This document shows positions 1-64,000 of a stretch of 64,000 bases of DNA, piece by piece. The position numbers and the translations under genes are program-made. Origin of the DNA: an uncultured delta proteobacterium (GTDB taxonomy: Bacteria; Myxococcota_A; Polyangia; Fen-1088). Numbering within the stretch: position 1 is the first letter of the stretch; every line of letters begins with the position of its first letter. The notes beneath the pieces are model-generated. The model saw only the letters and a program-made list of their open reading frames with translations, made no database searches and was not told the DNA's origin. The stretch lies in contig CAWCMR010000025.1 of NCBI GenBank assembly GCA_963796685.1, forward strand, positions 1,216,001 through 1,280,000, given 5' to 3'.

Positions 1-120
1 TCGTCCAAGGAACGCAGTCGCGCGCGGCTGCGAAGAGTATTTTCCGTGATTTTTGTAGCTGGCGTGTTCGCCGCCTATGTTGTTGCATTCCTGCTCAATC
101 AGACCAAGGTTCGCCCATGA
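1..120 (+). CDS. 3' end of upstream membrane protein, probably a polysaccharide chain-length determinant (partial)
   Basis: Frame 1 reads SSKERSRARLRRVFSVIFVAGVFAAYVVAFLLNQTKVRP*, a C-terminal TM helix. Its TGA overlaps the ATG of the CpsD-like gene (ATGA). Product inferred from position. Confidence 0.5.
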   Translation, partial: SSKERSRARLRRVFSVIFVAGVFAAYVVAFLLNQTKVRP

Positions 121-902
121 GCGGATCGACGGGGGAAAATCGAGGCCGCATGCCTCCGGGTCATCCCGCGGGAGATCCAGTCGAGACACCCGTTGGTGGT
201 AACGAAATCCGACCCACCGTCGAGATTTCGGCTATTCCCCGTGGCAGCATCCTCCTGCCCTCTGACATTAGCTCGGCCAGCTTGGATTTGTTGGGTATGG
301 TCGTTGACGATCAACTCGACGCATTCCGCGAGCTGCGCACTCGGCTTTTGGCCATGGGGACTGGCATTGGACTGCCACGATTCTCCGTGCTGGTGGTCCC
401 TGTCTCGAGCAGCTCGGGCGCCAGCTTCATTGCCCGCAACCTAGCAGTGGCGTTCACCCTGCAGGAGCAGCGGAGTGCGGTCCTCGTCGACTGCAACCTG
501 CGAAATCCTACCCAGCATGTCGCGTTCGACCTCCAGGGTGATAGGGACGGACTGTTCGACCACATCGAGAATCCGCACCGCCCCGAGCTGCTGCTCTGTC
601 GCACCAGACTCGACGGACTGTATCTGATTCCTGCTGGTCACCCGTCGTCTTCGGCCCGTGAGTATTTCTCGTCGTCCGCGATGCGCTCTCTGATGGCCTG
701 GTTGCGCAGGACCCCCTACTTCCTGGTCCTGGACGGTCCTCCGGCAAAGGGCTCGCCCGACGCGCGCATCCTGTCCGAACTGGCCGATTTCGTGGTCCTG
801 GTCGCGGGATACGGTCGCGATACCGTGGGCGGGATCAAACAGGCTGCGGCCCTGTTCGACCCGGCCAAGTTCGCCGGGGTTGTGTTCAACGATCAGGATT
901 GA
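117..902 (+). CDS. CpsD/CapB-family BY-kinase-like P-loop protein with degenerate Walker motifs
   Basis: AFRELRTRL, SSSGASFIARNLA (Walker A, Lys absent), VLVDCNLRNP (Walker A'), LVLDGPP (Walker B), GVVFN terminus. Confidence 0.85.
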   Translation: MSGSTGENRGRMPPGHPAGDPVETPVGGNEIRPTVEISAIPRGSILLPSDISSASLDLLGMVVDDQLDAFRELRTRLLAMGTGIGLPRFSVLVVPVSSSSGASFIARNLAVAFTLQEQRSAVLVDCNLRNPTQHVAFDLQGDRDGLFDHIENPHRPELLLCRTRLDGLYLIPAGHPSSSAREYFSSSAMRSLMAWLRRTPYFLVLDGPPAKGSPDARILSELADFVVLVAGYGRDTVGGIKQAAALFDPAKFAGVVFNDQD

Positions 903-940
903 GTCAGCGACCTCGACCGCACGACCCGCGCTCGACCAAA

Positions 941-1717
941 ATGAATCCGATCTCCACCAACACGACCATCGCGCTCATGTACCACGCCGTCGGTGTGGAG
1001 GGTGGGCCGGGTGTCGATCCACACTATGCCGTGGCCCTGTCCCTTTTCACCGCGCACCTGCAAGCGTGTGTGCATCAGGGCGGGGCAGTGGTGTGTGCCC
1101 AAGACTGGTTGGACGGTCGTGGTGGCGTGATCGTCACCTTTGACGACGGACACGAAAGCAACCACCGCGTGGCGTGGCCGGCGCTGGCCGCGATCGGAGC
1201 GCAGGCCGATTTCTTTGTCAACCCAGCCCAGGTGGGAACCGCAGGTTTTGCGACCTGGGCCGCGCTGCGCGAGATGGCGGATGGGGGTATGTCCATCCAG
1301 TCGCACGGCCTCGACCACAGGCACTATCTCACCGAGCTGTCCGTAGGCCGCCTGCGCGAGGAGTTGCGGCAGGCGCGGCTTGAGATTGAGCACCACACTG
1401 GGCATTCCGTGACGTTGCTGGCGCCGCCCGGGGGGCGCTGCCCAGTCGACCTTGCGCGGATCGCGCGTGAGGTCGGTTACACCCACGTTCTAGACTCTCG
1501 ACCGGCGTCCATCCGTCGCGATGGCAGGTACACGCTTGGCCGTTTCGCAGTGACGGCCCGACTCGATGTTCCGACGCTCGAAGCGTGGCTGCGCGGCGGC
1601 TCCGCGCGCCTCAGGATGCAGGCGCGCTATATGGCGCTCGGTGCAGCCAAACGCATCTTGGGAGACAGAGCCTACGAACGGGTCCGGCAGGGACTTCTGG
1701 GAAAAGCAATCCCATGA
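941..1717 (+). CDS. Polysaccharide deacetylase (CE4/NodB)
   Basis: LMYH, VTFDDG, IQSHGLDH and APPGG motifs. Confidence 0.9.
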   Translation: MNPISTNTTIALMYHAVGVEGGPGVDPHYAVALSLFTAHLQACVHQGGAVVCAQDWLDGRGGVIVTFDDGHESNHRVAWPALAAIGAQADFFVNPAQVGTAGFATWAALREMADGGMSIQSHGLDHRHYLTELSVGRLREELRQARLEIEHHTGHSVTLLAPPGGRCPVDLARIAREVGYTHVLDSRPASIRRDGRYTLGRFAVTARLDVPTLEAWLRGGSARLRMQARYMALGAAKRILGDRAYERVRQGLLGKAIP

Positions 1718-1796
1718 ACCAGCCCCGCTCGTTGTCCGTGTTTTCGCTGTTCTCTTGCTGAAAGAGAACATTCATCGTCCGCGAAATCGACTCCGC

Positions 1797-2933
1797 TCAG
1801 TTCGGATTCCGGTTCCACGCTAGGTACACTTGCTCGTCGCCTTCCACCCAGGAGCGCCGCGAAAACAAGCATTCCACTCGCTCACGCGCTGCCCGTCCCA
1901 TTGCCAGATGTTGTCCGTCGACCAGGATTTGGCGCATCTGATCTCGCAGCTGGGAGACGTTCCTGACCTCGAACAGGTACCCCGTCACGCCCTCGTCGAC
2001 GACCTCGGGACATCCACCAATCCGGGGCGCGATGACGGGCTTGCCCGCCGCCATTGCTTCGCGCGCCGCCAGCGGGAAAGACTCCCGCGTGGAAGCCAGC
2101 ACGAACACATCAAGAAGTGCGAGGTGCTCGGGCATGTTTCGTTGCATGCCTGTGAAGATAACCACTCCGGCCAAGCCCAGCGCTTGCGCTTGTGCGCGCA
2201 CCGGTTCGAGTAGTGGTCCGTCACCAATCACCATCAGCCGCGTTTCGGGTGCATCGCGATGAACCTCCGCGAAGGCGCGCAAGAGTAGATCGTGCCCTTT
2301 CTCTTCCGATAGGCGAGCCACGATGCCGAAGACACGGTGATGTTGCGGATCCAAACCATAGTGCGCGGCCAGCGCTGGATCCAGGGGCCGCGGAACAAAT
2401 CTCCCGGTGTCGATTCCGCTATGGATCACCGTTGACTTCGCGCGACTGAGTCCACCCGCAAGCACCCGATCGCGTTCGTAGTTGGACTCGAAGATCACGT
2501 GGTCGGAGCACCGCTCGAGGATGTGCCCGGCATAGCGAAAGTGGCTCGGGTTGTGGATATTGTGGATGGTCGTGACGATGGGCAAGCGCCTTCCCGTGGA
2601 CGCAACCCGGTAGTCGAATGGCATCAAGCGCGTCGCCGCATAGGTTGCAATCGTCGAGCGCAGGGATTGCGGCGCCAGCATCTCGATGCCGTGCTGCCGA
2701 ATTTCACGGCGAATTCTCTGCGCGACTCGCCAGAGCTCGCCGAGGCCAGTAAAACGAGAGTCGAGCTCCAAGTAATGCGCCCCCTTGCGTTGGAGCTCTT
2801 CCAGCAGCACACCTGGAGTCGTTCCCACGAAGACGTCGTGTCCGTTCCGTCGCAGGTCTTCGGTCAGCGTCAGGATGTCGGATTGGACACCCCCGATACC
2901 GAATGGCTCGGTCATGAGATACAGGATTCTCAT
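1797..2933 (-). CDS. Glycosyltransferase family 4
   Basis: MRILYL..GGVQ N-terminus, VARLSEEKGH, ESFPLAAREAMAAGKP (EX7E). ATG at 2933 overlaps the upstream stop. Confidence 0.92.
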   Translation of the reverse strand: MRILYLMTEPFGIGGVQSDILTLTEDLRRNGHDVFVGTTPGVLLEELQRKGAHYLELDSRFTGLGELWRVAQRIRREIRQHGIEMLAPQSLRSTIATYAATRLMPFDYRVASTGRRLPIVTTIHNIHNPSHFRYAGHILERCSDHVIFESNYERDRVLAGGLSRAKSTVIHSGIDTGRFVPRPLDPALAAHYGLDPQHHRVFGIVARLSEEKGHDLLLRAFAEVHRDAPETRLMVIGDGPLLEPVRAQAQALGLAGVVIFTGMQRNMPEHLALLDVFVLASTRESFPLAAREAMAAGKPVIAPRIGGCPEVVDEGVTGYLFEVRNVSQLRDQMRQILVDGQHLAMGRAARERVECLFSRRSWVEGDEQVYLAWNRNPN

Positions 2934-3805
2934 GCTGCGCTCCCGGTCCCAACGGCGGCCATCGCTTCCGCACGCGCGCGCTTGAAAGCCCGCTCGCGAC
3001 GCCGGTGTAGTAGTCCGTGCACGAGATCGAAAGCTCCGAGAAGTTTCAAGCGCAGCTCCTCCGGACCGTCGCGATCTGTGATTTCCGTACGTCGCAGTGC
3101 ATAGCGCTCGCTGATGTCTCGGTTTACCCCGGGACAAACGCTGACCGCACCTCTATACCCAGCGGTGGCGACCAGGGCACGCTCGCGCCCCGTGAAATCG
3201 CCGGATGGGTAGCAAAAGAACTCGACCTCGGTGCCGAGCCGCTGGGCGATCTCCTGTCGGCTGCCGGCAATCTCGCGCACAACCTCGGCTTCATCCACGC
3301 GGGTGAGGAACGGATGCGTCAGAGTATGTGACCCAAAAGTTATTCCAGGTTCAGCAGCCATGGCCACGGCTTCGCTCCAGTCCAAATGCAGCTGCCCAGG
3401 TTCATCCGGATACCGCGGATGGCGAAGTGTCCCATCCGCAAAACGGGCGGTCAAGAATATCGTCGCTGGCAGGCCATGTCGCCTCAGTACCGGGAGCGCA
3501 TGGACCAGATTGTCGCGATAGCCATCATCGAAGGTCAGCACGGCGGCCGGGGTTCTCGGCCCACCCGCGCCAAGTTCCGCTAGCGCCTGAGCCAGGCTGA
3601 TGACGCGGCACCGAGACACCAGCGTGGCCATCTGTTCCTCGAAATGCTCGGGCGTCACCGTGAGCTGGTCGTAGGCCGGCAAGCGCGTCACCCGGTGGTA
3701 CATCAGAATGCGGATGGCTGGGCGCAAGCGGTAGCTGGGGAACACCAGCGGCAAGCAAGCATATGGAACCGTCCTGCGAAGTGGTGCGAGCCAACGGGGA
3801 ATCAT
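2930..3805 (-). CDS. Polysaccharide deacetylase (CE4/NodB)
   Basis: ILMYHRV, LTFDDGY, FGSHTLTHP and FCYPSG motifs. Confidence 0.92.
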   Translation of the reverse strand: MIPRWLAPLRRTVPYACLPLVFPSYRLRPAIRILMYHRVTRLPAYDQLTVTPEHFEEQMATLVSRCRVISLAQALAELGAGGPRTPAAVLTFDDGYRDNLVHALPVLRRHGLPATIFLTARFADGTLRHPRYPDEPGQLHLDWSEAVAMAAEPGITFGSHTLTHPFLTRVDEAEVVREIAGSRQEIAQRLGTEVEFFCYPSGDFTGRERALVATAGYRGAVSVCPGVNRDISERYALRRTEITDRDGPEELRLKLLGAFDLVHGLLHRRRERAFKRARAEAMAAVGTGSAA

Positions 3806-4944
3806 CGTATGCTCGAGGAGTGCGATTCCGGAGGCAAGCCAAGAGCAGCAGCGTAAAGTCCTTCGTATGCCCTGGCCGTTCGTGAGACGTCGTAGCGTTC
3901 ACGCAGCGTTTCGAGGGCGCGTCGTCCCAGTCTTTCGCGCAGCTCTGGGTCTGTCAGCACCCTACGCAGAGCCCGGGCCAGTGCTGCCGGGTCTGCCGGG
4001 GGAACCAAGAGGCCGTTATCCTCGTCCTGGAGGACTTCAGGGATGCCACTAACCCGGGTCGCAACGATGGGACGTGACATCGCCATGGCTTCAAGCAACG
4101 CGATGGGGAGGCCTTCCCATCGCGAGGGCATTGCCAGAATATCGAGGCCTGCCAAGAGTCTAGGCACGTCCGACCGCTGCCCAGTAAATACGACGTAGTC
4201 GGCGAGCCCAAGCCGTTTGGACTCCTCTTCAAGCTCACTTCGCGAGTTGCCCGATCCGATGACCAAGCAGGTTGGCCTTAGGCCCCCGTCACGCAACTGT
4301 GCAATGGCGGCAAAGAGGTCGCTATGCCCTTTGGCTGGGTGCAAACGGCCGATGACACCAATCAGGAGCGAGTCGTCGGGGACGGCAAATTCGGCGCGAA
4401 CCCCATCGCCGCGGGCACCCGCTAGCCGGTCGATGTTGATCCCATTGGGGATGACGACCAGGCGGCTCGACCGCAAGTGGTCCTGTTCGCGCATTACTCT
4501 CCCCACTTCTTCCGAGCAAGCGATCACCCGCGTGGAAACCCAGGAGAGCGCCCAGTGAACCGCTCGTCGAACGGCACCCTCGCAGACCACCGTGTTGTGC
4601 GCGGTCGAGAACACCGCCCGAACACCTGCCAAGCGCGCGGCCACGCGCCCAAAGCTGTCCGCAGTGAACAGATGGGTGTGCACGACGTCGACGTGCTCTT
4701 GCCGGAACCACCTTGCGATCCTCGTGACGAATCCGAGATCGACCTTGCCACGTCGGCCAAGCACTGTAACCGGAACTCCCATTTCTCGGATTTCTTGCTC
4801 CAGGGCTCCGCCCCGCATCAGGCAGAGCACACTGAATCGAAACCGATTCGATCGGTGCCGCAACATGTCTGCCAGCAGGCGTTCCGCACCGTCCGGCGGC
4901 AGTTCGTCAATCACGTGCACCACATGGGGTGTCAGGACATCCAT
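3802..4944 (-). CDS. Glycosyltransferase family 4
   Basis: HVI..DGAE, IGRLHPAKGH, EGLPIALLEAMA. Start chosen at the ATG overlapping the upstream stop. Confidence 0.92.
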   Translation of the reverse strand: MDVLTPHVVHVIDELPPDGAERLLADMLRHRSNRFRFSVLCLMRGGALEQEIREMGVPVTVLGRRGKVDLGFVTRIARWFRQEHVDVVHTHLFTADSFGRVAARLAGVRAVFSTAHNTVVCEGAVRRAVHWALSWVSTRVIACSEEVGRVMREQDHLRSSRLVVIPNGINIDRLAGARGDGVRAEFAVPDDSLLIGVIGRLHPAKGHSDLFAAIAQLRDGGLRPTCLVIGSGNSRSELEEESKRLGLADYVVFTGQRSDVPRLLAGLDILAMPSRWEGLPIALLEAMAMSRPIVATRVSGIPEVLQDEDNGLLVPPADPAALARALRRVLTDPELRERLGRRALETLRERYDVSRTARAYEGLYAAALGLPPESHSSSIR

Positions 4945-6416
4945 CAAATACTCTCTCTTGGTTGCTGTGCGTCGATTTCCATCGAGAGTCGGGCGACCAC
5001 CGCCAGCGTAACCCAGAAGTAGACTGTCACGCATATGTCGACCATCCGCGACCCAAACATGGTGACCAGGAAGGTCCCGGCCGCCAGAGCGGCTGCACTC
5101 ATGCCGATGGTACGCGTGAACCGCCCGCGGCTTCCTCGGTAGACGTATACGCCCAACCGGTACATGCGCCACAGGATAAACCCATACAACAACACTGCAG
5201 GAATACCCATCTGCGAGCTCAGATACAAGTACATATTATGGTTGTCGGATTCGTCCACCTGTGTTTCCGTGTACTGCCCCTTGAGCTTGGGGAAGGACTT
5301 GAATCCCCATCCGAACACCGGGCTCTCGGATGTCATCTTCAGAGCCGCATTCCAGAGGATGAGCCGCGACTCCGAGCTCTTGTCCAGCTTCTCCTCACCG
5401 GACGACTGGGTCGCGGTCTGGGCCATGCGTTCGCGCAGCGAAAGTGGAACGATTTCTGGCACCGCCATCACGAGTGTCATGCCGAGTACGGCGACCCCTA
5501 CGAGGGACAGCTTTCCGCGTACGTACACGGCTACGACGGCCGCAAGCCCCATGCCCAAATACGCCCCACGCGAAAATGTGGCCAGCAGAAGCCTGGCCGT
5601 TATTCCGAGATAGGGCACGGCCACAAACCAGGCGCGCCAGCTGCGAAGGTTGCTCAACAGTAGTGCGAGAAAGGGCGCCGATGCATAGGCGAGAAATGCG
5701 CCGAAGTCGTTCGGCTGCATCTGGGGTCCCAAGAGGCGGGCTTTCTCGATCGAACTGGCCCCGCGCTTTTCCAGCCATTCCTGGAAGCCCAGTAGCAACA
5801 CCACGATTGATCCCAGCATCATGTAGACCATCATGCGGCGCGCTATCTTTCCGTTGCGGATCAGGCCTACAAAGGTGAAGAACACGATGAATTGGTCGAG
5901 CCAGCCTTTGACGTCGAGCACACGGTCCAGCACAAAATCCAGCCCGAGAGTCACCATAGCCGTCGGCACCGAGATCAGCGTTACCACGGCGTAGGCACGT
6001 ACCACCGCGGTCGCCGGAGTCCGCAAGACCTGGCCATCCTCCGTGACTGGTGGCTCCCCTCTTCCATGGCGGAACCACGAGAAAAGTAGCAACAAAAGCA
6101 GAATATTGGTTCCGTTCATTCCGAAGCCAATCGGCAGGACGAACATCATGTTGAGCGGCAGATAGATGATCGCGATCGCCATCAGCCACTCTGGGTCTCT
6201 CAGGGTATGGAAAAACAAGACCACACCGATGACCCCGCCGATGCCGTGCAACGCCCATGCGGGTAGCTTCAGGCCGAATAGAATGATCATTATCGCCAGT
6301 GCCGCCGGCAGCGCCAAGAACCGCAGCGTCGACCTGAGCTCCGTTCCTGCCCAGTTCGGCCTTGCTTTTCCCTCTCCGGCCGGAGGCACCGGCGGTTCGG
6401 TCCATGATACACTCAT
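4944..6416 (-). CDS. O-antigen ligase / Wzy polymerase-family membrane protein
   Basis: Multi-TM protein with QPNDFG, TFSRGAYLG, SRLILW, FGWG and HNMYL (Wzy_C) motifs. Confidence 0.88.
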   Translation of the reverse strand: MSVSWTEPPVPPAGEGKARPNWAGTELRSTLRFLALPAALAIMIILFGLKLPAWALHGIGGVIGVVLFFHTLRDPEWLMAIAIIYLPLNMMFVLPIGFGMNGTNILLLLLLFSWFRHGRGEPPVTEDGQVLRTPATAVVRAYAVVTLISVPTAMVTLGLDFVLDRVLDVKGWLDQFIVFFTFVGLIRNGKIARRMMVYMMLGSIVVLLLGFQEWLEKRGASSIEKARLLGPQMQPNDFGAFLAYASAPFLALLLSNLRSWRAWFVAVPYLGITARLLLATFSRGAYLGMGLAAVVAVYVRGKLSLVGVAVLGMTLVMAVPEIVPLSLRERMAQTATQSSGEEKLDKSSESRLILWNAALKMTSESPVFGWGFKSFPKLKGQYTETQVDESDNHNMYLYLSSQMGIPAVLLYGFILWRMYRLGVYVYRGSRGRFTRTIGMSAAALAAGTFLVTMFGSRMVDICVTVYFWVTLAVVARLSMEIDAQQPRESI

Positions 6417-6536
6417 TGGGCGAACGATACCATGAGTGGCCGTCGAACAGCCTAGGCGGTTGTCGGTGCCGCGCTACGGTCAACCGCCATCAAGCGCCTG
6501 CTTTCGCCACTTCCTTGGGAGGCGGGTCAGGTCGGG

Positions 6537-7853
6537 CTACCGGAAACGGTCGGCGGCCGGAAATGACGTGCCGCCCGCACCGCAGGTCGTGCCAAGGAGG
6601 TCCACCAGGTAATCGCTAATCGTGCCGCCCCAATTGCTCGCGAAAAGAATCAACGCTCCGTCGCGGTTGCTGACTGCGTGCTGCTCAGCGAAGTAGCCTC
6701 CGGACTCCCGGTCGCTGTGGTGGTGCGCCACCCGCCGCACTTCGCCTGAGCGGTCCAACTTGAGCCAGAAAATCTCGAAGTCGTGGTTGGGGTAGCGGTC
6801 GTCCGGGCCCTGGGTGGAGATGAGCGCCCAGCCGGGCAGGTCGAGGTTGCGGCACGAGACGTGGGGCGTGGTTTTCCAGCCGATCCGCGTCCCGATCGAG
6901 ACCTTTCCCGTCTCCAGATCGGCGATGTTGATGTTTCGGTCAGCGTTCAACTGGTGGTCCGCGCCGTCATAGACCATGAGATCCCGCCCATCGGGTCCGA
7001 AGCAAAGATCAGCGTGACCGAAGCTGCCCTCGGGCAGCTCGCGAACAAGCTTGAGGTTGATGTCGTACACGCGTGAGCGGTCCTTCCCCATCATCACGAC
7101 ATGCTTGCCGCTGGGCGTGACGCTGATCCAGTCGTCGACATTGCGGAGCGGGACGCTCAGGCGCGCTGTGATCTTCTTCTGTTGCAGGTCGCAAACGAAG
7201 GCGTCCACGTCGACCTTTTCGTTGTCCGACTTGGTCCCAACCATCGCGTGGTATCGGCCCGTTGTGTTCAAGTTCCCCTCCATCCTGCCTCGGGCCCTCA
7301 GGTACTCAGAGAAGTCGCGCAGTAGCTTCTTGTCGTCGGTCGTGACGTCGTACCGGAACATGGAGCGCATCTCGTTGTTGACCAGATCTAGGTGATAGAA
7401 GATGTTCGGATCCGTGGGATGCTACGACACCTCGGCATCGCCGGACCCAATGCACAGGTTTCGAATCGGTTCCCAGGACTTCGTGTCGTAGAGGAGGTAA
7501 GCGCCGTCGCTCCCCCACAGAATCGCGCGGGTGTTGTCGGCGTTGAATGGATTGGATTTGGAGTAGTAGTGGCGGATTCGAGTCTCGTGCTGCCATTGGG
7601 ACGGGTCGGTCACGCGCATGATGCATGTGCCATACACAGGGTCCTTGAAGGGGCGGTGCAGGGCGGGTAGTGGCAACTCGGGCGGAGGGTACAGCTCGTG
7701 TCCGGTCATGAGGCTCGTGAGCGGTGATAGCGGGGCGGATGGGCGGGGTCCAGCGCCGGCCCCCACGCCGCTGCCTCTTCGCGCCTTCACGCCGGCAGAA
7801 CTAGTCAAGCAGACGAGCGCGAATGTCACGCCGAAGATGAGGCTCGCCTTCAT
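6537..7853 (-). pseudogene. Secreted beta-propeller-like (TolB/oligogalacturonate-lyase-like) protein interrupted by an in-frame TAG at 7422-7424
   Basis: ORFs 7422..7853 and 6537..7370 are in the same frame and read DAEVS*HPTDPNIFYH across the stop, where Trp is expected (S-W-H-P). N-terminal signal peptide; C-terminal SNRDGALILFASNWG. Confidence 0.7.
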
Positions 7854-8785
7854 CTAGTTGAGTCCGCCTGATCGAATTTCGCCCAGACCCTGAGATTCGT
7901 GCCCAGCCTCGCCAGCGAAGTCCCGGTGTCGAGCAAATCCAACCCGGCCAGCGTCATCTTCGGCGCGAATGCGAGCGCGTTTGGAAATCGTCGCACCACT
8001 AGGCCGCCGCCGATACCGTCCCGCACCCGGATCACCTTGCCGCCCCGTTTGGCTATGATACCGCCGATGGTCTCGCGCGAGAAGAAGTGCATGTGCCCCG
8101 CGTCAGCCTCGGGAGAGCCCGAGAACGCGCCAAGACGCAGCCGAAGGCGAACCTCCAGTGACCCGCAATTCGGGACGGTCAAGTAGAGGATACCGTCGGG
8201 CGCGAGGAGGCGGATCGCGTCGCCGATCACCGCCGATGGGTCAGGGATGTGTTCGAGGACATAGGACATTGTGATGATGTCGAACCGAGCCTCCCCGAAG
8301 TCGACCGCCGCCAACACACCTGCGTGGACGCGCAGGCCATAGCGCGAACGGGCGAATTCGACGCAGGCTTGAGTCGGCTCCACGCCCCACACGTCCCAAC
8401 CCCGATCGCGAGCCACGCAGAGGAAGTTGCCGCTGGCACACCCTACTTCCAACATCCGCCGCCCGGAGGTCATGCTCTCGAGGCGAGCCAATTCGAGCTC
8501 GAAAGCACTTTTCCGCTGTGCCGCTCCCTCGTCCATTGATGCGGCATTGTCCAACTGGCGGTAGTGCTCCGTTGCAACCCCAATTGTGCGTCGCGGATTC
8601 TGCGACATTAGCCCGCACTGTGTACACCTAGCGATCCGCATCGGCCGCCTACCATTGTGGTCCATCCCCACGTACACCGCCCGCCACTCGTCGCAACCGC
8701 ACAGGTCACACTTGAGTTCCTCCATAGGAGGAAGAACAGAAAACGATTCGCCTGTTGTAGCTTGAATATTATTCGGAGTTGTCAT
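7850..8785 (-). CDS. Class I SAM-dependent methyltransferase with N-terminal CxxC...CxxC ribbon
   Basis: CDLCG...CTQCG, LEVGCASG, FDIITMSYVLEH, LTVPN. AGGAGG RBS before ATG 8785. Confidence 0.88.
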   Translation of the reverse strand: MTTPNNIQATTGESFSVLPPMEELKCDLCGCDEWRAVYVGMDHNGRRPMRIARCTQCGLMSQNPRRTIGVATEHYRQLDNAASMDEGAAQRKSAFELELARLESMTSGRRMLEVGCASGNFLCVARDRGWDVWGVEPTQACVEFARSRYGLRVHAGVLAAVDFGEARFDIITMSYVLEHIPDPSAVIGDAIRLLAPDGILYLTVPNCGSLEVRLRLRLGAFSGSPEADAGHMHFFSRETIGGIIAKRGGKVIRVRDGIGGGLVVRRFPNALAFAPKMTLAGLDLLDTGTSLARLGTNLRVWAKFDQADSTR

Positions 8786-8813
8786 TAACGATATTCCTCC
8801 TGGTTTCCCGTGC

Positions 8814-10013
8814 TCACCGGCCCCTGGCCCCGGCATGTTGAAGCTTGCCGCGGTAGGCCTGCTCCAACTTGCGCACTACGGCACGAAGCCCAAACCGCTC
8901 CTCTGCCATCTCGCGAGAGCGTTGTCCCATCCGAGCGGCGAGGGACGGGTCGGCCGCTAGTCTTCGCAAAGCCGCTGCCAGCGCCTCGGGATCACTGGCC
9001 GGTACCAGCAGACCATTCTCCTCGTGCACCACGACGTCCTCATTTCCGCTGACCCGTGTAGCCACGATCGGCAGTCCCATGGCCATGGCTTCGAGGACCG
9101 CGTTCGGTAGGCCCTCCTGCAAGGACGGCTGGACGTAGATGTCCGTCTTGGCCAAGACAGCAGGCACGTCAGTGACCTCGCCCAAAAATTCTATGCTGTC
9201 GGCCAGCCCGGCTTCCCGGGCCTTCTTTGTCAGCGCCTCTCGCTCCCAGCCGTCGCCCGCAATCGTCAGCCGTGCGTTGGCGGCAGAGGCTACTCGGGAC
9301 CAGGCATCCACCAGAACCGAGACTCCTTTGACCGGTCGGATGCGGCCAACATAGGTGACGCGGGTTGGCGTTCCTGGTGTGCGGACCTCTAGGGCGCGCG
9401 GAGAGAATCGAGTGAGATCCACCGCATTCGGCACCATCAGGAGTTGCTCCTCGTTATAGCCTGCGTTCTTGACCATGGAGCGGGTGAATTCGCTGACACA
9501 CTGCATGTTGTCGACGCGCCTGATGCACCAGTTGTATAGGCGTTGCACCGGGCGCGCGCGCAGCTCGGGGTCGAGAAGTCCGCCACTGAACTCCCACGCG
9601 CCGGATATTTTCACGGTTACAGTGGCCGCGAGCAGCGGCCGAAGCAACCCGGACACGGCAGCCAGATTCTTCGCCATGGTCACGTGGATGGCATCGAACT
9701 CGCCACGTCGGGTCCACAGCCAGACGCCGTAGTGCACGCATAGCATGGCTGCTCCCAACATCTTGATGCGCGGGTAGGCAAGACGCTGCACCGGGATGCC
9801 ATCGACTTGATCCGTTCGAGGCAAGGTCCGGTCGAGCCACGGCGCCACGATGCGGACGGAGTGACCCGCTTCCGCAAAAGCTCGAGCGAGCGTCCGCACC
9901 TGTTTCTCGGCACCACCGGTCGCGGGATAGTAGCCGTCCACGACGAACAGGATTCGCAGCGGCGGCGCGGATTTCGGTTCCGCAGCATCGCTATCTAGAG
10001 ATTCTGAGGCCAT
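8814..10013 (-). CDS. Glycosyltransferase family 4
   Basis: YYPATGGAE, VGRIRPVKG, EGLPNAVLEAMA. Confidence 0.92.
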   Translation of the reverse strand: MASESLDSDAAEPKSAPPLRILFVVDGYYPATGGAEKQVRTLARAFAEAGHSVRIVAPWLDRTLPRTDQVDGIPVQRLAYPRIKMLGAAMLCVHYGVWLWTRRGEFDAIHVTMAKNLAAVSGLLRPLLAATVTVKISGAWEFSGGLLDPELRARPVQRLYNWCIRRVDNMQCVSEFTRSMVKNAGYNEEQLLMVPNAVDLTRFSPRALEVRTPGTPTRVTYVGRIRPVKGVSVLVDAWSRVASAANARLTIAGDGWEREALTKKAREAGLADSIEFLGEVTDVPAVLAKTDIYVQPSLQEGLPNAVLEAMAMGLPIVATRVSGNEDVVVHEENGLLVPASDPEALAAALRRLAADPSLAARMGQRSREMAEERFGLRAVVRKLEQAYRGKLQHAGARGR

Positions 10014-10177
10014 CGGTTCTCGGTGCCATTCGTTCTGCAGCTGGCATCCCTGCAGTCAAGGGCAGGGGGCGGTCGGGATGCTCAATTCACTCCCGAACCT
10101 AACAGGGAGTGAGCCTCGCCGCCACGGCAACTCGCCCGGGTGGCGTAATGAGCCCCGGCCTCAGCCCGATTGGCTCG

Positions 10178-10987
10178 TCAGCCTTGGCAACCCGGGAGGT
10201 TCGGCCACCCCGTGGCGGTTAGTACTAGGTCACCGATCCTCGTGAAACGCACGTTCACGGGTTGGCCTTGATCGATCCAAGGCGACAGTCGACGGAGGCA
10301 GGTGAAGCGAAGGTGTCCGGCCGCCGGGTCCACCTCGGAAAGCTCTATCTCCGTAGGTTCGATGAACTCCTTCACTAGTGGGTTGAGGCACTTGAAGATG
10401 CTCTCCTTGGCCGAGAAGAGCAGAGTGGTGCGCCAAGCGACGTCGCCTTTGTCTCTCCAGCCCTCGAATCGGCGCTCGCCAGAAGTGAGCGCCACGCTGT
10501 GCACAGCTTCGACGGCATCGTCATTGAGGAGGTGCTCGAGGTCGATTCCCAGGGAGTTGAAGTCACTGCTCCGGGCCACCACGGCCCAGGCGATGCCAGC
10601 CGCGTGCGAGAGAGAGCCGGCCCAGCCATCAGGCCAGATGGGGGCGCGCCCCTGGTTGGCGCCCACCTGATCCGAGCCAGCTCCTGCTTGCTGCAGTGCC
10701 AGTTGCGCGCAAGCCCGCCCCACGAGTAGGTCCTGGACGCGGGCACGAGCGCGAGCTTGGGTCAGCGGGTCCGGGACCGCCACATCGATCAGTCTGGTGG
10801 CGGGCAAGATGGTGCCCCCGTTGTCTACTTCGGTCCGAGCCGCAACCTGGATCACGCGGGCGTCAGTGATCAAAGGAAGGCGGGCCAAGGGTGTCACAAG
10901 CACGGGCCGCCACAGATCCTCGCTGGCCTCTTGCCCCGCCCGACGGACCAGCCAACGTTCAGCAGTTTCTCCGTTTTGATAGTCCAT
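10178..10987 (-). CDS. 4'-phosphopantetheinyl transferase (EntD-like)
   Basis: GRACAQLAL, APIWPDGWAGSLSH, LGIDLE and FSAKESIFKC motifs. Start uncertain. Confidence 0.88.
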   Translation of the reverse strand: MDYQNGETAERWLVRRAGQEASEDLWRPVLVTPLARLPLITDARVIQVAARTEVDNGGTILPATRLIDVAVPDPLTQARARARVQDLLVGRACAQLALQQAGAGSDQVGANQGRAPIWPDGWAGSLSHAAGIAWAVVARSSDFNSLGIDLEHLLNDDAVEAVHSVALTSGERRFEGWRDKGDVAWRTTLLFSAKESIFKCLNPLVKEFIEPTEIELSEVDPAAGHLRFTCLRRLSPWIDQGQPVNVRFTRIGDLVLTATGWPNLPGCQG

Positions 10988-11024
10988 GCTGTCCACGGTG
11001 GCGAGCTTTGCTGGAAAGCACAAT

Positions 11025-12530
11025 CTATCCCCCTCTCTTGCGCGCACCGACCCGGCTGGCTGCCTTGCGCGCGAGGCTGCGCGCGTCTCGGTCGAGCAGA
11101 ATGATCAACAGGCTGTAGAGGACAGCGCCCGTCCCCGTGCGCAGGCCGATGGTGGCGAAGTGATGCCCAGGGTAGAGGTTTCGCAGGGCCAGCCACATCA
11201 GCACCGAGGCGCCGCCCGCGCGCAGGATCGTCGCCCAGGGAATTTGTACTCGCAACAGGTGGCGCGCAATGACGGCAAGCGCCACAGCGTTGACTACATA
11301 GCTGACGAGAGTGGCGATAGCAGCGCCCAGAATCCCAATGCGAGGCACCAGCACGATGTTCAGCACGAGATTCAAGAGCGCGATGGAGACGACGATGCCC
11401 ATGATGGTGCGGGTTCGGCGATGGATGAACAGGCCGGCCCCTAGCATGCTGTTGGCGCCTTCCACGATCAGGCCAGCGATGACCCAGGGCAAAACGCCAG
11501 AGGCGCTCACGTACTTCTCCGAGGCCAACGCGGGCAAGAGCTCGGGCCCCACTGCTGTCAGACCGGCAATGACAGGCGCGGCCAGCAGCGTATATGTGCG
11601 CAGCGAGCGGCTGATGAAGTCGACAGTCTGGTCGTGGCCTTGCTGGTCCCACATCTGCATGTACAGCGGCTGGATGGCCTGGCAGACGGGAGAGACAACC
11701 ATCGACTGGACATAGAGGCACAGATTGTAGGCTGCGGCGTAGAGGCCCAACTCCGTCGCTCCGATGGTACCCTCGATGACGTAGCGATCCCCTACGGACA
11801 GGACGATGTTCGATAGCTCCTGGCCGATCATCATCGGAACGCCGAACTTCAAAAGCTCGAGGTAGAGGGGCCGTGAAAACTGCGCCGGTGAAGGTAGTGG
11901 GCGAAGGCCGCGCCGAAACATGACCAGCGCCAAGGTGCCGATCGCCAAGGCCTCTGTCATCGCTGTGGCGGTATAAAATGCCGTCAGGCTGCGCGCGATG
12001 GCCAACACTGCGACCAGGATCAAGCCGAGTCCGAGGCACTTCTTGAGCACCTGATAGATCATCAGTTGGGAGGTGCGCTGCTCGGCGCGCATGAAATTGA
12101 TCAGGGCGCTTTCGAGCACCTGCACGACAACGACGACCGACATGATCACCATCAACCCAGGTACCCGGGGGTCGCCCAGCCAACGCGCCGGAAGTAGATG
12201 GAATCCAACCGCCACCAAAAGCGCAACCGCCAGCCCAGTGCCCACCATACCAAGCAAGGTCGTTGCGCTGAGCTGGGCCAGCGAATAGCGACCCCGATCC
12301 GCCACGATCTCGCTGTGATAGCGGATGATGGAGTGCTGCACCCCGACCTTGCCCACAGCTGCGGCCACTGTGACTGTGGCACCGATCAGACTCATGACGC
12401 CATAGTCGGCCAACGAGAACAGCCGGGTGAGAAGCGGAAAGGTCACCAGACCGGCCACTGTCGCGATCAGGCTGATCACCGAGAAGTGCGACGTCTGGAC
12501 GGCCAGGCGCTTGAACGCGGAGCTCGCCAT
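11025..12530 (-). CDS. wzx: Wzx-type polysaccharide flippase
   Basis: Multi-TM protein with TFPLLTRLFSLADYG, DRYVI...LGLYAAAY and LNIVLVPRIGILGAAIAT. Confidence 0.88.
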   Translation of the reverse strand: MASSAFKRLAVQTSHFSVISLIATVAGLVTFPLLTRLFSLADYGVMSLIGATVTVAAAVGKVGVQHSIIRYHSEIVADRGRYSLAQLSATTLLGMVGTGLAVALLVAVGFHLLPARWLGDPRVPGLMVIMSVVVVVQVLESALINFMRAEQRTSQLMIYQVLKKCLGLGLILVAVLAIARSLTAFYTATAMTEALAIGTLALVMFRRGLRPLPSPAQFSRPLYLELLKFGVPMMIGQELSNIVLSVGDRYVIEGTIGATELGLYAAAYNLCLYVQSMVVSPVCQAIQPLYMQMWDQQGHDQTVDFISRSLRTYTLLAAPVIAGLTAVGPELLPALASEKYVSASGVLPWVIAGLIVEGANSMLGAGLFIHRRTRTIMGIVVSIALLNLVLNIVLVPRIGILGAAIATLVSYVVNAVALAVIARHLLRVQIPWATILRAGGASVLMWLALRNLYPGHHFATIGLRTGTGAVLYSLLIILLDRDARSLARKAASRVGARKRGG

Positions 12531-12849
12531 CTTTACTGTACCCAGCGGGGCTCTGCTACAGTCATGACGATTCGCCGGCGTGCGCAGGGCAGATCGCGTA
12601 CCAGGGCGGCAAGTGCGGCGCTCGAGTGGGAAGCGCAGCGCCAAAGGAGAGCGGACGTCGTCGGCCTAAGGGCGCGTTGAGGACTCCTACCAGTGATTAA
12701 GCTGCCCTCGGGTGCTGGGGGGACTGAAAGCATGTCTATCTATTGGATCCCGGTTTTTGCTCAATGTCAATCGCATGTGCTAGGCGTCAATGCGATTGAC
12801 GCCTGGCGCTCAGTCGCAGTGTCCGGAATCCGGACTAGTTGGTATGATT

Positions 12850-13785
12850 TCAATACGCGCCAGGCGGCGGTTCGACCTTGCGCCGGCGATAGCGCGCTCC
12901 GCCAATCACATGTCCCAACGGTGCCTTGAGCGCATCCATCCATGGCGAGATACCTGGCAGTCTCGGCGAGACACCGAAGCGTCGGAGGACCTCGTTGAAC
13001 TGGTGCACTTGAGCGTGCCTGCGCGTGAGATGCGTGTAGAAGGTCACGCCAATCGACATCGAAACACCGTCACCAGGCTTGGTCCAGCTTCGATCGGCAC
13101 GCGTCATGTGTGGCGTGGTGCTGGGGAAATAGATGCCGTCGCCCGGGCCAACATCGAACTCCTTGCTGCGGGGTGTAAACTCTTCCTTCAGACGAATTCG
13201 AGCGAGTGAGCGATGGATGATGAAGTCCTCGATATCTCTTGCGGGCACCACGAGACGGTCGGTGTGGTCCCACACGTTGATCGTCTTTCGGCCATGGATT
13301 TGCATCCAGAAGTTATTTTCGCGATCGATGTGAAAGGGTGTGACCGAGGGCGGGGCCGAGATGAAGATGAACCCGTTGATGAAGAAGATGGAAGACTGTT
13401 CACGCTCGACATAGGGCCGAACTGTTTCAATCACCTCGGTCAGGAGCGCCTGATACCGCGGAACCCTCTCGACATTGTAGAGGGCGATCCACGAACCCGG
13501 CTCCTCAATCCGACGGAAGACTTCCTCGATGGTCCTGCCGTCGGGGCTCGTGGGGTCATGCTGAAAATTTGAGCCCTGCGTCGTTCCGGGCCGAATGAAC
13601 CGGCAGCCATCCATCGGCATCATTTCCTTTGCAAGCACTTCGACCTGTGAGAGCTGGAACAGCGGGTGGTCGCTGTAGTTGTGATGAAGTCTGCCGATCT
13701 TAAGCGTGGAGAAAGTCGAGGCGTCTTCTACCTGCACTCGATAGCGCCCTTGGGATGGCGCTACGTCCATGGGTGCGTTCTGCAT
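12850..13785 (-). CDS. Cupin-like / JmjC-type protein (putative Fe/2-oxoglutarate enzyme)
   Basis: SVTPFHIDRENNF (HxD), QIHGRK, PGDGIYFPSTTPH (distal His). Confidence 0.8.
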   Translation of the reverse strand: MQNAPMDVAPSQGRYRVQVEDASTFSTLKIGRLHHNYSDHPLFQLSQVEVLAKEMMPMDGCRFIRPGTTQGSNFQHDPTSPDGRTIEEVFRRIEEPGSWIALYNVERVPRYQALLTEVIETVRPYVEREQSSIFFINGFIFISAPPSVTPFHIDRENNFWMQIHGRKTINVWDHTDRLVVPARDIEDFIIHRSLARIRLKEEFTPRSKEFDVGPGDGIYFPSTTPHMTRADRSWTKPGDGVSMSIGVTFYTHLTRRHAQVHQFNEVLRRFGVSPRLPGISPWMDALKAPLGHVIGGARYRRRKVEPPPGAY

Positions 13786-14083
13786 GGTCTCCTCTTGGTT
13801 CTGATCGGGCGGTTGTTGGTTAAATTCGTCACGGTCAGGATATCAGCCTGTGGCGCGGACGGGACCTGGAGATCCCTAGCAAGGTATCCTCGATCCGAAA
13901 GCGGATATTTTGACTCCTATATCATGACTATCAAAGAGAAATTCGACACGTCTCAGAGTGCGACTTCGACAAGATTTGGGAGAATTCCGTCTTGCAACAC
14001 GACCGACTCACCCTTGTAGACCGTTGCATAGACCGCCAACGCGTGCGACTCCACGGCAGGGTTCGGCATCCTAATGGGAAATT

Positions 14084-14929
14084 ATGTCCATGAGCACAGC
14101 CGTCCGAGGGGTTAAAGGCAGGTTATTGCGAACGCCACTTCTTAACACGGCGCTGCGCCTTATGGCTGCGACGTTCGCGAGCCAGCGGTTTCTGCGCGCC
14201 GGGCACGCCTTTCGCGGCGTGTACCCGACCTTCGATGCCGCGCGGCTGGCGCTGCCTCCAGATCGGGCCCAGGGGTATGACAACTCGGCGGCCGCGAGCT
14301 ACTACCGCGACCGGCTAGAGCGTGTCTATCCCGGAGACTATCCCGTGCTATTTTGGCTTTCCCGATGCCTGCCACTGACGCGCGTGTTCGACCTCGGCGG
14401 GCATGTTGGTATCGCCTTCCGCGCCTACCGTCGCTACCTGCCCGTCGAGTCCACGGCGGAGTGGCTGGTCTGTGACGTCCCGGCTGTTTGTGACGCTGGG
14501 CGGGAGCTGGCCAAAGAATGGCAGACTCCCAATCTCAACTTCACGAGTGATCGAGTCGCTGGAAGTGGGTCGGAGCTTCTCTTTGCGTCCGGTTCACTTC
14601 AGTACCTCGAAGTCGGCCTTCCCGAAGTCCTCTCCAGCTACTCGGCACGGCCACGCCATGTCCTCCTCAACCTGCTGCCAGTAAGTGAGCTCCCCACCTA
14701 CTACACCACCCAGACCATCGGCGTCGCTTTCTGTCCCTACCGAATACAGTCTGGTCCGGATCTCCTCGCAGACATGGCGTCGCTCGGTTACGAGCTCGTA
14801 GACCGCTGGAAAAACGTGGAGAAGCGCTGTTGGATCCCGCTCTATCCCGAGCACAGCTTGGAGCACTACGAAGGGTTCTATTTTCGGCTGACGGAAGCGA
14901 GCAAGAGCGCGCACGTTGCTATCCGATGA
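14084..14929 (+). CDS. Putative methyltransferase, TIGR04325-like family
   Basis: FRGVYPTFDAA, DYPVLFWL, VFDLGGHVG, LFASGSLQY. Confidence 0.75.
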   Translation: MSMSTAVRGVKGRLLRTPLLNTALRLMAATFASQRFLRAGHAFRGVYPTFDAARLALPPDRAQGYDNSAAASYYRDRLERVYPGDYPVLFWLSRCLPLTRVFDLGGHVGIAFRAYRRYLPVESTAEWLVCDVPAVCDAGRELAKEWQTPNLNFTSDRVAGSGSELLFASGSLQYLEVGLPEVLSSYSARPRHVLLNLLPVSELPTYYTTQTIGVAFCPYRIQSGPDLLADMASLGYELVDRWKNVEKRCWIPLYPEHSLEHYEGFYFRLTEASKSAHVAIR

Positions 14930-15075
14930 CCGAGCCCCGTCTAGCGGACTGGAACCGAATGGTGCAGTCTAGTTCGCGAAGTGTTCCTCGTGGTCGTGGA
15001 CGCCGCGCAAGAAGTCGAGCGACCATCTAAGACTGTGTGTGTCATGGATTGCGCTTTTCGATTGCTGTTGTGCCC

Positions 15076-16545
15076 TTGCGGGTTCACGATCTCGTCATCT
15101 TGTCTCGAGGTCTTGATTGCACCGGTTTGGCGTTAATGCTCTTCGCCGTCCTTCTCGTCGGAAACTGCCGGAGTAGCACCCAGATCTCGAAATCCATGAG
15201 CCCACCAGATGGAAGCGGTTGGATGGGGACAGGCGCGCAAGCCACAGGAATCTCGTCGCCAACGGGTGGAAGCGCGACAAGCACCTCGGAGGGCGGCACT
15301 GGTGGCACGGCCGTTTCAGGGGCGGGAGGCGGCCCGGGGACAGACGCGGCCAGCGCGCAAGGCACAGGAGGCTTGTCGGCAATGGGTGGTAGCATGACAA
15401 GCACCACACGCCCACCGAATGGAAGCGGTGGCTCGGGGACAGACGCGGCCAGCGCGCAAGGCACTGGAGGCTTGTCGTCAACGGGTGGCAGGGTGACAAG
15501 CACCACACGCCCACCGAATGGAAGTGGCGGGGCGGGGACAGGCACGGCCGGCGCGCAAGGCACTGGAGGCTTGTCGTCAACGGGTGGAAGCATGACAAGC
15601 ACCTCACGCCCACCGAATGGAAGCGGCGGGGTGGGGACAGGCACGGCCGGCACGCAAGGCACTGGGGGCTTGTCTTCAGCGGGTGGCAGCGTGACAAGCA
15701 CCTCGAGGGTCGGCGCTGGTGGCGCCGCCGGATCAGCGGCTGGCGGTACTTCCGGAGGATCCGGCGGAACCATGCTGGGCTGCTCAATGACGGGACAAGC
15801 CACGGGCGATCTTCATTTCTCGACCAAGGACGGACGCGGCAAGGCGCGCGACTACGAAGTTCTCGTGCCTGCGACCTATGCGCCCGGTGTCCCGCTCGCC
15901 GTCACGTTCCATTTCCATGGCGCGGGCGGGACCGCGTCGGGGGCTAAGAACGACGGGCTGCAAGACGCGACCGGCGCTTCCGCCAGCTCGATCTTCGTGT
16001 TCCCACAGGGCGTTCAATTCGGCAGCTACGGCGTTGGCTGGGACGACTCCTGCTCTGGCTATGACGTCGTGTTCTTCGACAACATGGTGGCGGATCTGCA
16101 GGGCAAGTACTGTGTCGATCCTAACCGACTCTACGTGTCTGGATTTTCATGGGGCTGCGATTTCGTGACGGCCTTGGTGTGTTGTCGCGGCAACCGGCTG
16201 CGCGGAGTCGCGGCCGCGTCGTGCAGCGACGAATTCAGCGACTCTGCCAACTACCAAACCTATGCGAACTATCCTTGCCCAGCTGCCAGTGCCGCCGCGA
16301 TTCGTTTCACGCACGACGTGAATAGCGATGGCGCGTATACCGCCCAGCAATTCGCGTCGACGAGTCAGCTCTACCGATCGCTCAACTCCTGCTCGGCGAC
16401 ATCATCGCCCACAGCACCTTCGCCCTGCGTCTCCTATCAAAGCTGCAAGAATCCCGTGGTTGAATGCGGGTACTCCGGAATTGGGCATGCCTTGCCTTCC
16501 AATTGGGCCAGCGATACCTGGAGTTTTTTGAGCCAACTTCGCTGA
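15076..16545 (+). CDS. Secreted/lipoprotein esterase (LpqP/PHB-depolymerase/feruloyl-esterase-like), paralog 1, long Gly/Ser/Thr linker
   Basis: Hydrophobic leader ending LVGNC, FHGAGG, FVFPQG, GFSWG nucleophile elbow, GIGHALP. Start inferred by alignment with the paralog at 40698. Confidence 0.8.
   Translation: MRVHDLVILSRGLDCTGLALMLFAVLLVGNCRSSTQISKSMSPPDGSGWMGTGAQATGISSPTGGSATSTSEGGTGGTAVSGAGGGPGTDAASAQGTGGLSAMGGSMTSTTRPPNGSGGSGTDAASAQGTGGLSSTGGRVTSTTRPPNGSGGAGTGTAGAQGTGGLSSTGGSMTSTSRPPNGSGGVGTGTAGTQGTGGLSSAGGSVTSTSRVGAGGAAGSAAGGTSGGSGGTMLGCSMTGQATGDLHFSTKDGRGKARDYEVLVPATYAPGVPLAVTFHFHGAGGTASGAKNDGLQDATGASASSIFVFPQGVQFGSYGVGWDDSCSGYDVVFFDNMVADLQGKYCVDPNRLYVSGFSWGCDFVTALVCCRGNRLRGVAAASCSDEFSDSANYQTYANYPCPAASAAAIRFTHDVNSDGAYTAQQFASTSQLYRSLNSCSATSSPTAPSPCVSYQSCKNPVVECGYSGIGHALPSNWASDTWSFLSQLR
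15336..15706 (+). repeat. Coding tandem repeat, 99-bp (33-aa) unit, about 3.7 copies
   Basis: GTxxAxAQGTGGLSxxGGxxTSTxRPPNGSGGx repeated. The paralog at 40698 has only one such unit. Confidence 0.85.
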
Positions 16546-16750
16546 ACGCCGCTCAACCGCGTGGCAGGCGTGCGAAACGCCTTGGGATCCACGCATTCGG
16601 AGGGCATCAGGACGCCGACAATTTCGAGATGGTCAGCGTCGTCCCGCAGTGGGACGGCATCAGGTCCGCAATTGCAGAACTCAAGTGTCACCAGACTGTG
16701 ACGGCGCTAACGGCCCCATCAGGCGGACTGTCTCACCTGGCGCGTTATCC

Positions 16751-17637
16751 TCAGTACCACAGGAGCCGTTGCTCCTCGCTGCGGCCCTGGGCGAGGCTGC
16801 GTACGCGTCGCGCTGCGGCCAGTGTGCGTACCTTCACAGAGTCACGCAGCCGACTTTCGCCCACCGGAGTTGGCGACAGCCCGAGCTTACGCATGACGTG
16901 GTTGACCCGGTAGGCCTCTACTTGATCGTACGAACTCCGTGTGTTCATCAGGATGCTGAAGGTGACCGGGATATCGCTCCCGGTCGACACCGCGTGCGGT
17001 GACCCCATCGGCATGTAGACGCAGTCCCCCGACGCCAGCTCGATGACCTTTGCCTTGGCCTGCATAGCCTCCTGATAGACCACGTTGCGGAGCCCGCCTT
17101 CGCGATAGAAGACCTCGAGAGCGGGCTCGCTGACCACGCTCCTATCGCGGTGGTCCCATACGTAGAACGACTTCTTGCCGCGAATGTGGCAGAGGAAGTT
17201 CTGCTCGTGATCGAGGTGAAAGGGCGTTACGGAACCAGGTGATGCCAGGAATGCGGCTGCGTCACGGTTGAGGAGCTGGCGGTCGCGAGCAAGAACGCCG
17301 ACACCTCGTTGAACACGTCATCGAGCAGCGCGCGATATGCCGGATCACTGCGCACGTTGATAATCTGTACAAAGGCCTTCGCCTTGTGCAGATTGTCAAT
17401 CGCCTTGCCAAGGCCCTGTCGGGTTGGGTCGGTGCGCATCAGCGTGCCCATGGCGGTACCAATGCTGCGTTCGCCATCGTGAAATTTCACGTAGTCGGGA
17501 TCGATCCGCAACGCGAACTCAGACAGGCTCTGCGTCGTCATGAGCGGATGACTCGTAAGGTGATGACGGAGACGCGTTAACTGGAACTGATCGAATGAAC
17601 TGTCGATATCGATGAAGCTCAGCGTTGTAGTCGGCAC
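16751..17637 (-). pseudogene. Second cupin/JmjC-like gene, frameshifted near 17290
   Basis: N-part (LRHHLTSHPL...VRSDPAYRALLDDV) continues in another frame as RDRQLLNRDAAAFLASPGSVTPFHLDHEQNF..HIRGKK..GSPHAV. Paralog of 12850..13785. ISL3 sits about 30 bp upstream. Confidence 0.75.
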
Positions 17638-17669
17638 GCTCTGATTGGATGCTGGGAGTGGAAAAACGT

Positions 17670-18993
17670 GGCTCCTCGCTATTTGGAATGGATTGAATTG
17701 GGAAATGCACAGGGAAGTCTGAAGTCCAGTTTTGACAGCAGCAGATAAATCACAGTCTTCATTTTGCGCGCGGAGCGAAAGCCACGCGCCCGCGCCTTGG
17801 CCGCCTGGATGAGGCTGTTGAGTCCTTCCAAGAGACCATTCGTCAGGCCTGACATGAACCATCTCATCACGCCTGCCTGGTGCGCCTTGAGGGTCTTGGC
17901 GGCCCTGATGACGGGTTCCAATCGGCTATGGGTGGCCCAGAAATACCAGCGCTGAAACCACGCCTCCGCTTCATCCGCACTCAGGCTATACAACTCCTGT
18001 AGCATGAGCTTGATGTGGTAGGCCCGCGCAGTGGCCAATTTGGAGGAGCGCAAGACCGCGAAGTGCTCCCTGTTCTCGGATTTGATGTTGGCCTCGTTCC
18101 TCAGCCAGTCGTGGCGCGTGCCCTTCAACTCCGGAGAGGACTTCTGCTCCTGCCTTCGCACCTCATCGATTGCGTCGTTCATGAGTTGGATGACATGGAA
18201 CCTGTCGAAGGTTAGGTGCGCCGCCGGAAACGTCTCCAAGATGCCCTTGATGAATGCCTGCGACATGTCGAGACTGAAGTCCGTCACCTTCTTCACGTCT
18301 CCACCGTGAGCGAGCAGATCGTCCTTGAAACAAGCCACCGTGCCGTGATCTTTCCCCTCCGTGACGAACAAGACTTTCGCCGCAACCATGTCGGCAAAGA
18401 CCGTGACATAGACGTGGTTCTTCTGCCGCGAAGTCTCGTCGACGCCAACCTCGGCGACCTGGCTGTAGTCGGCTCGCTCACGGGCCTCGTCCACGTAGTG
18501 TTCCAGGATGCGCCACAGGAGCGTGTCATGCTCGCCGACGATGCGACCGACCGCCGCCACCGTGAGGCCGTTGCGTGCCAGTTCCACCACCATCGCCTCG
18601 AAGAGAAGGGTGAAGTTCGACCCGCCACGAGCCCATGGCACATCGACCGTCAAGACGCCGTGCTTGTCACACTTGGTTCGAGGTTGTCTTGCCTCGACAT
18701 AGGTGAGGTACTGGAAGAAGTTCAGGTGTCGCCATGTCTGCGGCGAGGCATCGTGTACCTTGCAAGCATCGCCACACGTAGGGCAAGGGAAGGTGCTCCC
18801 CGGCTTGAAGTCGACTTTGATGTCGAGGCGCTTCTTCTCGGCGTCAAGGTTCAGCTCTACGACCTCCCATGGATTGACCATGCCGAGAGCCACTGTAAAA
18901 AGCGCATTGACGTCAAGACCAGAACTTGGATTTTGCACCACGGAAGATTAGCGGAACAACCAACCTCGCGTCCATTTTAGACAGCGAGGAGCC
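17670..18993 (-). mobile_element. ISL3-family insertion sequence, complete
   Basis: IRs GGCTCCTCGCTATTTGGAATGGA / GGCTCCTCGCTGTCTAAAATGGA. 8-bp target duplication AAAAACGT at 17662-17669 and 18994-19001. Confidence 0.95.
17679..18941 (-). CDS. ISL3-family transposase
   Basis: CPTCG zinc finger, WRHLNFF, GVDETS, DMSQAF, FDRFHV, TNGLLEGLNS, ARGFRS. Confidence 0.95.
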   Translation of the reverse strand: MVQNPSSGLDVNALFTVALGMVNPWEVVELNLDAEKKRLDIKVDFKPGSTFPCPTCGDACKVHDASPQTWRHLNFFQYLTYVEARQPRTKCDKHGVLTVDVPWARGGSNFTLLFEAMVVELARNGLTVAAVGRIVGEHDTLLWRILEHYVDEARERADYSQVAEVGVDETSRQKNHVYVTVFADMVAAKVLFVTEGKDHGTVACFKDDLLAHGGDVKKVTDFSLDMSQAFIKGILETFPAAHLTFDRFHVIQLMNDAIDEVRRQEQKSSPELKGTRHDWLRNEANIKSENREHFAVLRSSKLATARAYHIKLMLQELYSLSADEAEAWFQRWYFWATHSRLEPVIRAAKTLKAHQAGVMRWFMSGLTNGLLEGLNSLIQAAKARARGFRSARKMKTVIYLLLSKLDFRLPCAFPNSIHSK

Positions 18994-19196
18994 AAAAACG
19001 TCACCACCGAAATTCGACCCGCTTGGCCAGTTACGAGATTCTTCTCGACCGACCGCTCTTGCCGCGCGAATAGAGATGCTACGAATAATCTTCATAGGCC
19101 CCTCCGCTTTGCGAGCAAGGTTCACCGCAGGGCGCAAGGCCAATCGCCCCACAGTGTTGGCTAGTTTGGTCGGCTCCTCGCGCGAAGGCATAGGCC

Positions 19197-19374
19197 CATA
19201 ATCCCGCGACAAGCGCAGCGACGTCGCGGGGCGCCTGGCTGAAGGCCCCCTTCCAAGGCCAAGTTTCTGGCCTGGCAGGGCGACGAAGGGTCGTCGTGGT
19301 CGTAGACGTCCCCGTGCCCGTAGGCGTCCGCGCCGACGTGGCCGGACATTTTGGACGCTCCGGCCATTGGAAAT
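19197..19374 (-). repeat. Dispersed repeat, part B (inverted homolog of about 52796-52962)
   Basis: Reverse complement TTTCCAATGGCCGGAGCGTCCAAAATGTCCGGCCACG...GCGACGTCGCTGCGCTTGTCGCGGGATTA aligns with 52797-52960. Confidence 0.85.
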
Positions 19375-19450
19375 CAGCCTGCCGCTAGCGGGAAGCTGAC
19401 CAGGGGCATAGGAGCGCCTTGCGACCTGCTAGCAGGGATGATGTTCGCGT

Positions 19451-19720
19451 TCAGGTCGCGCAGGTGGCGCGCAAGCGCGCCCGGCCGAGCAGCAAGTCGG
19501 CGCGTTCGAGAAGGCACTTTGCGACGCGGGCCAAGAGCTTGCGCGCGTGGCAAACCAGGCGGGCCGGGAGATTGAAGACGGCGAAACGCAAGCGCTTGGG
19601 TCGCGCGTCTTCGAAAGGCGGCGGAAGTGCGAGTACCTTCATGGCGGACAGCAGGTTGTAGGTCAGAAGGCACAGCCTGAACCAAGCGGCGTTGGCGCCG
19701 AAGGCTGCACAGGGCAACAC
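19451..19720 (-). pseudogene. IS1380-family transposase C-terminal remnant
   Basis: LPCAAFGANAAWFRLCLLTYNLL...PKRLRFAVFNLPARLVCHAR, typical IS1380 C-terminus. N-terminus missing. Confidence 0.75.
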
Positions 19721-19721
19721 G

Positions 19722-19954
19722 GGCGCATTCCAAGGCCGAACCCCGGGCAATGGCGTAGAACCGCCGTGCTTCGCGGTCCTCCATCGTGCCCTTGCCGCTC
19801 CTTCGGCGATGTTGAGCGGAACCGAGAGCGCGGCCCGACGAAGCTGGTCAGCCAGAGCGCTGTGGCCGCAGGGAACCTGCTCGGCCAGCGTCGAAGCCAC
19901 ACCCAAGAACGTCACCGCGCAACGATACACATCGAGTTTCTGAAAGCCGAACAT
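19722..19954 (-). pseudogene. Four-helix-bundle protein (TIGR02436 / IVP-like), frameshifted and truncated
   Basis: FQKLDVY...LADQLRRAALSVPLNIAEG, then a 1-nt deletion, then SGKG...RFYAIARGSALECA fused to the IS1380 remnant. Confidence 0.85.
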
Positions 19955-20020
19955 GCATGACTATCGGCAACGCGACAGAAAAGTTGCTCGGCCACGGCCA
20001 CGGCCACGGCATCCATCTTC

Positions 20021-20081
20021 ACCCAATGGGTGACGGCTTTGTCGCACCAAAGGTCAAGCACCACGGCTGGTTAGCCCCTGA
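20021..20081 (-). repeat. Dispersed repeat, part A (inverted homolog of about 52742-52795)
   Basis: GGGTGACGGCTTTGTCGCACCAAAG.TCAAGCACCACGG matches the reverse complement of 52757-52795. Confidence 0.8.
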
Positions 20082-20107
20082 TCCCGCGCCTTGGCGCGGG
20101 ATCAGGG
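20076..20107. repeat. Perfect palindrome (15-bp stem, 2-nt loop) abutting ISAzo13
   Basis: CCCTGATCCCGCGCC-TT-GGCGCGGGATCAGGG. Confidence 0.85.
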
Positions 20108-20110
20108 TTA

Positions 20111-21401
20111 GGCCATGCACCAGAATTAACTCGTCAACTTCGCCAAAGTGTGACTATATTGCCGGGTGCTTCGCAACGAGGGACTGGAGGCCGCAGTCGT
20201 AAGCAAGTATTCGGCAATCGCGGCTGTGCTTGACGAGCGAGCGCGTCGGCTTTGGGCAGCCGCCGAGTCGCGTGCGATCGGATATGGTGGGGATGCACTT
20301 GTGTCCGCGGCGACTGGCCTGGCACGAGACACGGTTCGTCGCGGTCGATTGGAGATCGAGGAGGGAGTCTCCGCTACAGGCCGAGTTCGTCGCGTTGGAG
20401 CCGGGCGGCCAAGCTTCAAGAAGACGCAACAAGGTCTGGAAGTGGCGCTGGAGAGACTGGTGGACCCGCTCACACGCGGCGATCCCATGTCGCCACTGCG
20501 ATGGACGTGCAAGAGCCGAGCGAAGCTGGCCGCGGCGCTCTCGGCGGATGGCTGGACGGTGAGTTCAACGACCGTGGGGCGGCTTCTGCACGGCCTTGGC
20601 TATCGCCTGCAGGCTGTGCAGAAGAGCCGTGAAGGAACCTCGCATCCGGACCGCAACGAGCAGTTCGAGTACATCAACGCGACCGCAGAGAGGTATCTGC
20701 GACGCAAACAGCCTGTCGTATCGGTCGACACCAAGAAGAAGGAACTCGTCGGTGATTTCAAGAATGGCGGACGGGAATGGCAACCGAAGGGCACGCCGGA
20801 CAAGGTGCTGGTACACGATTTCCCTGGCGACTCGGTGGGCAAGGCCATCCCGTATGGCGTCTACGATATGGCTCGCAACGAGGCGTGGGTCAGTGTCGGC
20901 CGAGATCACGACACACCCAAGTTCGCGGTTGCTTCGATTCGGCAGTGGTGGAAAACGATGGGTCAGCAGGCGTACCCCGAGGCAAAGAACCTGTTCATCA
21001 CTGCTGACGCCGGAGGAAGCAACGGGTATCGGGCACGCGCCTGGAAGGTCGAATTGCAGAAGTTCGCCGACGACAGCGGATTGCGGATCCGAGTCAGCCA
21101 CTTTCCCCCTGGTACGAGCAAGTGGAACAAGATCGAGCATCGGCTCTTCTGCCACATCACGCAGAACTGGCGTGGCAAGCCATTGCGCACCTTCGAAACG
21201 ATCGTGGATTTGATCGGCAATACGCGAACGGAAGCAGGCTTGCGGGTCAAGGCCAAGCTCGACCTGCGCAAGTACAGTACTGGCGTGGAAGTTTCAGAGA
21301 CTGAGATGCACAGGCTCTCATTGCGACCGCACACGTTCCATGGCGAGTGGAACTACGAGCTGCAACCCCGCGAGTTGACTAGGTAATTAGGATCAAAGGC
21401 C
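20111..21401 (+). mobile_element. ISAzo13-family insertion sequence, copy 1
   Basis: Imperfect IRs GGCCATGCACCAGAATTAAC / GGCCTTTGATCCTAATTACC, flanked by TTA and TAA. Near-identical to 41768..43058. Confidence 0.92.
20166..21386 (+). CDS. ISAzo13-family transposase
   Basis: LDERARRLWAAAE, GDPMSPLRWT, SVDTKKKELVG, ADAGGSNG, FPPGTSKWNKIEHRLF. Confidence 0.95.
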   Translation: MLRNEGLEAAVVSKYSAIAAVLDERARRLWAAAESRAIGYGGDALVSAATGLARDTVRRGRLEIEEGVSATGRVRRVGAGRPSFKKTQQGLEVALERLVDPLTRGDPMSPLRWTCKSRAKLAAALSADGWTVSSTTVGRLLHGLGYRLQAVQKSREGTSHPDRNEQFEYINATAERYLRRKQPVVSVDTKKKELVGDFKNGGREWQPKGTPDKVLVHDFPGDSVGKAIPYGVYDMARNEAWVSVGRDHDTPKFAVASIRQWWKTMGQQAYPEAKNLFITADAGGSNGYRARAWKVELQKFADDSGLRIRVSHFPPGTSKWNKIEHRLFCHITQNWRGKPLRTFETIVDLIGNTRTEAGLRVKAKLDLRKYSTGVEVSETEMHRLSLRPHTFHGEWNYELQPRELTR

Positions 21402-21405
21402 TAAG

Positions 21406-22939
21406 CAGCCCGTTGAAAAAGTCCTGGTTCAGAAGGGAGAAGGGTGAGGCGTGGCGGCGGGGTTATCCACACCTGAACGCCTGATCAAGATCGACATGCG
21501 GATCGAGACATGATCAAATGGAGACCATGTCGATGGGCAATCGAGAGGGCGAGCAGAAAGAACTGTTCGTGACCCACCAGCAAATGCGAGGCCCCAGCCA
21601 TCCCTTCTACACGGTGCTGAACCAGGAGCTGGCGAAACACGGGTTCGACAGATATGTGGAGGGGCTCTGTGCGAAGTTCTACGCGAAGAAGATGGGGCGT
21701 CCGAGCCTTCCGCCCGGAGTGTACTTTCGCTGCTTGATGCTGGGCTATTTCGAGGGCATCGACAGCGAGCGAGGCATTGTGTGGCGCGCGGCGGACTCGT
21801 TGAGTCTGCGGGACTTTCTCGGCATCCCTCTGGGACAAGCGACGCCTGACCATTCGACGCTGTCAAAGACGCGAACTCGCATTGACGTGGAAACGCACCG
21901 AGAAGTATTCACGTGGATGCTCGGAGTGCTGGCGGAGCACGGATTGCTGACGGGAAAGACGGTGGGCATCGACGGAACGACGTTGGAGGCGAACGCGGCG
22001 ATGCGGTCGATTGTCCGACGGGACGATGGGCGAAGCTATCAGCAATTTCTCGAAGACCTGGCGCGCGCGTCCGGTGTGGCGACGCCGACACGCGATGATT
22101 TGGCGCGAATGGATCGGAAGCGCAAGGGGAAGAAGACCTCGAACAAGGACTGGTACAACCCGCACGATCCGGACGCGCAAGTGACGAAGATGAAGGACGG
22201 GCGTACGCACATGGGTCACAAGCAAGAGCATGCTGTGGACATGGAGTCGGGCGCCATCGTGGCAGTGACAGTAACCGGTGGGACTGTGGGCGACACGACT
22301 TCGGTCGAAGAAACCATCGAGGAAGCCGCAAAGAATCTCCATGCAGCGGCCGAGAAGAGCAGCGCGAAGGCACGCGCGAATATCGCCGATGGCATCGCCG
22401 AAGCGGTGATGGACAAGGGATACCACAGCAATGGAACAGTGGGATTGATGAGCGCGGCGCTCATTCGCAGCTATATCGCCGAGCCGAAGCGCAAGCGGCG
22501 GCAATGGGAGGGAGACCTCGACACGCGAGACGAGGTGTACGCCAATCGCCGTCGGATACGTGGGAAGCGCGGGCGACGACTGATGCGACTACGGGGCGAA
22601 CTCATCGAACGAAGTTTCGCGCACACCCTTGAAACCGGCGGCATGAGACGAACGCACCTTCGTCACCACGAGAACATACTGAAGCGCGTCCTGGTCCATG
22701 GCGCGGGATTCAACCTCAGTCTCGTGATGCGCGCGCTGCTCGGATTCGGCAAACCAAGGCGCGTCCAGGACGGCTTTGCCGTCGTTTTGGCCAGGTTCTT
22801 GTCCTTCTGGCACCTACCTACCGCATGGATAGCCGTCTTGGGCCGGCGTTCTCGCGGTTCACTCCCCTTGCGGGTCTACAGGGATTTCGTCTACCTCGAC
22901 GGCGTCGCCACGTGAAATGAGCACTTTTTCAACGGGCTG
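21406..22939 (+). mobile_element. IS1182/IS5-like insertion sequence
   Basis: IRs CAGCCCGTTGAAAAAGT (from 21406) and ACTTTTTCAACGGGCTG (to 22939) enclose the transposase. Confidence 0.88.
21518..22915 (+). CDS. DDE transposase with DUF772-type N-terminus (IS1182/IS5-like)
   Basis: GRPSLPP..YF, PDHSTLS, IDGTTLEANA, DPDA, MDKGY, IERSFAH. Confidence 0.9.
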   Translation: METMSMGNREGEQKELFVTHQQMRGPSHPFYTVLNQELAKHGFDRYVEGLCAKFYAKKMGRPSLPPGVYFRCLMLGYFEGIDSERGIVWRAADSLSLRDFLGIPLGQATPDHSTLSKTRTRIDVETHREVFTWMLGVLAEHGLLTGKTVGIDGTTLEANAAMRSIVRRDDGRSYQQFLEDLARASGVATPTRDDLARMDRKRKGKKTSNKDWYNPHDPDAQVTKMKDGRTHMGHKQEHAVDMESGAIVAVTVTGGTVGDTTSVEETIEEAAKNLHAAAEKSSAKARANIADGIAEAVMDKGYHSNGTVGLMSAALIRSYIAEPKRKRRQWEGDLDTRDEVYANRRRIRGKRGRRLMRLRGELIERSFAHTLETGGMRRTHLRHHENILKRVLVHGAGFNLSLVMRALLGFGKPRRVQDGFAVVLARFLSFWHLPTAWIAVLGRRSRGSLPLRVYRDFVYLDGVAT

Positions 22940-23008
22940 TTAGGCGCTGCGCCCTTGCCCTCAGCGCAATTTGTATTTGCAGGTGGCAGGTCGCCGAAAT
23001 ACCCTTGC

Positions 23009-23128
23009 ACGCATCATCCGGTTATGCTGCTGGCGAACGGGCAGGTGCTGGTAGCGGGCGCCGCGCGGGATCTGAAAAGCTCGGAGTTTTACGGCCCCGA
23101 GCACGGAGCCTGGACGGCAACGAAGTAG
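23009..23128 (+). pseudogene. Isolated Kelch-repeat fragment
   Basis: Reads HHPVMLLANGQVLVAG...KSSEFYGPEHGAWT*, resembling HTATLLxNGKVLVAGG...SAELYDPxxGxW. Confidence 0.5.
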
Positions 23129-23214
23129 TCTTGGTGCCTGGGCTCGGTCGGCGGGATGGCGCTCTGACCAGGCCGCTGCCCTCCAAGCGCACCGGACGCC
23201 GACGTCTGGTCATA

Positions 23215-23690
23215 CCGTCTCGAAGAAGACCGACGAGAAACTGCCAGAACTTCTCCACCGAGCTCGCGCTCACTTGCTCGTCGGGCGAATGGGCGTTCTT
23301 CATGGTCGGGCCGAACGTGCGCGAGGACGCGAATGGCGTTGCCCCTCCCCTTGTGGCGGCAACGCGTTTCACTGGGCGAGTGACCAACGAGTCGAGCCCG
23401 CCGGCGCAACCGATGGTGAGCACATCCTCCTCCTCGCTGTCGAGGTTCAGCAGGATTTCGCCACGCAGCCAGCCAGGAGCGAGGCCCTCGGCGCCGGTCA
23501 AGCCGGTCTCTTCGTCCGCGGTGAGCAGAACCTCGAGCGGACCGTGGTCGACGTCAGTTGCCTCAAGCACAGCCATAGCTGCGGCAACGCCAATTCCGTT
23601 GTCAGCACCCAGCGTGGTTCCGTCGGCGTGTACAATGTTCCCGACGCGCACCAAGCGGAGCGGAGCGGTCATGAAGTCGTGCGCTGTCAC
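23215..23690 (-). pseudogene. pepD: PepD (aminoacyl-histidine dipeptidase, M20) remnant with 5' truncation and internal deletion
   Basis: GTTLGADNGIG, LTADEETGLTGA, LLNLDSEE, IGCAGG joined almost directly to the C-terminal FGPTMKNAHSPDE. Confidence 0.8.
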
Positions 23691-25009
23691 TTGATTTGCG
23701 AAAAGAAGCTCCAGGTATCGTTCGCCCAATTGGAAGGCAGGGTGTGGCCGAGCCCAGGATAGCTGCACTCGACGAACGGATGGGAGCAGTTCGCGTAGGA
23801 GACGCAAGGCGAGGGCGAGGTGGCCGACGAGCTCGATGAGCAGACATTAGCGGTCCGGAATAGCTGACTAGTCGTCGCGAACATTTGGGCAGTGTACGCA
23901 CCGTCGTCATGAGCATCGTGGGTAAATCGGATGGAGGCAGCGCTTTGGGTTGGGCAGGGGTAGTTAGCGTAGGTCTTGTAGTCAGCGGGGTTCGAGAATT
24001 CATCTGAACAAGAGGCCGCCGAAACACCTCGGATCTGATTGCCGCGACAGCACGTCAATGCGGTCACGAAATCACCGCCCCAAGAAAAGCCCGCGACAAA
24101 GACTCGTTTAGGATCCACGCAGTAGGTTGTCTTGATAGCCGACAACATGTTGTCGAAGAAAACCATGTCGTAGCCTCCGCAGAGATCATTCCATCCGACG
24201 CCGTAACCTTGATAGGCTATACCCTGCGGAAATACGAAAATGGAACTGCTGCTGGCACCGGCAGCACTCTGCAGGCCCATGGACTTGGCATCTTTCTCTG
24301 ATCCTCCTGCGCCGTGGAACACGAACGTCACAGACAGTGGAGATCCGGCTGGGTAGCTGGTCGGAACTAGGACTTCGAAATTGCGCATCGTTCCGCTCCC
24401 ATCCTTGGTGGAGAGGTGTCTGTCGCCCGTGGCCTGACCTGTGCTCGTGCACCCGGAGCTACCTGCACTGGCCCCGCCCGACGATGACGGGAGACTGCCG
24501 CCAGAGCCACCCCCGGTCGTCGTGCCTAGGCCCCCGCTGCCGCCTTGTACGCTGGTGGCGGTCGACGATGTGCCACCAGTACCGCTGCCGGAGCTGCCTC
24601 CCGCGCGACCCGAGCTACCACCCAAAGCTGTCGTTGCACCGCCAGAATGGCCACTGCCTCCGGTTCCCGTCCCGGGGCCGCCGCCGGACGCTGATGTTGT
24701 GCCCCCGGCACTGTTGGCGCCGCCGGTTCCGCGTCTCCAGCCACGTCTCAATTTCAAGATCGCGCCGACAGCGCTCTCGGTGGCATCAGTCTCCACCCAC
24801 ACGCTACCATCGGCTACGGAAGTCGCGCTAGCAACACTCGTGCCGCTGCCAATCACTTCGCCAGTGCTGCCACCGCCTGCAGATGGGCTGGCAGACATTG
24901 ATCCTGACTGCTCACTCCAGCAATTTGCGCCCATACCAAGGATTGCAACCATAAGGGAGGCGCTAGCAATAATGCCGAGTTGTGAAGGTCCTGTTCCAAA
25001 CGATTTCAT
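23687..25009 (-). CDS. Secreted esterase (LpqP/feruloyl-esterase-like), paralog 2
   Basis: Leader ending GMGANC, Gly/Ser linker, FHGAGG, GFSWG, GLGHTLP. Homologous to 15076 and 40698. Confidence 0.8.
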   Translation of the reverse strand: MKSFGTGPSQLGIIASASLMVAILGMGANCWSEQSGSMSASPSAGGGSTGEVIGSGTSVASATSVADGSVWVETDATESAVGAILKLRRGWRRGTGGANSAGGTTSASGGGPGTGTGGSGHSGGATTALGGSSGRAGGSSGSGTGGTSSTATSVQGGSGGLGTTTGGGSGGSLPSSSGGASAGSSGCTSTGQATGDRHLSTKDGSGTMRNFEVLVPTSYPAGSPLSVTFVFHGAGGSEKDAKSMGLQSAAGASSSSIFVFPQGIAYQGYGVGWNDLCGGYDMVFFDNMLSAIKTTYCVDPKRVFVAGFSWGGDFVTALTCCRGNQIRGVSAASCSDEFSNPADYKTYANYPCPTQSAASIRFTHDAHDDGAYTAQMFATTSQLFRTANVCSSSSSATSPSPCVSYANCSHPFVECSYPGLGHTLPSNWANDTWSFFSQIK

Positions 25010-25571
25010 TCTTACCTCCAATTCAGTGCGCGTGGGAATTTTGCTGACCGTCGAAGTCAACTATCGGGACAGCTACGATGTTCTCGGAAGAAAGTTGCAG
25101 ATATGAACTCGGTCTCATTAGGATGGCTGCTGTACCCCGTCGACCAAGTGAACTGGTGGGCGACGAACCGTACATGCAAGGAACGAGCCGAATATGCAAA
25201 GGCTGATTCAGCCTCAAAAATCGCCATCATGGGGTACTATGAGACGATTTTTCGAACCAAAGGTTAGTCAACATGATTTGAGCGGGCCATCAATATGAGT
25301 GGATCGCCTTGGCCAGACGGCGCGGGCAAGACCTAGGAAATGAGGCACGCGGCTGCAGCATTTACCGGAGTGTGGGCGCGTTAGCACTTGAAGATCTTGC
25401 GGATTTTTCCTGTTCCCGGTAGCCCGGCAGCCATCAAGCCCCTCCGGTCACATCCAAGCTGACACGGTCAAGGCAGCAATGGGGCGCAGGGAAAGACGCA
25501 TCGGGAATGCTAACGTAGCCACGTCCATCGAGCAGCCCGGCGCAGCTCTTGGACGGGAGGCCATGGTGAGC

Positions 25572-26642
25572 TCAGCGAGCGCAGCGGAAGCCCAGGTCGC
25601 TCATTCGAGTGCTTGGCAGCTGCCGATCGCGCAGGGTGGCCTGGACTCGAGCTGGCAGGAAGTTGCCCCAGCCACCGCCACGGCACACGCGAGGCGCCGC
25701 ATCTGTCGAGGGTGGACGGGGATCGGTCGCCGAGGCGGAGGTGTAGCGCGTATAGCTATCAGCGGTCCACTCCCGGACGTTTCCTGCCATGTCCAGGATG
25801 CCAAACGGACTGGCCCCCTGGGGAAAGCTGCCGACTGGCGCTGTGGTCGGCCAGCCGTCATCACCCTTGTAGGTCCCGACCCACACCTCACCAAGTTGTT
25901 GCTTAGCCATTGCCACACATTCGCGTCCGCAGGCATTCACCCGAGCTGGATCTGGATCCTGGTCACCCCAGGGGTACTTGCGACCGTCATCGCCGCGGGC
26001 GGCGAATTCCCATTCGGCCTCAGTCGGCAGGCGGCCACCCGACCACGCGCAGTAGGTTGCCCCTTGTTGCCAATTCACGCAGTTCATGGGGTGTTGATCC
26101 ATGTCGGCCTTTCCCCAGTGACAAAAGAGGCTCCATTGGGGCCAGCGCTCGGAGGAGTAGCGCGCCCACTGCGCGGTCGTGTTTCCGGGTGGGCAGGCTC
26201 CCGCCTGCACGCAGGCGCGATAGGCTGCGACTGTGACCTCGGTCTTGTCGATGCAGTATTCAGATAGAGTCACCCGATGTTCGGGCCCTTCGTCCTCATC
26301 ACCCTCATGTGAACCCATCAGGAAGCTTCCGCCCGGGATGAATGTCTGGTTGGCAGCGCAATCCAGAATTGGCGAGGTTTGCGTGGGGACCGCCTCGCGC
26401 AAGGTGGCATTGTCCGCCGCTGCCTTGTCCGCCGCTACCTTGTCCGCCGCTATCTGGGGCAGCCGAACCGATGCGGCGGCTTTGGACGAAGTAGGGCTGG
26501 ACTGTGGCGGCTCTGGGACTTCCCAGGAAGTAGCTTCGAGAACCCATGCGACCCCCAGGCCAACCCAAAGGAGCACCTGGAGTGACCGCAGGTTGATTCC
26601 TTTGGTTGACGCGGAATGTTGCGATGGGGCTGGCCCACTCAT
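25572..26642 (-). CDS. Formylglycine-generating-enzyme (SUMF1/FGE-sulfatase) domain protein
   Basis: IPGGSFLMGS, IDKTEVT, RLPTEAEWEFAARG, DMAGNVREW, RGGGW, LGFRCAR. N-terminal TM segment. Confidence 0.9.
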   Translation of the reverse strand: MSGPAPSQHSASTKGINLRSLQVLLWVGLGVAWVLEATSWEVPEPPQSSPTSSKAAASVRLPQIAADKVAADKAAADNATLREAVPTQTSPILDCAANQTFIPGGSFLMGSHEGDEDEGPEHRVTLSEYCIDKTEVTVAAYRACVQAGACPPGNTTAQWARYSSERWPQWSLFCHWGKADMDQHPMNCVNWQQGATYCAWSGGRLPTEAEWEFAARGDDGRKYPWGDQDPDPARVNACGRECVAMAKQQLGEVWVGTYKGDDGWPTTAPVGSFPQGASPFGILDMAGNVREWTADSYTRYTSASATDPRPPSTDAAPRVCRGGGWGNFLPARVQATLRDRQLPSTRMSDLGFRCAR

Positions 26643-26730
26643 GGCCCTGCAGAGTACTACAGCCCGGACTGAATTTCAGAGAGCCCGAACCGAGAATTGC
26701 CCCGAAGATTGGGGTATTCCTGGGACAGGT
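26585..26730. repeat. Direct repeat copy 1 (FGE gene 5' end and upstream region)
   Basis: ACCGCAGGTTGAT.CC.TTGGTTGACGCGGA...GCCCACTCATG..CTGCAGAGTACT...GAGCCCGAACCGAGAATTGCCCC recurs at 40260-40406. Confidence 0.85.
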
Positions 26731-26927
26731 CCATCTCGACTTGTTGCCGGTGAGCGAGTTCCTCTCGTATGCTGCATAATCGTCGCTGTTTGCGAAATCG
26801 CTGTGTCTCGACGGGCGAAATGATCTAAAATACGCCCCGGCGGTCGTTGCCCACCATCGTACTGACGCGCGGCGGGGGGCGACCAGAAGTTCTTCGAGTT
26901 TAGGCAATCTATGCGGGGGCTGACACG

Positions 26928-29900
26928 TTGAGCCGACTATCCATACCTTCCCTTTTCGCTCGAGTTGCCAGCGACAATCCCGGTGCTACTGCCCAATGCA
27001 GCTACGCAGCTGACACCTGGCATCGGATTGACTACGCGACCCTTCTCCGGCAAGCCCGGCAGGTTTCTTCGGCGCTGAAGTCCGCTGGCCACAAGCCGGG
27101 AGATGCGGTGGTCCTCCCGTCGGTGCGCACGTCGCACCTTTGCGGACACCTGCTGGGCATTCTGTGGGCGGGCGGCCATTACGTGTTCATCGACCCTCGC
27201 TACCCACGCGAACATCAGGCATTCGTTGCACAAGAATGCGGATCACGGCTCGGACTGCTTGAGGAAGGCAGCCCTTCCCTGGATGTCGCGGTGCACTGGC
27301 TGGGCGTCGATTGGAATAGAGAGCCCCCGGATGATAGCGACCCCAGTCCCGATTCCGAACTACCCGCCTACGTCGTCTTCACGTCTGGCTCGACCGGAAA
27401 ACCCAAGGGGGTCGTGGTCCCGCATCGAGGCGTGGTTCGGTTGGTCCGGGACACCAGCTATATCGAATTTTCCCCCCGCCAGGTTTACCTCCAACTGTCC
27501 GCCTTGAGCTTTGATGCGTCAACGCTCGAGCTCTGGGGTCCGCTGCTCAACGGCGGCACGTGTGTCTTGCACCCAGACTCCGGGGCCACGACCGCTGCAT
27601 CCATCAAAGACAGTCTTGAGTCCCAGGGGGTCACCACGCTGTGGCTCACGTCGTCTCTCTACAACACCATCATCTCAGAGCATCCCGAGGCCATCCGGTC
27701 TGTGCGACAGTTGTTGGTAGGTGGGGAGGCGCTGTCGGTCACACACATTCGGCGTGGCCTGGAGTTGCTGCCCGAAACCCAGATGTTCAACGGGTATGGC
27801 CCGACTGAGAACACGACCTTCACAACAGTCTATCGAATTCCACGCACCCTGCCCGGTGACACCAAGCGTATTCCCATCGGTTTTCCGATCGATGGAACGC
27901 ACTGCGAGATCTTCAACGAGAAACTGGAACCCGAGCTCGACCAAGCCAAGCCCGGTGAGCTCATCGTCTTTGGTGATGGGCTGGCCTTGGGCTATCTGCA
28001 GCGCCCTGAGCTCACCTCCGAGAAATTCGTGGACGTCCACTGTGCCGACGGGCTGAAGCGTCGAGGGTACCGAACGGGCGATCTGGTTCTTCGCAATCCC
28101 GACGGAAGCTATGATTTCGTCGCCCGCAACGACAAGCAAGTCAAAATTGATGGCCATCGCATCGAGCCGGGAGAAATCGAACTGTATCTGAACCAACTGC
28201 CCGCCATTGCAGAAGCGAGGGTTATGCTGCGGGTGGGGCCCGAGGGACAGAAGCGGTTAGCCGCCTATTTCGTCACGAAAGCGCCACTGGATCGCTCAGT
28301 TCTGAGGCAGCAGTTGGAGCAACATTTCCCAGCGCACATGGTTCCTCACTTCTTGCTTCCCATGCAAGCATTGCCCAAGAATCAAAATGGCAAGCTGGAC
28401 GAATCGAAGCTACCAGACCCGTTCGCGGAGACCACGAAGCGACAACACGACCATGCCGCCGTTGCGCAGTGTTGGCGAGAGATTCTTGGGCGTTCAGTCG
28501 AGACCAGCGATAACTTCCTAGACGCGGGGGGAACCTCGCTCGAAGCCTTGCGGCTCGCGGAGAGGCTGGGAACCCGATTCGGCGTGGCACTTCCGGCGAC
28601 CTTCGTTTTCGAGTACCCGACCATCGACAGCCAGAACCGGTATTTTGCCCCGCAGGCGCCCAAAGATACTCTTGTGCATGCCGTCGGAGGATCCCGGATC
28701 CAGTTGGCGATCGTGGGTATGGCTGCACGCTTGCCAGGGGCTCGGGATGTCGAGGAGTACTGGCGCAATCTCCTGACCGGTCAAGAGAGCATCACGTTCT
28801 TCTCCGCCGACGAGTTGGATGCGGCCGTGGACGACCAGGAAAAGTCTCAGCCCACCTACGTCCGCGCCAAGGGGTTGGTCGCGGATTGCGACAAGTTCGA
28901 CGCGCCCTTCTTCGGCGTGTCTCCGATTGAAGCCGACCTGATGGATCCCCAGCATCGGATGCTGCTTGAGCTCGCCTGGCACGCATTGGAGGATGCGGGC
29001 ATTCTTCCCGGTGACGATGGTCGCCGCACGGGTGTATTCGTCGGGGCGAACTGGGCCCGGTACTACCAGCAGAACATCCTGCCCAACGCCGCCGTCATCA
29101 AGCGGGTCGGGGTCCTCGGCGCCGCCCTGGGGAATGAAACGGACTTTCTCTGCACGCGGGTCTCCTACAAGCTCAACCTGAAGGGACCCAGCGTCAACGT
29201 ATACACCGCTTGTTCCACCGGTCTGGTTGCCATAGCGCAGGCTTGCGCCGCGATCGAGCAGGGCCAGTGTGAACAAGCCATCGCTGGGGGAGTATCGCTG
29301 ATAACCCCCGTCAAAAGCGGCTATCTCTACCAGGAAGCGGGCATGCTTTCGAAGGACGGGCACTGCCGTCCATTTGACAAGGCCTCGAACGGCACCACCT
29401 TCAACGATGGTGCTGCGGTCGTGGTGATCAAACGCCTTGACCTCGCCGAGCGTGACCGAGACCGAATCTATGCGGTCATCAAGGGCTACGCCGTCAACAA
29501 CGATGGCGTCGAGAGGGCCAGCTTCACGGCACCAAGCGTGGCCGGACAAGTGGCGGTATACCGCCAGGCGCTTCGCAACGCCTCGGTACCCGCGAGTTCT
29601 ATCGGATTCGTCGAGACCCATGGAACCGCAACCCCGCTGGGAGATCCCATCGAAGTTGAATCGCTTCGACAAGCCTTCGATATGCAGGGTGTCCCAGAGA
29701 AGTCCTGTGCACTGGGCTCGGCAAAATCGAACATCGGGCATGTGATCCACGCCGCGGGTGCAGCGGGGTTCATCAAGGCTGTCCTCGCGGTGAAACACAA
29801 TCAGATTCCCGCCACCCTGTTCTTCACTGAGCCCAACCCCAAGCTGCAGCTCGACAAGACACCCTTCTTTGTCAACAACATGACCACCTCATGGGCCATC

Positions 29901-32900
29901 TCGGGCCCCCGCCGGGCGGCCGTGAACTCCCTGGGCGTCGGAGGAACCAACGCCCAGGTGATTGTCGAGGAGTATTCGGTCGAACCCGAGTGCCAGTCGG
30001 TGAGTGGGTCGCGTTCGTTTCCGCTGACACTCTCCGCAACGACCGCGGAAGCCCTCGAACGACAGGTAAATTCATATCGAGAATTTCTGGCGAAGGAAAA
30101 AGCAGTATCCTTGGTCAACGTGGCGTTCACCGCAGCCACTGCCCGCAAGGCCTTGCCATGGCGGCACTCGGTGTCCGGTTCCACCTCAGAAGGCTGGATC
30201 GAGGGTCTGCAGCAGTTCAAGCGCAGCCTCGGGATCAAAGCGCGGCCCATGGCAGATCCCAAGATTGGGTTTCTCTTTTCCGGGCAGGGATCCCAGCGCT
30301 TGGGGATGGGCCGTTGGCTGTATGACAACGAGCCATCCTACCGTCGCGTTATCGATCAAGGTGCGGAGCTCCTCCAGCGCTCGTCCGGAACCGATCTCAG
30401 AACGATCCTGTTTGCCCCGACATCCCAGGCCGCAGCGGACGTCGTACAACAAACGGCGGTGGCCCAACCTGCATTGTTTCTGATGGAGTATGGGCTTGCG
30501 CGGCTCTTCACCGAGCGTGGCATAAATCCTGACTTCCTGATTGGACACAGCATCGGCGAATTCGCGGCGGCGTGTTTGGCTGGCGTATTCAGCTTCGAGG
30601 ACGCGCTGGCCTTGGTCGGACGCCGCGGTGCCCTGATGCAATCGATGGCACCTGGAACCATGATGGTAGTGAAGGCCTCGCTCGATTCCGCGCGCCCCTT
30701 CATACAAGAGCCCATCTCACTGGCCGCTATCAATGGGCCCAAGCTCCTCGTGCTCTCTGGCCCCACCCAAGCGGTCGAAGAACTGCAGGATCGGCTGAAG
30801 TCGGAGAAGATAGGCTCCAGCATTTTGCGCACGAGCCACGCCTTTCATTCTTCGATGATGCAGGCAGCGGCGGACGCCTTCATGCAGGACATGGCCAACA
30901 GCCATCCCGGCCGGGCGCGAATCCCAATCATCTCCACCCATACCGGGCGACAACTGACGGACATCGAGCTCGCCTCGCCGGAGTACTGGGCATCCCAGCT
31001 CCGTCAGCCCGTGCTCTTCTCAGCGGCGGTGACGGCTGCCGCGGAAGGTTACGGCGACGCCAACCTGGCCCTGGTCGAGGTCGGTCCGGGAAACACGCTA
31101 TGCACCCTGGCAGCATCGCACGAAACCCTCGACAAGAGCCTCAAACTTGCCAGTCAACCCTCGTCAGGCATCACTGACAATGCCAGTCACGAACTGACAG
31201 ACTGTTTGGGAGCCCTGTGGTCTTCCGGTTTTCCAGTGAACTGGCAACAGCATTTCGCCGGAACGGGCGCTCGCAAGGTCCGGCTACCCGGGTATGCCTT
31301 CGCACGTGACCGCCATTGGCTCGATCTTCCCCGTCCGGAACCTTCACACCTTCCCCCAACCCCCCCCGTCCACGCGCTGGTGGAAACCATCCAGGAAATT
31401 CCCATGTCTCAATCAGAACATACGCAAAGCATACAACTCCAGCTCAAATCCATCCTCGAAGAGGTGAGCGGCTATGACCTGGCGGAGATGGACCCTACGG
31501 CACAGTTCAGCGAAGTGGGGTTGGATTCCTTGCTTCTCACCCAGGCCGCGACGGCCATCGAGCGGAAATACGCTGTCGGGCTGACCTTCCGTCATATGGT
31601 CGAGGAATACACGAGTCTGGGTGATCTGGCCGCGTTCGTGGCCACCAAGGTGCCTGTCGCCACCAAGACCGCGGCAGTTCCGCAGACAGCGGCCGTGCCC
31701 TCCGTCCCGGCTCAGCCCATTGCGGCCGCCACCTTGCCCGCCTTACCCGCCTTGCCCGCCTTGCCCGCCTACGCGGGGGTGCCGGTCGCGACAGGCAATC
31801 CGTTGCAAGATCTGATCAATACTCAGCTACAGGTCATGCTTCAGCTGGCGACGCTGTCGAGCGCCAACTTGCTTGCGTCCACGCTGAGGAGTTCCGGCGT
31901 CATGCCGGCTCAGACTGCCGCTCCCCAAGGTCCAGCGGCGGTGGCGACCACGCCTATGGCGACCACGTCGGTGGCAGCCGCCCCAATTGCTGCGTCCCCC
32001 ACCCAGGCCGAAGCCGAAGCGCCAGCCAAACCACGGCATACACCCGGCACACGCATCGCGCGCGAAGCGTCCGGTGTCCGGTTTACCTCTGCGCAGAAGC
32101 AATGGGTCGATGACTTCCTCAATAGATACCAGAAGCGATTCGCCCAGTCGAAGGTGATGACCCAACGCTACCGGAAGCGTCTTGCAGACCCTCGAACGGT
32201 GTCCGGTTTCAATCCGGAGTGGAAAGAGATCGTGTTTCCCATCGTGGTGAAGGGATCCAAGGGTTCGAAGCTGTGGGACATCGACGGCAACGAGCTGATT
32301 GACCTATCCAACGGTTTCGGACCGATATTCTTTGGTCACTCTCCAGAATTCGTCACGAAGGCAGTCAAGGAACAACTCGACATTGGGATCGAAACGGGCC
32401 CTCAGTCGCCCATGGCTGGCGAAGTCGCGGAGTTGTTCTGTGAGTTGACGGGCCACGACCGCTGCTGCTTCGCCAACACCGGTTCAGAAACGGTCATTGG
32501 GGCCGTTCGGCTGGCGCGCACGGTCACCGGCCGTCCCAAGGTGGTCATGTTCGAGGGAGACTACCACGGAATCTTCGATGAAGTCGTGGTTCGCCCAGGG
32601 CGGGACCAGCAGGCACTGCCAGCCGCGCCCGGCATCAACCGAGAGGCAACCGCCAACATGTTGATCCTGCCGTGGGGGGATCCCAAGAGCATCGACATGA
32701 TTCGGAAAATCGGCAAAGACCTGGCAGCGGTCTTGTGCGAGCCAGTGCAAAGTCGCAAGCCGGAGTTTCACAGCGCGGAGTACATCCAGCAACTCCGTCG
32801 GGTGACAGAAGAGATCGGCGCAGCGTTGATTCTCGATGAAGTCGTTACGGGCTTCCGGGTTCACGCCGGAGGCATCCGCAAACGGTTCGACATTGACGCC

Positions 32901-33572
32901 GACATGTGCTGCTACGGCAAGGTGGTCGGAGGCGGATACCCGATTGGCATCATTGGCGGCAAAGCCAAGTTCATGGACGCTCTGGACGGTGGACAGTGGC
33001 AATTCGGGGACACTTCGATTCCCGAGGTGGGGGTCACGTTCTTCGCTGGAACCTTCGTAAGACATCCTGCGGCCTTGGCCGCAGCCAGGGCGGTGCTGCT
33101 GAAGATCAAGGAGGGCGGAACGGGTCTCTACGACCAGATGGAGAAGAAGACCGCGGGCCTGGCTGCCGAGGCAAAGCGCTTCATCACCGAGATGAAGACC
33201 GAGGTGAAGCTGGAAGAGTTTTCATCGCTATTCTATCTCGCGGTACCTGCCAGCGCGCACTGGGGCCATCTGCTGTTTCTCATGATGACCTATGAGGGGA
33301 TTCACATTCAGCAGTACCGTCCAAGCTTCCTGACCACCGAACATGGTCCCGAGGATGTTCAGAAGATCCTCAAGGCGTTCAAGAATTCCTTGGCGCAGTT
33401 GATCCTTCAGGGGCTGATCGAAGGCGACGCAGCCGCCGCCAAAAAGTACCTCACCGGAAGCGGCGACATTCCCGCTGGCGCTCGACTGGGGAAGAACGCG
33501 CAGGGAGTGCCCGCGTACTTCATCGAAGACCCGAGCAACAAGGGGCAGTACATCGAGGTAGGCCGGCCATGA
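26928..33572 (+). CDS. Hybrid NRPS-PKS: A-PCP-KS-AT-ACP-class III aminotransferase
   Basis: A: FTSGSTGKPKG, YGPTE, YRTGD. PCP: GGTSL. KS: DPQHR, TACST, HGTAT, NIGH. AT: GQGSQ, GHSIG, HAFH. ACP: GLDSL. Aminotransferase: DEVVTGFR, YGKVVGGG. Confidence 0.95.
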   Translation: MSRLSIPSLFARVASDNPGATAQCSYAADTWHRIDYATLLRQARQVSSALKSAGHKPGDAVVLPSVRTSHLCGHLLGILWAGGHYVFIDPRYPREHQAFVAQECGSRLGLLEEGSPSLDVAVHWLGVDWNREPPDDSDPSPDSELPAYVVFTSGSTGKPKGVVVPHRGVVRLVRDTSYIEFSPRQVYLQLSALSFDASTLELWGPLLNGGTCVLHPDSGATTAASIKDSLESQGVTTLWLTSSLYNTIISEHPEAIRSVRQLLVGGEALSVTHIRRGLELLPETQMFNGYGPTENTTFTTVYRIPRTLPGDTKRIPIGFPIDGTHCEIFNEKLEPELDQAKPGELIVFGDGLALGYLQRPELTSEKFVDVHCADGLKRRGYRTGDLVLRNPDGSYDFVARNDKQVKIDGHRIEPGEIELYLNQLPAIAEARVMLRVGPEGQKRLAAYFVTKAPLDRSVLRQQLEQHFPAHMVPHFLLPMQALPKNQNGKLDESKLPDPFAETTKRQHDHAAVAQCWREILGRSVETSDNFLDAGGTSLEALRLAERLGTRFGVALPATFVFEYPTIDSQNRYFAPQAPKDTLVHAVGGSRIQLAIVGMAARLPGARDVEEYWRNLLTGQESITFFSADELDAAVDDQEKSQPTYVRAKGLVADCDKFDAPFFGVSPIEADLMDPQHRMLLELAWHALEDAGILPGDDGRRTGVFVGANWARYYQQNILPNAAVIKRVGVLGAALGNETDFLCTRVSYKLNLKGPSVNVYTACSTGLVAIAQACAAIEQGQCEQAIAGGVSLITPVKSGYLYQEAGMLSKDGHCRPFDKASNGTTFNDGAAVVVIKRLDLAERDRDRIYAVIKGYAVNNDGVERASFTAPSVAGQVAVYRQALRNASVPASSIGFVETHGTATPLGDPIEVESLRQAFDMQGVPEKSCALGSAKSNIGHVIHAAGAAGFIKAVLAVKHNQIPATLFFTEPNPKLQLDKTPFFVNNMTTSWAISGPRRAAVNSLGVGGTNAQVIVEEYSVEPECQSVSGSRSFPLTLSATTAEALERQVNSYREFLAKEKAVSLVNVAFTAATARKALPWRHSVSGSTSEGWIEGLQQFKRSLGIKARPMADPKIGFLFSGQGSQRLGMGRWLYDNEPSYRRVIDQGAELLQRSSGTDLRTILFAPTSQAAADVVQQTAVAQPALFLMEYGLARLFTERGINPDFLIGHSIGEFAAACLAGVFSFEDALALVGRRGALMQSMAPGTMMVVKASLDSARPFIQEPISLAAINGPKLLVLSGPTQAVEELQDRLKSEKIGSSILRTSHAFHSSMMQAAADAFMQDMANSHPGRARIPIISTHTGRQLTDIELASPEYWASQLRQPVLFSAAVTAAAEGYGDANLALVEVGPGNTLCTLAASHETLDKSLKLASQPSSGITDNASHELTDCLGALWSSGFPVNWQQHFAGTGARKVRLPGYAFARDRHWLDLPRPEPSHLPPTPPVHALVETIQEIPMSQSEHTQSIQLQLKSILEEVSGYDLAEMDPTAQFSEVGLDSLLLTQAATAIERKYAVGLTFRHMVEEYTSLGDLAAFVATKVPVATKTAAVPQTAAVPSVPAQPIAAATLPALPALPALPAYAGVPVATGNPLQDLINTQLQVMLQLATLSSANLLASTLRSSGVMPAQTAAPQGPAAVATTPMATTSVAAAPIAASPTQAEAEAPAKPRHTPGTRIAREASGVRFTSAQKQWVDDFLNRYQKRFAQSKVMTQRYRKRLADPRTVSGFNPEWKEIVFPIVVKGSKGSKLWDIDGNELIDLSNGFGPIFFGHSPEFVTKAVKEQLDIGIETGPQSPMAGEVAELFCELTGHDRCCFANTGSETVIGAVRLARTVTGRPKVVMFEGDYHGIFDEVVVRPGRDQQALPAAPGINREATANMLILPWGDPKSIDMIRKIGKDLAAVLCEPVQSRKPEFHSAEYIQQLRRVTEEIGAALILDEVVTGFRVHAGGIRKRFDIDADMCCYGKVVGGGYPIGIIGGKAKFMDALDGGQWQFGDTSIPEVGVTFFAGTFVRHPAALAAARAVLLKIKEGGTGLYDQMEKKTAGLAAEAKRFITEMKTEVKLEEFSSLFYLAVPASAHWGHLLFLMMTYEGIHIQQYRPSFLTTEHGPEDVQKILKAFKNSLAQLILQGLIEGDAAAAKKYLTGSGDIPAGARLGKNAQGVPAYFIEDPSNKGQYIEVGRP

Positions 33573-36500
33573 GTGGCGAATTCAACCCCTTTGCCGCAGG
33601 CGAGATTCTTCGCCTGTGTCCGACCACGGCCCCGCAGCAGGAGATCATTGCATCGGCGCAGTTCGGTGACGAAGCGAATACCGCCTTCAACGAAGCCGTG
33701 TCTATTCGCATTGATGGTCCGCTGGATGTGGAGCTCTTGGGCCGATGCCTGGACGTCTTGGTGGATCGTCACGAGATGCTTCGGGCGACGTTCTCGCGCA
33801 ACGGGCGAGAGATCTGTCTGCAGTCTCTCCTGCGTCCCAAGCTGCAGGTAGAGGACTGGCGCGATCGCTCGGCGGAGCAGAAGACACAGGCGCTGGACGA
33901 CTTGTGGCGCAACATCGCCGTTTCCCCGATGAACATCGAGGAAGGGCCGCTGCTGTTTGCCTGGCTGTTGCAAATGGAAGAGCAGCGCCATGAACTGGTC
34001 ATTGCCGGTCATCACTTGGTTTGCGACGGTTGGTCATTCGGACTGCTGCTGAACGAACTGGCCAAGCTCTACCAGACCCAGGCGGATCTTACGCGCCTGC
34101 CTCCAAGTCAGTCCTTCTTCGAGTTTGCCGAGCAGAATGACCTGCAGCAGGTTCGCAATGCCGACATCGACTTCTGGCGCGAGCAGTTCCGTCAGCAATC
34201 CCCCGCGCTGGACTTGCCTCTGGATTTTCCGCGCCCGAAACAGCGAACCTTCGCGGCCCGCCGCCACGACTTTCGGATGAACGTCGACCTGGTGGCGGCT
34301 CTGCCAAAGGCGGCGGCGAAACTTAAAGCCAGCCTGGTTCACACGGTGTTGGCAGGGTACTTCGTCCTGCTCTCGCGGCTCACGAGGGCGCAAGACCTGG
34401 TGGTGGGCCTGCCCGTCGCTGGTCAAGTGGCCATGAAGCGGCCCAATCAATTGGGTCACATGGTACAGTTGTTGCCCATCCGCGTGCAGTTGGATGAAGA
34501 CACGCCCTTCTCCGATGTCGTTGCGCAGGTGAAAAGCCAGGTCTTGACAGCCAGCGAGCATCCGAACTTCACCTTCGGGAAGCTTATCGAAGGAATGCGG
34601 TTGGACCGGTCACGGGTTCCGCTCATCGCGACCCTTTTCAACATCGATCAGCCGATGGGGCAGATGGACTTCGGCGCCTGCAAGGGTCATCTGCGCACCA
34701 TCCCGCGGGCGGCGGAGAACTTCGAGTTGTTCCTGAACATTCTTCAGGACTCCGGCCAATTGACTATCGAGGCCACCTACTCAACGGCGCTGTTTGCCGA
34801 GGAAAGCGTTGTCAGCTGGTTGCATAGCTTGGAGAGCATCCTCGCGTGCGCCATCAATGCACCGACGACGAAGGTGGGGGACTTTGCCCTCTGTCGTCAG
34901 CTGAATGCAATCCAGATCCAGACCAACGAGACAAGGGTCGCCACCACGCATCCCGACCTTGTGCGAGCCTTCGCCGCACAGGTGCACGCAACGCCCGACG
35001 CCATGGCAGTCTGCACGTCCGAGACGGAACTGACCTATCGCCAGCTCGACGAGAGAAGCAACGCTTTGGCTGCGGCGCTGGCCAAACGCAACATTGGCCA
35101 GGGCTCCATCGTTGGCGTTTGTTGCGAGCGCAGCGAGCGGATGCTGACGGCCGTCATCGCGGTGATGAAGTGTGGCGCGGCCTACTTGCCGCTGGACCCT
35201 GACTTCCCATCCGAGCGATTGGTTTACATGCTCCAAGATTCCGGAGCACAGGCCGTGCTTGAGGATGACGTGGTGCCCGCGGCGGTCCGCGAGGTTCCGG
35301 TGGAGCACTTGCATTTGAAAATGCTCGACGAGCTGGCCCCGCTGGCCGAACACTCGTTGCCCCCTGCTGACCCGGACCGGCTGGCGTACATCATCTACAC
35401 CTCCGGATCGACCGGCAAGCCGAAGGGGGTACGAATCCAGAATCGCGCCATGGCCAACTTCCTGGAAAGCATGGTCCGAGAACCCGGCCTCAAGCCAGAG
35501 GACTGCTTGCTAGCGGTCACGACGCTGTCCTTCGACATCTCCGTGCTCGAGCTGTTTGGCCCGCTCGTTTCAGGTGCACGGGTGCTGATTGCCACGCGAG
35601 CCCAAGCGAAGGATGGCGAGCAGCTGGCCACGTTGCTGAGCCGTCATCGTGTGAGCATCCTGCAGGCGACGCCCGCAACGTGGCGAGTTCTGTTGGCAAG
35701 CACCTGGGCCAGCACGGTCGCAACCAAGCCCCTGCTTGCGCTGTGCGGAGGGGAGCCCTTGCCTCCCGATTTGATCGTCGAGCTGCTGCCACGGGTCCGG
35801 GAACTGTGGAACATGTTCGGACCCACCGAGACGACCGTTTGGTCCACCTGCAAGCGCATCACAAGCGCGACGACCTTGGTGACGGTGGGGAAGCCCATTG
35901 CGAACACGCAAGTCTACGTGTTGGACCGCAACAACCAGCCACTGCCCGTCTCCGTGCCCGGTGAGTTGTGCATCGGTGGCGATGGCGTGACCCTCGGATA
36001 CCACAATCGTCCCGAGCTGACAGCGCTGCGCTTTGTCGAGCTGGCCGGGATGGGTCGAATCTACAAGACGGGAGACTGGGCAAAGCAGCTTCCCAACGGC
36101 GAGATTCAACATCTGGGACGCCTGGACGATCAGGTGAAGGTGCGCGGCTACCGCATCGAGCTGGGAGAAATCGAAGCAGCGCTTAAAGGATGCGCATCCG
36201 TGCTATCCGCAGCCGTTTACCTGTGGGAAGTAGGCGCCCAGGATGTGCGGCTGGTGGCCTGCTGCGTGCCCGCCGACAGCGAGCTGGACACCTCGACAAT
36301 CCGCAAGCAATTGCGGGCAGTTCTGCCCGCTTACATGGTGCCCCAGTACCTGTTGGCAGTTGGGACGATTCCCCTTACCCCCAACGGCAAGGTCGACCGA
36401 CGCGCCTTGCCCAGACCCGAACTAGCGGAATCCAAGATTCTGGGCCGGTCCGAGCTTCGGGGCCCTGCGGAATCCCTGATCGCCGAGGTTTGGACAGGCC

Positions 36501-38041
36501 TGCTTCGTCCCACGAACCCCATCGGCAGGGACGACAACTTCTTCGAGGTTGGCGGTCATTCGTTGCTGGCCCTGGAGGCCATTCGCCAGATCGAGAGCCA
36601 GAGCGGAACGCGGCTGACACCCGCCGAGATCGTTTCCGAGAGACTGAGCTCGCTCGCCGAGAAGCTGGATTCAAGCAAGCAACAGTTGGCGCAAGATGGC
36701 CCCGTGGCACTGTCTGGCGGCGAACAGCGTCAGCTGTCACCCGAGCAACTGCGCATCCTGAAACGCCAGCTGGATTACCCGCACGCCGTCTGCAACAACC
36801 TGCCCGCGGCGTGGTTCATTACCGGGGATCTGGACGTCAAGATGTTCAGTCGAAGCCTCCAGAAGGTGATGGAACGGCAAACGGCGTTGCGGACCATGTT
36901 TCAAGGAAGCGAGGGGGCCTACCGGCAGGTACTGGTTCATCACCAGGACCTGAACCTGCCTGACTATGTCGACTGCAGGAACGAGGCGGACCCTTCGGCG
37001 GCGGCCCAAGAGGATGCCCGAAAACTTGCCGCCCAGCCTTTCCACGTTCTCAATCAGATACTCTTCCGGGCTCGGCTCTATCATGTGACCGACAAGGAAT
37101 ACCTGTTCTTGGTCGTCCCCCACCAACTGGTCTTCGATGGGTGGTCGTTCGATTTGCTGCTCGGAGAACTGCGAGACACCTACACGGCGATGCGCCAGGG
37201 CAAGATGCCGACCCTGTCGGCTCTGCCTTTCGAGTACCGCGACTACGCCCACTGGCAGGCGAAACGAACACCCGAAGCCAAGAACCTGGCGTTTCACCGC
37301 CGGGCGCTGCCCCTGATGGTGGACACGCCGGTGGAACGTGGGAGCGCCGGGCGTAAGACATGGAAACTCGACCTGGACGCCTTGACACGGATCGAGCAGT
37401 TTTGCGAGCAGAACCGTTTGCGCCTGCACGAGTACTTCTTCTCCGCCGTCGTGGCGGTGTTTTCCAGCTGGCGTCGCCAGGGCAAGGTGAGTGTGGGGCT
37501 CCCGGTGACCGGGCGCTACAGCCCAGAAGTGATCGGTCAGATCGGATCTTTCGTATCGTTGTTGCCTTGCGAGCTCACGCCGGCTGGCGCGACCTTCGCA
37601 AACCAAGCCAGCCACCTGTCCGGCCAGATCAAGACTTTCCTCGAACACCAGGACCTGACCTTGGGTGACTTGCTCGCGGGCAATCCGCTGTCTCGCCATG
37701 CCTTCCTTGACTTCATGGAAGTCAGCCTAGGCTTCCAGGACATCCGCAATCGACCCACCCAACTCGCCGGGCTGGGACTTCGCCAGATCGATATGCCCCG
37801 CGAGCAAACCGAGCTGCCTTGCGAGTTTTGGGTCCGGGTTCAACCCGACGGATTTGTTGCTGTCATGGACTACGACAGTTCCCGCCATGATGAGGTGAGT
37901 TTGGGACAACTCGACAGCATCCTCGCGCCCTACCTGGCGGGACATCCCGAACAGGTGCCAATGCGTACGGAAACATCGACCGAGCGAACCAATTCGCCAG
38001 ACGATAGAAGGAAACCGCTGTGGCGTCGCTTGTTTAGCTAG
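33569..38041 (+). CDS. NRPS: C-A-PCP-C, no thioesterase
   Basis: C1: HHLVCDG. A: YTSGSTGKPKG, FGPTE, YKTGD. PCP: GGHSL. Terminal C: HQLVFDG. ATGA-coupled to the upstream gene. Confidence 0.95.
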   Translation: MSGEFNPFAAGEILRLCPTTAPQQEIIASAQFGDEANTAFNEAVSIRIDGPLDVELLGRCLDVLVDRHEMLRATFSRNGREICLQSLLRPKLQVEDWRDRSAEQKTQALDDLWRNIAVSPMNIEEGPLLFAWLLQMEEQRHELVIAGHHLVCDGWSFGLLLNELAKLYQTQADLTRLPPSQSFFEFAEQNDLQQVRNADIDFWREQFRQQSPALDLPLDFPRPKQRTFAARRHDFRMNVDLVAALPKAAAKLKASLVHTVLAGYFVLLSRLTRAQDLVVGLPVAGQVAMKRPNQLGHMVQLLPIRVQLDEDTPFSDVVAQVKSQVLTASEHPNFTFGKLIEGMRLDRSRVPLIATLFNIDQPMGQMDFGACKGHLRTIPRAAENFELFLNILQDSGQLTIEATYSTALFAEESVVSWLHSLESILACAINAPTTKVGDFALCRQLNAIQIQTNETRVATTHPDLVRAFAAQVHATPDAMAVCTSETELTYRQLDERSNALAAALAKRNIGQGSIVGVCCERSERMLTAVIAVMKCGAAYLPLDPDFPSERLVYMLQDSGAQAVLEDDVVPAAVREVPVEHLHLKMLDELAPLAEHSLPPADPDRLAYIIYTSGSTGKPKGVRIQNRAMANFLESMVREPGLKPEDCLLAVTTLSFDISVLELFGPLVSGARVLIATRAQAKDGEQLATLLSRHRVSILQATPATWRVLLASTWASTVATKPLLALCGGEPLPPDLIVELLPRVRELWNMFGPTETTVWSTCKRITSATTLVTVGKPIANTQVYVLDRNNQPLPVSVPGELCIGGDGVTLGYHNRPELTALRFVELAGMGRIYKTGDWAKQLPNGEIQHLGRLDDQVKVRGYRIELGEIEAALKGCASVLSAAVYLWEVGAQDVRLVACCVPADSELDTSTIRKQLRAVLPAYMVPQYLLAVGTIPLTPNGKVDRRALPRPELAESKILGRSELRGPAESLIAEVWTGLLRPTNPIGRDDNFFEVGGHSLLALEAIRQIESQSGTRLTPAEIVSERLSSLAEKLDSSKQQLAQDGPVALSGGEQRQLSPEQLRILKRQLDYPHAVCNNLPAAWFITGDLDVKMFSRSLQKVMERQTALRTMFQGSEGAYRQVLVHHQDLNLPDYVDCRNEADPSAAAQEDARKLAAQPFHVLNQILFRARLYHVTDKEYLFLVVPHQLVFDGWSFDLLLGELRDTYTAMRQGKMPTLSALPFEYRDYAHWQAKRTPEAKNLAFHRRALPLMVDTPVERGSAGRKTWKLDLDALTRIEQFCEQNRLRLHEYFFSAVVAVFSSWRRQGKVSVGLPVTGRYSPEVIGQIGSFVSLLPCELTPAGATFANQASHLSGQIKTFLEHQDLTLGDLLAGNPLSRHAFLDFMEVSLGFQDIRNRPTQLAGLGLRQIDMPREQTELPCEFWVRVQPDGFVAVMDYDSSRHDEVSLGQLDSILAPYLAGHPEQVPMRTETSTERTNSPDDRRKPLWRRLFS

Positions 38042-38053
38042 CTCTAGTGCAGC

Positions 38054-38206
38054 ATGTTTGAAGCCAACTTCTTCGACAACGGTCGACTGTTCGACATGTA
38101 CCATCCGGGCGGAAGACGCGGAAGTGATCGCTTGCTGAGGTTTGGGCAAGGGACCAGCTGTCGCAATCTAGTTCCGGCGGAAAGTCCGCCTGAAGCATCG
38201 CGATGA
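38054..38206 (+). pseudogene. N-terminal remnant of an alpha/beta-hydrolase (paralog of 46939..47667)
   Basis: MFEANFFDNGRLFDMYHPGGRRGSDRLL versus MLEAAFFSKGRLFGCYHPAHDIASDRLL. Stop overlaps the CocE ATG. Confidence 0.75.
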
Positions 38207-40047
38207 GACGGCGATTCTGGTACGTTCTGGCCAGCGGGGCGGTCGTGGTGGCGGCCGCCGTGTGCTCGAGAAGCTTGGTGCGGGCGGCGAAGGATCTGAC
38301 GCTGGGCTGGTGGACGGGGATTGGACGCAACTCGCGCATTAGAATCCAAATGCGCGACGGCGTACGCTTGGGCGCGACGTTGTACCTGCCCAAGTCCTTC
38401 GAAAAGCCCCTGCCCGCGATCTTGATCCGGACCACCTACGGCGACATGGACTTCGCAACTATCCAGTCCTTCGTTTCGCACGGCTATGCCGTTCTTCTGG
38501 AGGACGTTCGCGGGCGCTATCGTTCCGAGGGCGAGTACCGTTCGCCCTACCACCGAACCAAAGAGGACGGGTACGACACGATTGACTGGATTGTGCGCCA
38601 GCCCTGGTCCAACCAGCGGGTCGGGACGTTCGGTTGTTCCTATCTCGGCGAGAACCAGATCATGCTTGCCAGTGCCCGTCACCCAAATCATGTCGCCATG
38701 ATTGCCTCGGGTTCGGGCGGCGCGGCAGGCAAGGCGAGAAAGAGCTACGGGTATTTCGGGGTGTTCGAGAACGGGGTCCTGAATCAAGCCTCCGCGCTCG
38801 GTTGGTTCACAGCTCAGGGGCGACCTGATCAGCGAATTCCACGCCGCCCGGCAGACTACCCCGAGCGAACGCGACAAAGCATGAGCGCACTTCCCGTGAC
38901 CGACTTGGGTCGTCTTCTGGTGGGGGTCAAGACTGGCTTCGACGATTTCACGCGGCACCCACTGACCGATACCTGGTGGGACGAGCAGGGCTACATCGGG
39001 CCACAGGATCGATTTTCCGCTGCCACGCTCCATGTGAACAGTTGGTATGATCAGACGGTGCAGGGGACTTTCGACCTCGCGGATACCATGCGTGAGAATG
39101 CGGAAGGAACCGGCGCGCTATCGCAACACGTTCTGATCGACCCGGGACTACATTGCCGCATGGACGACAACCCCAGCGGGCGCCTGACAGTCGGGGAGAT
39201 GGCGTTTGATTATCAGACGCTGGACTTCCGGAAGATCTATCTCGATTGGTTCGACCACTGGCTAAAGCAAGAGGCCAAACCGCTGCCTCCGAACTACCAA
39301 TTCTTTCTCATCCATGGCAACCAGTGGCGCACCAGCGAAACCTGGCCCCCACCAGGAACCCAACGTCACGGTCTTTACTTCGGCCCCGGCACGCTGCAGG
39401 CTCGACCTGACCAGGCCTCTTCCACGCAAGAGTACGACTACGACCCGCGCAATCCGGTTCCCTCCATGGGTGGTGCGCTCTGCTGCACGTACACCGGAAA
39501 CGAGCTGGCGGGGGCCGTGGATCAGTCAGCTCTCGCCGGACGTCCCGACATCTTGACCTACGCAAGCGATCCGGTCGGGCGTGACCTCGACATCATCGGA
39601 AACCCATCCGTCGACCTGTATGTATCGACGGACGGTTCGGACACGGATTTTACCGTCAAGCTGCTGGACATCGACCCTGTCGGGAAGGCATTCAACATTC
39701 AAGACGGCGTAAGCCGCTTGCGCTATCGCAATGGTGTAGACCACCCTGAGCTTGCGCAGCCCGGTGAAATCTACAAGATCACAATCAATCTTCGGCCAGT
39801 AGCCTTTCGCGTGCAGCAGGGCCATCGGGTGGGCCTTCATGTTTCGAGCAGCAATTTTCCTCGCCTGGCAAGGAATCTGAACACCGGCGAAGACGAGTAT
39901 AGGGACGCCCGGATAAGGGTCGCTCACAATCGGGTCTTTGTAGGGCATGACCACCCCTCGGTGGTATGGATTCCCACCGCCTCGGCAGAGGCATTGGCTC
40001 CTCTTCACGATCCTCCTCGGCACGAGAGTACGTCAGGATCGCGGTAG
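38203..40047 (+). CDS. CocE/NonD-family (S15) hydrolase with N-terminal signal/anchor
   Basis: MRDGVRL, DVRGRYRSEG, GCSYLG, YDYDPRNPVP, SSSNFPR. Confidence 0.92.
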   Translation: MRRRFWYVLASGAVVVAAAVCSRSLVRAAKDLTLGWWTGIGRNSRIRIQMRDGVRLGATLYLPKSFEKPLPAILIRTTYGDMDFATIQSFVSHGYAVLLEDVRGRYRSEGEYRSPYHRTKEDGYDTIDWIVRQPWSNQRVGTFGCSYLGENQIMLASARHPNHVAMIASGSGGAAGKARKSYGYFGVFENGVLNQASALGWFTAQGRPDQRIPRRPADYPERTRQSMSALPVTDLGRLLVGVKTGFDDFTRHPLTDTWWDEQGYIGPQDRFSAATLHVNSWYDQTVQGTFDLADTMRENAEGTGALSQHVLIDPGLHCRMDDNPSGRLTVGEMAFDYQTLDFRKIYLDWFDHWLKQEAKPLPPNYQFFLIHGNQWRTSETWPPPGTQRHGLYFGPGTLQARPDQASSTQEYDYDPRNPVPSMGGALCCTYTGNELAGAVDQSALAGRPDILTYASDPVGRDLDIIGNPSVDLYVSTDGSDTDFTVKLLDIDPVGKAFNIQDGVSRLRYRNGVDHPELAQPGEIYKITINLRPVAFRVQQGHRVGLHVSSSNFPRLARNLNTGEDEYRDARIRVAHNRVFVGHDHPSVVWIPTASAEALAPLHDPPRHESTSGSR

Positions 40048-40129
40048 GACAGTCCTTGCTCGACTATGACTCGGATAGACCCTGGGCGGTCGCACACGAC
40101 TCCGCACCGATCCTGTGTATCCGCTGCTA

Positions 40130-40255
40130 CAACCCCGAGAAGTACCTTCAAGGCTTGCCGCTGTACCGACTCGAAGACCGCTACGGCCGCGAAGGCGCGC
40201 CCATCGATCGAGGCACCATGTGCCGCTGGCTTGAAGATGTTGGCGTCATGGCGGG
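40130..40255 (+). pseudogene. IS66-family transposase fragment
   Basis: EKYLQGLPLYRLEDRYGREGAPIDRGTMCRW matches the TnpC KY...LPLYR...R.TM..W motif. Confidence 0.7.
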
Positions 40256-40259
40256 TGTC

Positions 40260-40406
40260 ACCGCAGGTTGATCCCCTTGGTTGACGCGGATTGTTGCGGA
40301 AGGACGGGCCCACTCATGATTCTGCAGAGTACTGCGGCCGCGACCGATTTCAGCGAGCCCGAACCGAGAATTGCCCCCTACGATCGGGCCATTCCTAGAG
40401 ATAAGT
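40260..40406. repeat. Direct repeat copy 2 (truncated FGE gene start)
   Basis: Minus strand reads MSGPVLPQQSASTKGINLR* versus FGE MSGPAPSQHSASTKGINLRS. Confidence 0.85.
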
Positions 40407-40697
40407 GATGGAACGCTGTGCGATGTCGCCAGTGAGCTGGTGACAACCCAAGGCCGACGCCAGCATCGACCGGACCTGACACGAGAACGTCCACCATAGG
40501 GAACACAAATCTTTCCGAATTGGCGTTCAGACAAACACACGCCCAACAGTGGGTGCGTAAGAGAGAACGCTTTTCGATTGCCCTTGCGCCCTCGAGGAGC
40601 CACGATCTCACAAGGTGTTATGCGTTAGGTGCAATTCAAGGAGTGGTGGGTGCTGATCGTCATTCAACTAGCAGGCAGGCAAGGGGAGGAAATAGCA

Positions 40698-41696
40698 ATG
40701 AGGATTGCTAGGTTCATTTTGTCGCGAGGTCTAGTTTTCGCTGGTTTTGGGCTGATGCTTCTCGCGGTCCTACTTGGCGGAAGCTGCCGGACAAGTTCCC
40801 CAGTTTCGAAGTTCACGAGCCCACCGGATGGAAGCGGCGGGGGAGGGACAGGCACGTCCGATGCGCAAGGCACCGGGGGTTTGGCGTCGACAGGTGGCAG
40901 CGTGACAAGCACTTCGGTAGCCATGTCCGGCTGCTCGGCGACAGGACAAGCCACTGGTGATCTGCATTTCTCGACCAAGGACGGACGCGGCAGGGCCCGC
41001 GACTATGAAGTTCTCGTTCCGGTGACCTATTCGTCCGGTGTTCCGCTCGCCGTTACGTTCCATTTCCATGGCGCAGGAGGAACCGAGGCAGGGGCCAAAA
41101 ACGATGGGCTGCAAAACGCGACTGGAGCAGCTGCCAACTCAATTTTCGTGTTTCCGCAGGGCGTTCAGTTCGGCAGCTACGGCGTTGGTTGGGACGACTC
41201 CTGCTCGGGCTACGACGTCGTGTTCTTCGACAACATGGTGGCGGATCTGCAGGGCAAATACTGTGTCGATCCTAACCGACTCTACGTGTCGGGATTTTCA
41301 TGGGGCTGCGATTTCGTGACGGCTTTGGTGTGTTGTCGCGGCAACCGGCTACGCGGGGTCGCGGCCGCGTCGTGCAGCGACGAATTCAGCGACTCTGCCA
41401 ACTACCAAACCTACGCGAATTATCCTTGCCCGGCTGCCAATGCCGCCGCGATTCGTTTCACGCACGACGTGAGTAGCGATGGTGCGTATACCGCCCAGCA
41501 ATTCGCGTCGACGGGTCAGCTTTACCGATCGCTCAGCTCTTGCTCGGCAACATCATCGCCCACGTCACCTTCGCCCTGCGTCTCCTATCAAAGCTGCAAG
41601 AATCCCGTGGTTGAATGTGGATACTCCGGAATTGGACATGCCTTGCCGCCCAATTGGGCCAGCGATACCTGGAATTTCTTCAGCCAGCTTCGCTGA
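40698..41696 (+). CDS. Secreted/lipoprotein esterase (LpqP/feruloyl-esterase-like), paralog 3
   Basis: GGAGG RBS, LLGGSC leader, GFSWG. Catalytic domain nearly identical to paralog 1. Confidence 0.85.
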   Translation: MRIARFILSRGLVFAGFGLMLLAVLLGGSCRTSSPVSKFTSPPDGSGGGGTGTSDAQGTGGLASTGGSVTSTSVAMSGCSATGQATGDLHFSTKDGRGRARDYEVLVPVTYSSGVPLAVTFHFHGAGGTEAGAKNDGLQNATGAAANSIFVFPQGVQFGSYGVGWDDSCSGYDVVFFDNMVADLQGKYCVDPNRLYVSGFSWGCDFVTALVCCRGNRLRGVAAASCSDEFSDSANYQTYANYPCPAANAAAIRFTHDVSSDGAYTAQQFASTGQLYRSLSSCSATSSPTSPSPCVSYQSCKNPVVECGYSGIGHALPPNWASDTWNFFSQLR

Positions 41697-41767
41697 GTGG
41701 ATGCAGCGGCACAAAGTTACGCGCCCTTGCTTGTCGATGGTGTCGAATCGAGTGGCGCCAACCCTTA

Positions 41768-43058
41768 GGCCATGCACCAGAATTAACTCGTCAACTTCGC
41801 CAAAGTGTGACTATATTGCCGGGTGCTTCGCAACGAGGGACTGGAGGCCGCAGTCGTAAGCAAGTATTCGGCAATCGCGGCTGTGCTTGACGAGCGAGCG
41901 CGTCGGCTTTGGGCAGCCGCCGAGTCGCGTGCGATCGGATATGGTGGGGATGCACTTGTGTCCGCGGCGACTGGCCTGGCACGAGACACGGTTCGTCGCG
42001 GTCGATTGGAGATCGAGGAGGGAGTCTCCGCTACAGGCCGAGTTCGTCGCGTTGGAGCCGGGCGGCCAAGCTTCAAGAAGACGCAACAAGGTCTGGAAGT
42101 GGCGCTGGAGAGACTGGTGGACCCGCTCACACGCGGCGATCCCATGTCGCCACTGCGATGGACGTGCAAGAGCCGAGCGAAGCTGGCTGCGGCGCTCTCG
42201 GCGGATGGCTGGACGGTGAGTTCTACGACCGTGGGACGGCTTCTGCACGGCCTTGGCTATCGCCTGCAGGCCGTGCAGAAGAGCCGTGAAGGAACCTCGC
42301 ATCCGGACCGCAACGAGCAGTTTGAGTACATCAACGCGACCGCAGAGAGGTATCTGCGACGCAAACAGCCTGTCGTATCGGTCGACACCAAGAAGAAGGA
42401 ACTCGTCGGTGATTTCAAGAATGGCGGACGGGAATGGCAACCGAAGGGCACGCCGGACAAGGTGCTGGTACACGATTTCCCTGGCGACTCGGTGGGCAAG
42501 GCCATTCCGTATGGCGTCTACGACATGGCTCGCAACGAGGCGTGGGTCAGTGTCGGCCGAGATCACGACACACCCAAGTTCGCGGTCGCTTCGATTCGGC
42601 AGTGGTGGAAAACGATGGGTCAGCAGGCGTACCCCGAGGCCAAGAACCTGTTCATCACTGCCGACGCAGGAGGAAGCAACGGGTATCGGGCACGCGCCTG
42701 GAAGGTCGAATTGCAGAAGTTCGCAGACGACAGCGGATTGCGGATCCGAGTCAGCCACTTTCCCCCTGGTACGAGCAAGTGGAACAAGATCGAGCATCGG
42801 CTCTTCTGCCACATCACGCAGAACTGGCGTGGCAAGCCATTGCGCACCTTCGAAACGATCGTGGATTTGATCGGCAATACGCGAACGGAAGCAGGCTTGC
42901 GGGTCAAGGCCAAGCTCGACCTGCGCAAGTACAGTACTGGCGTGGAAGTTTCAGAGACTGAGATGCACAGGCTCTCATTGCGACCGCACACGTTCCATGG
43001 CGAGTGGAACTACGAGCTGCAACCCCGCGAGTTGACTAGGTAATTAGGATCAAAGGCC
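41768..43058 (+). mobile_element. ISAzo13-family insertion sequence, copy 2
   Basis: Same ends as copy 1; same orientation. Confidence 0.92.
41823..43043 (+). CDS. ISAzo13-family transposase
   Basis: Protein identical to 20166..21386. Confidence 0.95.
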   Translation: MLRNEGLEAAVVSKYSAIAAVLDERARRLWAAAESRAIGYGGDALVSAATGLARDTVRRGRLEIEEGVSATGRVRRVGAGRPSFKKTQQGLEVALERLVDPLTRGDPMSPLRWTCKSRAKLAAALSADGWTVSSTTVGRLLHGLGYRLQAVQKSREGTSHPDRNEQFEYINATAERYLRRKQPVVSVDTKKKELVGDFKNGGREWQPKGTPDKVLVHDFPGDSVGKAIPYGVYDMARNEAWVSVGRDHDTPKFAVASIRQWWKTMGQQAYPEAKNLFITADAGGSNGYRARAWKVELQKFADDSGLRIRVSHFPPGTSKWNKIEHRLFCHITQNWRGKPLRTFETIVDLIGNTRTEAGLRVKAKLDLRKYSTGVEVSETEMHRLSLRPHTFHGEWNYELQPRELTR

Positions 43059-43061
43059 TAA

Positions 43062-44378
43062 GGACCCGCTCAGGAACAACTTGATTAGGGCATGACGATT
43101 GGGGATCGACAGAAGGTCGAGAACGTGACTTATGGTGGGGATGGCAGACGAGGCAGAGATTCGGAGAAAGTACGAGGCGCTTGAGTGCGTAATGGACGAG
43201 CGCCTGCGCCGGTTGTGGGCAGGCGTGGAGGCCGAATGCAGCGCTGGGGGCATTGCCGCCGTGGAACGCGCGACTGGGCTGTCACGCACCACGATTCGGG
43301 TGGGACGAGATGAGCTGCGCAACGGCATCGAGCCTGCTGACGTGGTCAATGTGCGCCGCCCCGGTGGCGGGCGCATCTCGCTTGAGGAACAGCATCCGGA
43401 ATTGCTGACGACGCTGGAGAGTCTCGTGGATCCAGTCACGCGTGGCGACCCGGAGTCGCCCTTGCGCTGGACGTCGAAGAGCACACGCAAGCTGGCGGAA
43501 GAATTGGCGGCGCGGGGCTATCAACTCAGTCCGCAGAAGGTCGGGCAGTTGCTCAATGCCAGCGGCTACAGCCTGCAAGCGAACCACAAGACCACCGAAG
43601 GCTCCGCGCACGTCGATCGCGATGCACAGTTCGAGTTCATCAACGACCGCGTCGATGCGATGCAAGGACGTGGCGCACCGGTCATCTCGGTAGACACCAA
43701 GAAGAAGGAACTCGTGGGGGACTTCAAAAACGGAGGGCGCGAGTGACAACCGCAGGGCGCGCCAGTCCCCGTGCGCGTGCATGACTTCATCGACAAGGAC
43801 CTGGGCAAGGCGATTCCGTATGGCGTCTACGACATCGGCTTGAACACCGCCTGGGTCAGCGTAGGCGTAGACCACGACACCGCGGAGTTTGCAGTGGAAT
43901 CCATCGGCCAGTGGTGGCGCAACATGGGAAAGAAGGCCTATCCCGAAGCAACGGAGTTGCTTATCACCGCGGACGGTGGCGGGAGCAATGGCTACCGTTC
44001 GCGCCTATGGAAGCTCGAACTGCAGCGGCTCGCGGACCGAACCGGGCTCACCATCGGTGTCTCGCATTTTCCTCCAGGCACCTCGAAATGGAACAAGATC
44101 GAACACCGCCTGTTTTGCCACATCACGGAGAACTGGCGCGGACGCCCTCTCGTTGATCACGAGACCATCGTGCAACTCATTGGCAGCGTCCGCACATCGA
44201 CTGGACTCTCGGTCAAATCGAAGCTCGACGTCCGAACCTACCAAACCGGCATTACCGTTTCCGACGCACAGATGGACCAACTCAATATCGTCGCCGCCAC
44301 GTTTCACGGCGAGTGGAACTACACAATCAAGCCCACTCGCCCACAATGCCGGTGATCAAGTTGTTCCTGATCGAGTCC
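43062..44378 (+). mobile_element. Second, distinct ISAzo13-family element
   Basis: 24-bp IRs GGACCCGCTCAGGAACAACTTGAT / GGACTCGATCAGGAACAACTTGAT. TAA duplicated at 43059-61 and 44379-81. Confidence 0.92.
43132..44355 (+). pseudogene. ISAzo13-family transposase with in-frame TGA at 43744-43746
   Basis: GGRE*QPQG versus GGREWQPKG in the intact relatives. Both halves are in frame. Confidence 0.88.
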
Positions 44379-46061
44379 TAACCAGGAGCCTAGACCGGAC
44401 ACGGCCTCCATAATCAGCGCGGCTACGCGCGTGGTATCGTTGGCCGACTTGCCGTAGGGGTCCTCGATATCAAGTTGAGGAACCAACTGGAATATCCCGA
44501 GTGGAAGACAACGTTCCATTGCATCCGGGAAGCATCGCTCCATGGCCGCGAGGTTCTCGCTGTCCATGACGAGAATGAGCTGGGCCTCGCTCACCATTTT
44601 GGTATCAATCAGTTTGGACGAATGCGAAGTCAAGTCTACCCCCAGCTGTCGAGCAGCCTCAAGCACGTTTGTGGGCGACTTGCGGCCGGTTTTCCGGTGA
44701 AAACCAGCCGACGTGACCGTCATGTCCGGCATCAGCTTTCTGACGATCTGTTCGGCCAAAGGACTGCGACAAATGTTTCCATAGCAAACGAGAAGGATCT
44801 TCCTTATCTGACCTTTCTCTCGGGACAGTTGCTTGAGCTTTGATTGTGCCCGGTTGAGCAACCAGCGATCTTTGGCCTTGCGGCGAGCGAACCGAAACAT
44901 CCGCTCGCCCCACCGTCGGCCAATGTTTTTGGTGATCGCCCAGGTAACGCCGAGATCGCCCAAGTCAAAATGATCCCAGCTTTCCTTGCCGTATACAGGG
45001 CGCAACAGCTCAAGCAGCGTCCCGGTTCGCGACCGTGTGAAAAGTAACGGGTCGGAGCGGTTGGCCCTCAGGTTTTCCTTCTGCCACTCCAGGTCCGTCA
45101 GGAGATCCCGGGTGTAATAGCCCGTCTGGTACTTGGCCTGCTGAGAAGGTGGCTGACCTGTGGCGACTTGGAGAAGCCCAAGCGGAAAGTCGACACCGGC
45201 GTCGATGGATAACGCGAGCGATCCCCACAGGCGGGGATTGATCTCCATGAGACAAGGCGTATTCTGACCATCCCACTTGAATTCTACCATCGCGACGCCG
45301 TGCCATCGCAGCGCAGACATCAACTTGAGCGCAGGCTGCAACAGGGCATCGAAGGGTGGCACCGACCGACGGTAGGAGCTGCCACCGCCCGTCAGCGGAT
45401 ACTCGTGAACCCGCTCGTGCACAAACTTCCAGAGCGGATTTCCTTTCGAGTACAGCACATCGACCCCGAATCCGATGCCGCCCACGTACTCCTGCTGCTG
45501 TATCGCCGTGTATGGAAGCAGCCGTCCCAGATACTTGCTCCTTTCTTGAGCCGAACTGGCGATGCAGGGAGCCTCGGTCACCATGTCGCCGTCGATGTCG
45601 AACTTGCTCCGCACCGGTTTGAGCACGATGGGATAGACGTGCCAATCTCGGATTTCGCCGTGTTGTGGGATCAGCGAAGTGGCAGGGGTCACGATACCAA
45701 GACCAGTGGCGAATTTTTGCGTTGCCTCCTTGTCAAGCGCCACATCGAGCGATTGATTGGCAGCGATAACTGCGCGTATCCGACGAGGATCTGATTCGTC
45801 GAGTTGACGCATGGCGTCCAGAGAGAGCTCGGTCGAGGGCACGATGAGGTCATACGCGTCAGGCTCAAGAGCAGAGAGCCACGCGACCAATTGGCCGGGA
45901 CTTGTCGGCTGTGTCAGTCTGTGCTGTGCGTAGCGCGAACGAAACGCAAGACAGTCTGGCCGGGAACTGGCGATGTCGGCTTTCACGCCATGCCTCCCGA
46001 GCGACTGCAGGGTCTCCAGGCCCGCGCGGCTGTGGGCATCTAGGATGAGCGCTGTGGGCAT
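44319..46061 (-). CDS. ATP-grasp domain fused to a low-molecular-weight protein tyrosine phosphatase; extreme C-terminus reads into the IS
   Basis: YPIVLKP, QQEYVGG, AMVEFK, LMEINPRLWGS. PTP: VCYGNICRS, SAG, IEDPY. Confidence 0.88.
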   Translation of the reverse strand: MPTALILDAHSRAGLETLQSLGRHGVKADIASSRPDCLAFRSRYAQHRLTQPTSPGQLVAWLSALEPDAYDLIVPSTELSLDAMRQLDESDPRRIRAVIAANQSLDVALDKEATQKFATGLGIVTPATSLIPQHGEIRDWHVYPIVLKPVRSKFDIDGDMVTEAPCIASSAQERSKYLGRLLPYTAIQQQEYVGGIGFGVDVLYSKGNPLWKFVHERVHEYPLTGGGSSYRRSVPPFDALLQPALKLMSALRWHGVAMVEFKWDGQNTPCLMEINPRLWGSLALSIDAGVDFPLGLLQVATGQPPSQQAKYQTGYYTRDLLTDLEWQKENLRANRSDPLLFTRSRTGTLLELLRPVYGKESWDHFDLGDLGVTWAITKNIGRRWGERMFRFARRKAKDRWLLNRAQSKLKQLSREKGQIRKILLVCYGNICRSPLAEQIVRKLMPDMTVTSAGFHRKTGRKSPTNVLEAARQLGVDLTSHSSKLIDTKMVSEAQLILVMDSENLAAMERCFPDAMERCLPLGIFQLVPQLDIEDPYGKSANDTTRVAALIMEAVSGLGSWLGLDQEQLDHRHCGRVGLIV

Positions 46062-46096
46062 GGCTAGGATCGTGGCTACGTTGACCGCGTTTGCGA

Positions 46097-46942
46097 CTAC
46101 TTCAAGTCTCCACGAAAATGCGTGAGTTGCTCGGCTGCCCAGCTTTCAATCGCGTTGAGCAGGCGCTGGCGGTGAGACTCCACGGGATACAGGTGCTGAG
46201 CGTCGGGCCAGTAGTATTCCCGACAAATCTTTTCTAACCCGGGGATCCCCAAGGATTTTGCAAATTGGCCCTCAAGGTTGTAGCAGTCGTAAACATCGCC
46301 TGTGAAGACCATGAGGAGCCGACCATCGGTTTCGACAAGGCTCATGACGCATCGCTTTAGGTCATCAGGACGAGGAAGATCGCGCAAGCCAAGATCGGGG
46401 CTGGTTCCGGCCGGGGTTGCTGCGCCAAGGCCGAGGCGCCGAATCAACCTCCCGGCCACGCGGGCCCACCGGCGCCGGTCCCACACTCTCGACTTCAGGT
46501 AGCGGTATAGGAAGCCGCGGTCGCGCGGCGAGCGGACATCAAACAGCATCAGGCCACGAATACGCAAGTCAGACGCCGACAACTTGATGCCGTTGTCCGC
46601 ACCCGAACAAAGACCCATGATCACCAACGGCCGCGGACCAAACTGACGCTCCAGAGCTTCACAAAGGTATTTCCAGTCGAGCGCCACGGACTCGCGATTG
46701 CTCAGGCCCTCCCGCGGTGGTGTGTCGCCCTTGCCCGAGAGATCCATGCGAACGCACAGGTACCCTAATGCCGCCAATCTGCGCGCGGCTAGTACGTTGA
46801 GCCGGTAGGGCTCGGCTCGATGGAGCACGCCCGGATTCAGCATGACCACGATGGGGGCAGTCTCGGGCTTCTCGGGCAGGGTGACCATCGCAAATCCGCG
46901 GCCACCCTCTCCGTATCGGAGAGGCTTCTCTTGGATAGTCAT
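46097..46942 (-). CDS. Alpha/beta-hydrolase-fold protein (exosortase-associated hydrolase 1-like), Cys at the nucleophile elbow
   Basis: LNPGVLHR, RMDLSGKGDT, GLCSGAD, DAQHLY. Confidence 0.78.
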   Translation of the reverse strand: MTIQEKPLRYGEGGRGFAMVTLPEKPETAPIVVMLNPGVLHRAEPYRLNVLAARRLAALGYLCVRMDLSGKGDTPPREGLSNRESVALDWKYLCEALERQFGPRPLVIMGLCSGADNGIKLSASDLRIRGLMLFDVRSPRDRGFLYRYLKSRVWDRRRWARVAGRLIRRLGLGAATPAGTSPDLGLRDLPRPDDLKRCVMSLVETDGRLLMVFTGDVYDCYNLEGQFAKSLGIPGLEKICREYYWPDAQHLYPVESHRQRLLNAIESWAAEQLTHFRGDLK

Positions 46943-47667
46943 TTGAGCCTCCGCGCAATGGCCTCAAGGACAGCCTTGGGCGCGAGGTGCCCGGTGTGGA
47001 GCGGCGGCCACGTGTAAGGGTAGCCAGAATACTCAGCGCCATCGACTGCTTGTGCTTCTTGAGAAACGATCTGATGGACCCGTGTGCTCTTTCTGAGCGC
47101 TGTGAGGTCCACGCGCAGGTCGCCGATGCCTCCACGCAAATCGGGTGTTAGGTGAAACATCTCGAATGAGGCTGTTTCGGGTACGATGTTAGCGTTGCGG
47201 GCAGTTTCCAGGTGCGTCCGTGTCAAATGCGCATCGGACTGTGCAAGGAAGTTGACATATTCGGCCCCGCTCGTGGCGACGTCCCAGAAGACATACTCGG
47301 CGATGGCCGGATGGCGCACCTGAGCGGCTAGAGTGGCGCCGAACCGTACGCCGCAGAGGTAGACCTGGCTGGCTCCGGATAGTGCTATTCCCTCCTCGAT
47401 GGCGTCGCGCACATCCTCCAGCCAGGTCTGCACGGTGGCTTCTTCCAGAAGCCCCCAAGACTCTCCGGTTCCGAAGTAGTCAAAGCGAAAAACGTGAGTT
47501 CCCGCTGCTGCGCAGCCCCTAGCCAGGTCGCCCAGCGCCTTGTAGCAGCGTCGGTACTCGTCGAACAAGGGTGAGCAGATAACGAGAAGGCGATCGGAGG
47601 CAATATCGTGAGCGGGGTGGTAGCACCCGAACAATCGGCCCTTGCTAAAAAACGCGGCTTCCAGCAT
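46939..47667 (-). CDS. Alpha/beta-hydrolase-fold protein (exosortase-associated hydrolase 2-like), Arg at the elbow
   Basis: LFGCYHPA, PLFDEY, RFDYFGTGES, GVRFGATLA, VFWD. Confidence 0.78.
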   Translation of the reverse strand: MLEAAFFSKGRLFGCYHPAHDIASDRLLVICSPLFDEYRRCYKALGDLARGCAAAGTHVFRFDYFGTGESWGLLEEATVQTWLEDVRDAIEEGIALSGASQVYLCGVRFGATLAAQVRHPAIAEYVFWDVATSGAEYVNFLAQSDAHLTRTHLETARNANIVPETASFEMFHLTPDLRGGIGDLRVDLTALRKSTRVHQIVSQEAQAVDGAEYSGYPYTWPPLHTGHLAPKAVLEAIARRLK

Positions 47668-47677
47668 GGATAGCCTT

Positions 47678-48151
47678 CTATCCGAAAAGCCCGCGCCACA
47701 AGGGCTTTCTCTCGGTATCAGGCGGGCTCGGTTGAGCGAAAGTGTCCGCCGGAATCGGTGCCTCTTCGGGAGTCCCGCGAAGATAGGGTTGAAGCAGCTT
47801 CCCGATGTTTCTCCACAGCTCGCTCAACGCCTGGGTTTGTTGCTCGAAGGTCAGCGAGGTCCAATCTTCGACCTGAAGCCGAGGACGCAAGAGCGACTGC
47901 AGGCAGACCTCTCGGCGGTTGCGGACAAAGCTTGAGCGCAGCATCTCGTGACACTCGACCAGGGCATCCAAGTATCGGCTCAGAAAGGGCGCATCCAAGG
48001 GTTCCTCGATCCGAACGGAGATTGCCTCATTGAACGCCGTGTTGGCCTCGTCACCGAACCACTCTGACGCAAGGATCTCGCGCTGAGGTGCGGTGGTGGG
48101 ACACAGACGGAGAATCTCGCCCGCCGCGAAGGGATTGAATTCTTCACTCAT
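47678..48151 (-). pseudogene. Internally deleted paralog of the NRPS at 33569 (about 116 N-terminal aa fused in frame to about 40 C-terminal aa)
   Basis: MSEEFNPFAAGEILRLCPTTAPQ...LWRNI then LQPYL.G.PE...RKPLWRGLFG, versus MSGEFNPFAAGEILRLCPTTAPQ...LWRNI and LAPYLAGHPE...RKPLWRRLFS. Confidence 0.88.
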
Positions 48152-48289
48152 GGCCTACCCATTTGCAGGTATCTGCGTTGGCTGTTGTGATTGTCCCGGT
48201 CGGCATGATGAGAACCACCTTGCTGTAGTCCTTTGTGAGAATGACCCGTTCGGTCAATGGCACCCGCCTGCCGGACTGTGAACCGCAAC

Positions 48290-49615
48290 CTACGCCTTGA
48301 CTAGACGCCTCAGGCTGCCGCCCTGACCTTTCATCAGGGGTGCGATCATGTTGCGCGAATCGACGACCAGCTTCACACCTCGATACAGCGCGGGATCCTT
48401 GAACTCGTCATGGGCGGTCGCCACGACCACGGCATCGAACTCGGCGAAAGCCTCAGCCGTGCATGGAATCGACCGCAGCGCGAAGTCGTACTTGCGCATG
48501 TGAGGCATCTCGGGAAAGTACGGATCGCAGTACTGCACGAGCGCACCCGCTTCCGTTAGCTGTTCCATCAGCTCGAACGAGGGCGATTCGCGAGGGTCAT
48601 CGATGTTTGCCTTGTAAGAAAGACCGAGCAGCAGCACGCGAGAGCCCTTGAGTGCCTTGCCGTCCTCGTTCAGCGCGGCTGCGACCCGCGAGACCACGAA
48701 GCGCGGCATCTGCGTGTTGATCTCGCCCGCAAGCTCGATGAACCGCGTCCATATTCCGTGCTCCGCCGCTTTCCAAGACAGATAGAAGGGGTCGAGCGGG
48801 ATGCAGTGTCCACCCAATCCTGGGCCGGGATAGAACGGCATGTAGCCGAAGGGCTTCGTGCTCGCCGCTGCGATCACCTCCCAAACGTCGATGCCCATGG
48901 TCAAGAACGTCATCTTGAGCTCGTTCACCAGTGCGATGTTGACCGAGCGGAAAATATTCTCGAGCAGCTTGGTCGATTCCGCGACCCGCGAGTGGGAAAC
49001 CTGCACGACGCGGTCTAGGCCCGCACGGTACAGGGCGACCGCCACCTCGGTCGATTCGGCATTGATGCCACCCACGACTTTGGGAATGGTTCGCGTCGAG
49101 AAGTTTTGGTTCCCGGGATCCTCCCGCTCGGGCGAGAAGGCAAGGAAGAAGTCTGCTGGCGACTTGAGACCACTCTCTTCGAGGATGGGCAACACTTCCT
49201 CGTCCGTCGTGCCTGGATAGGTCGTGGACTCTAGCACCACCAGCTGTCCGCGCCGCAGGCGTCGCGCGATGTCCCGCGCGGTGGCGTGAATGTATGAGTT
49301 GTCCGGCTCGCGATGCTTTCCCAGCGGCGTCGGGACGCAGATCAGAATGGCATCACACTCGCTCAACCGACCGAAGTCCGAGGTCGCAGAAAAGCCCCCG
49401 CTGCGGACAGCAGCCGCGACTCTTTGGGGACCGACATGCTTGATGTAGGACTCACCTTTGCCCAAGGCCTCGATCTTCTTGCTGTCGACATCGAACCCGA
49501 TGACCTTGAACCCAGCCTCCCAGAACACAAGCGCGAGGGGCAGCCCCACATAGCCTTGACCAATGACACCAACTACAGCCGACTTCGCAACGATCTTATC
49601 CATCAAGGGAATCAT
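48290..49615 (-). CDS. Nucleotide-sugar 6-dehydrogenase (UDP-GlcNAc dehydrogenase, WbpA/WecC-like)
   Basis: GQGYVGLP, CVPTP, ESTTYPGTT, FSPERE, KLLEN, GGHCIPLDP, DPRESP. Confidence 0.93.
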   Translation of the reverse strand: MIPLMDKIVAKSAVVGVIGQGYVGLPLALVFWEAGFKVIGFDVDSKKIEALGKGESYIKHVGPQRVAAAVRSGGFSATSDFGRLSECDAILICVPTPLGKHREPDNSYIHATARDIARRLRRGQLVVLESTTYPGTTDEEVLPILEESGLKSPADFFLAFSPEREDPGNQNFSTRTIPKVVGGINAESTEVAVALYRAGLDRVVQVSHSRVAESTKLLENIFRSVNIALVNELKMTFLTMGIDVWEVIAAASTKPFGYMPFYPGPGLGGHCIPLDPFYLSWKAAEHGIWTRFIELAGEINTQMPRFVVSRVAAALNEDGKALKGSRVLLLGLSYKANIDDPRESPSFELMEQLTEAGALVQYCDPYFPEMPHMRKYDFALRSIPCTAEAFAEFDAVVVATAHDEFKDPALYRGVKLVVDSRNMIAPLMKGQGGSLRRLVKA

Positions 49616-49680
49616 GTCTTCTCCAACCTATAGGAAATGCCAACGTACACAGACGTACGGGACATCAAGATATCATGGGG

Positions 49681-50688
49681 TCATACCTTGAAGTAGTCTC
49701 GGTACCAAGAAATGAACCGGCCTATGCCATCGATGATCGAGGTCGAGGGGCGGTAGCCGAACTGCTCGACGAGGTCGTCGACATTGGCAAAGGTATCGGG
49801 AACATCTCCCGCCTGCAGGGGAAGCAATTCCATCTTCGCCTTTTTGCCCAGGGCGTTCTCGATCGCAGCGATGTAGTCGGTAAGCTGGACCGGGTTGTTG
49901 TTGCCGATGTTGTAGACCCGCCAGGGTGCCCGACTGGTCCCGGGGTCGGGCGAGTCACCGTTCCATTGCGGGTTGGGCGGCGCGGGTCGGTCGAGAACGC
50001 GAACGATCCCCTCGACGATGTCGTCGATATAGGTGAAGTCACGTCGATGCTTGCCAAAATTGAAGACCTGAATAGGCTCGTCCGCGAGAATGGCCTTGGT
50101 GAACTTGAAGAGTGCCATGTCGGGGCGCCCCCAAGGGCCGTACACGGTGAAAAAGCGCAATCCGGTGGTGGGCAGGCCATAGAGGTGACTGTACGTATGG
50201 GCCATCAGCTCGTTGGCCTTTTTGCTCGCTGCGTAGAGGCTGAGCGGATGGTCAACATTCTGGTGGATCGAGAAGGGCATCGCGGTGTTTGCCCCGTAGA
50301 CACTCGAGCTGCTGGCGTACACGAGGTGCTCGACACCGTGGTGTCTGCAGCCCTCGAGAATATGCGTGAAACCGACGATGTTGCTATTGATGTAGGCCAG
50401 CGGGTTGTCGATGGAGTATCTCACCCCAGCCTGAGCAGCGAGATTGACCACCCGCTGCGGTTTGACCTTGGCGAAGGCCTCCATGATGGCAGTTTTGTCC
50501 GCTAGGTCGAGCCGCAGGTGCGCGTAATTCGGATGCGCTAGGAATCTGGCAACGCGCGCTTCCTTGATCGCCGGGTCATAGTAGTTGTTATGGTTGTCAA
50601 TGCCGACGACCCTGTCCCCGCGCGCAAGGAGACGCATTGCGAGCGCCGAACCAATAAAACCTGCTGTTCCTGTGACACAAACTATCAT
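49681..50688 (-). CDS. NAD-dependent epimerase (UDP-glucuronate 4-epimerase type)
   Basis: [44 protein letters not shown]. Confidence 0.93.
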
Positions 50689-50907
50689 GCGTTTTCCTGC
50701 TGGGGAATTTGGCCCGTAAGATATCCGCTTCTTGACTCACTGTCAGTAGATTCCGCGCGGTGAATGCGGCCACGACAAAACCCGCAGGGAGGTCTGTTTC
50801 GTCCGGCAGTGCAAGAAGCCGTGGTTCTAGGCCTCATGCCGCGCTAGTCTCGCTGCTCTTGTTTACTTGAATACACGCAACCCACACGGCCCTGGTACCG
50901 ATAACCT

Positions 50908-51230
50908 CTAAGGAAGCCAGGAAAGCAGGAAGAAGGAGGACAAGCTGTGAGTCCAGTACTCCCGACAGGACAAGCAGATGGGACTCGAGCATGGGGAACT
51001 AACCGGCAGTGTCATCAGCGCTGCGATCGAGGTCCACAAGGCACTTGGCCCGGGATTCCTGGAGTCGGTCTACGAGAACGCCCTCGCCTTCGAGCTTGCG
51101 GCGCGTGGTATTCCGCTTCGGTCGGCAGCTAGCCGTGCCGATCTTGTATCGCGGCAGTGAGATTGGGCTTCATCGGCTGGACCTGCTCGTGGCCAGGTCG
51201 TACCCATTCCTGCCTTCCTGCCTTCCTTAG
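50908..51230 (+). mobile_element. Inverted-repeat-bounded unit carrying a truncated, frameshifted GxxExxY gene (starts 50978)
   Basis: [29 protein letters not shown]...RLDLLV. Flanks CTAAGGAAGCCAGGAAAGCAGGAA (50908-31) and a 22/24 reverse complement at 51207-30. Mobility is inferred. Confidence 0.6.
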
Positions 51231-51328
51231 CGATCCCTTCTCCCGGCTTGACATTGCTAGCCGGTCGCCTGGAATATCCTCGCTCCGAGCGATCGATTGA
51301 GAACTTGGTTTGGACGGAGGAGCTGACC

Positions 51329-52138
51329 ATGGAACCATCTGAGAGGGGTGCCCTGACGAAAGGCAAGCAGTCGCGGGGATTCGTGGCCCCCATCGTTCGG
51401 CCGCCCGAACTGTCCGAGCGCTCGGACAGCTCGAAGATCGCGAAGCATGGACCTGCCGACGGTGACCCTGCTCCTGGCAAAGACCCGCGGAAGACCGTGG
51501 ATCGGAAGCAGGTGGAGGAGGCTGCGACGTGGATCAGCGCAAAGATAGCCGCCACCCTCAAGCGCGGCGCCCACGAGGTGGGAGAGTACCTGCTCGACAG
51601 ATTTTTCCGTGATGACCCCGAGCTTGCAAAATCGAGAAACCCCCACAAGAACGCATCTTTCCGCGCCCTGGCCGAGAAGTGCGGAACCCCGGAGCTACCG
51701 GTCTCGAAGACCTGGCTGAACAATGCGGTCGGTCTCGCTGCCCTGGTCCGGCAGCTTCCCGACACGGCCAAGGCCTTCAAGGAGCTTCCGCCGTCGTTCC
51801 AGGAGAGCCTTCTGCCCCTCCGAGATCCAGCGAAAGTCGAGAAGATGGCGAGGCACGCGATCGCGAAGCAGCTGTCGTTCCGAATGCTGCGGCAGGCGGT
51901 CGCCGAGGAGCGTTCCAAGCTGCCCAAGGGCGAGCCGAGGGGCCGCCACGCGATGCCCGTCGTTCTCAGGACCCTCAGCGGTTCTCTCAGGCTCCTCGCC
52001 TTCGCGGGAGGCAAGCGGTTGTTCACCAAGGCCGACCTTGACGAGCTGGACGAGGAGCAACGGAAGGAAGCGCTCGCCTCCGCCGAGCACATGATCGAGA
52101 GACTCGAGGACCTGGTTGGTCAGCTCAAAGAGGCGTGA
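51329..52138 (+). CDS. Hypothetical helical protein
   Basis: Long ORF with GGAGGAG RBS and GC-rich third positions. No recognised motif. Confidence 0.65.
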   Translation: MEPSERGALTKGKQSRGFVAPIVRPPELSERSDSSKIAKHGPADGDPAPGKDPRKTVDRKQVEEAATWISAKIAATLKRGAHEVGEYLLDRFFRDDPELAKSRNPHKNASFRALAEKCGTPELPVSKTWLNNAVGLAALVRQLPDTAKAFKELPPSFQESLLPLRDPAKVEKMARHAIAKQLSFRMLRQAVAEERSKLPKGEPRGRHAMPVVLRTLSGSLRLLAFAGGKRLFTKADLDELDEEQRKEALASAEHMIERLEDLVGQLKEA

Positions 52139-52347
52139 AGACTGCCGCCTCCTGTTGGCTCCCCTCCCAATGTCGCTCCGCGTTCTAAGAAATGATACAC
52201 TGCGTCTAAGCGAATACGCCGACTACTCCGATAGCAAGGCCGGCCTTCACGAACGCGCGACGATCGCTCTTGCGCATGTCTTCTTGTAGCCCGCTCCGCC
52301 CGTCTCGTCTTTATAGCACACTATGGCAACATTGTTACTAAATTGAT

Positions 52348-52713
52348 GTGGGTCACCGGTGCGGAGGCGGATTCGTGTTTTCTGTCTTTTCTTCCACGGC
52401 TGGCCCCAGAAGTGATAGCGTTCAATCATCGGGATATGTCGCTTTGACAAACCGAAACCAAGAGCCAGGTCGCGTGAGGAGCGCCGAGGTGAAACCAGCG
52501 GTCGTGGTGAGACCAAGTTGGGTTTCATTCGTTGGGCCTGACAGTTGGCTGGGCAAGCTGTGGTGTCGCATTCGACTGGGCATCGTTCAAGACGTTCCAG
52601 CGAACCTTGATGAGTGCGAGCGCTGCAAAGAGGTGAACTGCACACAAGAGCGCTGGGAGACCTGTGCCAGGCGACTGCAGGGAATGAAGGATCGGGCCGC
52701 TCGCTTCGAATAG
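52348..52713 (+). CDS. Small hypothetical Cys-containing protein (start uncertain)
   Basis: C-terminal CERC...C...C cluster. Weak support. Confidence 0.3.
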   Translation: MGHRCGGGFVFSVFSSTAGPRSDSVQSSGYVALTNRNQEPGRVRSAEVKPAVVVRPSWVSFVGPDSWLGKLWCRIRLGIVQDVPANLDECERCKEVNCTQERWETCARRLQGMKDRAARFE

Positions 52714-52741
52714 CGCACTCGGTTGTACCCACAAGATGCCC

Positions 52742-52962
52742 TCAGAGGCTAGGCGACCGTGGTGCTTGGTCTTTGGTGCGACAAAGCCGTCACCCGTTTC
52801 CAATGGCCCGAGCGTCCAAAATGTCCGGCCACGGCCACGGCCACGGTGACGTCTACGGCCACGACCACCTTTCGTCGCCCTGCCAGGCGAGAGGCTTAGC
52901 CTTGGAATGGGTCCTTTAGCCTGGCGCCTCGCGACGTCGCTCAGCTTGTCGCGGAATTACGG
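52742..52962 (+). repeat. Dispersed repeat of about 220 bp, uninterrupted form, containing (GGCCAC)n
   Basis: Contiguous equivalent of parts A (20021-20081) and B (19197-19374). Confidence 0.85.
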
Positions 52963-53046
52963 AGACACTTTTGCGCCCTTGTGATCGGTCGCCACTTTCG
53001 GCAGTATGCGCATGCCGGCTCTGCCGGCTCGGGATTGGGCAATGCC

Positions 53047-54701
53047 ATGAGTGAGACGCATAGCGTTTTTTTGGAGGTTATCGGCGGAGACGGAGAAGGA
53101 CGCCCGCCCATGCGCGTGCGCCTGAGGTCATGCACCAGTGTCGGCCGCGACGAGGACAACGACATCAGTTTCGGGGACACGATGTTGTCCCGTCGCCATG
53201 CCGAGTTTCGCCAGCGCAGCGGTCTGTTCTACGTCGTGGATCTGGATAGCTCGAACGGTACCTACGTCAACAGCGTCCGTGTTCACGGCGAGCGTGGCCT
53301 CGCCGACGGGGATGTGGTCACCGTGGGGGGAACTCCGCTCGTCTTTCGCGAGGCCGAGCTTCCCGCCCCGAGCGAGACGGCCAACCGTGGTGTCGTAAGG
53401 GCGGGCTCATGGACGATCTTACTCCATGCGCTGTGCGGAGGGTCATCGACGTCGCGGACCTGGCGCGCGAAGATCGTGGGCTGGGCGTGGTCTGCCAGGC
53501 GACCAATGCCTTGGTCGCGAATTATCCTCTGCCCGAGCTCTTGGACCGGGTTTTGGAGGCAATTCTCGATGCGATTCCCGCCCAGCGTGCGGCCATCATG
53601 CTTCTCGAGGGTCGGCCCCCCGCGCCCACCCTGAAAGCCATGCGTACGCGTGACGGGGCGGATATGGGGGCGATCAGGCAGGATATCGTCAACCGCGCAC
53701 TCGAGGGTCGTGAAGCCTTTCTGGACCGCGATGTATTCGAGAAGACTGCCGTGCGCAACCTCGGCGCCACCCCGATTCGTTCCGTCATGTGCGCCCCTCT
53801 GCGGTCGACCTCGAACGGAAAAGACCACGGTCGGGTTTTGGGAATGATCTATGTGGACAACCAAAGTGACCGTCCGCCGCTGACCGATCGGGATCTTCAC
53901 ATCTTCATCATGATGGCGAACATCACGGCGACGAAGATTGAAAACGCGCGGCTGCTCGAAGAAAACCTGCACAAGCAACGTATCGAAGAGGACATGCGAC
54001 TGGCGGCGCAGATCCAGTCGGATTTGCTACCACGCAGCTCGCCCGTGGTTGCGGGATACCGGGTGTACGGGACGACCGAGCCCTGCCGCATGGTGGGCGG
54101 TGATTATTTCGACTTCGCACAAGATGGCCAAAGCCTGCACATGGCACTGGCCGATGTTTCCGGCAAGGGCACCGGCGCGGCCATGCTGATGGTCGCACTG
54201 CGGGCCACGGTCCGCGCACACTGGCGCGACGGCACCCTGACCGAAGCCACCTCGCGAATCAACCGGACGTTTCATCAGACCGTGCCGGCGGACAAGTACG
54301 CGACCTGCTTCCTGGCCCGACTGGATACGCCCAGCGGTTGCCTGGACTACGTCAATGCGGGCCACAATCGGCCGTTGCTGATACGACCGAACGGCCAATG
54401 GTGCCGTCTCGAAGCAGGGGGAACCGTCCTTGGTGCCTTTCCCGAGACGACCTACGAGCAGGGCACGGTCGTGTTGGAGCCGGGAGGTTGCCTGCTTGTG
54501 TTCTCGGACGGCGTAAGTGACGCATGGAGCGATCACGACGAGGCCGATCGCCAGCTAGTGAGCCTCGTGTTGGCACGCAAGCAGGGAGAGGCGGCTGCAC
54601 TTCGCACCGAGATCTTCCGCGCTGGGGATCGGGCCAACGATGACCGGACCTTGATCATTTTGGAACGGGTTTCCGGTGACGCTCCCCAGTCGCCAGTTTG
54701 A
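53047..54701 (+). CDS. FHA-GAF-SpoIIE/PP2C phosphatase, frameshifted near 53400 (or two overlapping ORFs)
   Basis: FHA: VGRD, SRRHA, SSNGT. GAF: SVMCAPL..GMIYVD. PP2C: VGGDYFD, DVSGKG, NAGH, FSDG, DDRT. Confidence 0.8.
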
Positions 54702-54752
54702 CCCACGGCTGATTCGCAACGAACAGTAGGCTGATGGCACGGCTGCTCTCCA

Positions 54753-55295
54753 ATGACACACCGCATGTGTGACCGATTGCTGGATATAAGCGTGATTGAA
54801 TTTCCCCGCTCAAACGGCTGCAACGTCATCTGCATGGAAGTGCCCGGCAGAATCGAGTGTAGGAATATGCTGCTGCGCACGGTGTCCGCCGCTTGCAAGT
54901 TGGTCTTGCCAAGCGTCCGCACGCGGAATTCGCCTAGCTTCGAGCTCACGGATCATGTCGTGTCCGCCGTGGGTGAAGCCTACAACAACATCGTCTTGCA
55001 TGGATACGCAGGGCGTGAACCTGACTCGATTCACATGCAGATCGAGAGTTGCTCTGAGTGGATGCGAGTCACCATCAAAGACCTGGGAACGAGCTTCGAC
55101 CCATTCCAAGTGGCATCTCCCGACTTGGACGCGCTTCCAGAGTCGGGCCTGGGCATCTTCATCATGCGCTCGTTCGTTGACGAGGTTACCTACCTGGCCG
55201 GACGGCCCAACACCTTGACCCTCTTGAAACGCCTTGACAAAGGCGGCGGGATGGGCTCATATGATGCTCCGCAATTATTGTCCAAGGCAGGGTAA
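54753..55295 (+). CDS. Anti-sigma factor / RsbW-like serine kinase
   Basis: AVGEAYNNIVLHGY, DLGTSFDP, ESGLGIFIMRSFVD. Confidence 0.88.
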   Translation: MTHRMCDRLLDISVIEFPRSNGCNVICMEVPGRIECRNMLLRTVSAACKLVLPSVRTRNSPSFELTDHVVSAVGEAYNNIVLHGYAGREPDSIHMQIESCSEWMRVTIKDLGTSFDPFQVASPDLDALPESGLGIFIMRSFVDEVTYLAGRPNTLTLLKRLDKGGGMGSYDAPQLLSKAG

Positions 55296-55328
55296 TGTAT
55301 TCCCCTGTTCACTATTAGTGAAAAAACC

Positions 55329-55640
55329 ATGCTCTTCAATCTCGACAAGCAGAATGGCACCTCAGTCCTTCGCATTGAAGGTGAGCTTGATGCTCTCTCG
55401 GTCGTCGACCTGAGACCGACCATAAGCGGGATTGGCGAAGAACAACCTCCCCGCGTACTCGTCGACCTTTCCCCTCTCCGTCTGATTGACAGCTCAGGAG
55501 TGGGGGCGGTCGTTGCTCTATTCAAAGTCGTCCGAGGCTACGGAGGCGACCTTTCCGTAGTCGGCGTTCGCGATCAGCCATTGGCCATACTCCGCCTTCT
55601 GCACCTCGACCGAGTCCTCATCCGAGACGCGGCTCCCTGA
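55329..55640 (+). CDS. STAS-domain anti-anti-sigma factor (RsbV/SpoIIAA-like)
   Basis: GELD, VDLS, IDSSGVG phosphoacceptor motif. Confidence 0.9.
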   Translation: MLFNLDKQNGTSVLRIEGELDALSVVDLRPTISGIGEEQPPRVLVDLSPLRLIDSSGVGAVVALFKVVRGYGGDLSVVGVRDQPLAILRLLHLDRVLIRDAAP

Positions 55641-55850
55641 CCCGCAGAATCGATCCGCCCTGACCTGGTGCCAACCCCTCGGCGCCTGGTCGCAAACGTT
55701 CGTGGTTGATAACGCGTGGGACAATGCCTGGTCGGGGGTTAGGGATGCCGGCATCAGCGATGGCTGGTGGGTGGCGGAACCTCCGAATGTCCGGTAACCT
55801 TACTCCGCTAGTGCCTAGCCTGACCTGGTGAACCAGACGGGGAATCGAGG

Positions 55851-56537
55851 ATGAAATCGGAACAAACTGCTATTGCTATCGTCGTGGCGGTTCTGGGCGC
55901 TCTCCTCCAGACACCTGCCCACGCCGCGCCAAGGAGCGCGGTCGGCCGTAAGCACGCGGCCAAAGCCAACCATCTCGCGGGGCAGAACCGCTGCAAGGCT
56001 GCCGTGCTCGAGTTCACCAAGGCATACCGGTTGCTCAAGGATCCCGTGTTGCTCTTCAACCGCGCCGAGTGCTACCGAACGATTGGCAAGGACACGCAGG
56101 CGATCGAGGATTATGTGCACTTTCTTGCCGAGATGCCCCAGGCGCCCAATCGGTCGACCGTCGAGTCTCGAATCGCGTCGTTAAGAACAAGAGCACCTGC
56201 CAAGGCAGCAGAGGCGCAAGCACCTCCCGGCGACACCAACGCCGAGAGGTGGGGGGATTTGGACACCACGCCTGCGGGCGAGGAGGGCCAGGCACCGGGC
56301 GCACGCTCCGTGGCGATTGGGACAGCCGCACGCGCAGTGCCCGAGCCTCAGGGTGCGGCGAGCTTGACCTCGCAGCCGCTTGTCCCAGAGCCGAAACAGG
56401 CCGGTGGAAATCATGCTTGGATATGGATCGGCACGGCGGTGGTGTTGGCCGGTGCGGGAGCCTTCGCGGCGTATCGGTACTGGCCGCGGCCCAAGACCGA
56501 CGTCCCCCAGACGCCACTTGGCAACTATGCCTTCTAG
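55851..56537 (+). CDS. Exported TPR-like protein with C-terminal TM segment
   Basis: Signal peptide, EFTKAY..PVLLFNRAECYR..AIEDY..FL, WIWIG TM. Confidence 0.75.
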   Translation: MKSEQTAIAIVVAVLGALLQTPAHAAPRSAVGRKHAAKANHLAGQNRCKAAVLEFTKAYRLLKDPVLLFNRAECYRTIGKDTQAIEDYVHFLAEMPQAPNRSTVESRIASLRTRAPAKAAEAQAPPGDTNAERWGDLDTTPAGEEGQAPGARSVAIGTAARAVPEPQGAASLTSQPLVPEPKQAGGNHAWIWIGTAVVLAGAGAFAAYRYWPRPKTDVPQTPLGNYAF

Positions 56538-56565
56538 TCACCACGAGGCAACCAAGGGGAACACG

Positions 56566-56934
56566 ATGCGAAGGTCACTTCTCGTCTTGGCTCTGATGAT
56601 TTCTGGAGTTGGGTGCGGAAGCACCGACAGCGTGCTGCAAGTCAACCTGGATCCCTCGACCGTCAGCTCTGTGACCTTGTTGGCATCACAGGCCACGATC
56701 GGTGGCGAATCGCGCACCATGGATATTGCATCGCCTGATGGCCAGCCAATCTCTCTATCGGATGGAACCAGCTACACCATCGAGATCCCGCACCAGTACT
56801 CGGGCGCGGTGCAGGTGTTCGTGGCGGGCCTCGACGCCAACAACACCGTAGTTCTCAATGGCACCGGCGGTTTGGACTCGCTCGATCAGAGCCAAGTGAA
56901 CAGCGTGCAAGTTTCTTGGCAACCGACCCCATAG
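56566..56934 (+). CDS. Putative lipoprotein
   Basis: MRRSLLVLALMISGVGC lipobox-like leader; AAGGGGA RBS. Confidence 0.7.
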   Translation: MRRSLLVLALMISGVGCGSTDSVLQVNLDPSTVSSVTLLASQATIGGESRTMDIASPDGQPISLSDGTSYTIEIPHQYSGAVQVFVAGLDANNTVVLNGTGGLDSLDQSQVNSVQVSWQPTP

Positions 56935-57017
56935 CCACCGTGGTGGCCGCCTGGGTTCTCGAGCATCCGCTCGATGGCTTCATCTGCCTCCCTGCGGTCT
57001 ACGTCCGTTCACCCTCA

Positions 57018-57857
57018 TCACCTTCGCACCTTCGCCATCATGTTCCGCCGCAACTCACCAAGACGGATCCGCAAACGCTTGAACCGACCAGGTCTGGGGT
57101 AATTGAAGTAGATTTCCCACGGATGACGATAGTCTTCGTGAACTCGATTGAAGAAAGCTTTCACGCCCTCGCCGCGCCGGAACAGGTCGCGCGTCATCAA
57201 GAGTCGGTCATCCCACTGCTGAACGTGAAACACGCGCCAGTCGAGACTGTCGTAGCGGCGGATGCCGAACAGATTCCTCTTCCGGAGCTTCTCCTCGACT
57301 GCCCACTCGGAGTGATAGCGGTAGGCCCCCGTGCTGACTAGCCCATCCGCTGGGTTGCAGACGAGCGCATCTTCCCAGAATTTTTTCGCAATGAGGGCAC
57401 AATTGTTACTAAAGCGCTGTGTCCGTAGATACCTGCCTGCGACGAGCTCCTGGTCGGCCCGAAACCTGAGACCGCAGGCGCTGAAGAAGACACACCCATC
57501 CTGCCCCATGTAACTGAAGACGTCCTCGAACCACCTATCTTCGCCTGGTCCAGAGCGAAAAGGCAGCGTATCGAGATGGGCGAAAAAGAGGAACTCTCCC
57601 TTCGTGCGCCCGACCATCCGTTTCAAGATCGCGGTTTCGTTGTTGCGAAGGTCGTCCCCTTCCTCGGGGAATATCGGGGTAAAGGGAACCCCGAAACTGG
57701 CCGCCACCTTGGCGACCTCTTCTTTGATCTTCTGGTCGTCACGAATATAGACGACAAGCTCCAGCGGCAAAACCGTCATGAACTCGAGCCAATCGCGGAG
57801 GATGATTGAGTGATGCGGCTCGAGGACATTGGTCAGGTACGTGTAAGATATGCTCAC
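57018..57857 (-). CDS. Hypothetical protein, possibly a GT-A-fold glycosyltransferase
   Basis: Long ORF with KGEFLFFAHLDT resembling a DxD region. Start uncertain. Confidence 0.5.
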   Translation of the reverse strand: MSISYTYLTNVLEPHHSIILRDWLEFMTVLPLELVVYIRDDQKIKEEVAKVAASFGVPFTPIFPEEGDDLRNNETAILKRMVGRTKGEFLFFAHLDTLPFRSGPGEDRWFEDVFSYMGQDGCVFFSACGLRFRADQELVAGRYLRTQRFSNNCALIAKKFWEDALVCNPADGLVSTGAYRYHSEWAVEEKLRKRNLFGIRRYDSLDWRVFHVQQWDDRLLMTRDLFRRGEGVKAFFNRVHEDYRHPWEIYFNYPRPGRFKRLRIRLGELRRNMMAKVRR

Positions 57858-57964
57858 TTCGAAAGATCTAGCGGGATTACACGAGTTGTCAAGCCGGGCT
57901 GGTCGTCTGAGCATCTTTCCATTACGCCTGCGTGCAGAGCGAAAGTACTTTAGACTTGCGGCCG

Positions 57965-58975
57965 ATGACTGCGTCGACGGAACGGAAGATTGCCCTGGCA
58001 GCGATTGGCCGCAACGAGGGGGCGCGGCTAAAGGCCTGCCTGCGCGCAGCTTCCGGGCAATTTTCTGTGATGGTGTACGTCGACTCGGGGTCGAGCGATG
58101 GCAGCCCGGACGTAGCCCGCGCCGCTGGCTGCGTGGTCGTAGAGCTAGACCGCTCAATGCCGTTCTCGGCTGCGCGGGGACGCAACGAGGCTTTTGCCGA
58201 GTTGATGCGCGTGGCTCCGGATGTAGACCTGATTCAATTCCTGGACGGCGACTGCGAGCTCGAGCCGGGATGGATTGCCGCGGGCTGCGCTCTGCTCGAC
58301 GTCAGGCCAGATGTGGGCATCGTTTGCGGGCAGGTGCGTGAGCTGCACCCGGACGAGACGCGCTATAACAAATTGTGCGACCTCGAGTGGCGCATGCCCG
58401 CGGGTGAGGCGAAGTCCTCCGGTGGGCGCTTTCTGATTCGCACCCAGGCGTTTCAGGCTTCTGGCGGATTTCGCGAAGATGTCATCGGCGCCGAGGACGA
58501 TGAGTTCTGCATCCGCGTGCGTCGCGCGGGTTGGAAGGTGTGGGTGCTCGATGCCCCAATGGCCGCGCACGACGCGGCGATGACGAAGTTCGCGCAATGG
58601 TGGGCCAGGATGCGGCGCGCTGGCCACGCCTACGCACAGGTGTCCGAGCTGCACGGTGGGCCGCCCGAGTTCTACTTCGTACGCGAGCGCAGGCGCGTCT
58701 TCGTGTGGGGACTGGCTATTCCGCTTGCGGCGATCGCGCTGTCCTGGGGAACCTCGGGCCTGTCGCTGGGTGCGTGGCTCGCTCTGATCGCATGGCAGTA
58801 TCTGCGGATCGTGAAATACGGCCGACGTCGTGGGTGGAGCGGCGCGGACGCTCGTCTTTATGCGCGGTTCACGGTGCTGGCAAAGTTCGCTGAGATGCAC
58901 GGGATGCTGTCGTACTATTGGCGTCGGCTCCGCGGGGTGCGCATCACCATCATCGAGTACAAGAGGGGCGAATGA
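57965..58975 (+). CDS. Glycosyltransferase family 2
   Basis: IGRNEG, YVDSGSSDGS, AARGRN, FLDGDC, AEDDE, QWWAR. Confidence 0.9.
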   Translation: MTASTERKIALAAIGRNEGARLKACLRAASGQFSVMVYVDSGSSDGSPDVARAAGCVVVELDRSMPFSAARGRNEAFAELMRVAPDVDLIQFLDGDCELEPGWIAAGCALLDVRPDVGIVCGQVRELHPDETRYNKLCDLEWRMPAGEAKSSGGRFLIRTQAFQASGGFREDVIGAEDDEFCIRVRRAGWKVWVLDAPMAAHDAAMTKFAQWWARMRRAGHAYAQVSELHGGPPEFYFVRERRRVFVWGLAIPLAAIALSWGTSGLSLGAWLALIAWQYLRIVKYGRRRGWSGADARLYARFTVLAKFAEMHGMLSYYWRRLRGVRITIIEYKRGE

Positions 58976-61119
58976 ACGAAACCGTTGCGGCGCTTCGGCC
59001 CGCGAGAACAAGGCGTGTGGCGCTTTTGGGGGCTGGATATATCGCCGACTGGCATGCGCAGGCTTTGAAGTCGGTTGCCGGCGTGGAGCTGGTTGCTGTC
59101 TGTGATCAAGCGCAAAGCAAGGCCGAGGCGTTGGCGACACGGTTTGGTGTGCCCAGCGTTTATGGCTCGCTTGCCACGATGCTGGAGGGGGAGAAACTCG
59201 ACGCTGTGCATGTGTTGACGCCGCCAGACCGGCACCATCAGACAGCGCGTGCGGTCATTGATGCCGGCGTCGGCGTGTTTCTCGAGAAACCGATGTGCAC
59301 GCGAGTCGAAGACTGTAACGACCTATTGCAGCATGCTAACGCATGCGGCGTGCGCCTTGGCATCGGGCACAACTTCCTTTTTGCCCCGATCTATGAGCAA
59401 CTGCGCCAAGCGGTGCGTTCAGGGCGTTTGGGTCGCATCGACCAGGTGACGGTCAGTTGGCGCAGGCCGCTGCCGCAGGCGCTCTTCGGCCCTTTCGACA
59501 TTTGGATGCTGCGCGATCCACGCAACATCCTGCTTGAAATCGGCTCGCATCCCCTGTCCTGTGTCCTGGACCTTGTCGGCGAGCCCGCCTGGCGCAGGGC
59601 CAATGCTTTCAACGCAATCACCCTGCCGACAGGACGCAGATTCTATCGACATTGGGCAATGGATGGCGAGGTTGGCGCTACTGCCGTCGATGTGCGGTTA
59701 TCGTTCGCGCCCGGCTTCAGTGAGTTCGCCATCGACGTTCGCGGCTCGATTGCCGCGGCGGCTGTCGATTTCGATCGCAACACCTTTGTGCTTCGCGAAC
59801 CGAAGCCCAAGGATCCCGACTTTGAGATCTATTCGATCGTGACGGGACAGGCGCGTGCCATGCGCGCGCAGGCTCGCGCCACACTCGGAGCCTACATTCG
59901 GTCGAAGGTCGGACTGACCCGGCGTGGTAATCCCTACGGCCAGAGCATTGCGCGCGCTTTGGACGCCTACTATGGCGACAAAGCATTGGACCCGCGCCTA
60001 GAAGGCACGCTCGGCGCCCGAATCATTACTATTGGCCAACAGCTGGGGGCGCTCGCGCAATTGCCCTCCGCGGAGCTTGGCGAGCCGCCATCGGTTGCGT
60101 TTCCAGGGCCTGCGTCGCCGCGAATTCTCGTGCTCGGCGGGTCCGGCTTCATCGGGCGCGAGTTGCTACGGCAGTTGATCCTTTCTGGACATGAAGTGCG
60201 CGCGCTGGTCCGCAGCGCGGCCGCTATTCCGCTAGAATTGAAGCAGTCGGGAAAGCTCGAGCTGGTCCGCGGGGACATCGCCAATAGACAGGATTTGCTG
60301 CGTGCGTTGGCGGGAATCGAGACTGTCTTCCACCTGGCTCGCGCAAATGTAAAAAGCTGGGCCGATTACCAGCGACTCGAAATTGCCGCAACCGAGCGTG
60401 TCGCCGAGGTTGCGCTGGAAGCAAACATCAAGCGATTCATCTACACCGGCACCATTGATTCGTACTACGCAGGCGCGCGGGCCGGCGTCATCACCGAGGC
60501 CACTCCGCTGGATCCCGGGATCGAGCGACGCAATCTCTATGCGCGGGCCAAGGCCGCATCGGAAGTCTTGCTCATGCGCATGCACAAGGAACGGGGGTTG
60601 CCACTCGTGATCGTGCGTCCTGGCGTGGTGATCGGCCGCGGCGGCAGTCCCTATCACTGGGGCGTGGGAATGTGGCGACACGATGGCGTATGCGAGGTGT
60701 GGGGCGAAGGCAGCAACCCGCTGGCGCTGACGCTCGTGCAGGATGTGGCTGCCGGGCTCATTTTGTGCATGTCAACCCAGAACATCGAAGGCCGCAGCTT
60801 CAATCTCATTGGCGATGCGACGTTGACCGCGCGCGAGTATCTGGACGAGCTCGATCGCGCCGCTGGCATTCGCATCGAGCAGCGCTACACGTCCATCGCC
60901 CATTTCTACGGCGGCGATCTGGTGAAGTGGATCGTCAAAACGCTGGTTCGCCATCCCGAGCGCCGCGTTCCTTCGTGGCGCGACTGGGAAGGGCGCACGC
61001 AGAAGGCTCGATTCGACTGCACGGCCGCAAAAACCGTGCTCGGGTGGAAACCATGTGCCGATCGCACCGAGTTGATTCATCTCGGTATCGATGAACCGGT
61101 AAGGGAGTTCGTATTGTGA
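58972..61119 (+). CDS. Gfo/Idh/MocA oxidoreductase fused to an NAD-dependent epimerase/dehydratase
   Basis: GAGYIA, LEKP, then a second Rossmann motif GGSGFIG, YARAK, VRPGVVIG. Confidence 0.88.
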   Translation: MNETVAALRPARTRRVALLGAGYIADWHAQALKSVAGVELVAVCDQAQSKAEALATRFGVPSVYGSLATMLEGEKLDAVHVLTPPDRHHQTARAVIDAGVGVFLEKPMCTRVEDCNDLLQHANACGVRLGIGHNFLFAPIYEQLRQAVRSGRLGRIDQVTVSWRRPLPQALFGPFDIWMLRDPRNILLEIGSHPLSCVLDLVGEPAWRRANAFNAITLPTGRRFYRHWAMDGEVGATAVDVRLSFAPGFSEFAIDVRGSIAAAAVDFDRNTFVLREPKPKDPDFEIYSIVTGQARAMRAQARATLGAYIRSKVGLTRRGNPYGQSIARALDAYYGDKALDPRLEGTLGARIITIGQQLGALAQLPSAELGEPPSVAFPGPASPRILVLGGSGFIGRELLRQLILSGHEVRALVRSAAAIPLELKQSGKLELVRGDIANRQDLLRALAGIETVFHLARANVKSWADYQRLEIAATERVAEVALEANIKRFIYTGTIDSYYAGARAGVITEATPLDPGIERRNLYARAKAASEVLLMRMHKERGLPLVIVRPGVVIGRGGSPYHWGVGMWRHDGVCEVWGEGSNPLALTLVQDVAAGLILCMSTQNIEGRSFNLIGDATLTAREYLDELDRAAGIRIEQRYTSIAHFYGGDLVKWIVKTLVRHPERRVPSWRDWEGRTQKARFDCTAAKTVLGWKPCADRTELIHLGIDEPVREFVL

Positions 61120-61209
61120 TGGCGGAAGTAAGCGCGACGCCCGGGTGAACGACGCCCCTTTCGGGACGTCGCCTCCAGGAGACCCAAACTAGGACTGAAC
61201 GCAGCCGCG

Positions 61210-63127
61210 TCAGTTCGTCAGCGGTTTGGCGCCCTTGAATCCATTGGATGATCCCGTCACATATGCCTGACAGGTTCCTCCCGAGAGGGGGCATTCGACG
61301 CTCCCGTCCTTCCATGACCACCACAGCCAACTCATGCCATCCGCTGCTGCCTGATCGATCTCCGCCTGGTAATCACCGGCCGTGTCGCCCGGATAGTTGT
61401 CGATGCCGATCTCGATGGGGAACGACTGGGTTGCGGCAAATTGATGGATAGCTTGCGCTCCCGTGAGAGCTTCCGCTTTTGCCGAGGAGCAAGTCACCTT
61501 GCCACGCATTGTAATATCCATCGCTCGTGCCCCAGTACGCTTGCCATCCGAACATCGTCTGGGGGTTGCCATTCACCTTCACGCTGTCCACGGCGCGAAT
61601 GGCATTCCCGTATTCGGTGATACAGTACAGGTCGCGGCCTGAATAGTTGGCCATGATCTCGAGTGGATTCGTGTAACCTTGCGTTCGGAAGAACTGGATG
61701 TTGGTCTTGGCGGCACCAGCCCAGACCGCGCGCACGGCCTCGGTACTGGCATCCCCAGTGCTGATGAACTCCTGTCCCGCGTCTATGATCACATTGCTGC
61801 GGTACTTGTTCATCAAGTCTTTGAGCCACTGGCGGCTCCACACGGCCAGGTAGCAAGACGATGGAGTATCGGTGGAGCAGGTGTCCCCAACGGGGGACGT
61901 CAGAGAGTAGAAATTCCCTCCACCCAGCGCGCTGGAGATAAGGTGGTTTTGGGACGAATCCCAAGTAAAGAGAGATACCCAAACCAGCATGTGATTGGCA
62001 ACGGCCTTGGCGAGAAGCGTATCGAATCCGGCCGGCGTCATGCCGTTCGCCGCATCGAGTGTCAACAGCATACGCATGGCATTTGCCCCCAGCGCGGTCA
62101 TTGTGTCGATCTCCCCGGTCTGGTCCGCGCCAGCCATGACATCCTCGGGACCGCGCGCAACGATGACCTTTCCGGCCGCATCGTAGATCTCGTTGCCGAT
62201 CAGTTGGATGCTCCCGCTGTGGGTGCTGGTGGAGGAGCCGCCCGTGCCGACGGAGCCGCCCGTGCCGACGGAGCCGCCCGTGCCGACGGAGCCGCCCGTG
62301 CCAACGGAGCCGCCCGTGCCGACGGAGTTGCCCGTGCCGACGGAGTTGCCCGTGCCGACGGAGTTGCCCGTGCCGACGGAGTTGCCCGTGCCGACGGAGC
62401 CACCCGTGCCAACAGAGCCACCTGTACCGGATGAGCTGCAAGCAGCCTGCATATACAGACGCTTAGCCGTGCCCTGACACGGGTCACCAAACGATGAGTT
62501 GTTTGCGCTCACGTTGCAGCTGGCCTTTCCCATGCAGGCCTTCGAAGCCACCGACATGGAGGTCGAAGCGTCACAACTACCTTTGGCGAAAGTTCCGCAG
62601 GAGCCCGATGGCGTCCCATAGCTGGCGAACCCAATAGCCGAGATGGTCTGCCCGGACGGACAGGCCAGCGCCATGCTCGTGTCCTCATTGACTGTGCCGC
62701 AGATGGATGCGCTGCAGGTCACTTGCGCGTAGAGTCGCTTGGCCGTCCCTTGGCATGGATCGGTAAACGTGGCGTTGCTTGCGCTCACGCTACAGCTGGA
62801 CTTGCCGATGCAGGCGTGCGAAAGCACCGACATGGAGGTCGAAGCGTCGCAGCTACCTTTGGCGAAGGCTCCGCAGGAGCCTGATGGTGTGCCATAGCTT
62901 GCAAACCCGACAGCCGTGATGGTCTGCCCGGACGGACAGGCCAGCGCCATGTTCGCGTCCTCGTTGACTGTCCCGCAGACGGACGGTGTGGCGGCCGCAT
63001 ACAACTGGGCCTGCGGCTCGCCGGTAGAATCGCCAGGGCCCACACATGACGACTGGGTCAGGGCTGCAATGGATACGGTGAAGAGTGCACAGATCAATCC
63101 CGTAACATGAACTCGTTTGCGCGTCAT
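61210..63127 (-). CDS. Secreted protein with two SUEL/galactose-rhamnose lectin domains, a Gly linker and a GH5-like domain; frameshift near 61470
   Basis: Two copies of [40 protein letters not shown]5-like GANAMR, AGQEF and WLWWSW. The C-terminal part is in ORF 61210..61572. Confidence 0.7.
62234..62428 (-). repeat. Coding 18-bp tandem repeat x11 ([12 protein letters not shown])
   Basis: GGAG(C/T)(C/T)GCCCGTGCCGAC repeated on the + strand. Confidence 0.92.
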
Positions 63128-63732
63128 CGGCGCCTCCTTGAAGGTGGGCAGTTGATAATTGCGAGGCGCCCAACAAGGGCATCTCGAAGAGCGGCATAGG
63201 AGCAAGGGTAATGACTCGCAGCCGAACTACGCGATTACGTAGAGCAGCGCAACTCCGAGTCTCTCGATATGTCCAGCCATAACGGGTAACTATCTACTTT
63301 AATACCTAAATATGGCCAGAGCGCGGTGTGGGGGGCAGTGGTACACTGAAGTCGTTCGAGACCACGCATCTCTCCTGTCAAATTGGAGACCCACTTCGGA
63401 GAGCCGCCATGGCCCATCCGCGCTAGCCAGCAAATCCAAATTGGCAGTAAGTTCCGAAGCCGAAGCTCCGTGGCGCTAAGTAGTCCTCCATCCCGAGCAA
63501 CGGACCCCGCAGCGCCTCTATTGGATACGGCAGATCAGCCCGCCACTATAGTAGGCAAGGAGCCGATGTTCCTGTCGGACGGTCATACCCGCAGCGTAGT
63601 CCTGCCTCCTACAGCGCAGGGCCAGCGGCACTTGGGGCCAATACGAGTGAAACTGCGCTTCCCCCGGGACATCACACTGCTCGGGCCGGAGAGCGGACCG
63701 ATCCCACTATTACAGCTTATAGGCGGGAGCTC

Positions 63733-64000
63733 TCAATCCTTAGGGACGCGGTCGTTGTTACGTTCTCCAGTTCTACCTGTACGCACCCAAAGTCGTGGTG
63801 CTCGGTGAAAGAGATGGGCCGCGTAAAGCGGTACCTTCCACGTCAAATACAGGGGCAGCCCCGCAAGGGTTCGCAAGGGCAATGTCTTGCGCGCAAATCG
63901 ATACCAAGCTATCCCGACAGCCACGACGAGACAGATGGTCCCGCCGCCCAAGGCAAACAGGGGAGCTGTCCATCCACCCAGTACCGCACAGAGTGCGCTG
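63733..64000 (-). CDS. 3' end of a probable GT2 glycosyltransferase (partial)
   Basis: TM segment followed by LPLYLTWKVPLY...WVRTGR, a common GT2 C-terminus. Confidence 0.6.
   Translation of the reverse strand, partial: SALCAVLGGWTAPLFALGGGTICLVVAVGIAWYRFARKTLPLRTLAGLPLYLTWKVPLYAAHLFHRAPRLWVRTGRTGERNNDRVPKD

Follow-up and report, generated by a model that had tools for sequence, protein, structure and literature searches.

A hybrid NRPS–PKS cassette within a surface-polysaccharide island of an uncultured delta proteobacterium

Synthetase genes and their genomic setting

The window analysed here, meaning the whole stretch of 64,000 nucleotides, carries two large synthetase genes on its forward strand. 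The first (26928–33572) encodes a hybrid NRPS–PKS of 2214 amino acids with the order A-T-KS-AT-ACP-class III aminotransferase, and the second (33569–38041) an NRPS of 1490 amino acids with the order C-A-T-C*; stop and start codons overlap as ATGA. Pfam matched AMP-binding (residues 10–357 and 416–489), PP-binding (two stretches), KS (593–964), AT (1115–1402), PP-binding (1505–1571) and Aminotran_3 (1770–2079) in the first protein, and Condensation (two stretches), AMP-binding (468–812) and PP-binding (971–1030) in the second, with E-values from 1e-8 to 1e-125. No PF00975 thioesterase or reductase was found on the ORFs scanned in the window, and Pfam confirms the assembly line lacking a TE inside a Wzx/Wzy locus that had been read from the sequence alone.

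The best matches of the first A domain are amino-acid A domains, and it carries an FDAS motif with the conserved Asp. As judged from its code, DALWLGGTFK, this loading domain is of the amino-acid type with a Val-like specificity, not a fatty-acid loader. The AT is predicted to be malonyl-type; the motifs read were TACST, HGTAT and NIGH in the KS and GHSIGE and HAFH in the AT. The A domain of the NRPS (code DILQLGMVWK; best PDB match LgrA module 2) appears Gly-like. The valine, glycine and malonyl assignments are predictions from code-to-substrate rules; no literature was found on either code.

The first condensation domain has the motif HHLVCDG, while the terminal one reads HQLVFDG. Gln replaces the catalytic second His, which is accordingly lost, and HQxxFDG is kept throughout the clade of this domain, which argues against random decay. 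Given this substitution, the proposal that the terminal domain catalyses offloading is not supported. More distant family members (e.g. L037 and L045) retain HHxxxDG together with a second carrier motif behind the domain, so that it is probably catalytic there.

The synthetase pair is embedded in an island of Wzx/Wzy polysaccharide genes that spans at least 118 kb and reaches at least 20 kb upstream and at least 40 kb downstream of the window. The 3′ part of a Wzc-type tyrosine autokinase (3–902, forward strand) runs off the window start; its best NCBIfam match, TIGR03018, is the XrtA-associated tyrosine autokinase (111 bits, below cut-off). A CE4 polysaccharide deacetylase comes next (899–1717, forward; PF01522, E = 1e-21), with no obvious signal peptide on reading its N-terminus. 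On the reverse strand lie a GT4 glycosyltransferase (1797–3137; PF00534/PF13692; best NCBIfam match TIGR03088, below cut-off), a second CE4 deacetylase (2930–3805; PF01522, E = 8e-26), another GT4 (3802–5172; PF00534, E = 2e-40), a Wzy-type polymerase/ligase-like membrane protein (4944–6416; PF04932 Wzy_C, E = 8e-19), a SAM methyltransferase within the glycan gene run (7850–8836; PF13489, E = 3e-26), a further GT4 (8814–10013; PF13692, E = 4e-43) and the Wzx flippase (11025–12644; PF13440/PF01943). The flippase is 38–43% identical to the cassette-adjoining Wzx of two Rhodocyclaceae loci, L034 and L052. Downstream of the synthetase genes, a nucleotide-sugar 6-dehydrogenase (48290–49615, reverse; TIGR03026, 417 bits against a cut-off of 190) and an NAD-dependent sugar epimerase/dehydratase (49681–50688, reverse; PF01370, E = 7e-57) are the nucleotide-sugar genes said to precede an NRPS paralog, and they are indeed present. 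Polysaccharide genes go on with a GT2 glycosyltransferase (57932–58975) and a GFO/epimerase fusion (57932–61119 for both, forward), and further GT4, Wzy and Wzx genes follow past the window end. A T-TE protein 12.5 kb beyond that end is part of a second thiotemplate set. The placement of the assembly line within polysaccharide genes is borne out, but the Wzx gene run and the PKS gene are set apart by some 12 kb (about 15000–26900) of unrelated genes and IS elements.

Partner genes, the hydrolase pair and rearrangement

Homologous loci define a conserved gene set of PKS, NRPS, hydrolase 2, hydrolase 1, S15 hydrolase, TIGR04325 methyltransferase, JmjC oxygenase and PPTase. The CocE/NonD (S15) hydrolase follows the NRPS gene (38203–40047, forward; TIGR00976, 322 bits against a cut-off of 66; PF02129 and PF08530) and has a hydrophobic, signal- or anchor-like N-terminus. 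In L001 and in many metagenome loci, its homologue comes after hydrolase 1. The Sfp-type 4′-phosphopantetheinyl transferase (10178–11047, reverse, with an alternative ATG start at 10987; PF17837 and PF01648) lies directly behind the stop codon of Wzx in the same orientation; the two genes overlap by 23 nt or, from the alternative start, are 37 nt apart. Its placement in the flippase and GT4 run is as first read, and it is the only PPTase visible in the window; three more PPTase-like matches occur elsewhere in the genome. Homologues adjoin the cassette in L005, L016 and L061. The same run is headed by a cassette-associated JmjC/cupin oxygenase (12850–13785, reverse; PF08007), which is 57% identical to cassette-adjoining genes in L013, L045 and L019 and 42% in L003, and whose metagenome counterparts come after S15 and the methyltransferase. 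The TIGR04325-family methyltransferase (14084–14929, forward; 196 bits against a cut-off of 80) adjoins S15 in metagenome loci.

Two alpha/beta-fold hydrolase genes, abh1 (hydrolase 1; 46097–46942) and abh2 (hydrolase 2; 46939–47667), lie on the reverse strand, 6–9 kb from the intact synthetase. With an ATP-grasp/Wzb-like low-molecular-weight tyrosine phosphatase fusion (44319–46061, reverse; PF15632 and PF01451; Wzb-like NCBIfam matches) they form one operon-like string; a homologue of the fusion heads the cassette string in L003, alongside the PKS. The best NCBIfam matches of the pair are TIGR03100 for abh1 (33 bits) and TIGR03101 for abh2 (70 bits), both below cut-off; the two proteins are distantly related to the hydrolase 1/2 pair associated with exosortase A. 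In abh1 the nucleophile position is Cys112, with His250 and Asp135 in invariant columns, and GxCSG is found in 17 of 17 homologues. The same position in abh2 is Arg108, an Arg in all 14 homologues (GxRxG in 13), and abh2 is predicted to be a pseudo-enzyme. The structure model of abh1 (pLDDT 86) has a generic fold shared by esterases and PKS thioesterases. Modelling further predicts that abh1 and abh2 form a heterodimer: ipSAE was 0.90, 0.90 and 0.89 in runs with custom alignments, and the best of three controls gave 0.00. This mark is reached by 116 of 157 solved complexes versus 2 of 215 mismatched pairs; contacts agreed to at least 71% between runs, with a partner pLDDT of at least 88.

Insertion sequences have reshaped the region. 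An ISAZ013-type element is present at 20108–21412 (forward; PF07592, E = 2e-139) and again at 41765–43068 (forward), the two copies being 98.9% identical over 1305 nt. They are the sole full copies in the genome and bracket the PKS–NRPS–S15 block; a third copy (43132–44355) is broken. At least five IS-related genes lie between 17679 and 44355. A relic of a paralogous C-A-T-C NRPS gene (47678–48151, reverse; found by BLASTP against the intact NRPS) has suffered an internal deletion and encodes 157 amino acids, of which residues 1–117 are 73% identical to the N-terminus of the intact NRPS and the last 42 are 45% identical to its C-terminus. The sequence-only reading had placed an NRPS paralog before two hydrolases and an ATP-grasp/phosphatase gene; the neighbours are as described, but the paralog is this relic. 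A second JmjC-like gene (16832–17601, reverse) is apparently frameshifted, being matched by tblastn in two pieces in different frames, each with 27–31% identity to the JmjC protein.

It would fit these features if a resident cassette had lost its synthetase, leaving the relic and the frameshifted JmjC copy, and had retained its hydrolase pair, while the IS-bracketed block has a synthetase and lacks such a pair; the two may complement each other. As a close ortholog was found in only 1 of 12 other same-genus genomes searched, and given the IS bracketing, the synthetase block may have arrived recently and sit where it does by chance. The relic, the frameshifted paralog, the scattered IS genes and the distance and opposite strand of the hydrolase pair could also mean that two cassettes have been dispersed and in part destroyed by IS activity, leaving a decaying remnant that yields no product. 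We regard this as improbable. The frames of PKS, NRPS, S15, both hydrolases, JmjC, methyltransferase and PPTase are open, catalytic motifs are intact in the KS, the AT, the first condensation domain and both carrier domains, and the altered terminal motif is conserved across its clade. Moreover, contigs from three peat RNA libraries, stemming from a relative 95–96% identical to the window, cover parts of PKS, NRPS and S15 as well as the PKS/NRPS junction (33060–33691). These contigs give a hint of expression, with DNA carry-over possible.

Homologous loci and the proposed function

Among 80 homologous loci, abh1 homologues were found in 26 and abh2 homologues in 27; JmjC was present in 6, the TIGR04325 methyltransferase in 9, S15 in 4 and one PPTase family in 30. 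Conversely, every abh1-anchored locus for which 6 kb or more of upstream sequence was available (26 of 26) contains synthetase genes. Metagenome loci such as L115–L117, L121 and L150 have the order PKS-NRPS-abh2-abh1-S15-MT-JmjC.

Hallmark polysaccharide genes (Wza, Wzc, Wzx, Wzy or a priming transferase) lie within 10 kb in 9 of the 26 loci of the hydrolase-pair subfamily and in 12 of 80 overall, and any glyco gene in 11 and 21, respectively. With the same queries and thresholds, the base rates in the host's own genome are 1.9% of positions for hallmark genes and 10.1% for any glyco gene, rates that come from one genome and from tblastn with a limited query set. The loci are not independent, since Variovorax accounts for six of the nine hallmark-positive ones. 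Three Variovorax loci (L037, L047, L068) have the co-directional string PKS-NRPS-PPTase-hydrolase2-hydrolase1-Wza-Wzc-priming transferase, and the Rhodocyclaceae loci have co-directional strings ending in FemAB-like-Wzx-GT2. For L034, the UGDH, FemAB-like, Wzx and GT2 genes have their best matches in the host genome within the window or at most 26 kb away. Where metagenome loci extended at least 3 kb downstream, a glyco gene was seen in 21 of 40 and none in 19. Co-occurrence with polysaccharide genes thus recurs beyond the host genome, yet most loci lack them: no glyco gene was detected within 10 kb in 15 of the 26 pair-subfamily loci or in 59 of all 80, a majority of the kind that the sequence-only reading had named as counting against it.

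These 59 loci bear on a serious rival, to which we give a real but lesser chance: that the genes are an ordinary small biosynthetic cluster whose product, a diamino-acyl dipeptide, is free and diffusible. It might serve as a signal or a protease inhibitor, for instance, or be a pro-drug that the exported S15 hydrolase matures. The hydrolase pair would be a trans-acting thioesterase, and proximity to polysaccharide genes would reflect a shared accessory-island location or biofilm co-regulation. The closest relative, G012 (73–81% identity), is followed by rRNA-methylase-like, TonB-receptor-like and glutamate-synthase genes, with no EPS homologues for 24 kb downstream, the upstream side being cut off. 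A second subfamily, B, has the classical PF00975 thioesterase, and the 35 TE-bearing loci, mainly from Bacteroidota, have hallmark genes in only 3. The esterase- and thioesterase-like fold of abh1 and the N-terminus of S15, which suits a periplasmic maturation enzyme, also fit a free product. Against it, the recurrent neighbour families showed no conserved exporter or transporter, regulator or resistance gene, so that the first impression of no dedicated exporter holds up. Hallmark genes are enriched over the base rate in the pair subfamily, cassette genes stand in co-directional strings together with wza-wzc or wzx, the PPTase lies directly behind Wzx, and the hydrolase pair is akin to one defined by an XrtA EPS-locus context.

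That kinship can be turned another way. The product might be attached to a lipid anchor in the membrane or to a protein that is secreted or sorted, and the polysaccharide genes would then travel along with the cassette as part of cell-surface assembly. For a transferase with a Cys nucleophile, any nucleophile could be the acceptor, and two loci sit among genes above NCBIfam cut-offs for XrtA/PEP-CTERM families. L003 is flanked by XrtA deacetylase TIGR03006 (407 bits, cut-off 276) and PrsT (358, cut-off 312), and L076 has ligase_PEP_1, dCO2ase_PEP1 and XrtA ATPase TIGR03015 (347, cut-off 324.5). A non-glycan target nevertheless seems unlikely, as no exosortase was found in the host genome (88.6% complete), and the loci share Wza/Wzc/Wzx, glycosyltransferases, deacetylases and sugar dehydrogenases as neighbours rather than sorting enzymes.

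Our favoured reading, held tentatively and at somewhat less than an even chance for both of its parts jointly, is that the function of the cassette is linked to polysaccharide and that it belongs to a widespread thiotemplate family travelling with surface-polysaccharide loci. The island location and the same pairing among relatives in other phyla suggest that the product may decorate the slime polysaccharide. The first A domain would load valine or a close branched-chain amino acid, KS-AT would add a malonate extension, and the PLP domain would aminate the beta-keto group to a 3,4-diamino-5-methylhexanoyl unit, which the first condensation domain would couple to glycine on the second carrier. 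The terminal C-like domain, its catalytic His lost, would probably be a docking surface from which the chain moves to the hydrolase 1/hydrolase 2 heterodimer, to be held as a thioester on Cys112 and passed to an acceptor. The likeliest acceptor would be an amino sugar in the lipid-linked repeat unit, its amine exposed by the cytoplasmic CE4 deacetylases; alternatively, hydrolytic release could be followed by ATP-grasp ligation to a uronic acid supplied by the neighbouring dehydrogenase. Covalent transfer to a glycan is what we infer, and the analysis identified no transferase whose acceptor is known to be a sugar. As a whole, the earlier interpretation of a thiotemplated glycan-tailoring system is partly supported.

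Comparison with known systems

Beta-amino modules of the MycA/iturin type have the order KS-AT-ACP-aminotransferase-C. The cassette shares a KS-AT-ACP without reductive domains, then a class III PLP aminotransferase and a condensation domain, but its loader is an amino-acid A domain instead of a fatty-acyl ligase, its condensation domain is on a separate, translationally coupled protein, and it has only two modules and no TE. Because the starter would be an amino acid, the acyl-peptide product and the MycA analogy drawn from the sequence alone are limited to the KS-AT-ACP-aminotransferase part.

The X domain of glycopeptide synthetases and the interface domain of siderophore synthetases are non-catalytic C-like domains that recruit trans-acting enzymes. 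The terminal domain resembles them, at the level of sequence likeness, in having a C-fold behind T with the second His replaced (HQxxFDG); the X-domain structures 6m7l and 4tx2 are among its PDB sequence matches, and a Fe/2OG-type oxygenase (JmjC) is a conserved cassette gene. The distant members with HHxxxDG and a second carrier motif differ in this respect.

Carrier-protein-dependent tailoring of surface glycopolymers is known from the Vibrio cholerae O1 tetronate pathway and from the D-alanylation of teichoic acids by Dlt. In these systems a carrier protein encoded in the locus is charged by an adenylating enzyme, and the polymer finally receives a single simple acyl or aminoacyl group, moved by an MBOAT or other known transferases. 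The cassette likewise has an adenylating enzyme and carrier protein encoded inside a glycopolymer locus, but it adds chain extension, transamination and peptide-bond formation and has a Cys-hydrolase/pseudo-hydrolase pair, with no MBOAT found on the scanned window ORFs.

The exosortase-A set of EPS loci comprises acyl-CoA ligase TIGR03098, a carrier protein, PLP decarboxylase TIGR03099, hydrolase 1 TIGR03100 and hydrolase 2 TIGR03101. To our knowledge it is known from genome context alone; no literature on the set was found, and the 2006 PEP-CTERM paper, in the passages searched, makes no mention of these genes. The cassette differs in that its hydrolases score far under the cut-offs (33 versus 168 and 70 versus 203 bits), in having a two-module NRPS–PKS with KS, AT and aminotransferase in place of ligase, ACP and decarboxylase, and in a host genome where no exosortase was found. 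The likenesses are two adjacent alpha/beta-fold genes with hydr2_PEP and hydr1_PEP as best matches, and the Cys (GxCxG) and Arg (GxRxG) signatures, which recur in the one canonical example read, where hydr1_PEP (210 bits, cut-off 168) has GLCDG and its neighbour GIRFG. In both, an adenylating enzyme, a carrier protein and a PLP enzyme lie upstream and the setting is an EPS locus, and L076 holds both sets side by side. The cassette looks like an enlarged cousin of this exosortase-A-associated set.

Synthetase genes and their setting

As annotated with Pfam, the hybrid PKS gene (26928-33572, forward strand, 2214 aa) has the domain order A-T-KS-AT-ACP-class III aminotransferase and the NRPS gene (33569-38041, forward strand, 1490 aa) the order C-A-T-C, in agreement with the sequence-only reading. 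The two genes share an ATGA overlap. KR, DH and ER domains are absent, and Pfam order and coordinates place the aminotransferase domain after KS-AT-ACP. The catalytic Cys, His and His of the KS are in place (TACST, HGTAT and NIGH), and the AT carries GHSIGE and HAFH, which we take to be a sign of malonyl specificity. The first condensation domain of the NRPS, C1, has the motif HHLVCDG. The loading A domain of the PKS is closest to solved amino-acid A domains (LgrA, SrfA-C and others), keeps FDAS with the alpha-amino-binding Asp and reads DALWLGGTFK at the ten specificity positions, presumably a Val-type code. A MycA-like fatty-acid starter was ruled out on these features of the loader. The code of the NRPS A domain, A2, is DILQLGMVWK, with the Gly module of LgrA as best match, and was taken to be Gly-type. 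A full-text search found neither code in papers, so the Val and Gly assignments are provisional. Pfam detected no thioesterase (PF00975) or reductase domain on the window ORFs scanned.

The earlier observation of a thioesterase-less NRPS-PKS line within a Wzx/Wzy locus was thus borne out, with corrections. The polysaccharide gene run at 3-13785 comprises the end of a Wzc-like kinase, two CE4 genes, three GT4 genes, Wzy_C, a methyltransferase, Wzx, a PPTase and a JmjC/cupin gene, with the Sfp-type PPTase directly after the Wzx stop codon. A TIGR04325 methyltransferase gene (14084-14929; 196 bits, cut-off 80) is divergent to this run. The region from about 15000 to 26900 holds esterase-like paralogs, a frameshifted JmjC copy, ISL3, ISAZ013-type and IS4-like elements, a dipeptidase fragment and an FGE-sulfatase-like gene. 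Downstream of the NRPS lies S15, a CocE/NonD hydrolase gene (38203-40047; 322 bits against a cut-off of 66) encoding a hydrophobic N-terminus, followed by the second ISAZ013-type copy. On the minus strand, reading from 50688 to 44319, the order is epimerase, sugar dehydrogenase, NRPS relic, hydrolase 2, hydrolase 1 and an ATP-grasp/Wzb-like phosphatase fusion. The relic encodes 157 aa, of which the first 117 are 73% and the last 42 are 45% identical to the termini of the intact NRPS.

Glycan genes continue in both flanks of the window, so that the polysaccharide island spans at least 118 kb. The 20 kb upstream contain an O-acyltransferase, GT2, a FemAB-like PF13480 gene, a GH123-like gene, CE4 and another Wzx. 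In the 40 kb downstream are four GT4 genes, a GT-Wzy fusion, Wzx, a second thiotemplate set, an FHA-Wza fusion, a priming transferase and DegT. The locus thus has a flippase, glycosyltransferases, a polymerase-like protein and, as chain-length/kinase component, the end of a Wzc-like kinase; further Wzx, Wzy and GT genes occur in both flanks. The window itself contains no priming phosphoglycosyl transferase and no Wza exporter; Bac_transf genes come closest at C25:1314719-1316128 and around C25:1179099 (contig coordinates), and the FHA-Wza fusion is at C25:1308463-1311243. The genome has four PPTase-like matches in total.

Several features of the island were recorded alongside. The second Wzx copy just upstream of the window (G000:C25:1212714-1214244) is 62% identical to the window Wzx (tblastn, two pieces). 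The second thiotemplate set (G000:C25:1292458-1316128; loci L086 and L087) lies in an adjoining Wzx/Wzy locus. One of its proteins, 980 aa long, combines PP-binding and thioesterase domains with a 620-aa N-terminal part that has no Pfam match. The set also includes acyl-CoA dehydrogenase, AMP-ligase, KS, KR, AT and PPTase, and adjoins the priming transferase, the FHA-Wza fusion and DegT. Between polysaccharide genes, a partner-switching regulatory set occupies 52981-55295 (forward strand) and consists of an FHA protein, a GAF-SpoIIE phosphatase and an RsbW-like anti-sigma kinase. Two SUEL-type lectin domains are encoded at 61373-63205 (minus strand), in a protein of 610 aa, with 18-nt tandem repeats (62198-62457) and a 276-nt duplication.

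Two ISAZ013-type copies (20108-21412 and 41765-43068), in direct orientation and 98.9% identical over 1305 nt, are the only full ones in the 7.3-Mb assembly and bracket a 20-kb block with the PKS, the NRPS and S15. This layout is composite-transposon-like; no target-site duplication was recognised at the outer ends of the two copies. The intact block may have arrived with these two elements. All cassette genes occur in the window but are dispersed: the intact synthetase block is without the hydrolase pair, and the pair stands behind the NRPS relic. The arrangement would be consistent with two paralogous cassettes that decayed in complementary ways. Local decay of the system in the window's genome, as the whole explanation, is an improbable rival reading.

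Three peat RNA libraries yielded contigs with 95-96% identity to the window that match parts of the PKS, the NRPS and S15, and one piece spans the PKS/NRPS junction (33060-33691); these contigs stem from a relative of the window strain, may include DNA carry-over and cannot rank expression. The word share was at most 0.20 in all runs with matches, and uncovered stretches (e.g. 40008-42008 in the RNA runs) are uninformative.

PKS-NRPS-S15 is also flanked by a direct repeat of about 97-122 nt (26579-26675 and 40254-40350; 80-84% identical, two copies only in the genome), which in its first copy extends over the 5' end of the FGE-sulfatase-like gene. Three paralogs of a secreted PHB-depolymerase-like esterase are present (15037-16545, 23687-25060 and 40629-41696). 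In the first, 99-nt tandem repeats (15311-15705) encode a Gly/Ser/Thr-rich linker, and the stretch 15778-16545 is 91% identical to 40929-41696. The second JmjC-like gene (16832-17601, minus strand) is more divergent, lies in two frames and is apparently frameshifted; the genome contains 10 near-identical copies of the ISL3 element beside it. A dispersed repeat of about 180 nt, with inverted copies at 19196-19373 and 52797-52962, looks MITE- or REP-like, and its more than 20 partial genome copies ruled out an inversion scar. The M20 dipeptidase fragment (23022-23807, minus strand) partially matches the beta-Ala-His dipeptidase profile and adjoins the IS4-like element.

Terminal condensation domain and hydrolase pair

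The terminal condensation domain of the NRPS, C2, reads HQLVFDG, with Gln in place of the catalytic second His, which argues against this domain as the offloading catalyst in the window. In the window's clade, HQ (NQ in one case) was also found in loci L001, L003, L004 and L005, and HQ in 15 of the 23 C2 domains from metagenomes, at identities as low as 35%. Shared in this way, the substitution is a conserved clade feature and not decay. HHxxxDG is retained in 19 of 33 genome-locus C2 domains, and some of these loci (e.g. L037 and L045) have a second carrier motif behind C2. Offloading by the terminal C domain, as proposed from the sequence alone, was accordingly judged unlikely in the window's clade on the evidence of HQxxFDG. 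X and interface domains are non-catalytic C-like domains, without the catalytic His, that bind trans-acting enzymes. By analogy, the hydrolase pair or the JmjC oxygenase could possibly dock on C2.

The genes of hydrolase 1 (abh1, 46097-46942) and hydrolase 2 (abh2, 46939-47667) overlap by 4 nt, and abh2 adjoins abh1 in 69 of 80 metagenome loci anchored on abh1, many of them incomplete. Their best or only NCBIfam matches are hydr1_PEP (TIGR03100; 33.1 bits against a cut-off of 168.45) and hydr2_PEP (TIGR03101; 70.4 bits against 202.75), and the pairs of L003, L031, L034 and L052 likewise have these families as best or only matches, below cut-off. The nucleophile elbow of abh1 is GxCSG in 17 of 17 homologues, with Cys112, Ser113, Gly114 and His250 invariant. 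In abh2 the nucleophile position is occupied by Arg in 14 of 14 homologues, and no His is invariant. A canonical hydr1_PEP protein (210 bits, cut-off 168) has GLCDG and its adjoining gene GIRFG; from this single example, the Cys/Arg signature would be common to the canonical exosortase-A-associated family.

Complex models of abh1 with abh2, the one pair modelled, gave ipSAE values of 0.90, 0.90 and 0.89 (best control 0.00). Of 157 solved complexes 116 attain this mark, as do 2 of 215 mismatched pairs; these scores express model confidence and are no measurement. Our own alignments were used, the runs agreed in at least 71% of contacts and partner pLDDT was at least 88. The models support a predicted abh1-abh2 heterodimer. 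The abh1 model (pLDDT 86) looks like a generic esterase or thioesterase, and the fold search returned only generic esterase, lipase and thioesterase folds, with no specific lead. Neither hydrolase has a signal peptide recognisable by eye. From general enzymology, a Cys nucleophile with a dead partner would fit acyl transfer better than simple hydrolysis. The offloading step would then fall to the Cys-hydrolase/pseudo-hydrolase pair instead of the terminal C domain.

Cassette family and its polysaccharide neighbours

Literature searches found no paper on the cassette, and passages of PMC1569441 and PMC13751637 hold no relevant mention of hydrolase, ligase or NRPS. A genome scan with the C1 domain as query and one genome per species yielded 80 loci, by record titles from Proteobacteria, Bacteroidota, Myxococcota, Planctomycetota, Acidobacteriota and Bdellovibrionota-type lineages. 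In 48 of these loci, KS was matched upstream in the same orientation; in 14 further ones, mostly truncated, the AT or aminotransferase end alone was found. The Val-like code is exact in 20 A domains, and DILQLGM[VI]WK occurs in 20. Two subfamilies were distinguished: 26 loci with the hydrolase pair behind a C-A-T-C NRPS, and 35, mainly from Bacteroidota, in which a PF00975 thioesterase and a PPTase come after C-A-T. Recurrent partners across the 80 loci are the PPTase family (30), TIGR04325 methyltransferase (9), JmjC (6) and S15 (4). Metagenome contigs, scanned separately with a 6-sequence alignment of abh1 (hydrolase 1) as anchor, also gave 80 loci. Each of the 26 that extend 6 kb or more upstream has synthetase genes, and the common order is PKS-NRPS-hydrolase 2-hydrolase 1-S15-methyltransferase-JmjC.

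Neighbours within 10-kb flanks of the genome loci were counted with a single tblastn query set and a single threshold set. Hallmark genes (Wza, Wzc, Wzx, Wzy or priming transferase) were found at 9 of 26 loci with the pair, 3 of 35 with the thioesterase and 0 of 19 others, i.e. 12 of 80 overall; for any glyco gene the counts were 11/26, 7/35, 3/19 and 21/80. The base rate at equal distance, taken from one genome, the window's own, is 1.9% of positions for hallmark genes and 10.1% for any glyco gene (8.6% without the island). Six of the nine hallmark-positive pair loci are from Variovorax, so there are about five or six independent lineages. For the 40 abh1-anchored metagenome loci that extend 3 kb or more downstream, a glyco gene was found in 21 and a hallmark gene in 4.

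Cassette and polysaccharide genes are tightly arranged. In Variovorax loci, the order on one strand is PKS-NRPS-PPTase-hydrolase 2-hydrolase 1-Wza-Wzc-priming transferase. The Rhodocyclaceae loci end in hydrolase 1-FemAB-like-Wzx-GT2, and, compared with the window's genome, their neighbours UGDH, FemAB-like, Wzx and GT2 match best within the window or at most 26 kb away from it. XrtA/PEP-CTERM genes surround two loci. One, L003 (Pseudomonadales), is flanked by XrtA system deacetylase and PrsT genes, both above cut-off, and a PrsR-like regulator. The other, L076, has ligase_PEP_1 and dCO2ase_PEP1 upstream; on its downstream side are a tyrosine kinase, a chain-length determinant and the XrtA ATPase (above cut-off). 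From this synteny, a functional tie of the cassette family to Wzx/Wzy or XrtA-type polysaccharide loci is well supported. The glycan-tailoring reading made from the sequence alone is partly supported, in its tie of cassette to polysaccharide; its terminal C offloading is judged unlikely.

Association with EPS genes, on which that reading had staked itself, does not extend to most homologues: 59 of 80 loci have no glyco gene within 10 kb. In the closest relative, from the same genus, the NRPS shows 73% identity overall and 81% in the best segment. Behind the cassette of this relative, 24 kb encode rRNA-methylase-like and TonB-receptor-like proteins, unknowns and glutamate synthase, with no EPS homologue, and the opposite side ends at the contig end; the PKS N-terminal part is missing from its assembly. 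Among the 12 other same-genus genomes searched, this relative alone has a close ortholog. Both the 59 loci and these visible 24 kb favour a free metabolite as the product. Nevertheless, no transporter family was found on the window ORFs scanned, which are also without thioesterase or reductase, and no transporter family recurs among the neighbours of the 80 loci; a free metabolite is regarded as less likely than decoration of the glycan, though a serious contender. Attachment to an acceptor other than glycan was considered improbable. Covalent decoration of the glycan is the favoured explanation and is put forward tentatively, at somewhat under even odds.

Implications and comparison with known systems

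A wider and more doubtful proposal is that the heterodimer of Cys alpha/beta-hydrolase and Arg pseudo-hydrolase is a new offloading machine that passes carrier-bound products to lipid-linked sugar repeat units. Together with the exosortase-A ligase/ACP/decarboxylase set, it might represent a cross-phylum system placing cationic diamino-acyl-peptide decorations on Wzx/Wzy exopolysaccharides. To our knowledge, the exosortase-A-associated hydrolase 1/2 pair has been annotated from context alone for about two decades; if the link to polysaccharides is real, it would gain a first testable function as a Cys-based acyl transferase with a pseudo-enzyme partner, and NRPS/PKS enzymology an additional release mechanism. 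Under the same condition, many bacteria of soil, peat, freshwater and the sea would bear, on their surface polysaccharides, assembly-line decorations that escape sugar-composition analyses and whose genes are now filed by genome-mining tools as orphan secondary-metabolite clusters. In culturable Variovorax strains the cassette directly precedes wza-wzc, which makes the question accessible to ordinary genetics and EPS chemistry.

Compared with known systems, Dlt-type glycopolymer acylation uses an MBOAT protein (DltB-like) beside an adenylating enzyme and a carrier, whereas no MBOAT was found on the window ORFs scanned; an Acyl_transf_3 gene is located some 8-9 kb upstream of the window. A stand-alone NRPS-PKS cluster for a free metabolite would be expected to have an in-line thioesterase or reductase, a dedicated exporter and a cluster regulator; the window ORFs scanned showed no such release domain and no transporter family. 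The MycA/iturin-type beta-amino module has the same KS-AT-ACP and class III aminotransferase without KR, DH or ER, but loads a fatty acid via a fatty-acyl-AMP ligase and has a terminal thioesterase on the line, whereas the window A domain is of the amino-acid type and no PF00975 domain follows on the ORFs scanned. The canonical exosortase-A hydrolase 1/2 pair (TIGR03100/TIGR03101) scores above cut-off and sits with XrtA and the ligase/decarboxylase genes, whereas the window pair is far below both cut-offs and TIGR03098 and TIGR03099 are absent among the window ORFs. A search for exosortase (PF09721) in the genome of the window was negative (assembly 88.6% complete); genome-level matches are present in the genomes carrying L068, L003, L034 and L045. 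Common to the canonical and the window pair is the arrangement of two unlike, adjacent alpha/beta-fold genes.

Follow-up and report, generated by a model that had tools for sequence, protein, structure and literature searches.

A two-gene NRPS-PKS assembly line with a predicted valine starter and an in-line aminotransferase that has lost its own hydA/hydB pair

Within the window, the whole stretch of 64,000 nucleotides analysed, the region 26928-38041 addressed by the original prediction consists of exactly two open reading frames, ORF1 and ORF2, which share a 4-nt ATGA overlap suggesting coupled translation. Genes and domains are arranged as follows:

26928..33572, + strand: ORF1, 2214 aa, TTG start; A1-T1-KS-AT-ACP-aminotransferase
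26955..28394, + strand: A1 adenylation domain, aa 10-489; code DALWLGGTFK (Val-like)
28449..28637, + strand: T1 carrier domain, ~aa 508-570, boundaries approximate (second PP-binding stretch); Ser537 in GGTSLEA
28704..30164, + strand: KS with C-terminal extension and KS-AT linker, KS aa 593-964, linker to aa 1079; Cys762, His898, His938
30270..31133, + strand: AT, aa 1115-1402; GHSIGE and HAFH (malonyl-type motif)
31440..31640, + strand: ACP, aa 1505-1571; Ser1534 in GLDSLL
32235..33569, + strand: class-III aminotransferase domain, aa 1770-2214; PLP Lys1998 (YGKVVGGG), D1970/E1971
33569..38041, + strand: ORF2, 1490 aa; C1-A2-T2-C2
33626..34897, + strand: C1 condensation domain, aa 20-443; canonical HHLVCDG
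34970..36391, + strand: A2 adenylation domain, aa 468-941; code DILQLGMVWK (Gly-like)
36479..36658, + strand: T2 carrier domain, aa 971-1030; GGHSL
36686..38038, + strand: C2 terminal condensation-like domain, aa 1040-1490; HQLVFDG; conserved tail W1485..L1488 F1489

Pfam matches in the N-terminal half of ORF1 comprise AMP-binding (10-357), AMP-binding_C (416-489), PP-binding in two stretches and KS (593-964), followed in the C-terminal half by Acyl_transf_1 (1115-1402), PP-binding (1505-1571) and Aminotran_3 (1770-2079). ORF2 matched Condensation (two stretches, best 20-443), AMP-binding (468-812), AMP-binding_C (867-941) and PP-binding (971-1030). As originally predicted, Pfam listed no KR, DH or ER in either protein at E <= 0.001, and the same holds for MT. 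Pfam likewise yielded no TE domain in ORF1 or ORF2, the line ending in a C-like domain, no starter C domain before the loading module and no monooxygenase embedded in A2. In NCBIfam the aminotransferase domain resembles glutamate-1-semialdehyde aminomutase-like proteins with 245 bits, below the 398-bit cut-off; its PLP lysine, already pointed out in the motif YGKVVGGG, is K1998 and is invariant in an alignment of 19 family sequences. Equally invariant in this alignment are Cys762, His898 and His938 of the KS, the carrier serines S537 and S1534, D1970/E1971 of the aminotransferase and both AT motifs noticed earlier (GHSIGE at G1206-E1211, HAFH at H1304-H1307), which we take to indicate a malonyl-type AT by the rule relating motif to substrate. 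The T2 motif GGHSL and the C1 motif HHxxxDG are present in 70/70 members of the ORF2 family.

The specificity codes proposed for A1 and A2, the positions of which presumably follow GrsA numbering, came out unchanged when re-read with core motifs as anchors (FDxS, the residue preceding [YF]GPTE, the two that follow this motif, and the NGK lysine). A1 carries Asp235 and Lys517, as a true NRPS A domain with a Val-type code. The code DA[L/F]WLGGTF was found in 111 of 121 ORF1-like proteins (70 DALWLGGTFK, 33 DAFWLGGTFK and 8 DALWLGGTF-, the Lys column of the latter being lost at the 620-aa cut) and is thus nearly invariant although the proteins are only 37-60% identical, as would be expected of a fixed common substrate. 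The A2 code is identical in 58/70 ORF2-family proteins. Compared with published codes, A1 matches 9/10 positions of DALWIGGTFK, given as the commonest Val code in the available excerpt of PMC12283262, and 9/10 of DAFWLGGTFK, tabulated for Val in the excerpt of PMC9113097; A2 matches 9/10 positions of DILQLGMIWK, given for Gly in the former. Agreement at nine of ten positions together with conservation across about 100 homologues argues against a chance match. Neither code reaches 10/10 and the Val and Ile codes are close, a point against the chemistry proposed below.

ORF1 and ORF2 are members of a very large family that is widespread across several phyla, for which our literature search found neither a described product nor a biochemically characterised member. 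In C2, the motif HQLVFDG carries Gln in place of the catalytic His. Across the 70 ORF2-family proteins these two residues are HQ in 65, NQ in 3, HA in 1, HL in 1 and HH in none, and 48 positions of C2 are conserved at >=95%; in alignments with PDB entries, the Gln stands opposite the second His of PvdL domains. Since its catalytic His is replaced, C2 would not release the chain as a normal condensation catalyst, and we regard it as a putative scaffold or non-canonical helper. Outside the synthetase genes, the window contains the following features:

10178..11047, - strand: Sfp-type 4'-phosphopantetheinyl transferase, 289 aa; homologue in the L088 cluster
12850..13785, - strand: JmjC/cupin-like protein, 311 aa; homologues adjoin synthetase genes in relatives
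14084..14929, + strand: TIGR04325-family methyltransferase, 281 aa; homologues adjoin synthetase genes in relatives
20108..21405, + strand: ISAzo13-type IS copy 1, 1,298 bp
38054..38137, + strand: remnant of the cis hydA, first 28 codons, then the deletion junction
38203..40047, + strand: CocE/NonD (S15) family hydrolase, 614 aa; hydrophobic N-terminus; GCSYLG serine motif
41765..43062, + strand: ISAzo13-type IS copy 2, 99.1% identical to copy 1, direct orientation
46097..46942, - strand: hydB, alpha/beta hydrolase of 281 aa; nucleophile elbow GLCSGA with Cys; Asp and His invariant
46939..47667, - strand: hydA, 242 aa, alpha/beta-fold; Arg at the nucleophile position (GVRFG)
47678..48151, - strand: diverged second ORF2 reduced to a stub; 116 N-terminal aa (73% identical to ORF2) joined in frame to its 42 C-terminal aa

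Both hydA and hydB follow ORF2 in 7/7 relatives with DNA past ORF2 (L014, L086-L090, L092). The motif G-x-R-x-G of hydA is present in 13/13 sequences and G-x-C-S-[GA] of hydB in 23/23; C112, D135 and H249 of hydB are invariant in an 18-row alignment, and its predicted structure (pLDDT 88.7) places C112 between strand 106-111 and helix 113-124. The best NCBIfam matches are exosortase A-associated hydrolase 2 (TIGR03101) for hydA, with 70 bits against a cut-off of 203, and exosortase A-associated hydrolase 1 (TIGR03100) for hydB, with 33 bits against 168. Homologues of the CocE/NonD hydrolase adjoin the synthetase in L086, L087, L088, L089 and L092; among seven close relatives, the JmjC-like gene has homologues in only 3/7 and the TIGR04325 methyltransferase in only 4/7. 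Judged from these neighbourhoods, modification of the chain and its release or transfer should fall to trans-acting partners.

At the locus studied here this arrangement is broken. Relative to L087, a 1,433-bp deletion has removed hydA from codon 29 onward and hydB up to 57 nt before its end. A diverged hydA/hydB pair lies 8 kb from the synthetase beside the second ORF2, of which only a stub of 157 aa is left, without a second ORF1 visible upstream. The surviving pair retains every family-invariant residue. Having lost its own hydA/hydB, the line, if active, must borrow this diverged pair, which is only 58-62% identical to that of the nearest relative, so that the two may fail to work together, in which case the line would be inactive. 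The two ISAzo13-type copies flank the segment that carries the synthetase genes, and this segment lies in a polysaccharide locus; at least six transposase genes or fragments occur within 27 kb, and 12 kb of IS-rich DNA separate the JmjC-like and methyltransferase genes from the synthetase.

The order of the domains, their catalytic residues, the codes with their conservation, the replacement of His by Gln, the deletion and the conserved neighbouring genes are read directly in the sequence; from these we infer the transamination, all substrates and what C2, hydA/hydB and the tailoring genes do, as follows. A1 would activate L-valine, or a close branched-chain analogue, and load it onto T1. The KS would then join the valyl unit with malonyl-ACP supplied by the cis AT, giving 4-amino-5-methyl-3-oxohexanoyl-S-ACP. 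As no reductive domain is present, the 3-oxo group would be left for the in-line class-III aminotransferase, which may convert it into an amine and thereby create a vicinal 3,4-diamine. C1 would couple the diamino-acyl chain with Gly on T2, and hydB (Cys nucleophile) together with hydA (Arg pseudo-hydrolase) may take the chain off T2, either hydrolysing it or handing it on to an acceptor. Candidates for tailoring or processing the chain are the JmjC-like protein, the TIGR04325 methyltransferase and the CocE/NonD hydrolase, membrane-anchored or exported. Valine plus malonyl without reduction, beta-keto transamination and then Gly is, in our inference, the best collinear prediction, and we favour the whole, a hybrid NRPS-PKS line with release or transfer by hydA/hydB, at roughly 55%. 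The product originally predicted, a Val-derived 3,4-diamino acyl-glycine, agrees with the domains, their order and the conserved codes, and no finding speaks against this on-line chemistry, but it is incomplete as a product: owing to the loss of the C2 His, the conserved hydrolases and tailoring partners and the deletion of the cis pair, it is probably a carrier-bound intermediate. Moreover, lactamisation is chemically conceivable for a free gamma-amine adjacent to a thioester, so the linear diamine may not persist.

Several of these observations might also be explained by decay, the release enzymes having been lost from the IS-borne copy and the synthetase from the resident one, which would leave a non-producing relic. 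The deletion of cis hydA/hydB, the truncated second ORF2 without a visible ORF1, the transposase fragments and the displaced JmjC-like and methyltransferase genes are consistent with this explanation. Nevertheless, neither ORF1 (2214 codons) nor ORF2 (1490 codons) contains a frameshift or stop, and dN/dS against L087 lies at 0.10-0.14 (0.14 for ORF1, 92.6% identical; 0.105 for ORF2, 95.2% identical), an average over the whole divergence that cannot exclude a recent loss of function in either gene. As the surviving hydA/hydB also keep all family-invariant residues and the two partial gene sets are complementary, we consider a relic rather doubtful.

An unlikely alternative concerns the acceptor. 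Here, hydB would hold the chain as a Cys thioester and, with hydA, transfer it to the sugar or polysaccharide of the locus, so that a surface polymer would carry an NRPS-PKS-derived aminoacyl decoration. Acyl transfer would be in keeping with a Cys nucleophile, both proteins are most similar to exosortase A-associated hydrolases, and the window represents a Wzx/Wzy-type polysaccharide locus with three GT4s, two deacetylases, Wzy_C, a flippase, a tyrosine kinase fragment, UDP-glucose dehydrogenase and an epimerase. The L014 cluster lies among PEP-CTERM/XrtA-style genes (DUF3473 deacetylase, 880-aa TPR protein, sigma-54 regulator, histidine kinase, sulfotransferases, GT4), and GT4, ugd, epimerase or flippase homologues occur within 10 kb in several distant relatives, e.g. 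L026, L049, L053, L063, L065, L078 and L098. However, polysaccharide genes are missing within 10 kb in L088, L089 and L092, where a molybdate ABC transporter, a molybdopterin oxidoreductase and a GH2 are found instead, and G007, which belongs to the same genus, has genes for an rRNA-type methyltransferase and a TonB-type receptor on its sequenced side. Exosortase (PF09721) was not found in this genome, which is 88.6% complete, and the position inside the polysaccharide locus may be accidental because the genes lie between IS copies.

Cyclisation appears more improbable still. The Val-derived amine or the new 3-amine would attack the thioester, with C2 or hydB guiding closure, to give 4-amino-5-isopropyl-pyrrolidin-2-one off the ACP or a seven-/eight-membered diazepane-type dilactam off T2. 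The Val amine would indeed be free, since the loading module lacks a starter C domain and shows no sign of a protecting group; the line ends without a TE in a C-like domain, and terminal C-like domains and Cys thioesterases are linked to cyclising release in other systems. Lactamisation on the ACP, however, would make the strictly conserved Gly module (code identical in 58/70) pointless, and C2 lacks the His that cyclising C domains use. Least probable of all is that A1 or A2 activates something else (e.g. Ile, allo-Ile, 2-aminobutyrate or beta-hydroxyvaline), or that Gly is sacrificial and oxidatively cleaved to a primary amide: the code matches are inexact, the available excerpt of PMC12283262 describes an overlap of the Val with the Ile codes and gives DILQLGMIWK also for Gly domains into which a monooxygenase is embedded, and a JmjC-like oxygenase is associated with the family, but the A1 code is nearly invariant over the divergent proteins, A2 here has no such monooxygenase and the JmjC-like gene is absent from 4/7 close relatives.

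The preferred reading is a valine-primed, beta-aminating line of an uncharacterised family for which no described product was found; this copy has lost the two helper genes that normally come after it. The contrast originally drawn with the starters of MycA and McyE holds against the characterised systems found, but is a trait of the very large family and not of this locus. In MycA/ItuA of the iturin family, as in ORF1-ORF2, a KS and a carrier are followed by an in-line class-III (glutamate-1-semialdehyde aminomutase-like) aminotransferase and then C-A-T; according to the excerpt of PMC3870968, the MycA aminotransferase aminates the ACP-bound beta-ketothioester with Gln as donor. The MycA starter is a fatty acid introduced by an acyl ligase, whereas the ORF1 starter would be an amino acid loaded by a true Val-type NRPS A domain, so that a vicinal diamine instead of a beta-amino fatty acid is predicted. 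ORF1 also differs by its AT in cis, and the long MycA peptide line with a TE contrasts with one NRPS module and a His-less C-like end. McyE/NdaF-type modules of microcystin and nodularin synthesis have the order KS-AT-ACP-AMT-C-A-T-C, which equals ORF1 from the KS onward plus ORF2. The chain that reaches McyE is a long polyketide built by preceding PKS modules, and McyE adds Glu to it, whereas here the direct KS substrate would be an amino acid and Gly would be added. In biotin synthesis by BioF/BioA, condensation of an amino acid yields an alpha-amino ketone, from which a class-III aminotransferase makes a vicinal diamine; the chemical logic is shared with ORF1, but the enzymes are free-standing, the intermediates are free, a PLP-dependent Claisen reaction replaces the KS, and neither a carrier nor a peptide bond is involved. 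The string KS-AT-ACP-AMT-C, part of the McyE-type order given above, occurs in PMC9783101. The flavipulchrin line of Pseudoalteromonas, as far as the excerpt of PMC12819058 goes, shares one malonyl extension, a C-3 amine introduced by an aminotransferase domain and a first NRPS residue that is Gly, but has a starter-C domain, a C9/C10 fatty acid and seven residues, and yields a lipopeptide. Exosortase A-associated hydrolases 1 and 2 are, like hydB and hydA, a constant pair of mutually unrelated alpha/beta-fold proteins beside an adenylating enzyme and a carrier protein, whereas hydA/hydB score far below the cut-offs, have an NRPS-PKS upstream and come from a genome in which no exosortase was found. 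Degenerate C-like NRPS domains, such as the X domain of glycopeptide synthetases, have a conserved condensation fold that has lost the catalytic His of HHxxxDG. C2 likewise combines a conserved fold at the end of the line with a lost catalytic His and, although no P450 partner is present here, could by analogy serve as a docking platform for trans enzymes.

The synthetase is encoded by two overlapping genes:

26928-33572, plus strand: ORF1, 2214 aa, start codon TTG
33569-38041, plus strand: ORF2, 1490 aa, start codon ATG, 4-nt overlap with the ORF1 stop

Pfam assigned to ORF1 an adenylation domain (A1), a carrier (T1), KS, AT, a second carrier (ACP) and a class-III aminotransferase, and to ORF2 a condensation domain (C1), an adenylation domain (A2), a carrier (T2) and a second condensation-like domain (C2). 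In neither protein did Pfam report a KR, DH, ER or methyltransferase domain, in agreement with the original prediction, which had found the line free of KR, DH and ER. A family alignment of 19 sequences was used to evaluate residue conservation in ORF1. The KS residues C762, H898 and H938 and the carrier serines S537 and S1534 were invariant, as were K1998 (YGK) and D1970/E1971 of the aminotransferase, which therefore retains its PLP Lys as had been claimed. Malonyl-specific AT domains are recognized by GHSxG together with HAFH, not YASH. GHSIGE (1206-1211) and HAFH (1304-1307) are both present and, like R1233, invariant in the family, so that the earlier assignment of a malonyl-type AT from GHS and HAFH holds. 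ORF1 thus has the makeup of a MycA-type beta-aminating module: Cys-His-His in the KS, the serine of the carrier and, immediately behind the ACP, a class-III aminotransferase that retains its PLP Lys. Its starter domain, however, belongs to the amino-acid adenylation family (TIGR01733; 339 bits, NCBIfam cut-off 317 bits) and has a Val-type code, in contrast to the fatty-acyl (acyl ligase) or polyketide starter of MycA-type modules. C1 is a canonical condensation domain (HHLVCDG), and HHxxxDG is kept in 70/70 ORF2-family proteins.

The substrate codes were taken via core-motif anchors, which follow GrsA numbering; 1amu was a PDB match, but the anchors and not an alignment to GrsA fix the positions. 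The codes obtained, DALWLGGTFK for A1 and DILQLGMVWK for A2, were identical to those read originally, and the earlier description of domains and codes at 26928..38041 was confirmed as a whole. In the passages on codes in PMC12283262, DALWIGGTFK is the commonest Val code, and a table of PMC9113097 assigns DAFWLGGTFK to Val in its malacidin rows; A1 agrees with each at 9/10 positions and is read as a Val-type code. The same passages of PMC12283262 give DILQLGMIWK as a Gly code and distinguish Gly codes by positions 299, 322 and 330. A2 agrees with this code at 9/10 positions and is read as a Gly code, its single mismatch falling at 330, one of the distinguishing positions.

Conservation of the codes, to which we would give more weight as support for the substrates than to the match with published codes, was surveyed in 121 ORF1-like proteins (the query and its best 120 matches, identity down to 37%). 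DALWLGGTFK was found in 70/121 and DAFWLGGTFK in 33/121; a further eight read DALWLGGTF-, as the sequences had been cut at 620 aa, whereby the Lys column was lost in some. The remaining 10 comprised six single variants, two Pro-like codes (DVQFIAH.VK) and two unaligned sequences. Among 70 ORF2-family proteins the A2 code was DILQLGMVWK in 58 and DILQLGMIWK in three. A PDB sequence search with A1-T1 returned linear gramicidin synthase subunit A as best match, with PA1221 lower down; deriving the A1 substrate from this overall similarity was set aside, since whole-sequence likeness does not decide the substrate.

Because the codes match published ones and are conserved across the family, we infer on good grounds a collinear assembly of Val, malonyl, transamination and Gly. 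A1 would load Val, and one malonyl unit would extend the Val-derived chain, the 3-oxo group staying unreduced. On the ACP-bound beta-keto thioester the aminotransferase would then convert this group to an amine, and the subsequent addition of Gly would give 3,4-diamino-5-methylhexanoyl-Gly on T2.

Proteins of the ORF2 type, approximately 1,490-1,530 aa long, are sharply set off from other matches, with scores dropping from 286 to 200 bits past the 69th match. C2 shows HQLVFDG in place of HHxxxDG and is accordingly not a canonical condensation domain; in PDB alignments its Gln is paired with the second His, the catalytic one, of PvdL domains. Among the 70 family members the motif begins with HQ in 65, NQ in three, HA in one and HL in one, and HH did not occur. 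Nevertheless, 48 positions of C2 are conserved at ≥95% in these 70 members, and its C-terminal tail (W1485, L1488 and F1489) is likewise conserved. Conserved without the catalytic His, C2 thus appears to be kept in the family, though not as a normal condensation catalyst.

Seven relatives with DNA past ORF2 were compared: the nearest locus, L087 (ORF2 95% identical), L086 of the same genus (73%), L088, L089 and L092 (54-55%), L014 (49%) and L090 (47%); the locus L013 stops inside ORF2. In 7/7 the synthetase is followed 3' of ORF2 by two genes for alpha/beta-fold proteins, hydA and hydB. In HydA (~245 aa) the nucleophile position is occupied by Arg (G-x-R-x-G) in 13/13 sequences, and an alignment of 12 rows contained no invariant His; lacking both a Ser/Cys/Asp nucleophile and an invariant His, it does not qualify as a catalytic alpha/beta hydrolase. 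HydB (~281 aa) has G-x-C-S-[GA] in 23/23 sequences, and the elbow G-x-C-S-G-A, C112, D135 and H249 were invariant in an 18-row alignment. Its AlphaFold model (pLDDT 88.7) places C112 exactly where strand 106-111 passes into helix 113-124, the nucleophile elbow. HydB therefore has the features of a catalytic alpha/beta hydrolase, an elbow nucleophile with invariant Asp and His, the nucleophile being Cys and not Ser. A Foldseek comparison of the model with PDB found no informative structural relative, returning only generic alpha/beta hydrolases (TM ~0.5-0.6, identity ≤18%). The best NCBIfam matches were exosortase A-associated hydrolase 1 for hydB (TIGR03100, 33.1 bits against a cut-off of 168.45) and exosortase A-associated hydrolase 2 for hydA (TIGR03101, 70.4 bits against 202.75), and no protein exceeded either cut-off in the window's own genome (88.6% complete). 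A complex prediction for C2, hydA and hydB scored 0.00 and counts neither for nor against their association.

Further partner genes are less regular. The CocE/NonD hydrolase (38203..40047, plus strand) was present in 5/7 relatives, the TIGR04325 methyltransferase in 4/7, the JmjC/cupin-like protein in 3/7 and the Sfp-type PPTase in 1/7. Far more distant synthetases with an aminotransferase, among them Nostoc/Aulosira and acidobacterial records, likewise have homologues of hydA/hydB, of the JmjC-like protein and of the methyltransferase beside them. The conserved partner genes make the diamino-acyl-glycine more likely a tailored intermediate, which would be modified and then removed from T2 by the Cys hydrolase hydB. 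The product originally proposed therefore stands as an on-line intermediate, on the basis of the domains and conserved codes, and is incomplete as the final product in view of the His-less C2 and the conserved partner genes. L090 contains a second hydA/hydB-like pair (6692-8323, minus strand) beside another assembly line (8624-14907, plus strand), which consists of a formyltransferase, an A domain with embedded luciferase-like monooxygenase, a carrier domain and then a KS. As this second pair adjoins a different line, the hydrolase pair is not exclusive to the Val-Gly synthetase.

In the window itself this arrangement has been disrupted:

20108-21405: ISAzo13-type copy 1, 1,298 bp, direct orientation relative to copy 2
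38054-38137, 3' of ORF2: hydA remnant, first 28 codons
41765-43062: ISAzo13-type copy 2, 1,298 bp, direct orientation relative to copy 1
46097-46942, minus strand: intact diverged hydB
46939-47667, minus strand: intact diverged hydA

Compared with L087 (93% identical), the window lacks 1,433 bp between ORF2 and the CocE/NonD gene. The deletion junction lies at 38137/38138, window positions 37900-38137 corresponding to L087 11701-11938 and 38137-38400 to L087 13372-13632; the rest of hydA and hydB up to 57 nt before its end were lost. The intact pair at 46097-47667, ~8 kb away on the opposite strand, is 58-62% identical to the L087 pair. It belongs to a second partial cluster (46097-48151, minus strand) that begins with a 157-aa ORF2 stub, in which the first 116 residues (73% identical to the window's ORF2) are fused in frame to the last 42, followed by hydA and hydB. 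No second ORF1 was found upstream of the stub, where a UDP-glucose dehydrogenase gene occupies the place. With one synthetase lacking a cis pair and a distant pair lacking a synthetase, the genome thus contains two complementary partial clusters. Both synthetase genes are intact, and dN/dS against L087 is 0.14 for ORF1 and 0.105 for ORF2.

The two ISAzo13-type copies are 99.1% identical and enclose a 21.7-kb segment with the synthetase genes in the manner of a composite transposon. A third copy (43132-44355), 68% identical at the DNA level, is broken into two ORFs. More transposase genes or fragments lie just upstream of or near the start of the segment (17679-18941, minus; 19451-19954, minus; 21518-22915, plus), comprising ISL3, a DDE_Tnp_1_4 fragment fused to a 23S-rRNA-IVP-like piece, and a DUF772/DDE_Tnp_1 gene. 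Inverted repeats around the whole IS-rich region (19196-19373 and 20025-20081 versus 52742-52962) lie 33 kb apart and are 83-86% complementary; they may be the trace of an old inversion by which the genes for the methyltransferase and the JmjC-like protein were parted from hydA/hydB.

The surroundings represent a polysaccharide locus, with a tyrosine autokinase fragment, two deacetylases, three GT4 glycosyltransferases, a Wzy_C protein, a flippase, UDP-glucose dehydrogenase, an epimerase and an ATP-grasp/LMW-phosphatase fusion. For several genes of this locus the best match is a PEP-CTERM/XrtA-associated model, in each case below the cut-off, and in L014 the cluster lies among XrtA-style regulatory and polysaccharide genes. 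Exosortase (PF09721) had no match in the window's own genome, which at 88.6% completeness does not prove absence, and the polysaccharide setting was not seen within 10 kb at L088, L089 or L092, nor on the sequenced side of the copy in G007, a genome of the same genus. A link of the synthetase to polysaccharide synthesis is thus suggestive and not established. It appears unlikely, if conceivable, that the Val-derived vicinal-diamine dipeptide is never freed, and that hydB and hydA, docked on C2, move the chain from the carrier to a surface polysaccharide or envelope acceptor, as exosortase-associated hydrolase 1/2 pairs would do for simpler acyl chains.

The fusion of ATP-grasp and low-molecular-weight phosphotyrosine phosphatase (44319-46061, minus strand) lies right after the intact hydB, and L014 carries a 29%-identical homologue at 6136-7827, upstream of its synthetase. 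An FGE-sulfatase/PvdO-like gene (25572-26642, minus strand), divergent from ORF1 and encoding a hydrophobic N-terminus, is probably not a cluster member and was rejected, as no homologue occurred in the 85 loci searched. Three esterase genes were likewise rejected, having no homologue in the relatives' loci:

15037-16545, plus strand: PHB-depolymerase/esterase-like paralogue, weak match
23687-25060, minus strand: PHB-depolymerase/esterase-like paralogue, weak match
40629-41696, plus strand: PHB-depolymerase/esterase-like paralogue, weak match

The first contains 99-bp (33-aa) Gly/Ser/Thr-rich tandem repeats, one copy of which is found in the third. A SUEL-lectin-domain gene (61373-63205, minus strand) contains 18-bp tandem repeats (62198-62457) and two 276-bp repeats (62429-62980).

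In the ORF1 search, 7,234 of the 8,000 scored candidates came in at E≤0.001, most sharing just generic NRPS/PKS domains. Full-length matches of the same architecture include Marinobacter, Saccharospirillum, Desulforhopalus and Myxosarcina, and Nostoc and further cyanobacterial records are also among the matches. The nearest named relatives of ORF1, Pseudomonadales MAGs at 52-56% identity, have little taxonomic meaning because of the IS flanks. Among other genomes of the same genus, only G007 has an 88%-identical orthologue, its aminotransferase region being in two pieces in different frames. Six other same-genus loci (L006, L007 and L009-L012) contain aminotransferase domains 46-50% identical to that of ORF1, in five open frames of ~725-756 aa and one of 2313 aa; C-like sequence lies close by, and the domains belong to other assembly lines.

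If the prediction is true, the ORF1/ORF2 family installs a 3,4-diamino acid. Rearranged and without cis hydrolases, the window copy is a poor experimental starting point; the family, however, is large and crosses phyla, and with cultured Marinobacter and cyanobacterial records among the matches the search for a product could turn to tractable strains. Conservation of the His-less C2 and of the Cys/Arg hydrolase pair points to off-loading unlike that by a TE or by an ordinary C domain at the end of a line, and C2 with hydA/hydB offers a handle on the function of exosortase-associated hydrolase pairs.

In the open literature (subscription journals being outside its coverage) we found no description of the ORF1/ORF2 architecture or product, the domain string KS-AT-ACP-AMT leading to microcystin work only, and no natural-product pathway making a 3,4-diamino acid via an amino acid fed straight into a KS-aminotransferase module. 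McyE, whose domain order is also close to that of ORF1/ORF2, starts from a fatty-acyl or polyketide chain. The starter contrast drawn originally with MycA and McyE is borne out, as both extend such chains whereas the KS of ORF1 is fed by an amino-acid A domain. In biotin synthesis, the BioF/BioA steps place an amine next to an existing amine. With its KS fed by a genuine A domain for amino acids, ORF1 is predicted to do the same. The closest characterised logic is the beta-aminating module of MycA/ItuA (PMC3870968), which receives a fatty-acyl or polyketide start in place of the A domain of ORF1. The flavipulchrin line, as outlined in PMC12819058, proceeds from aminotransferase to Gly as in ORF1/ORF2, but again from a fatty-acyl or polyketide start.
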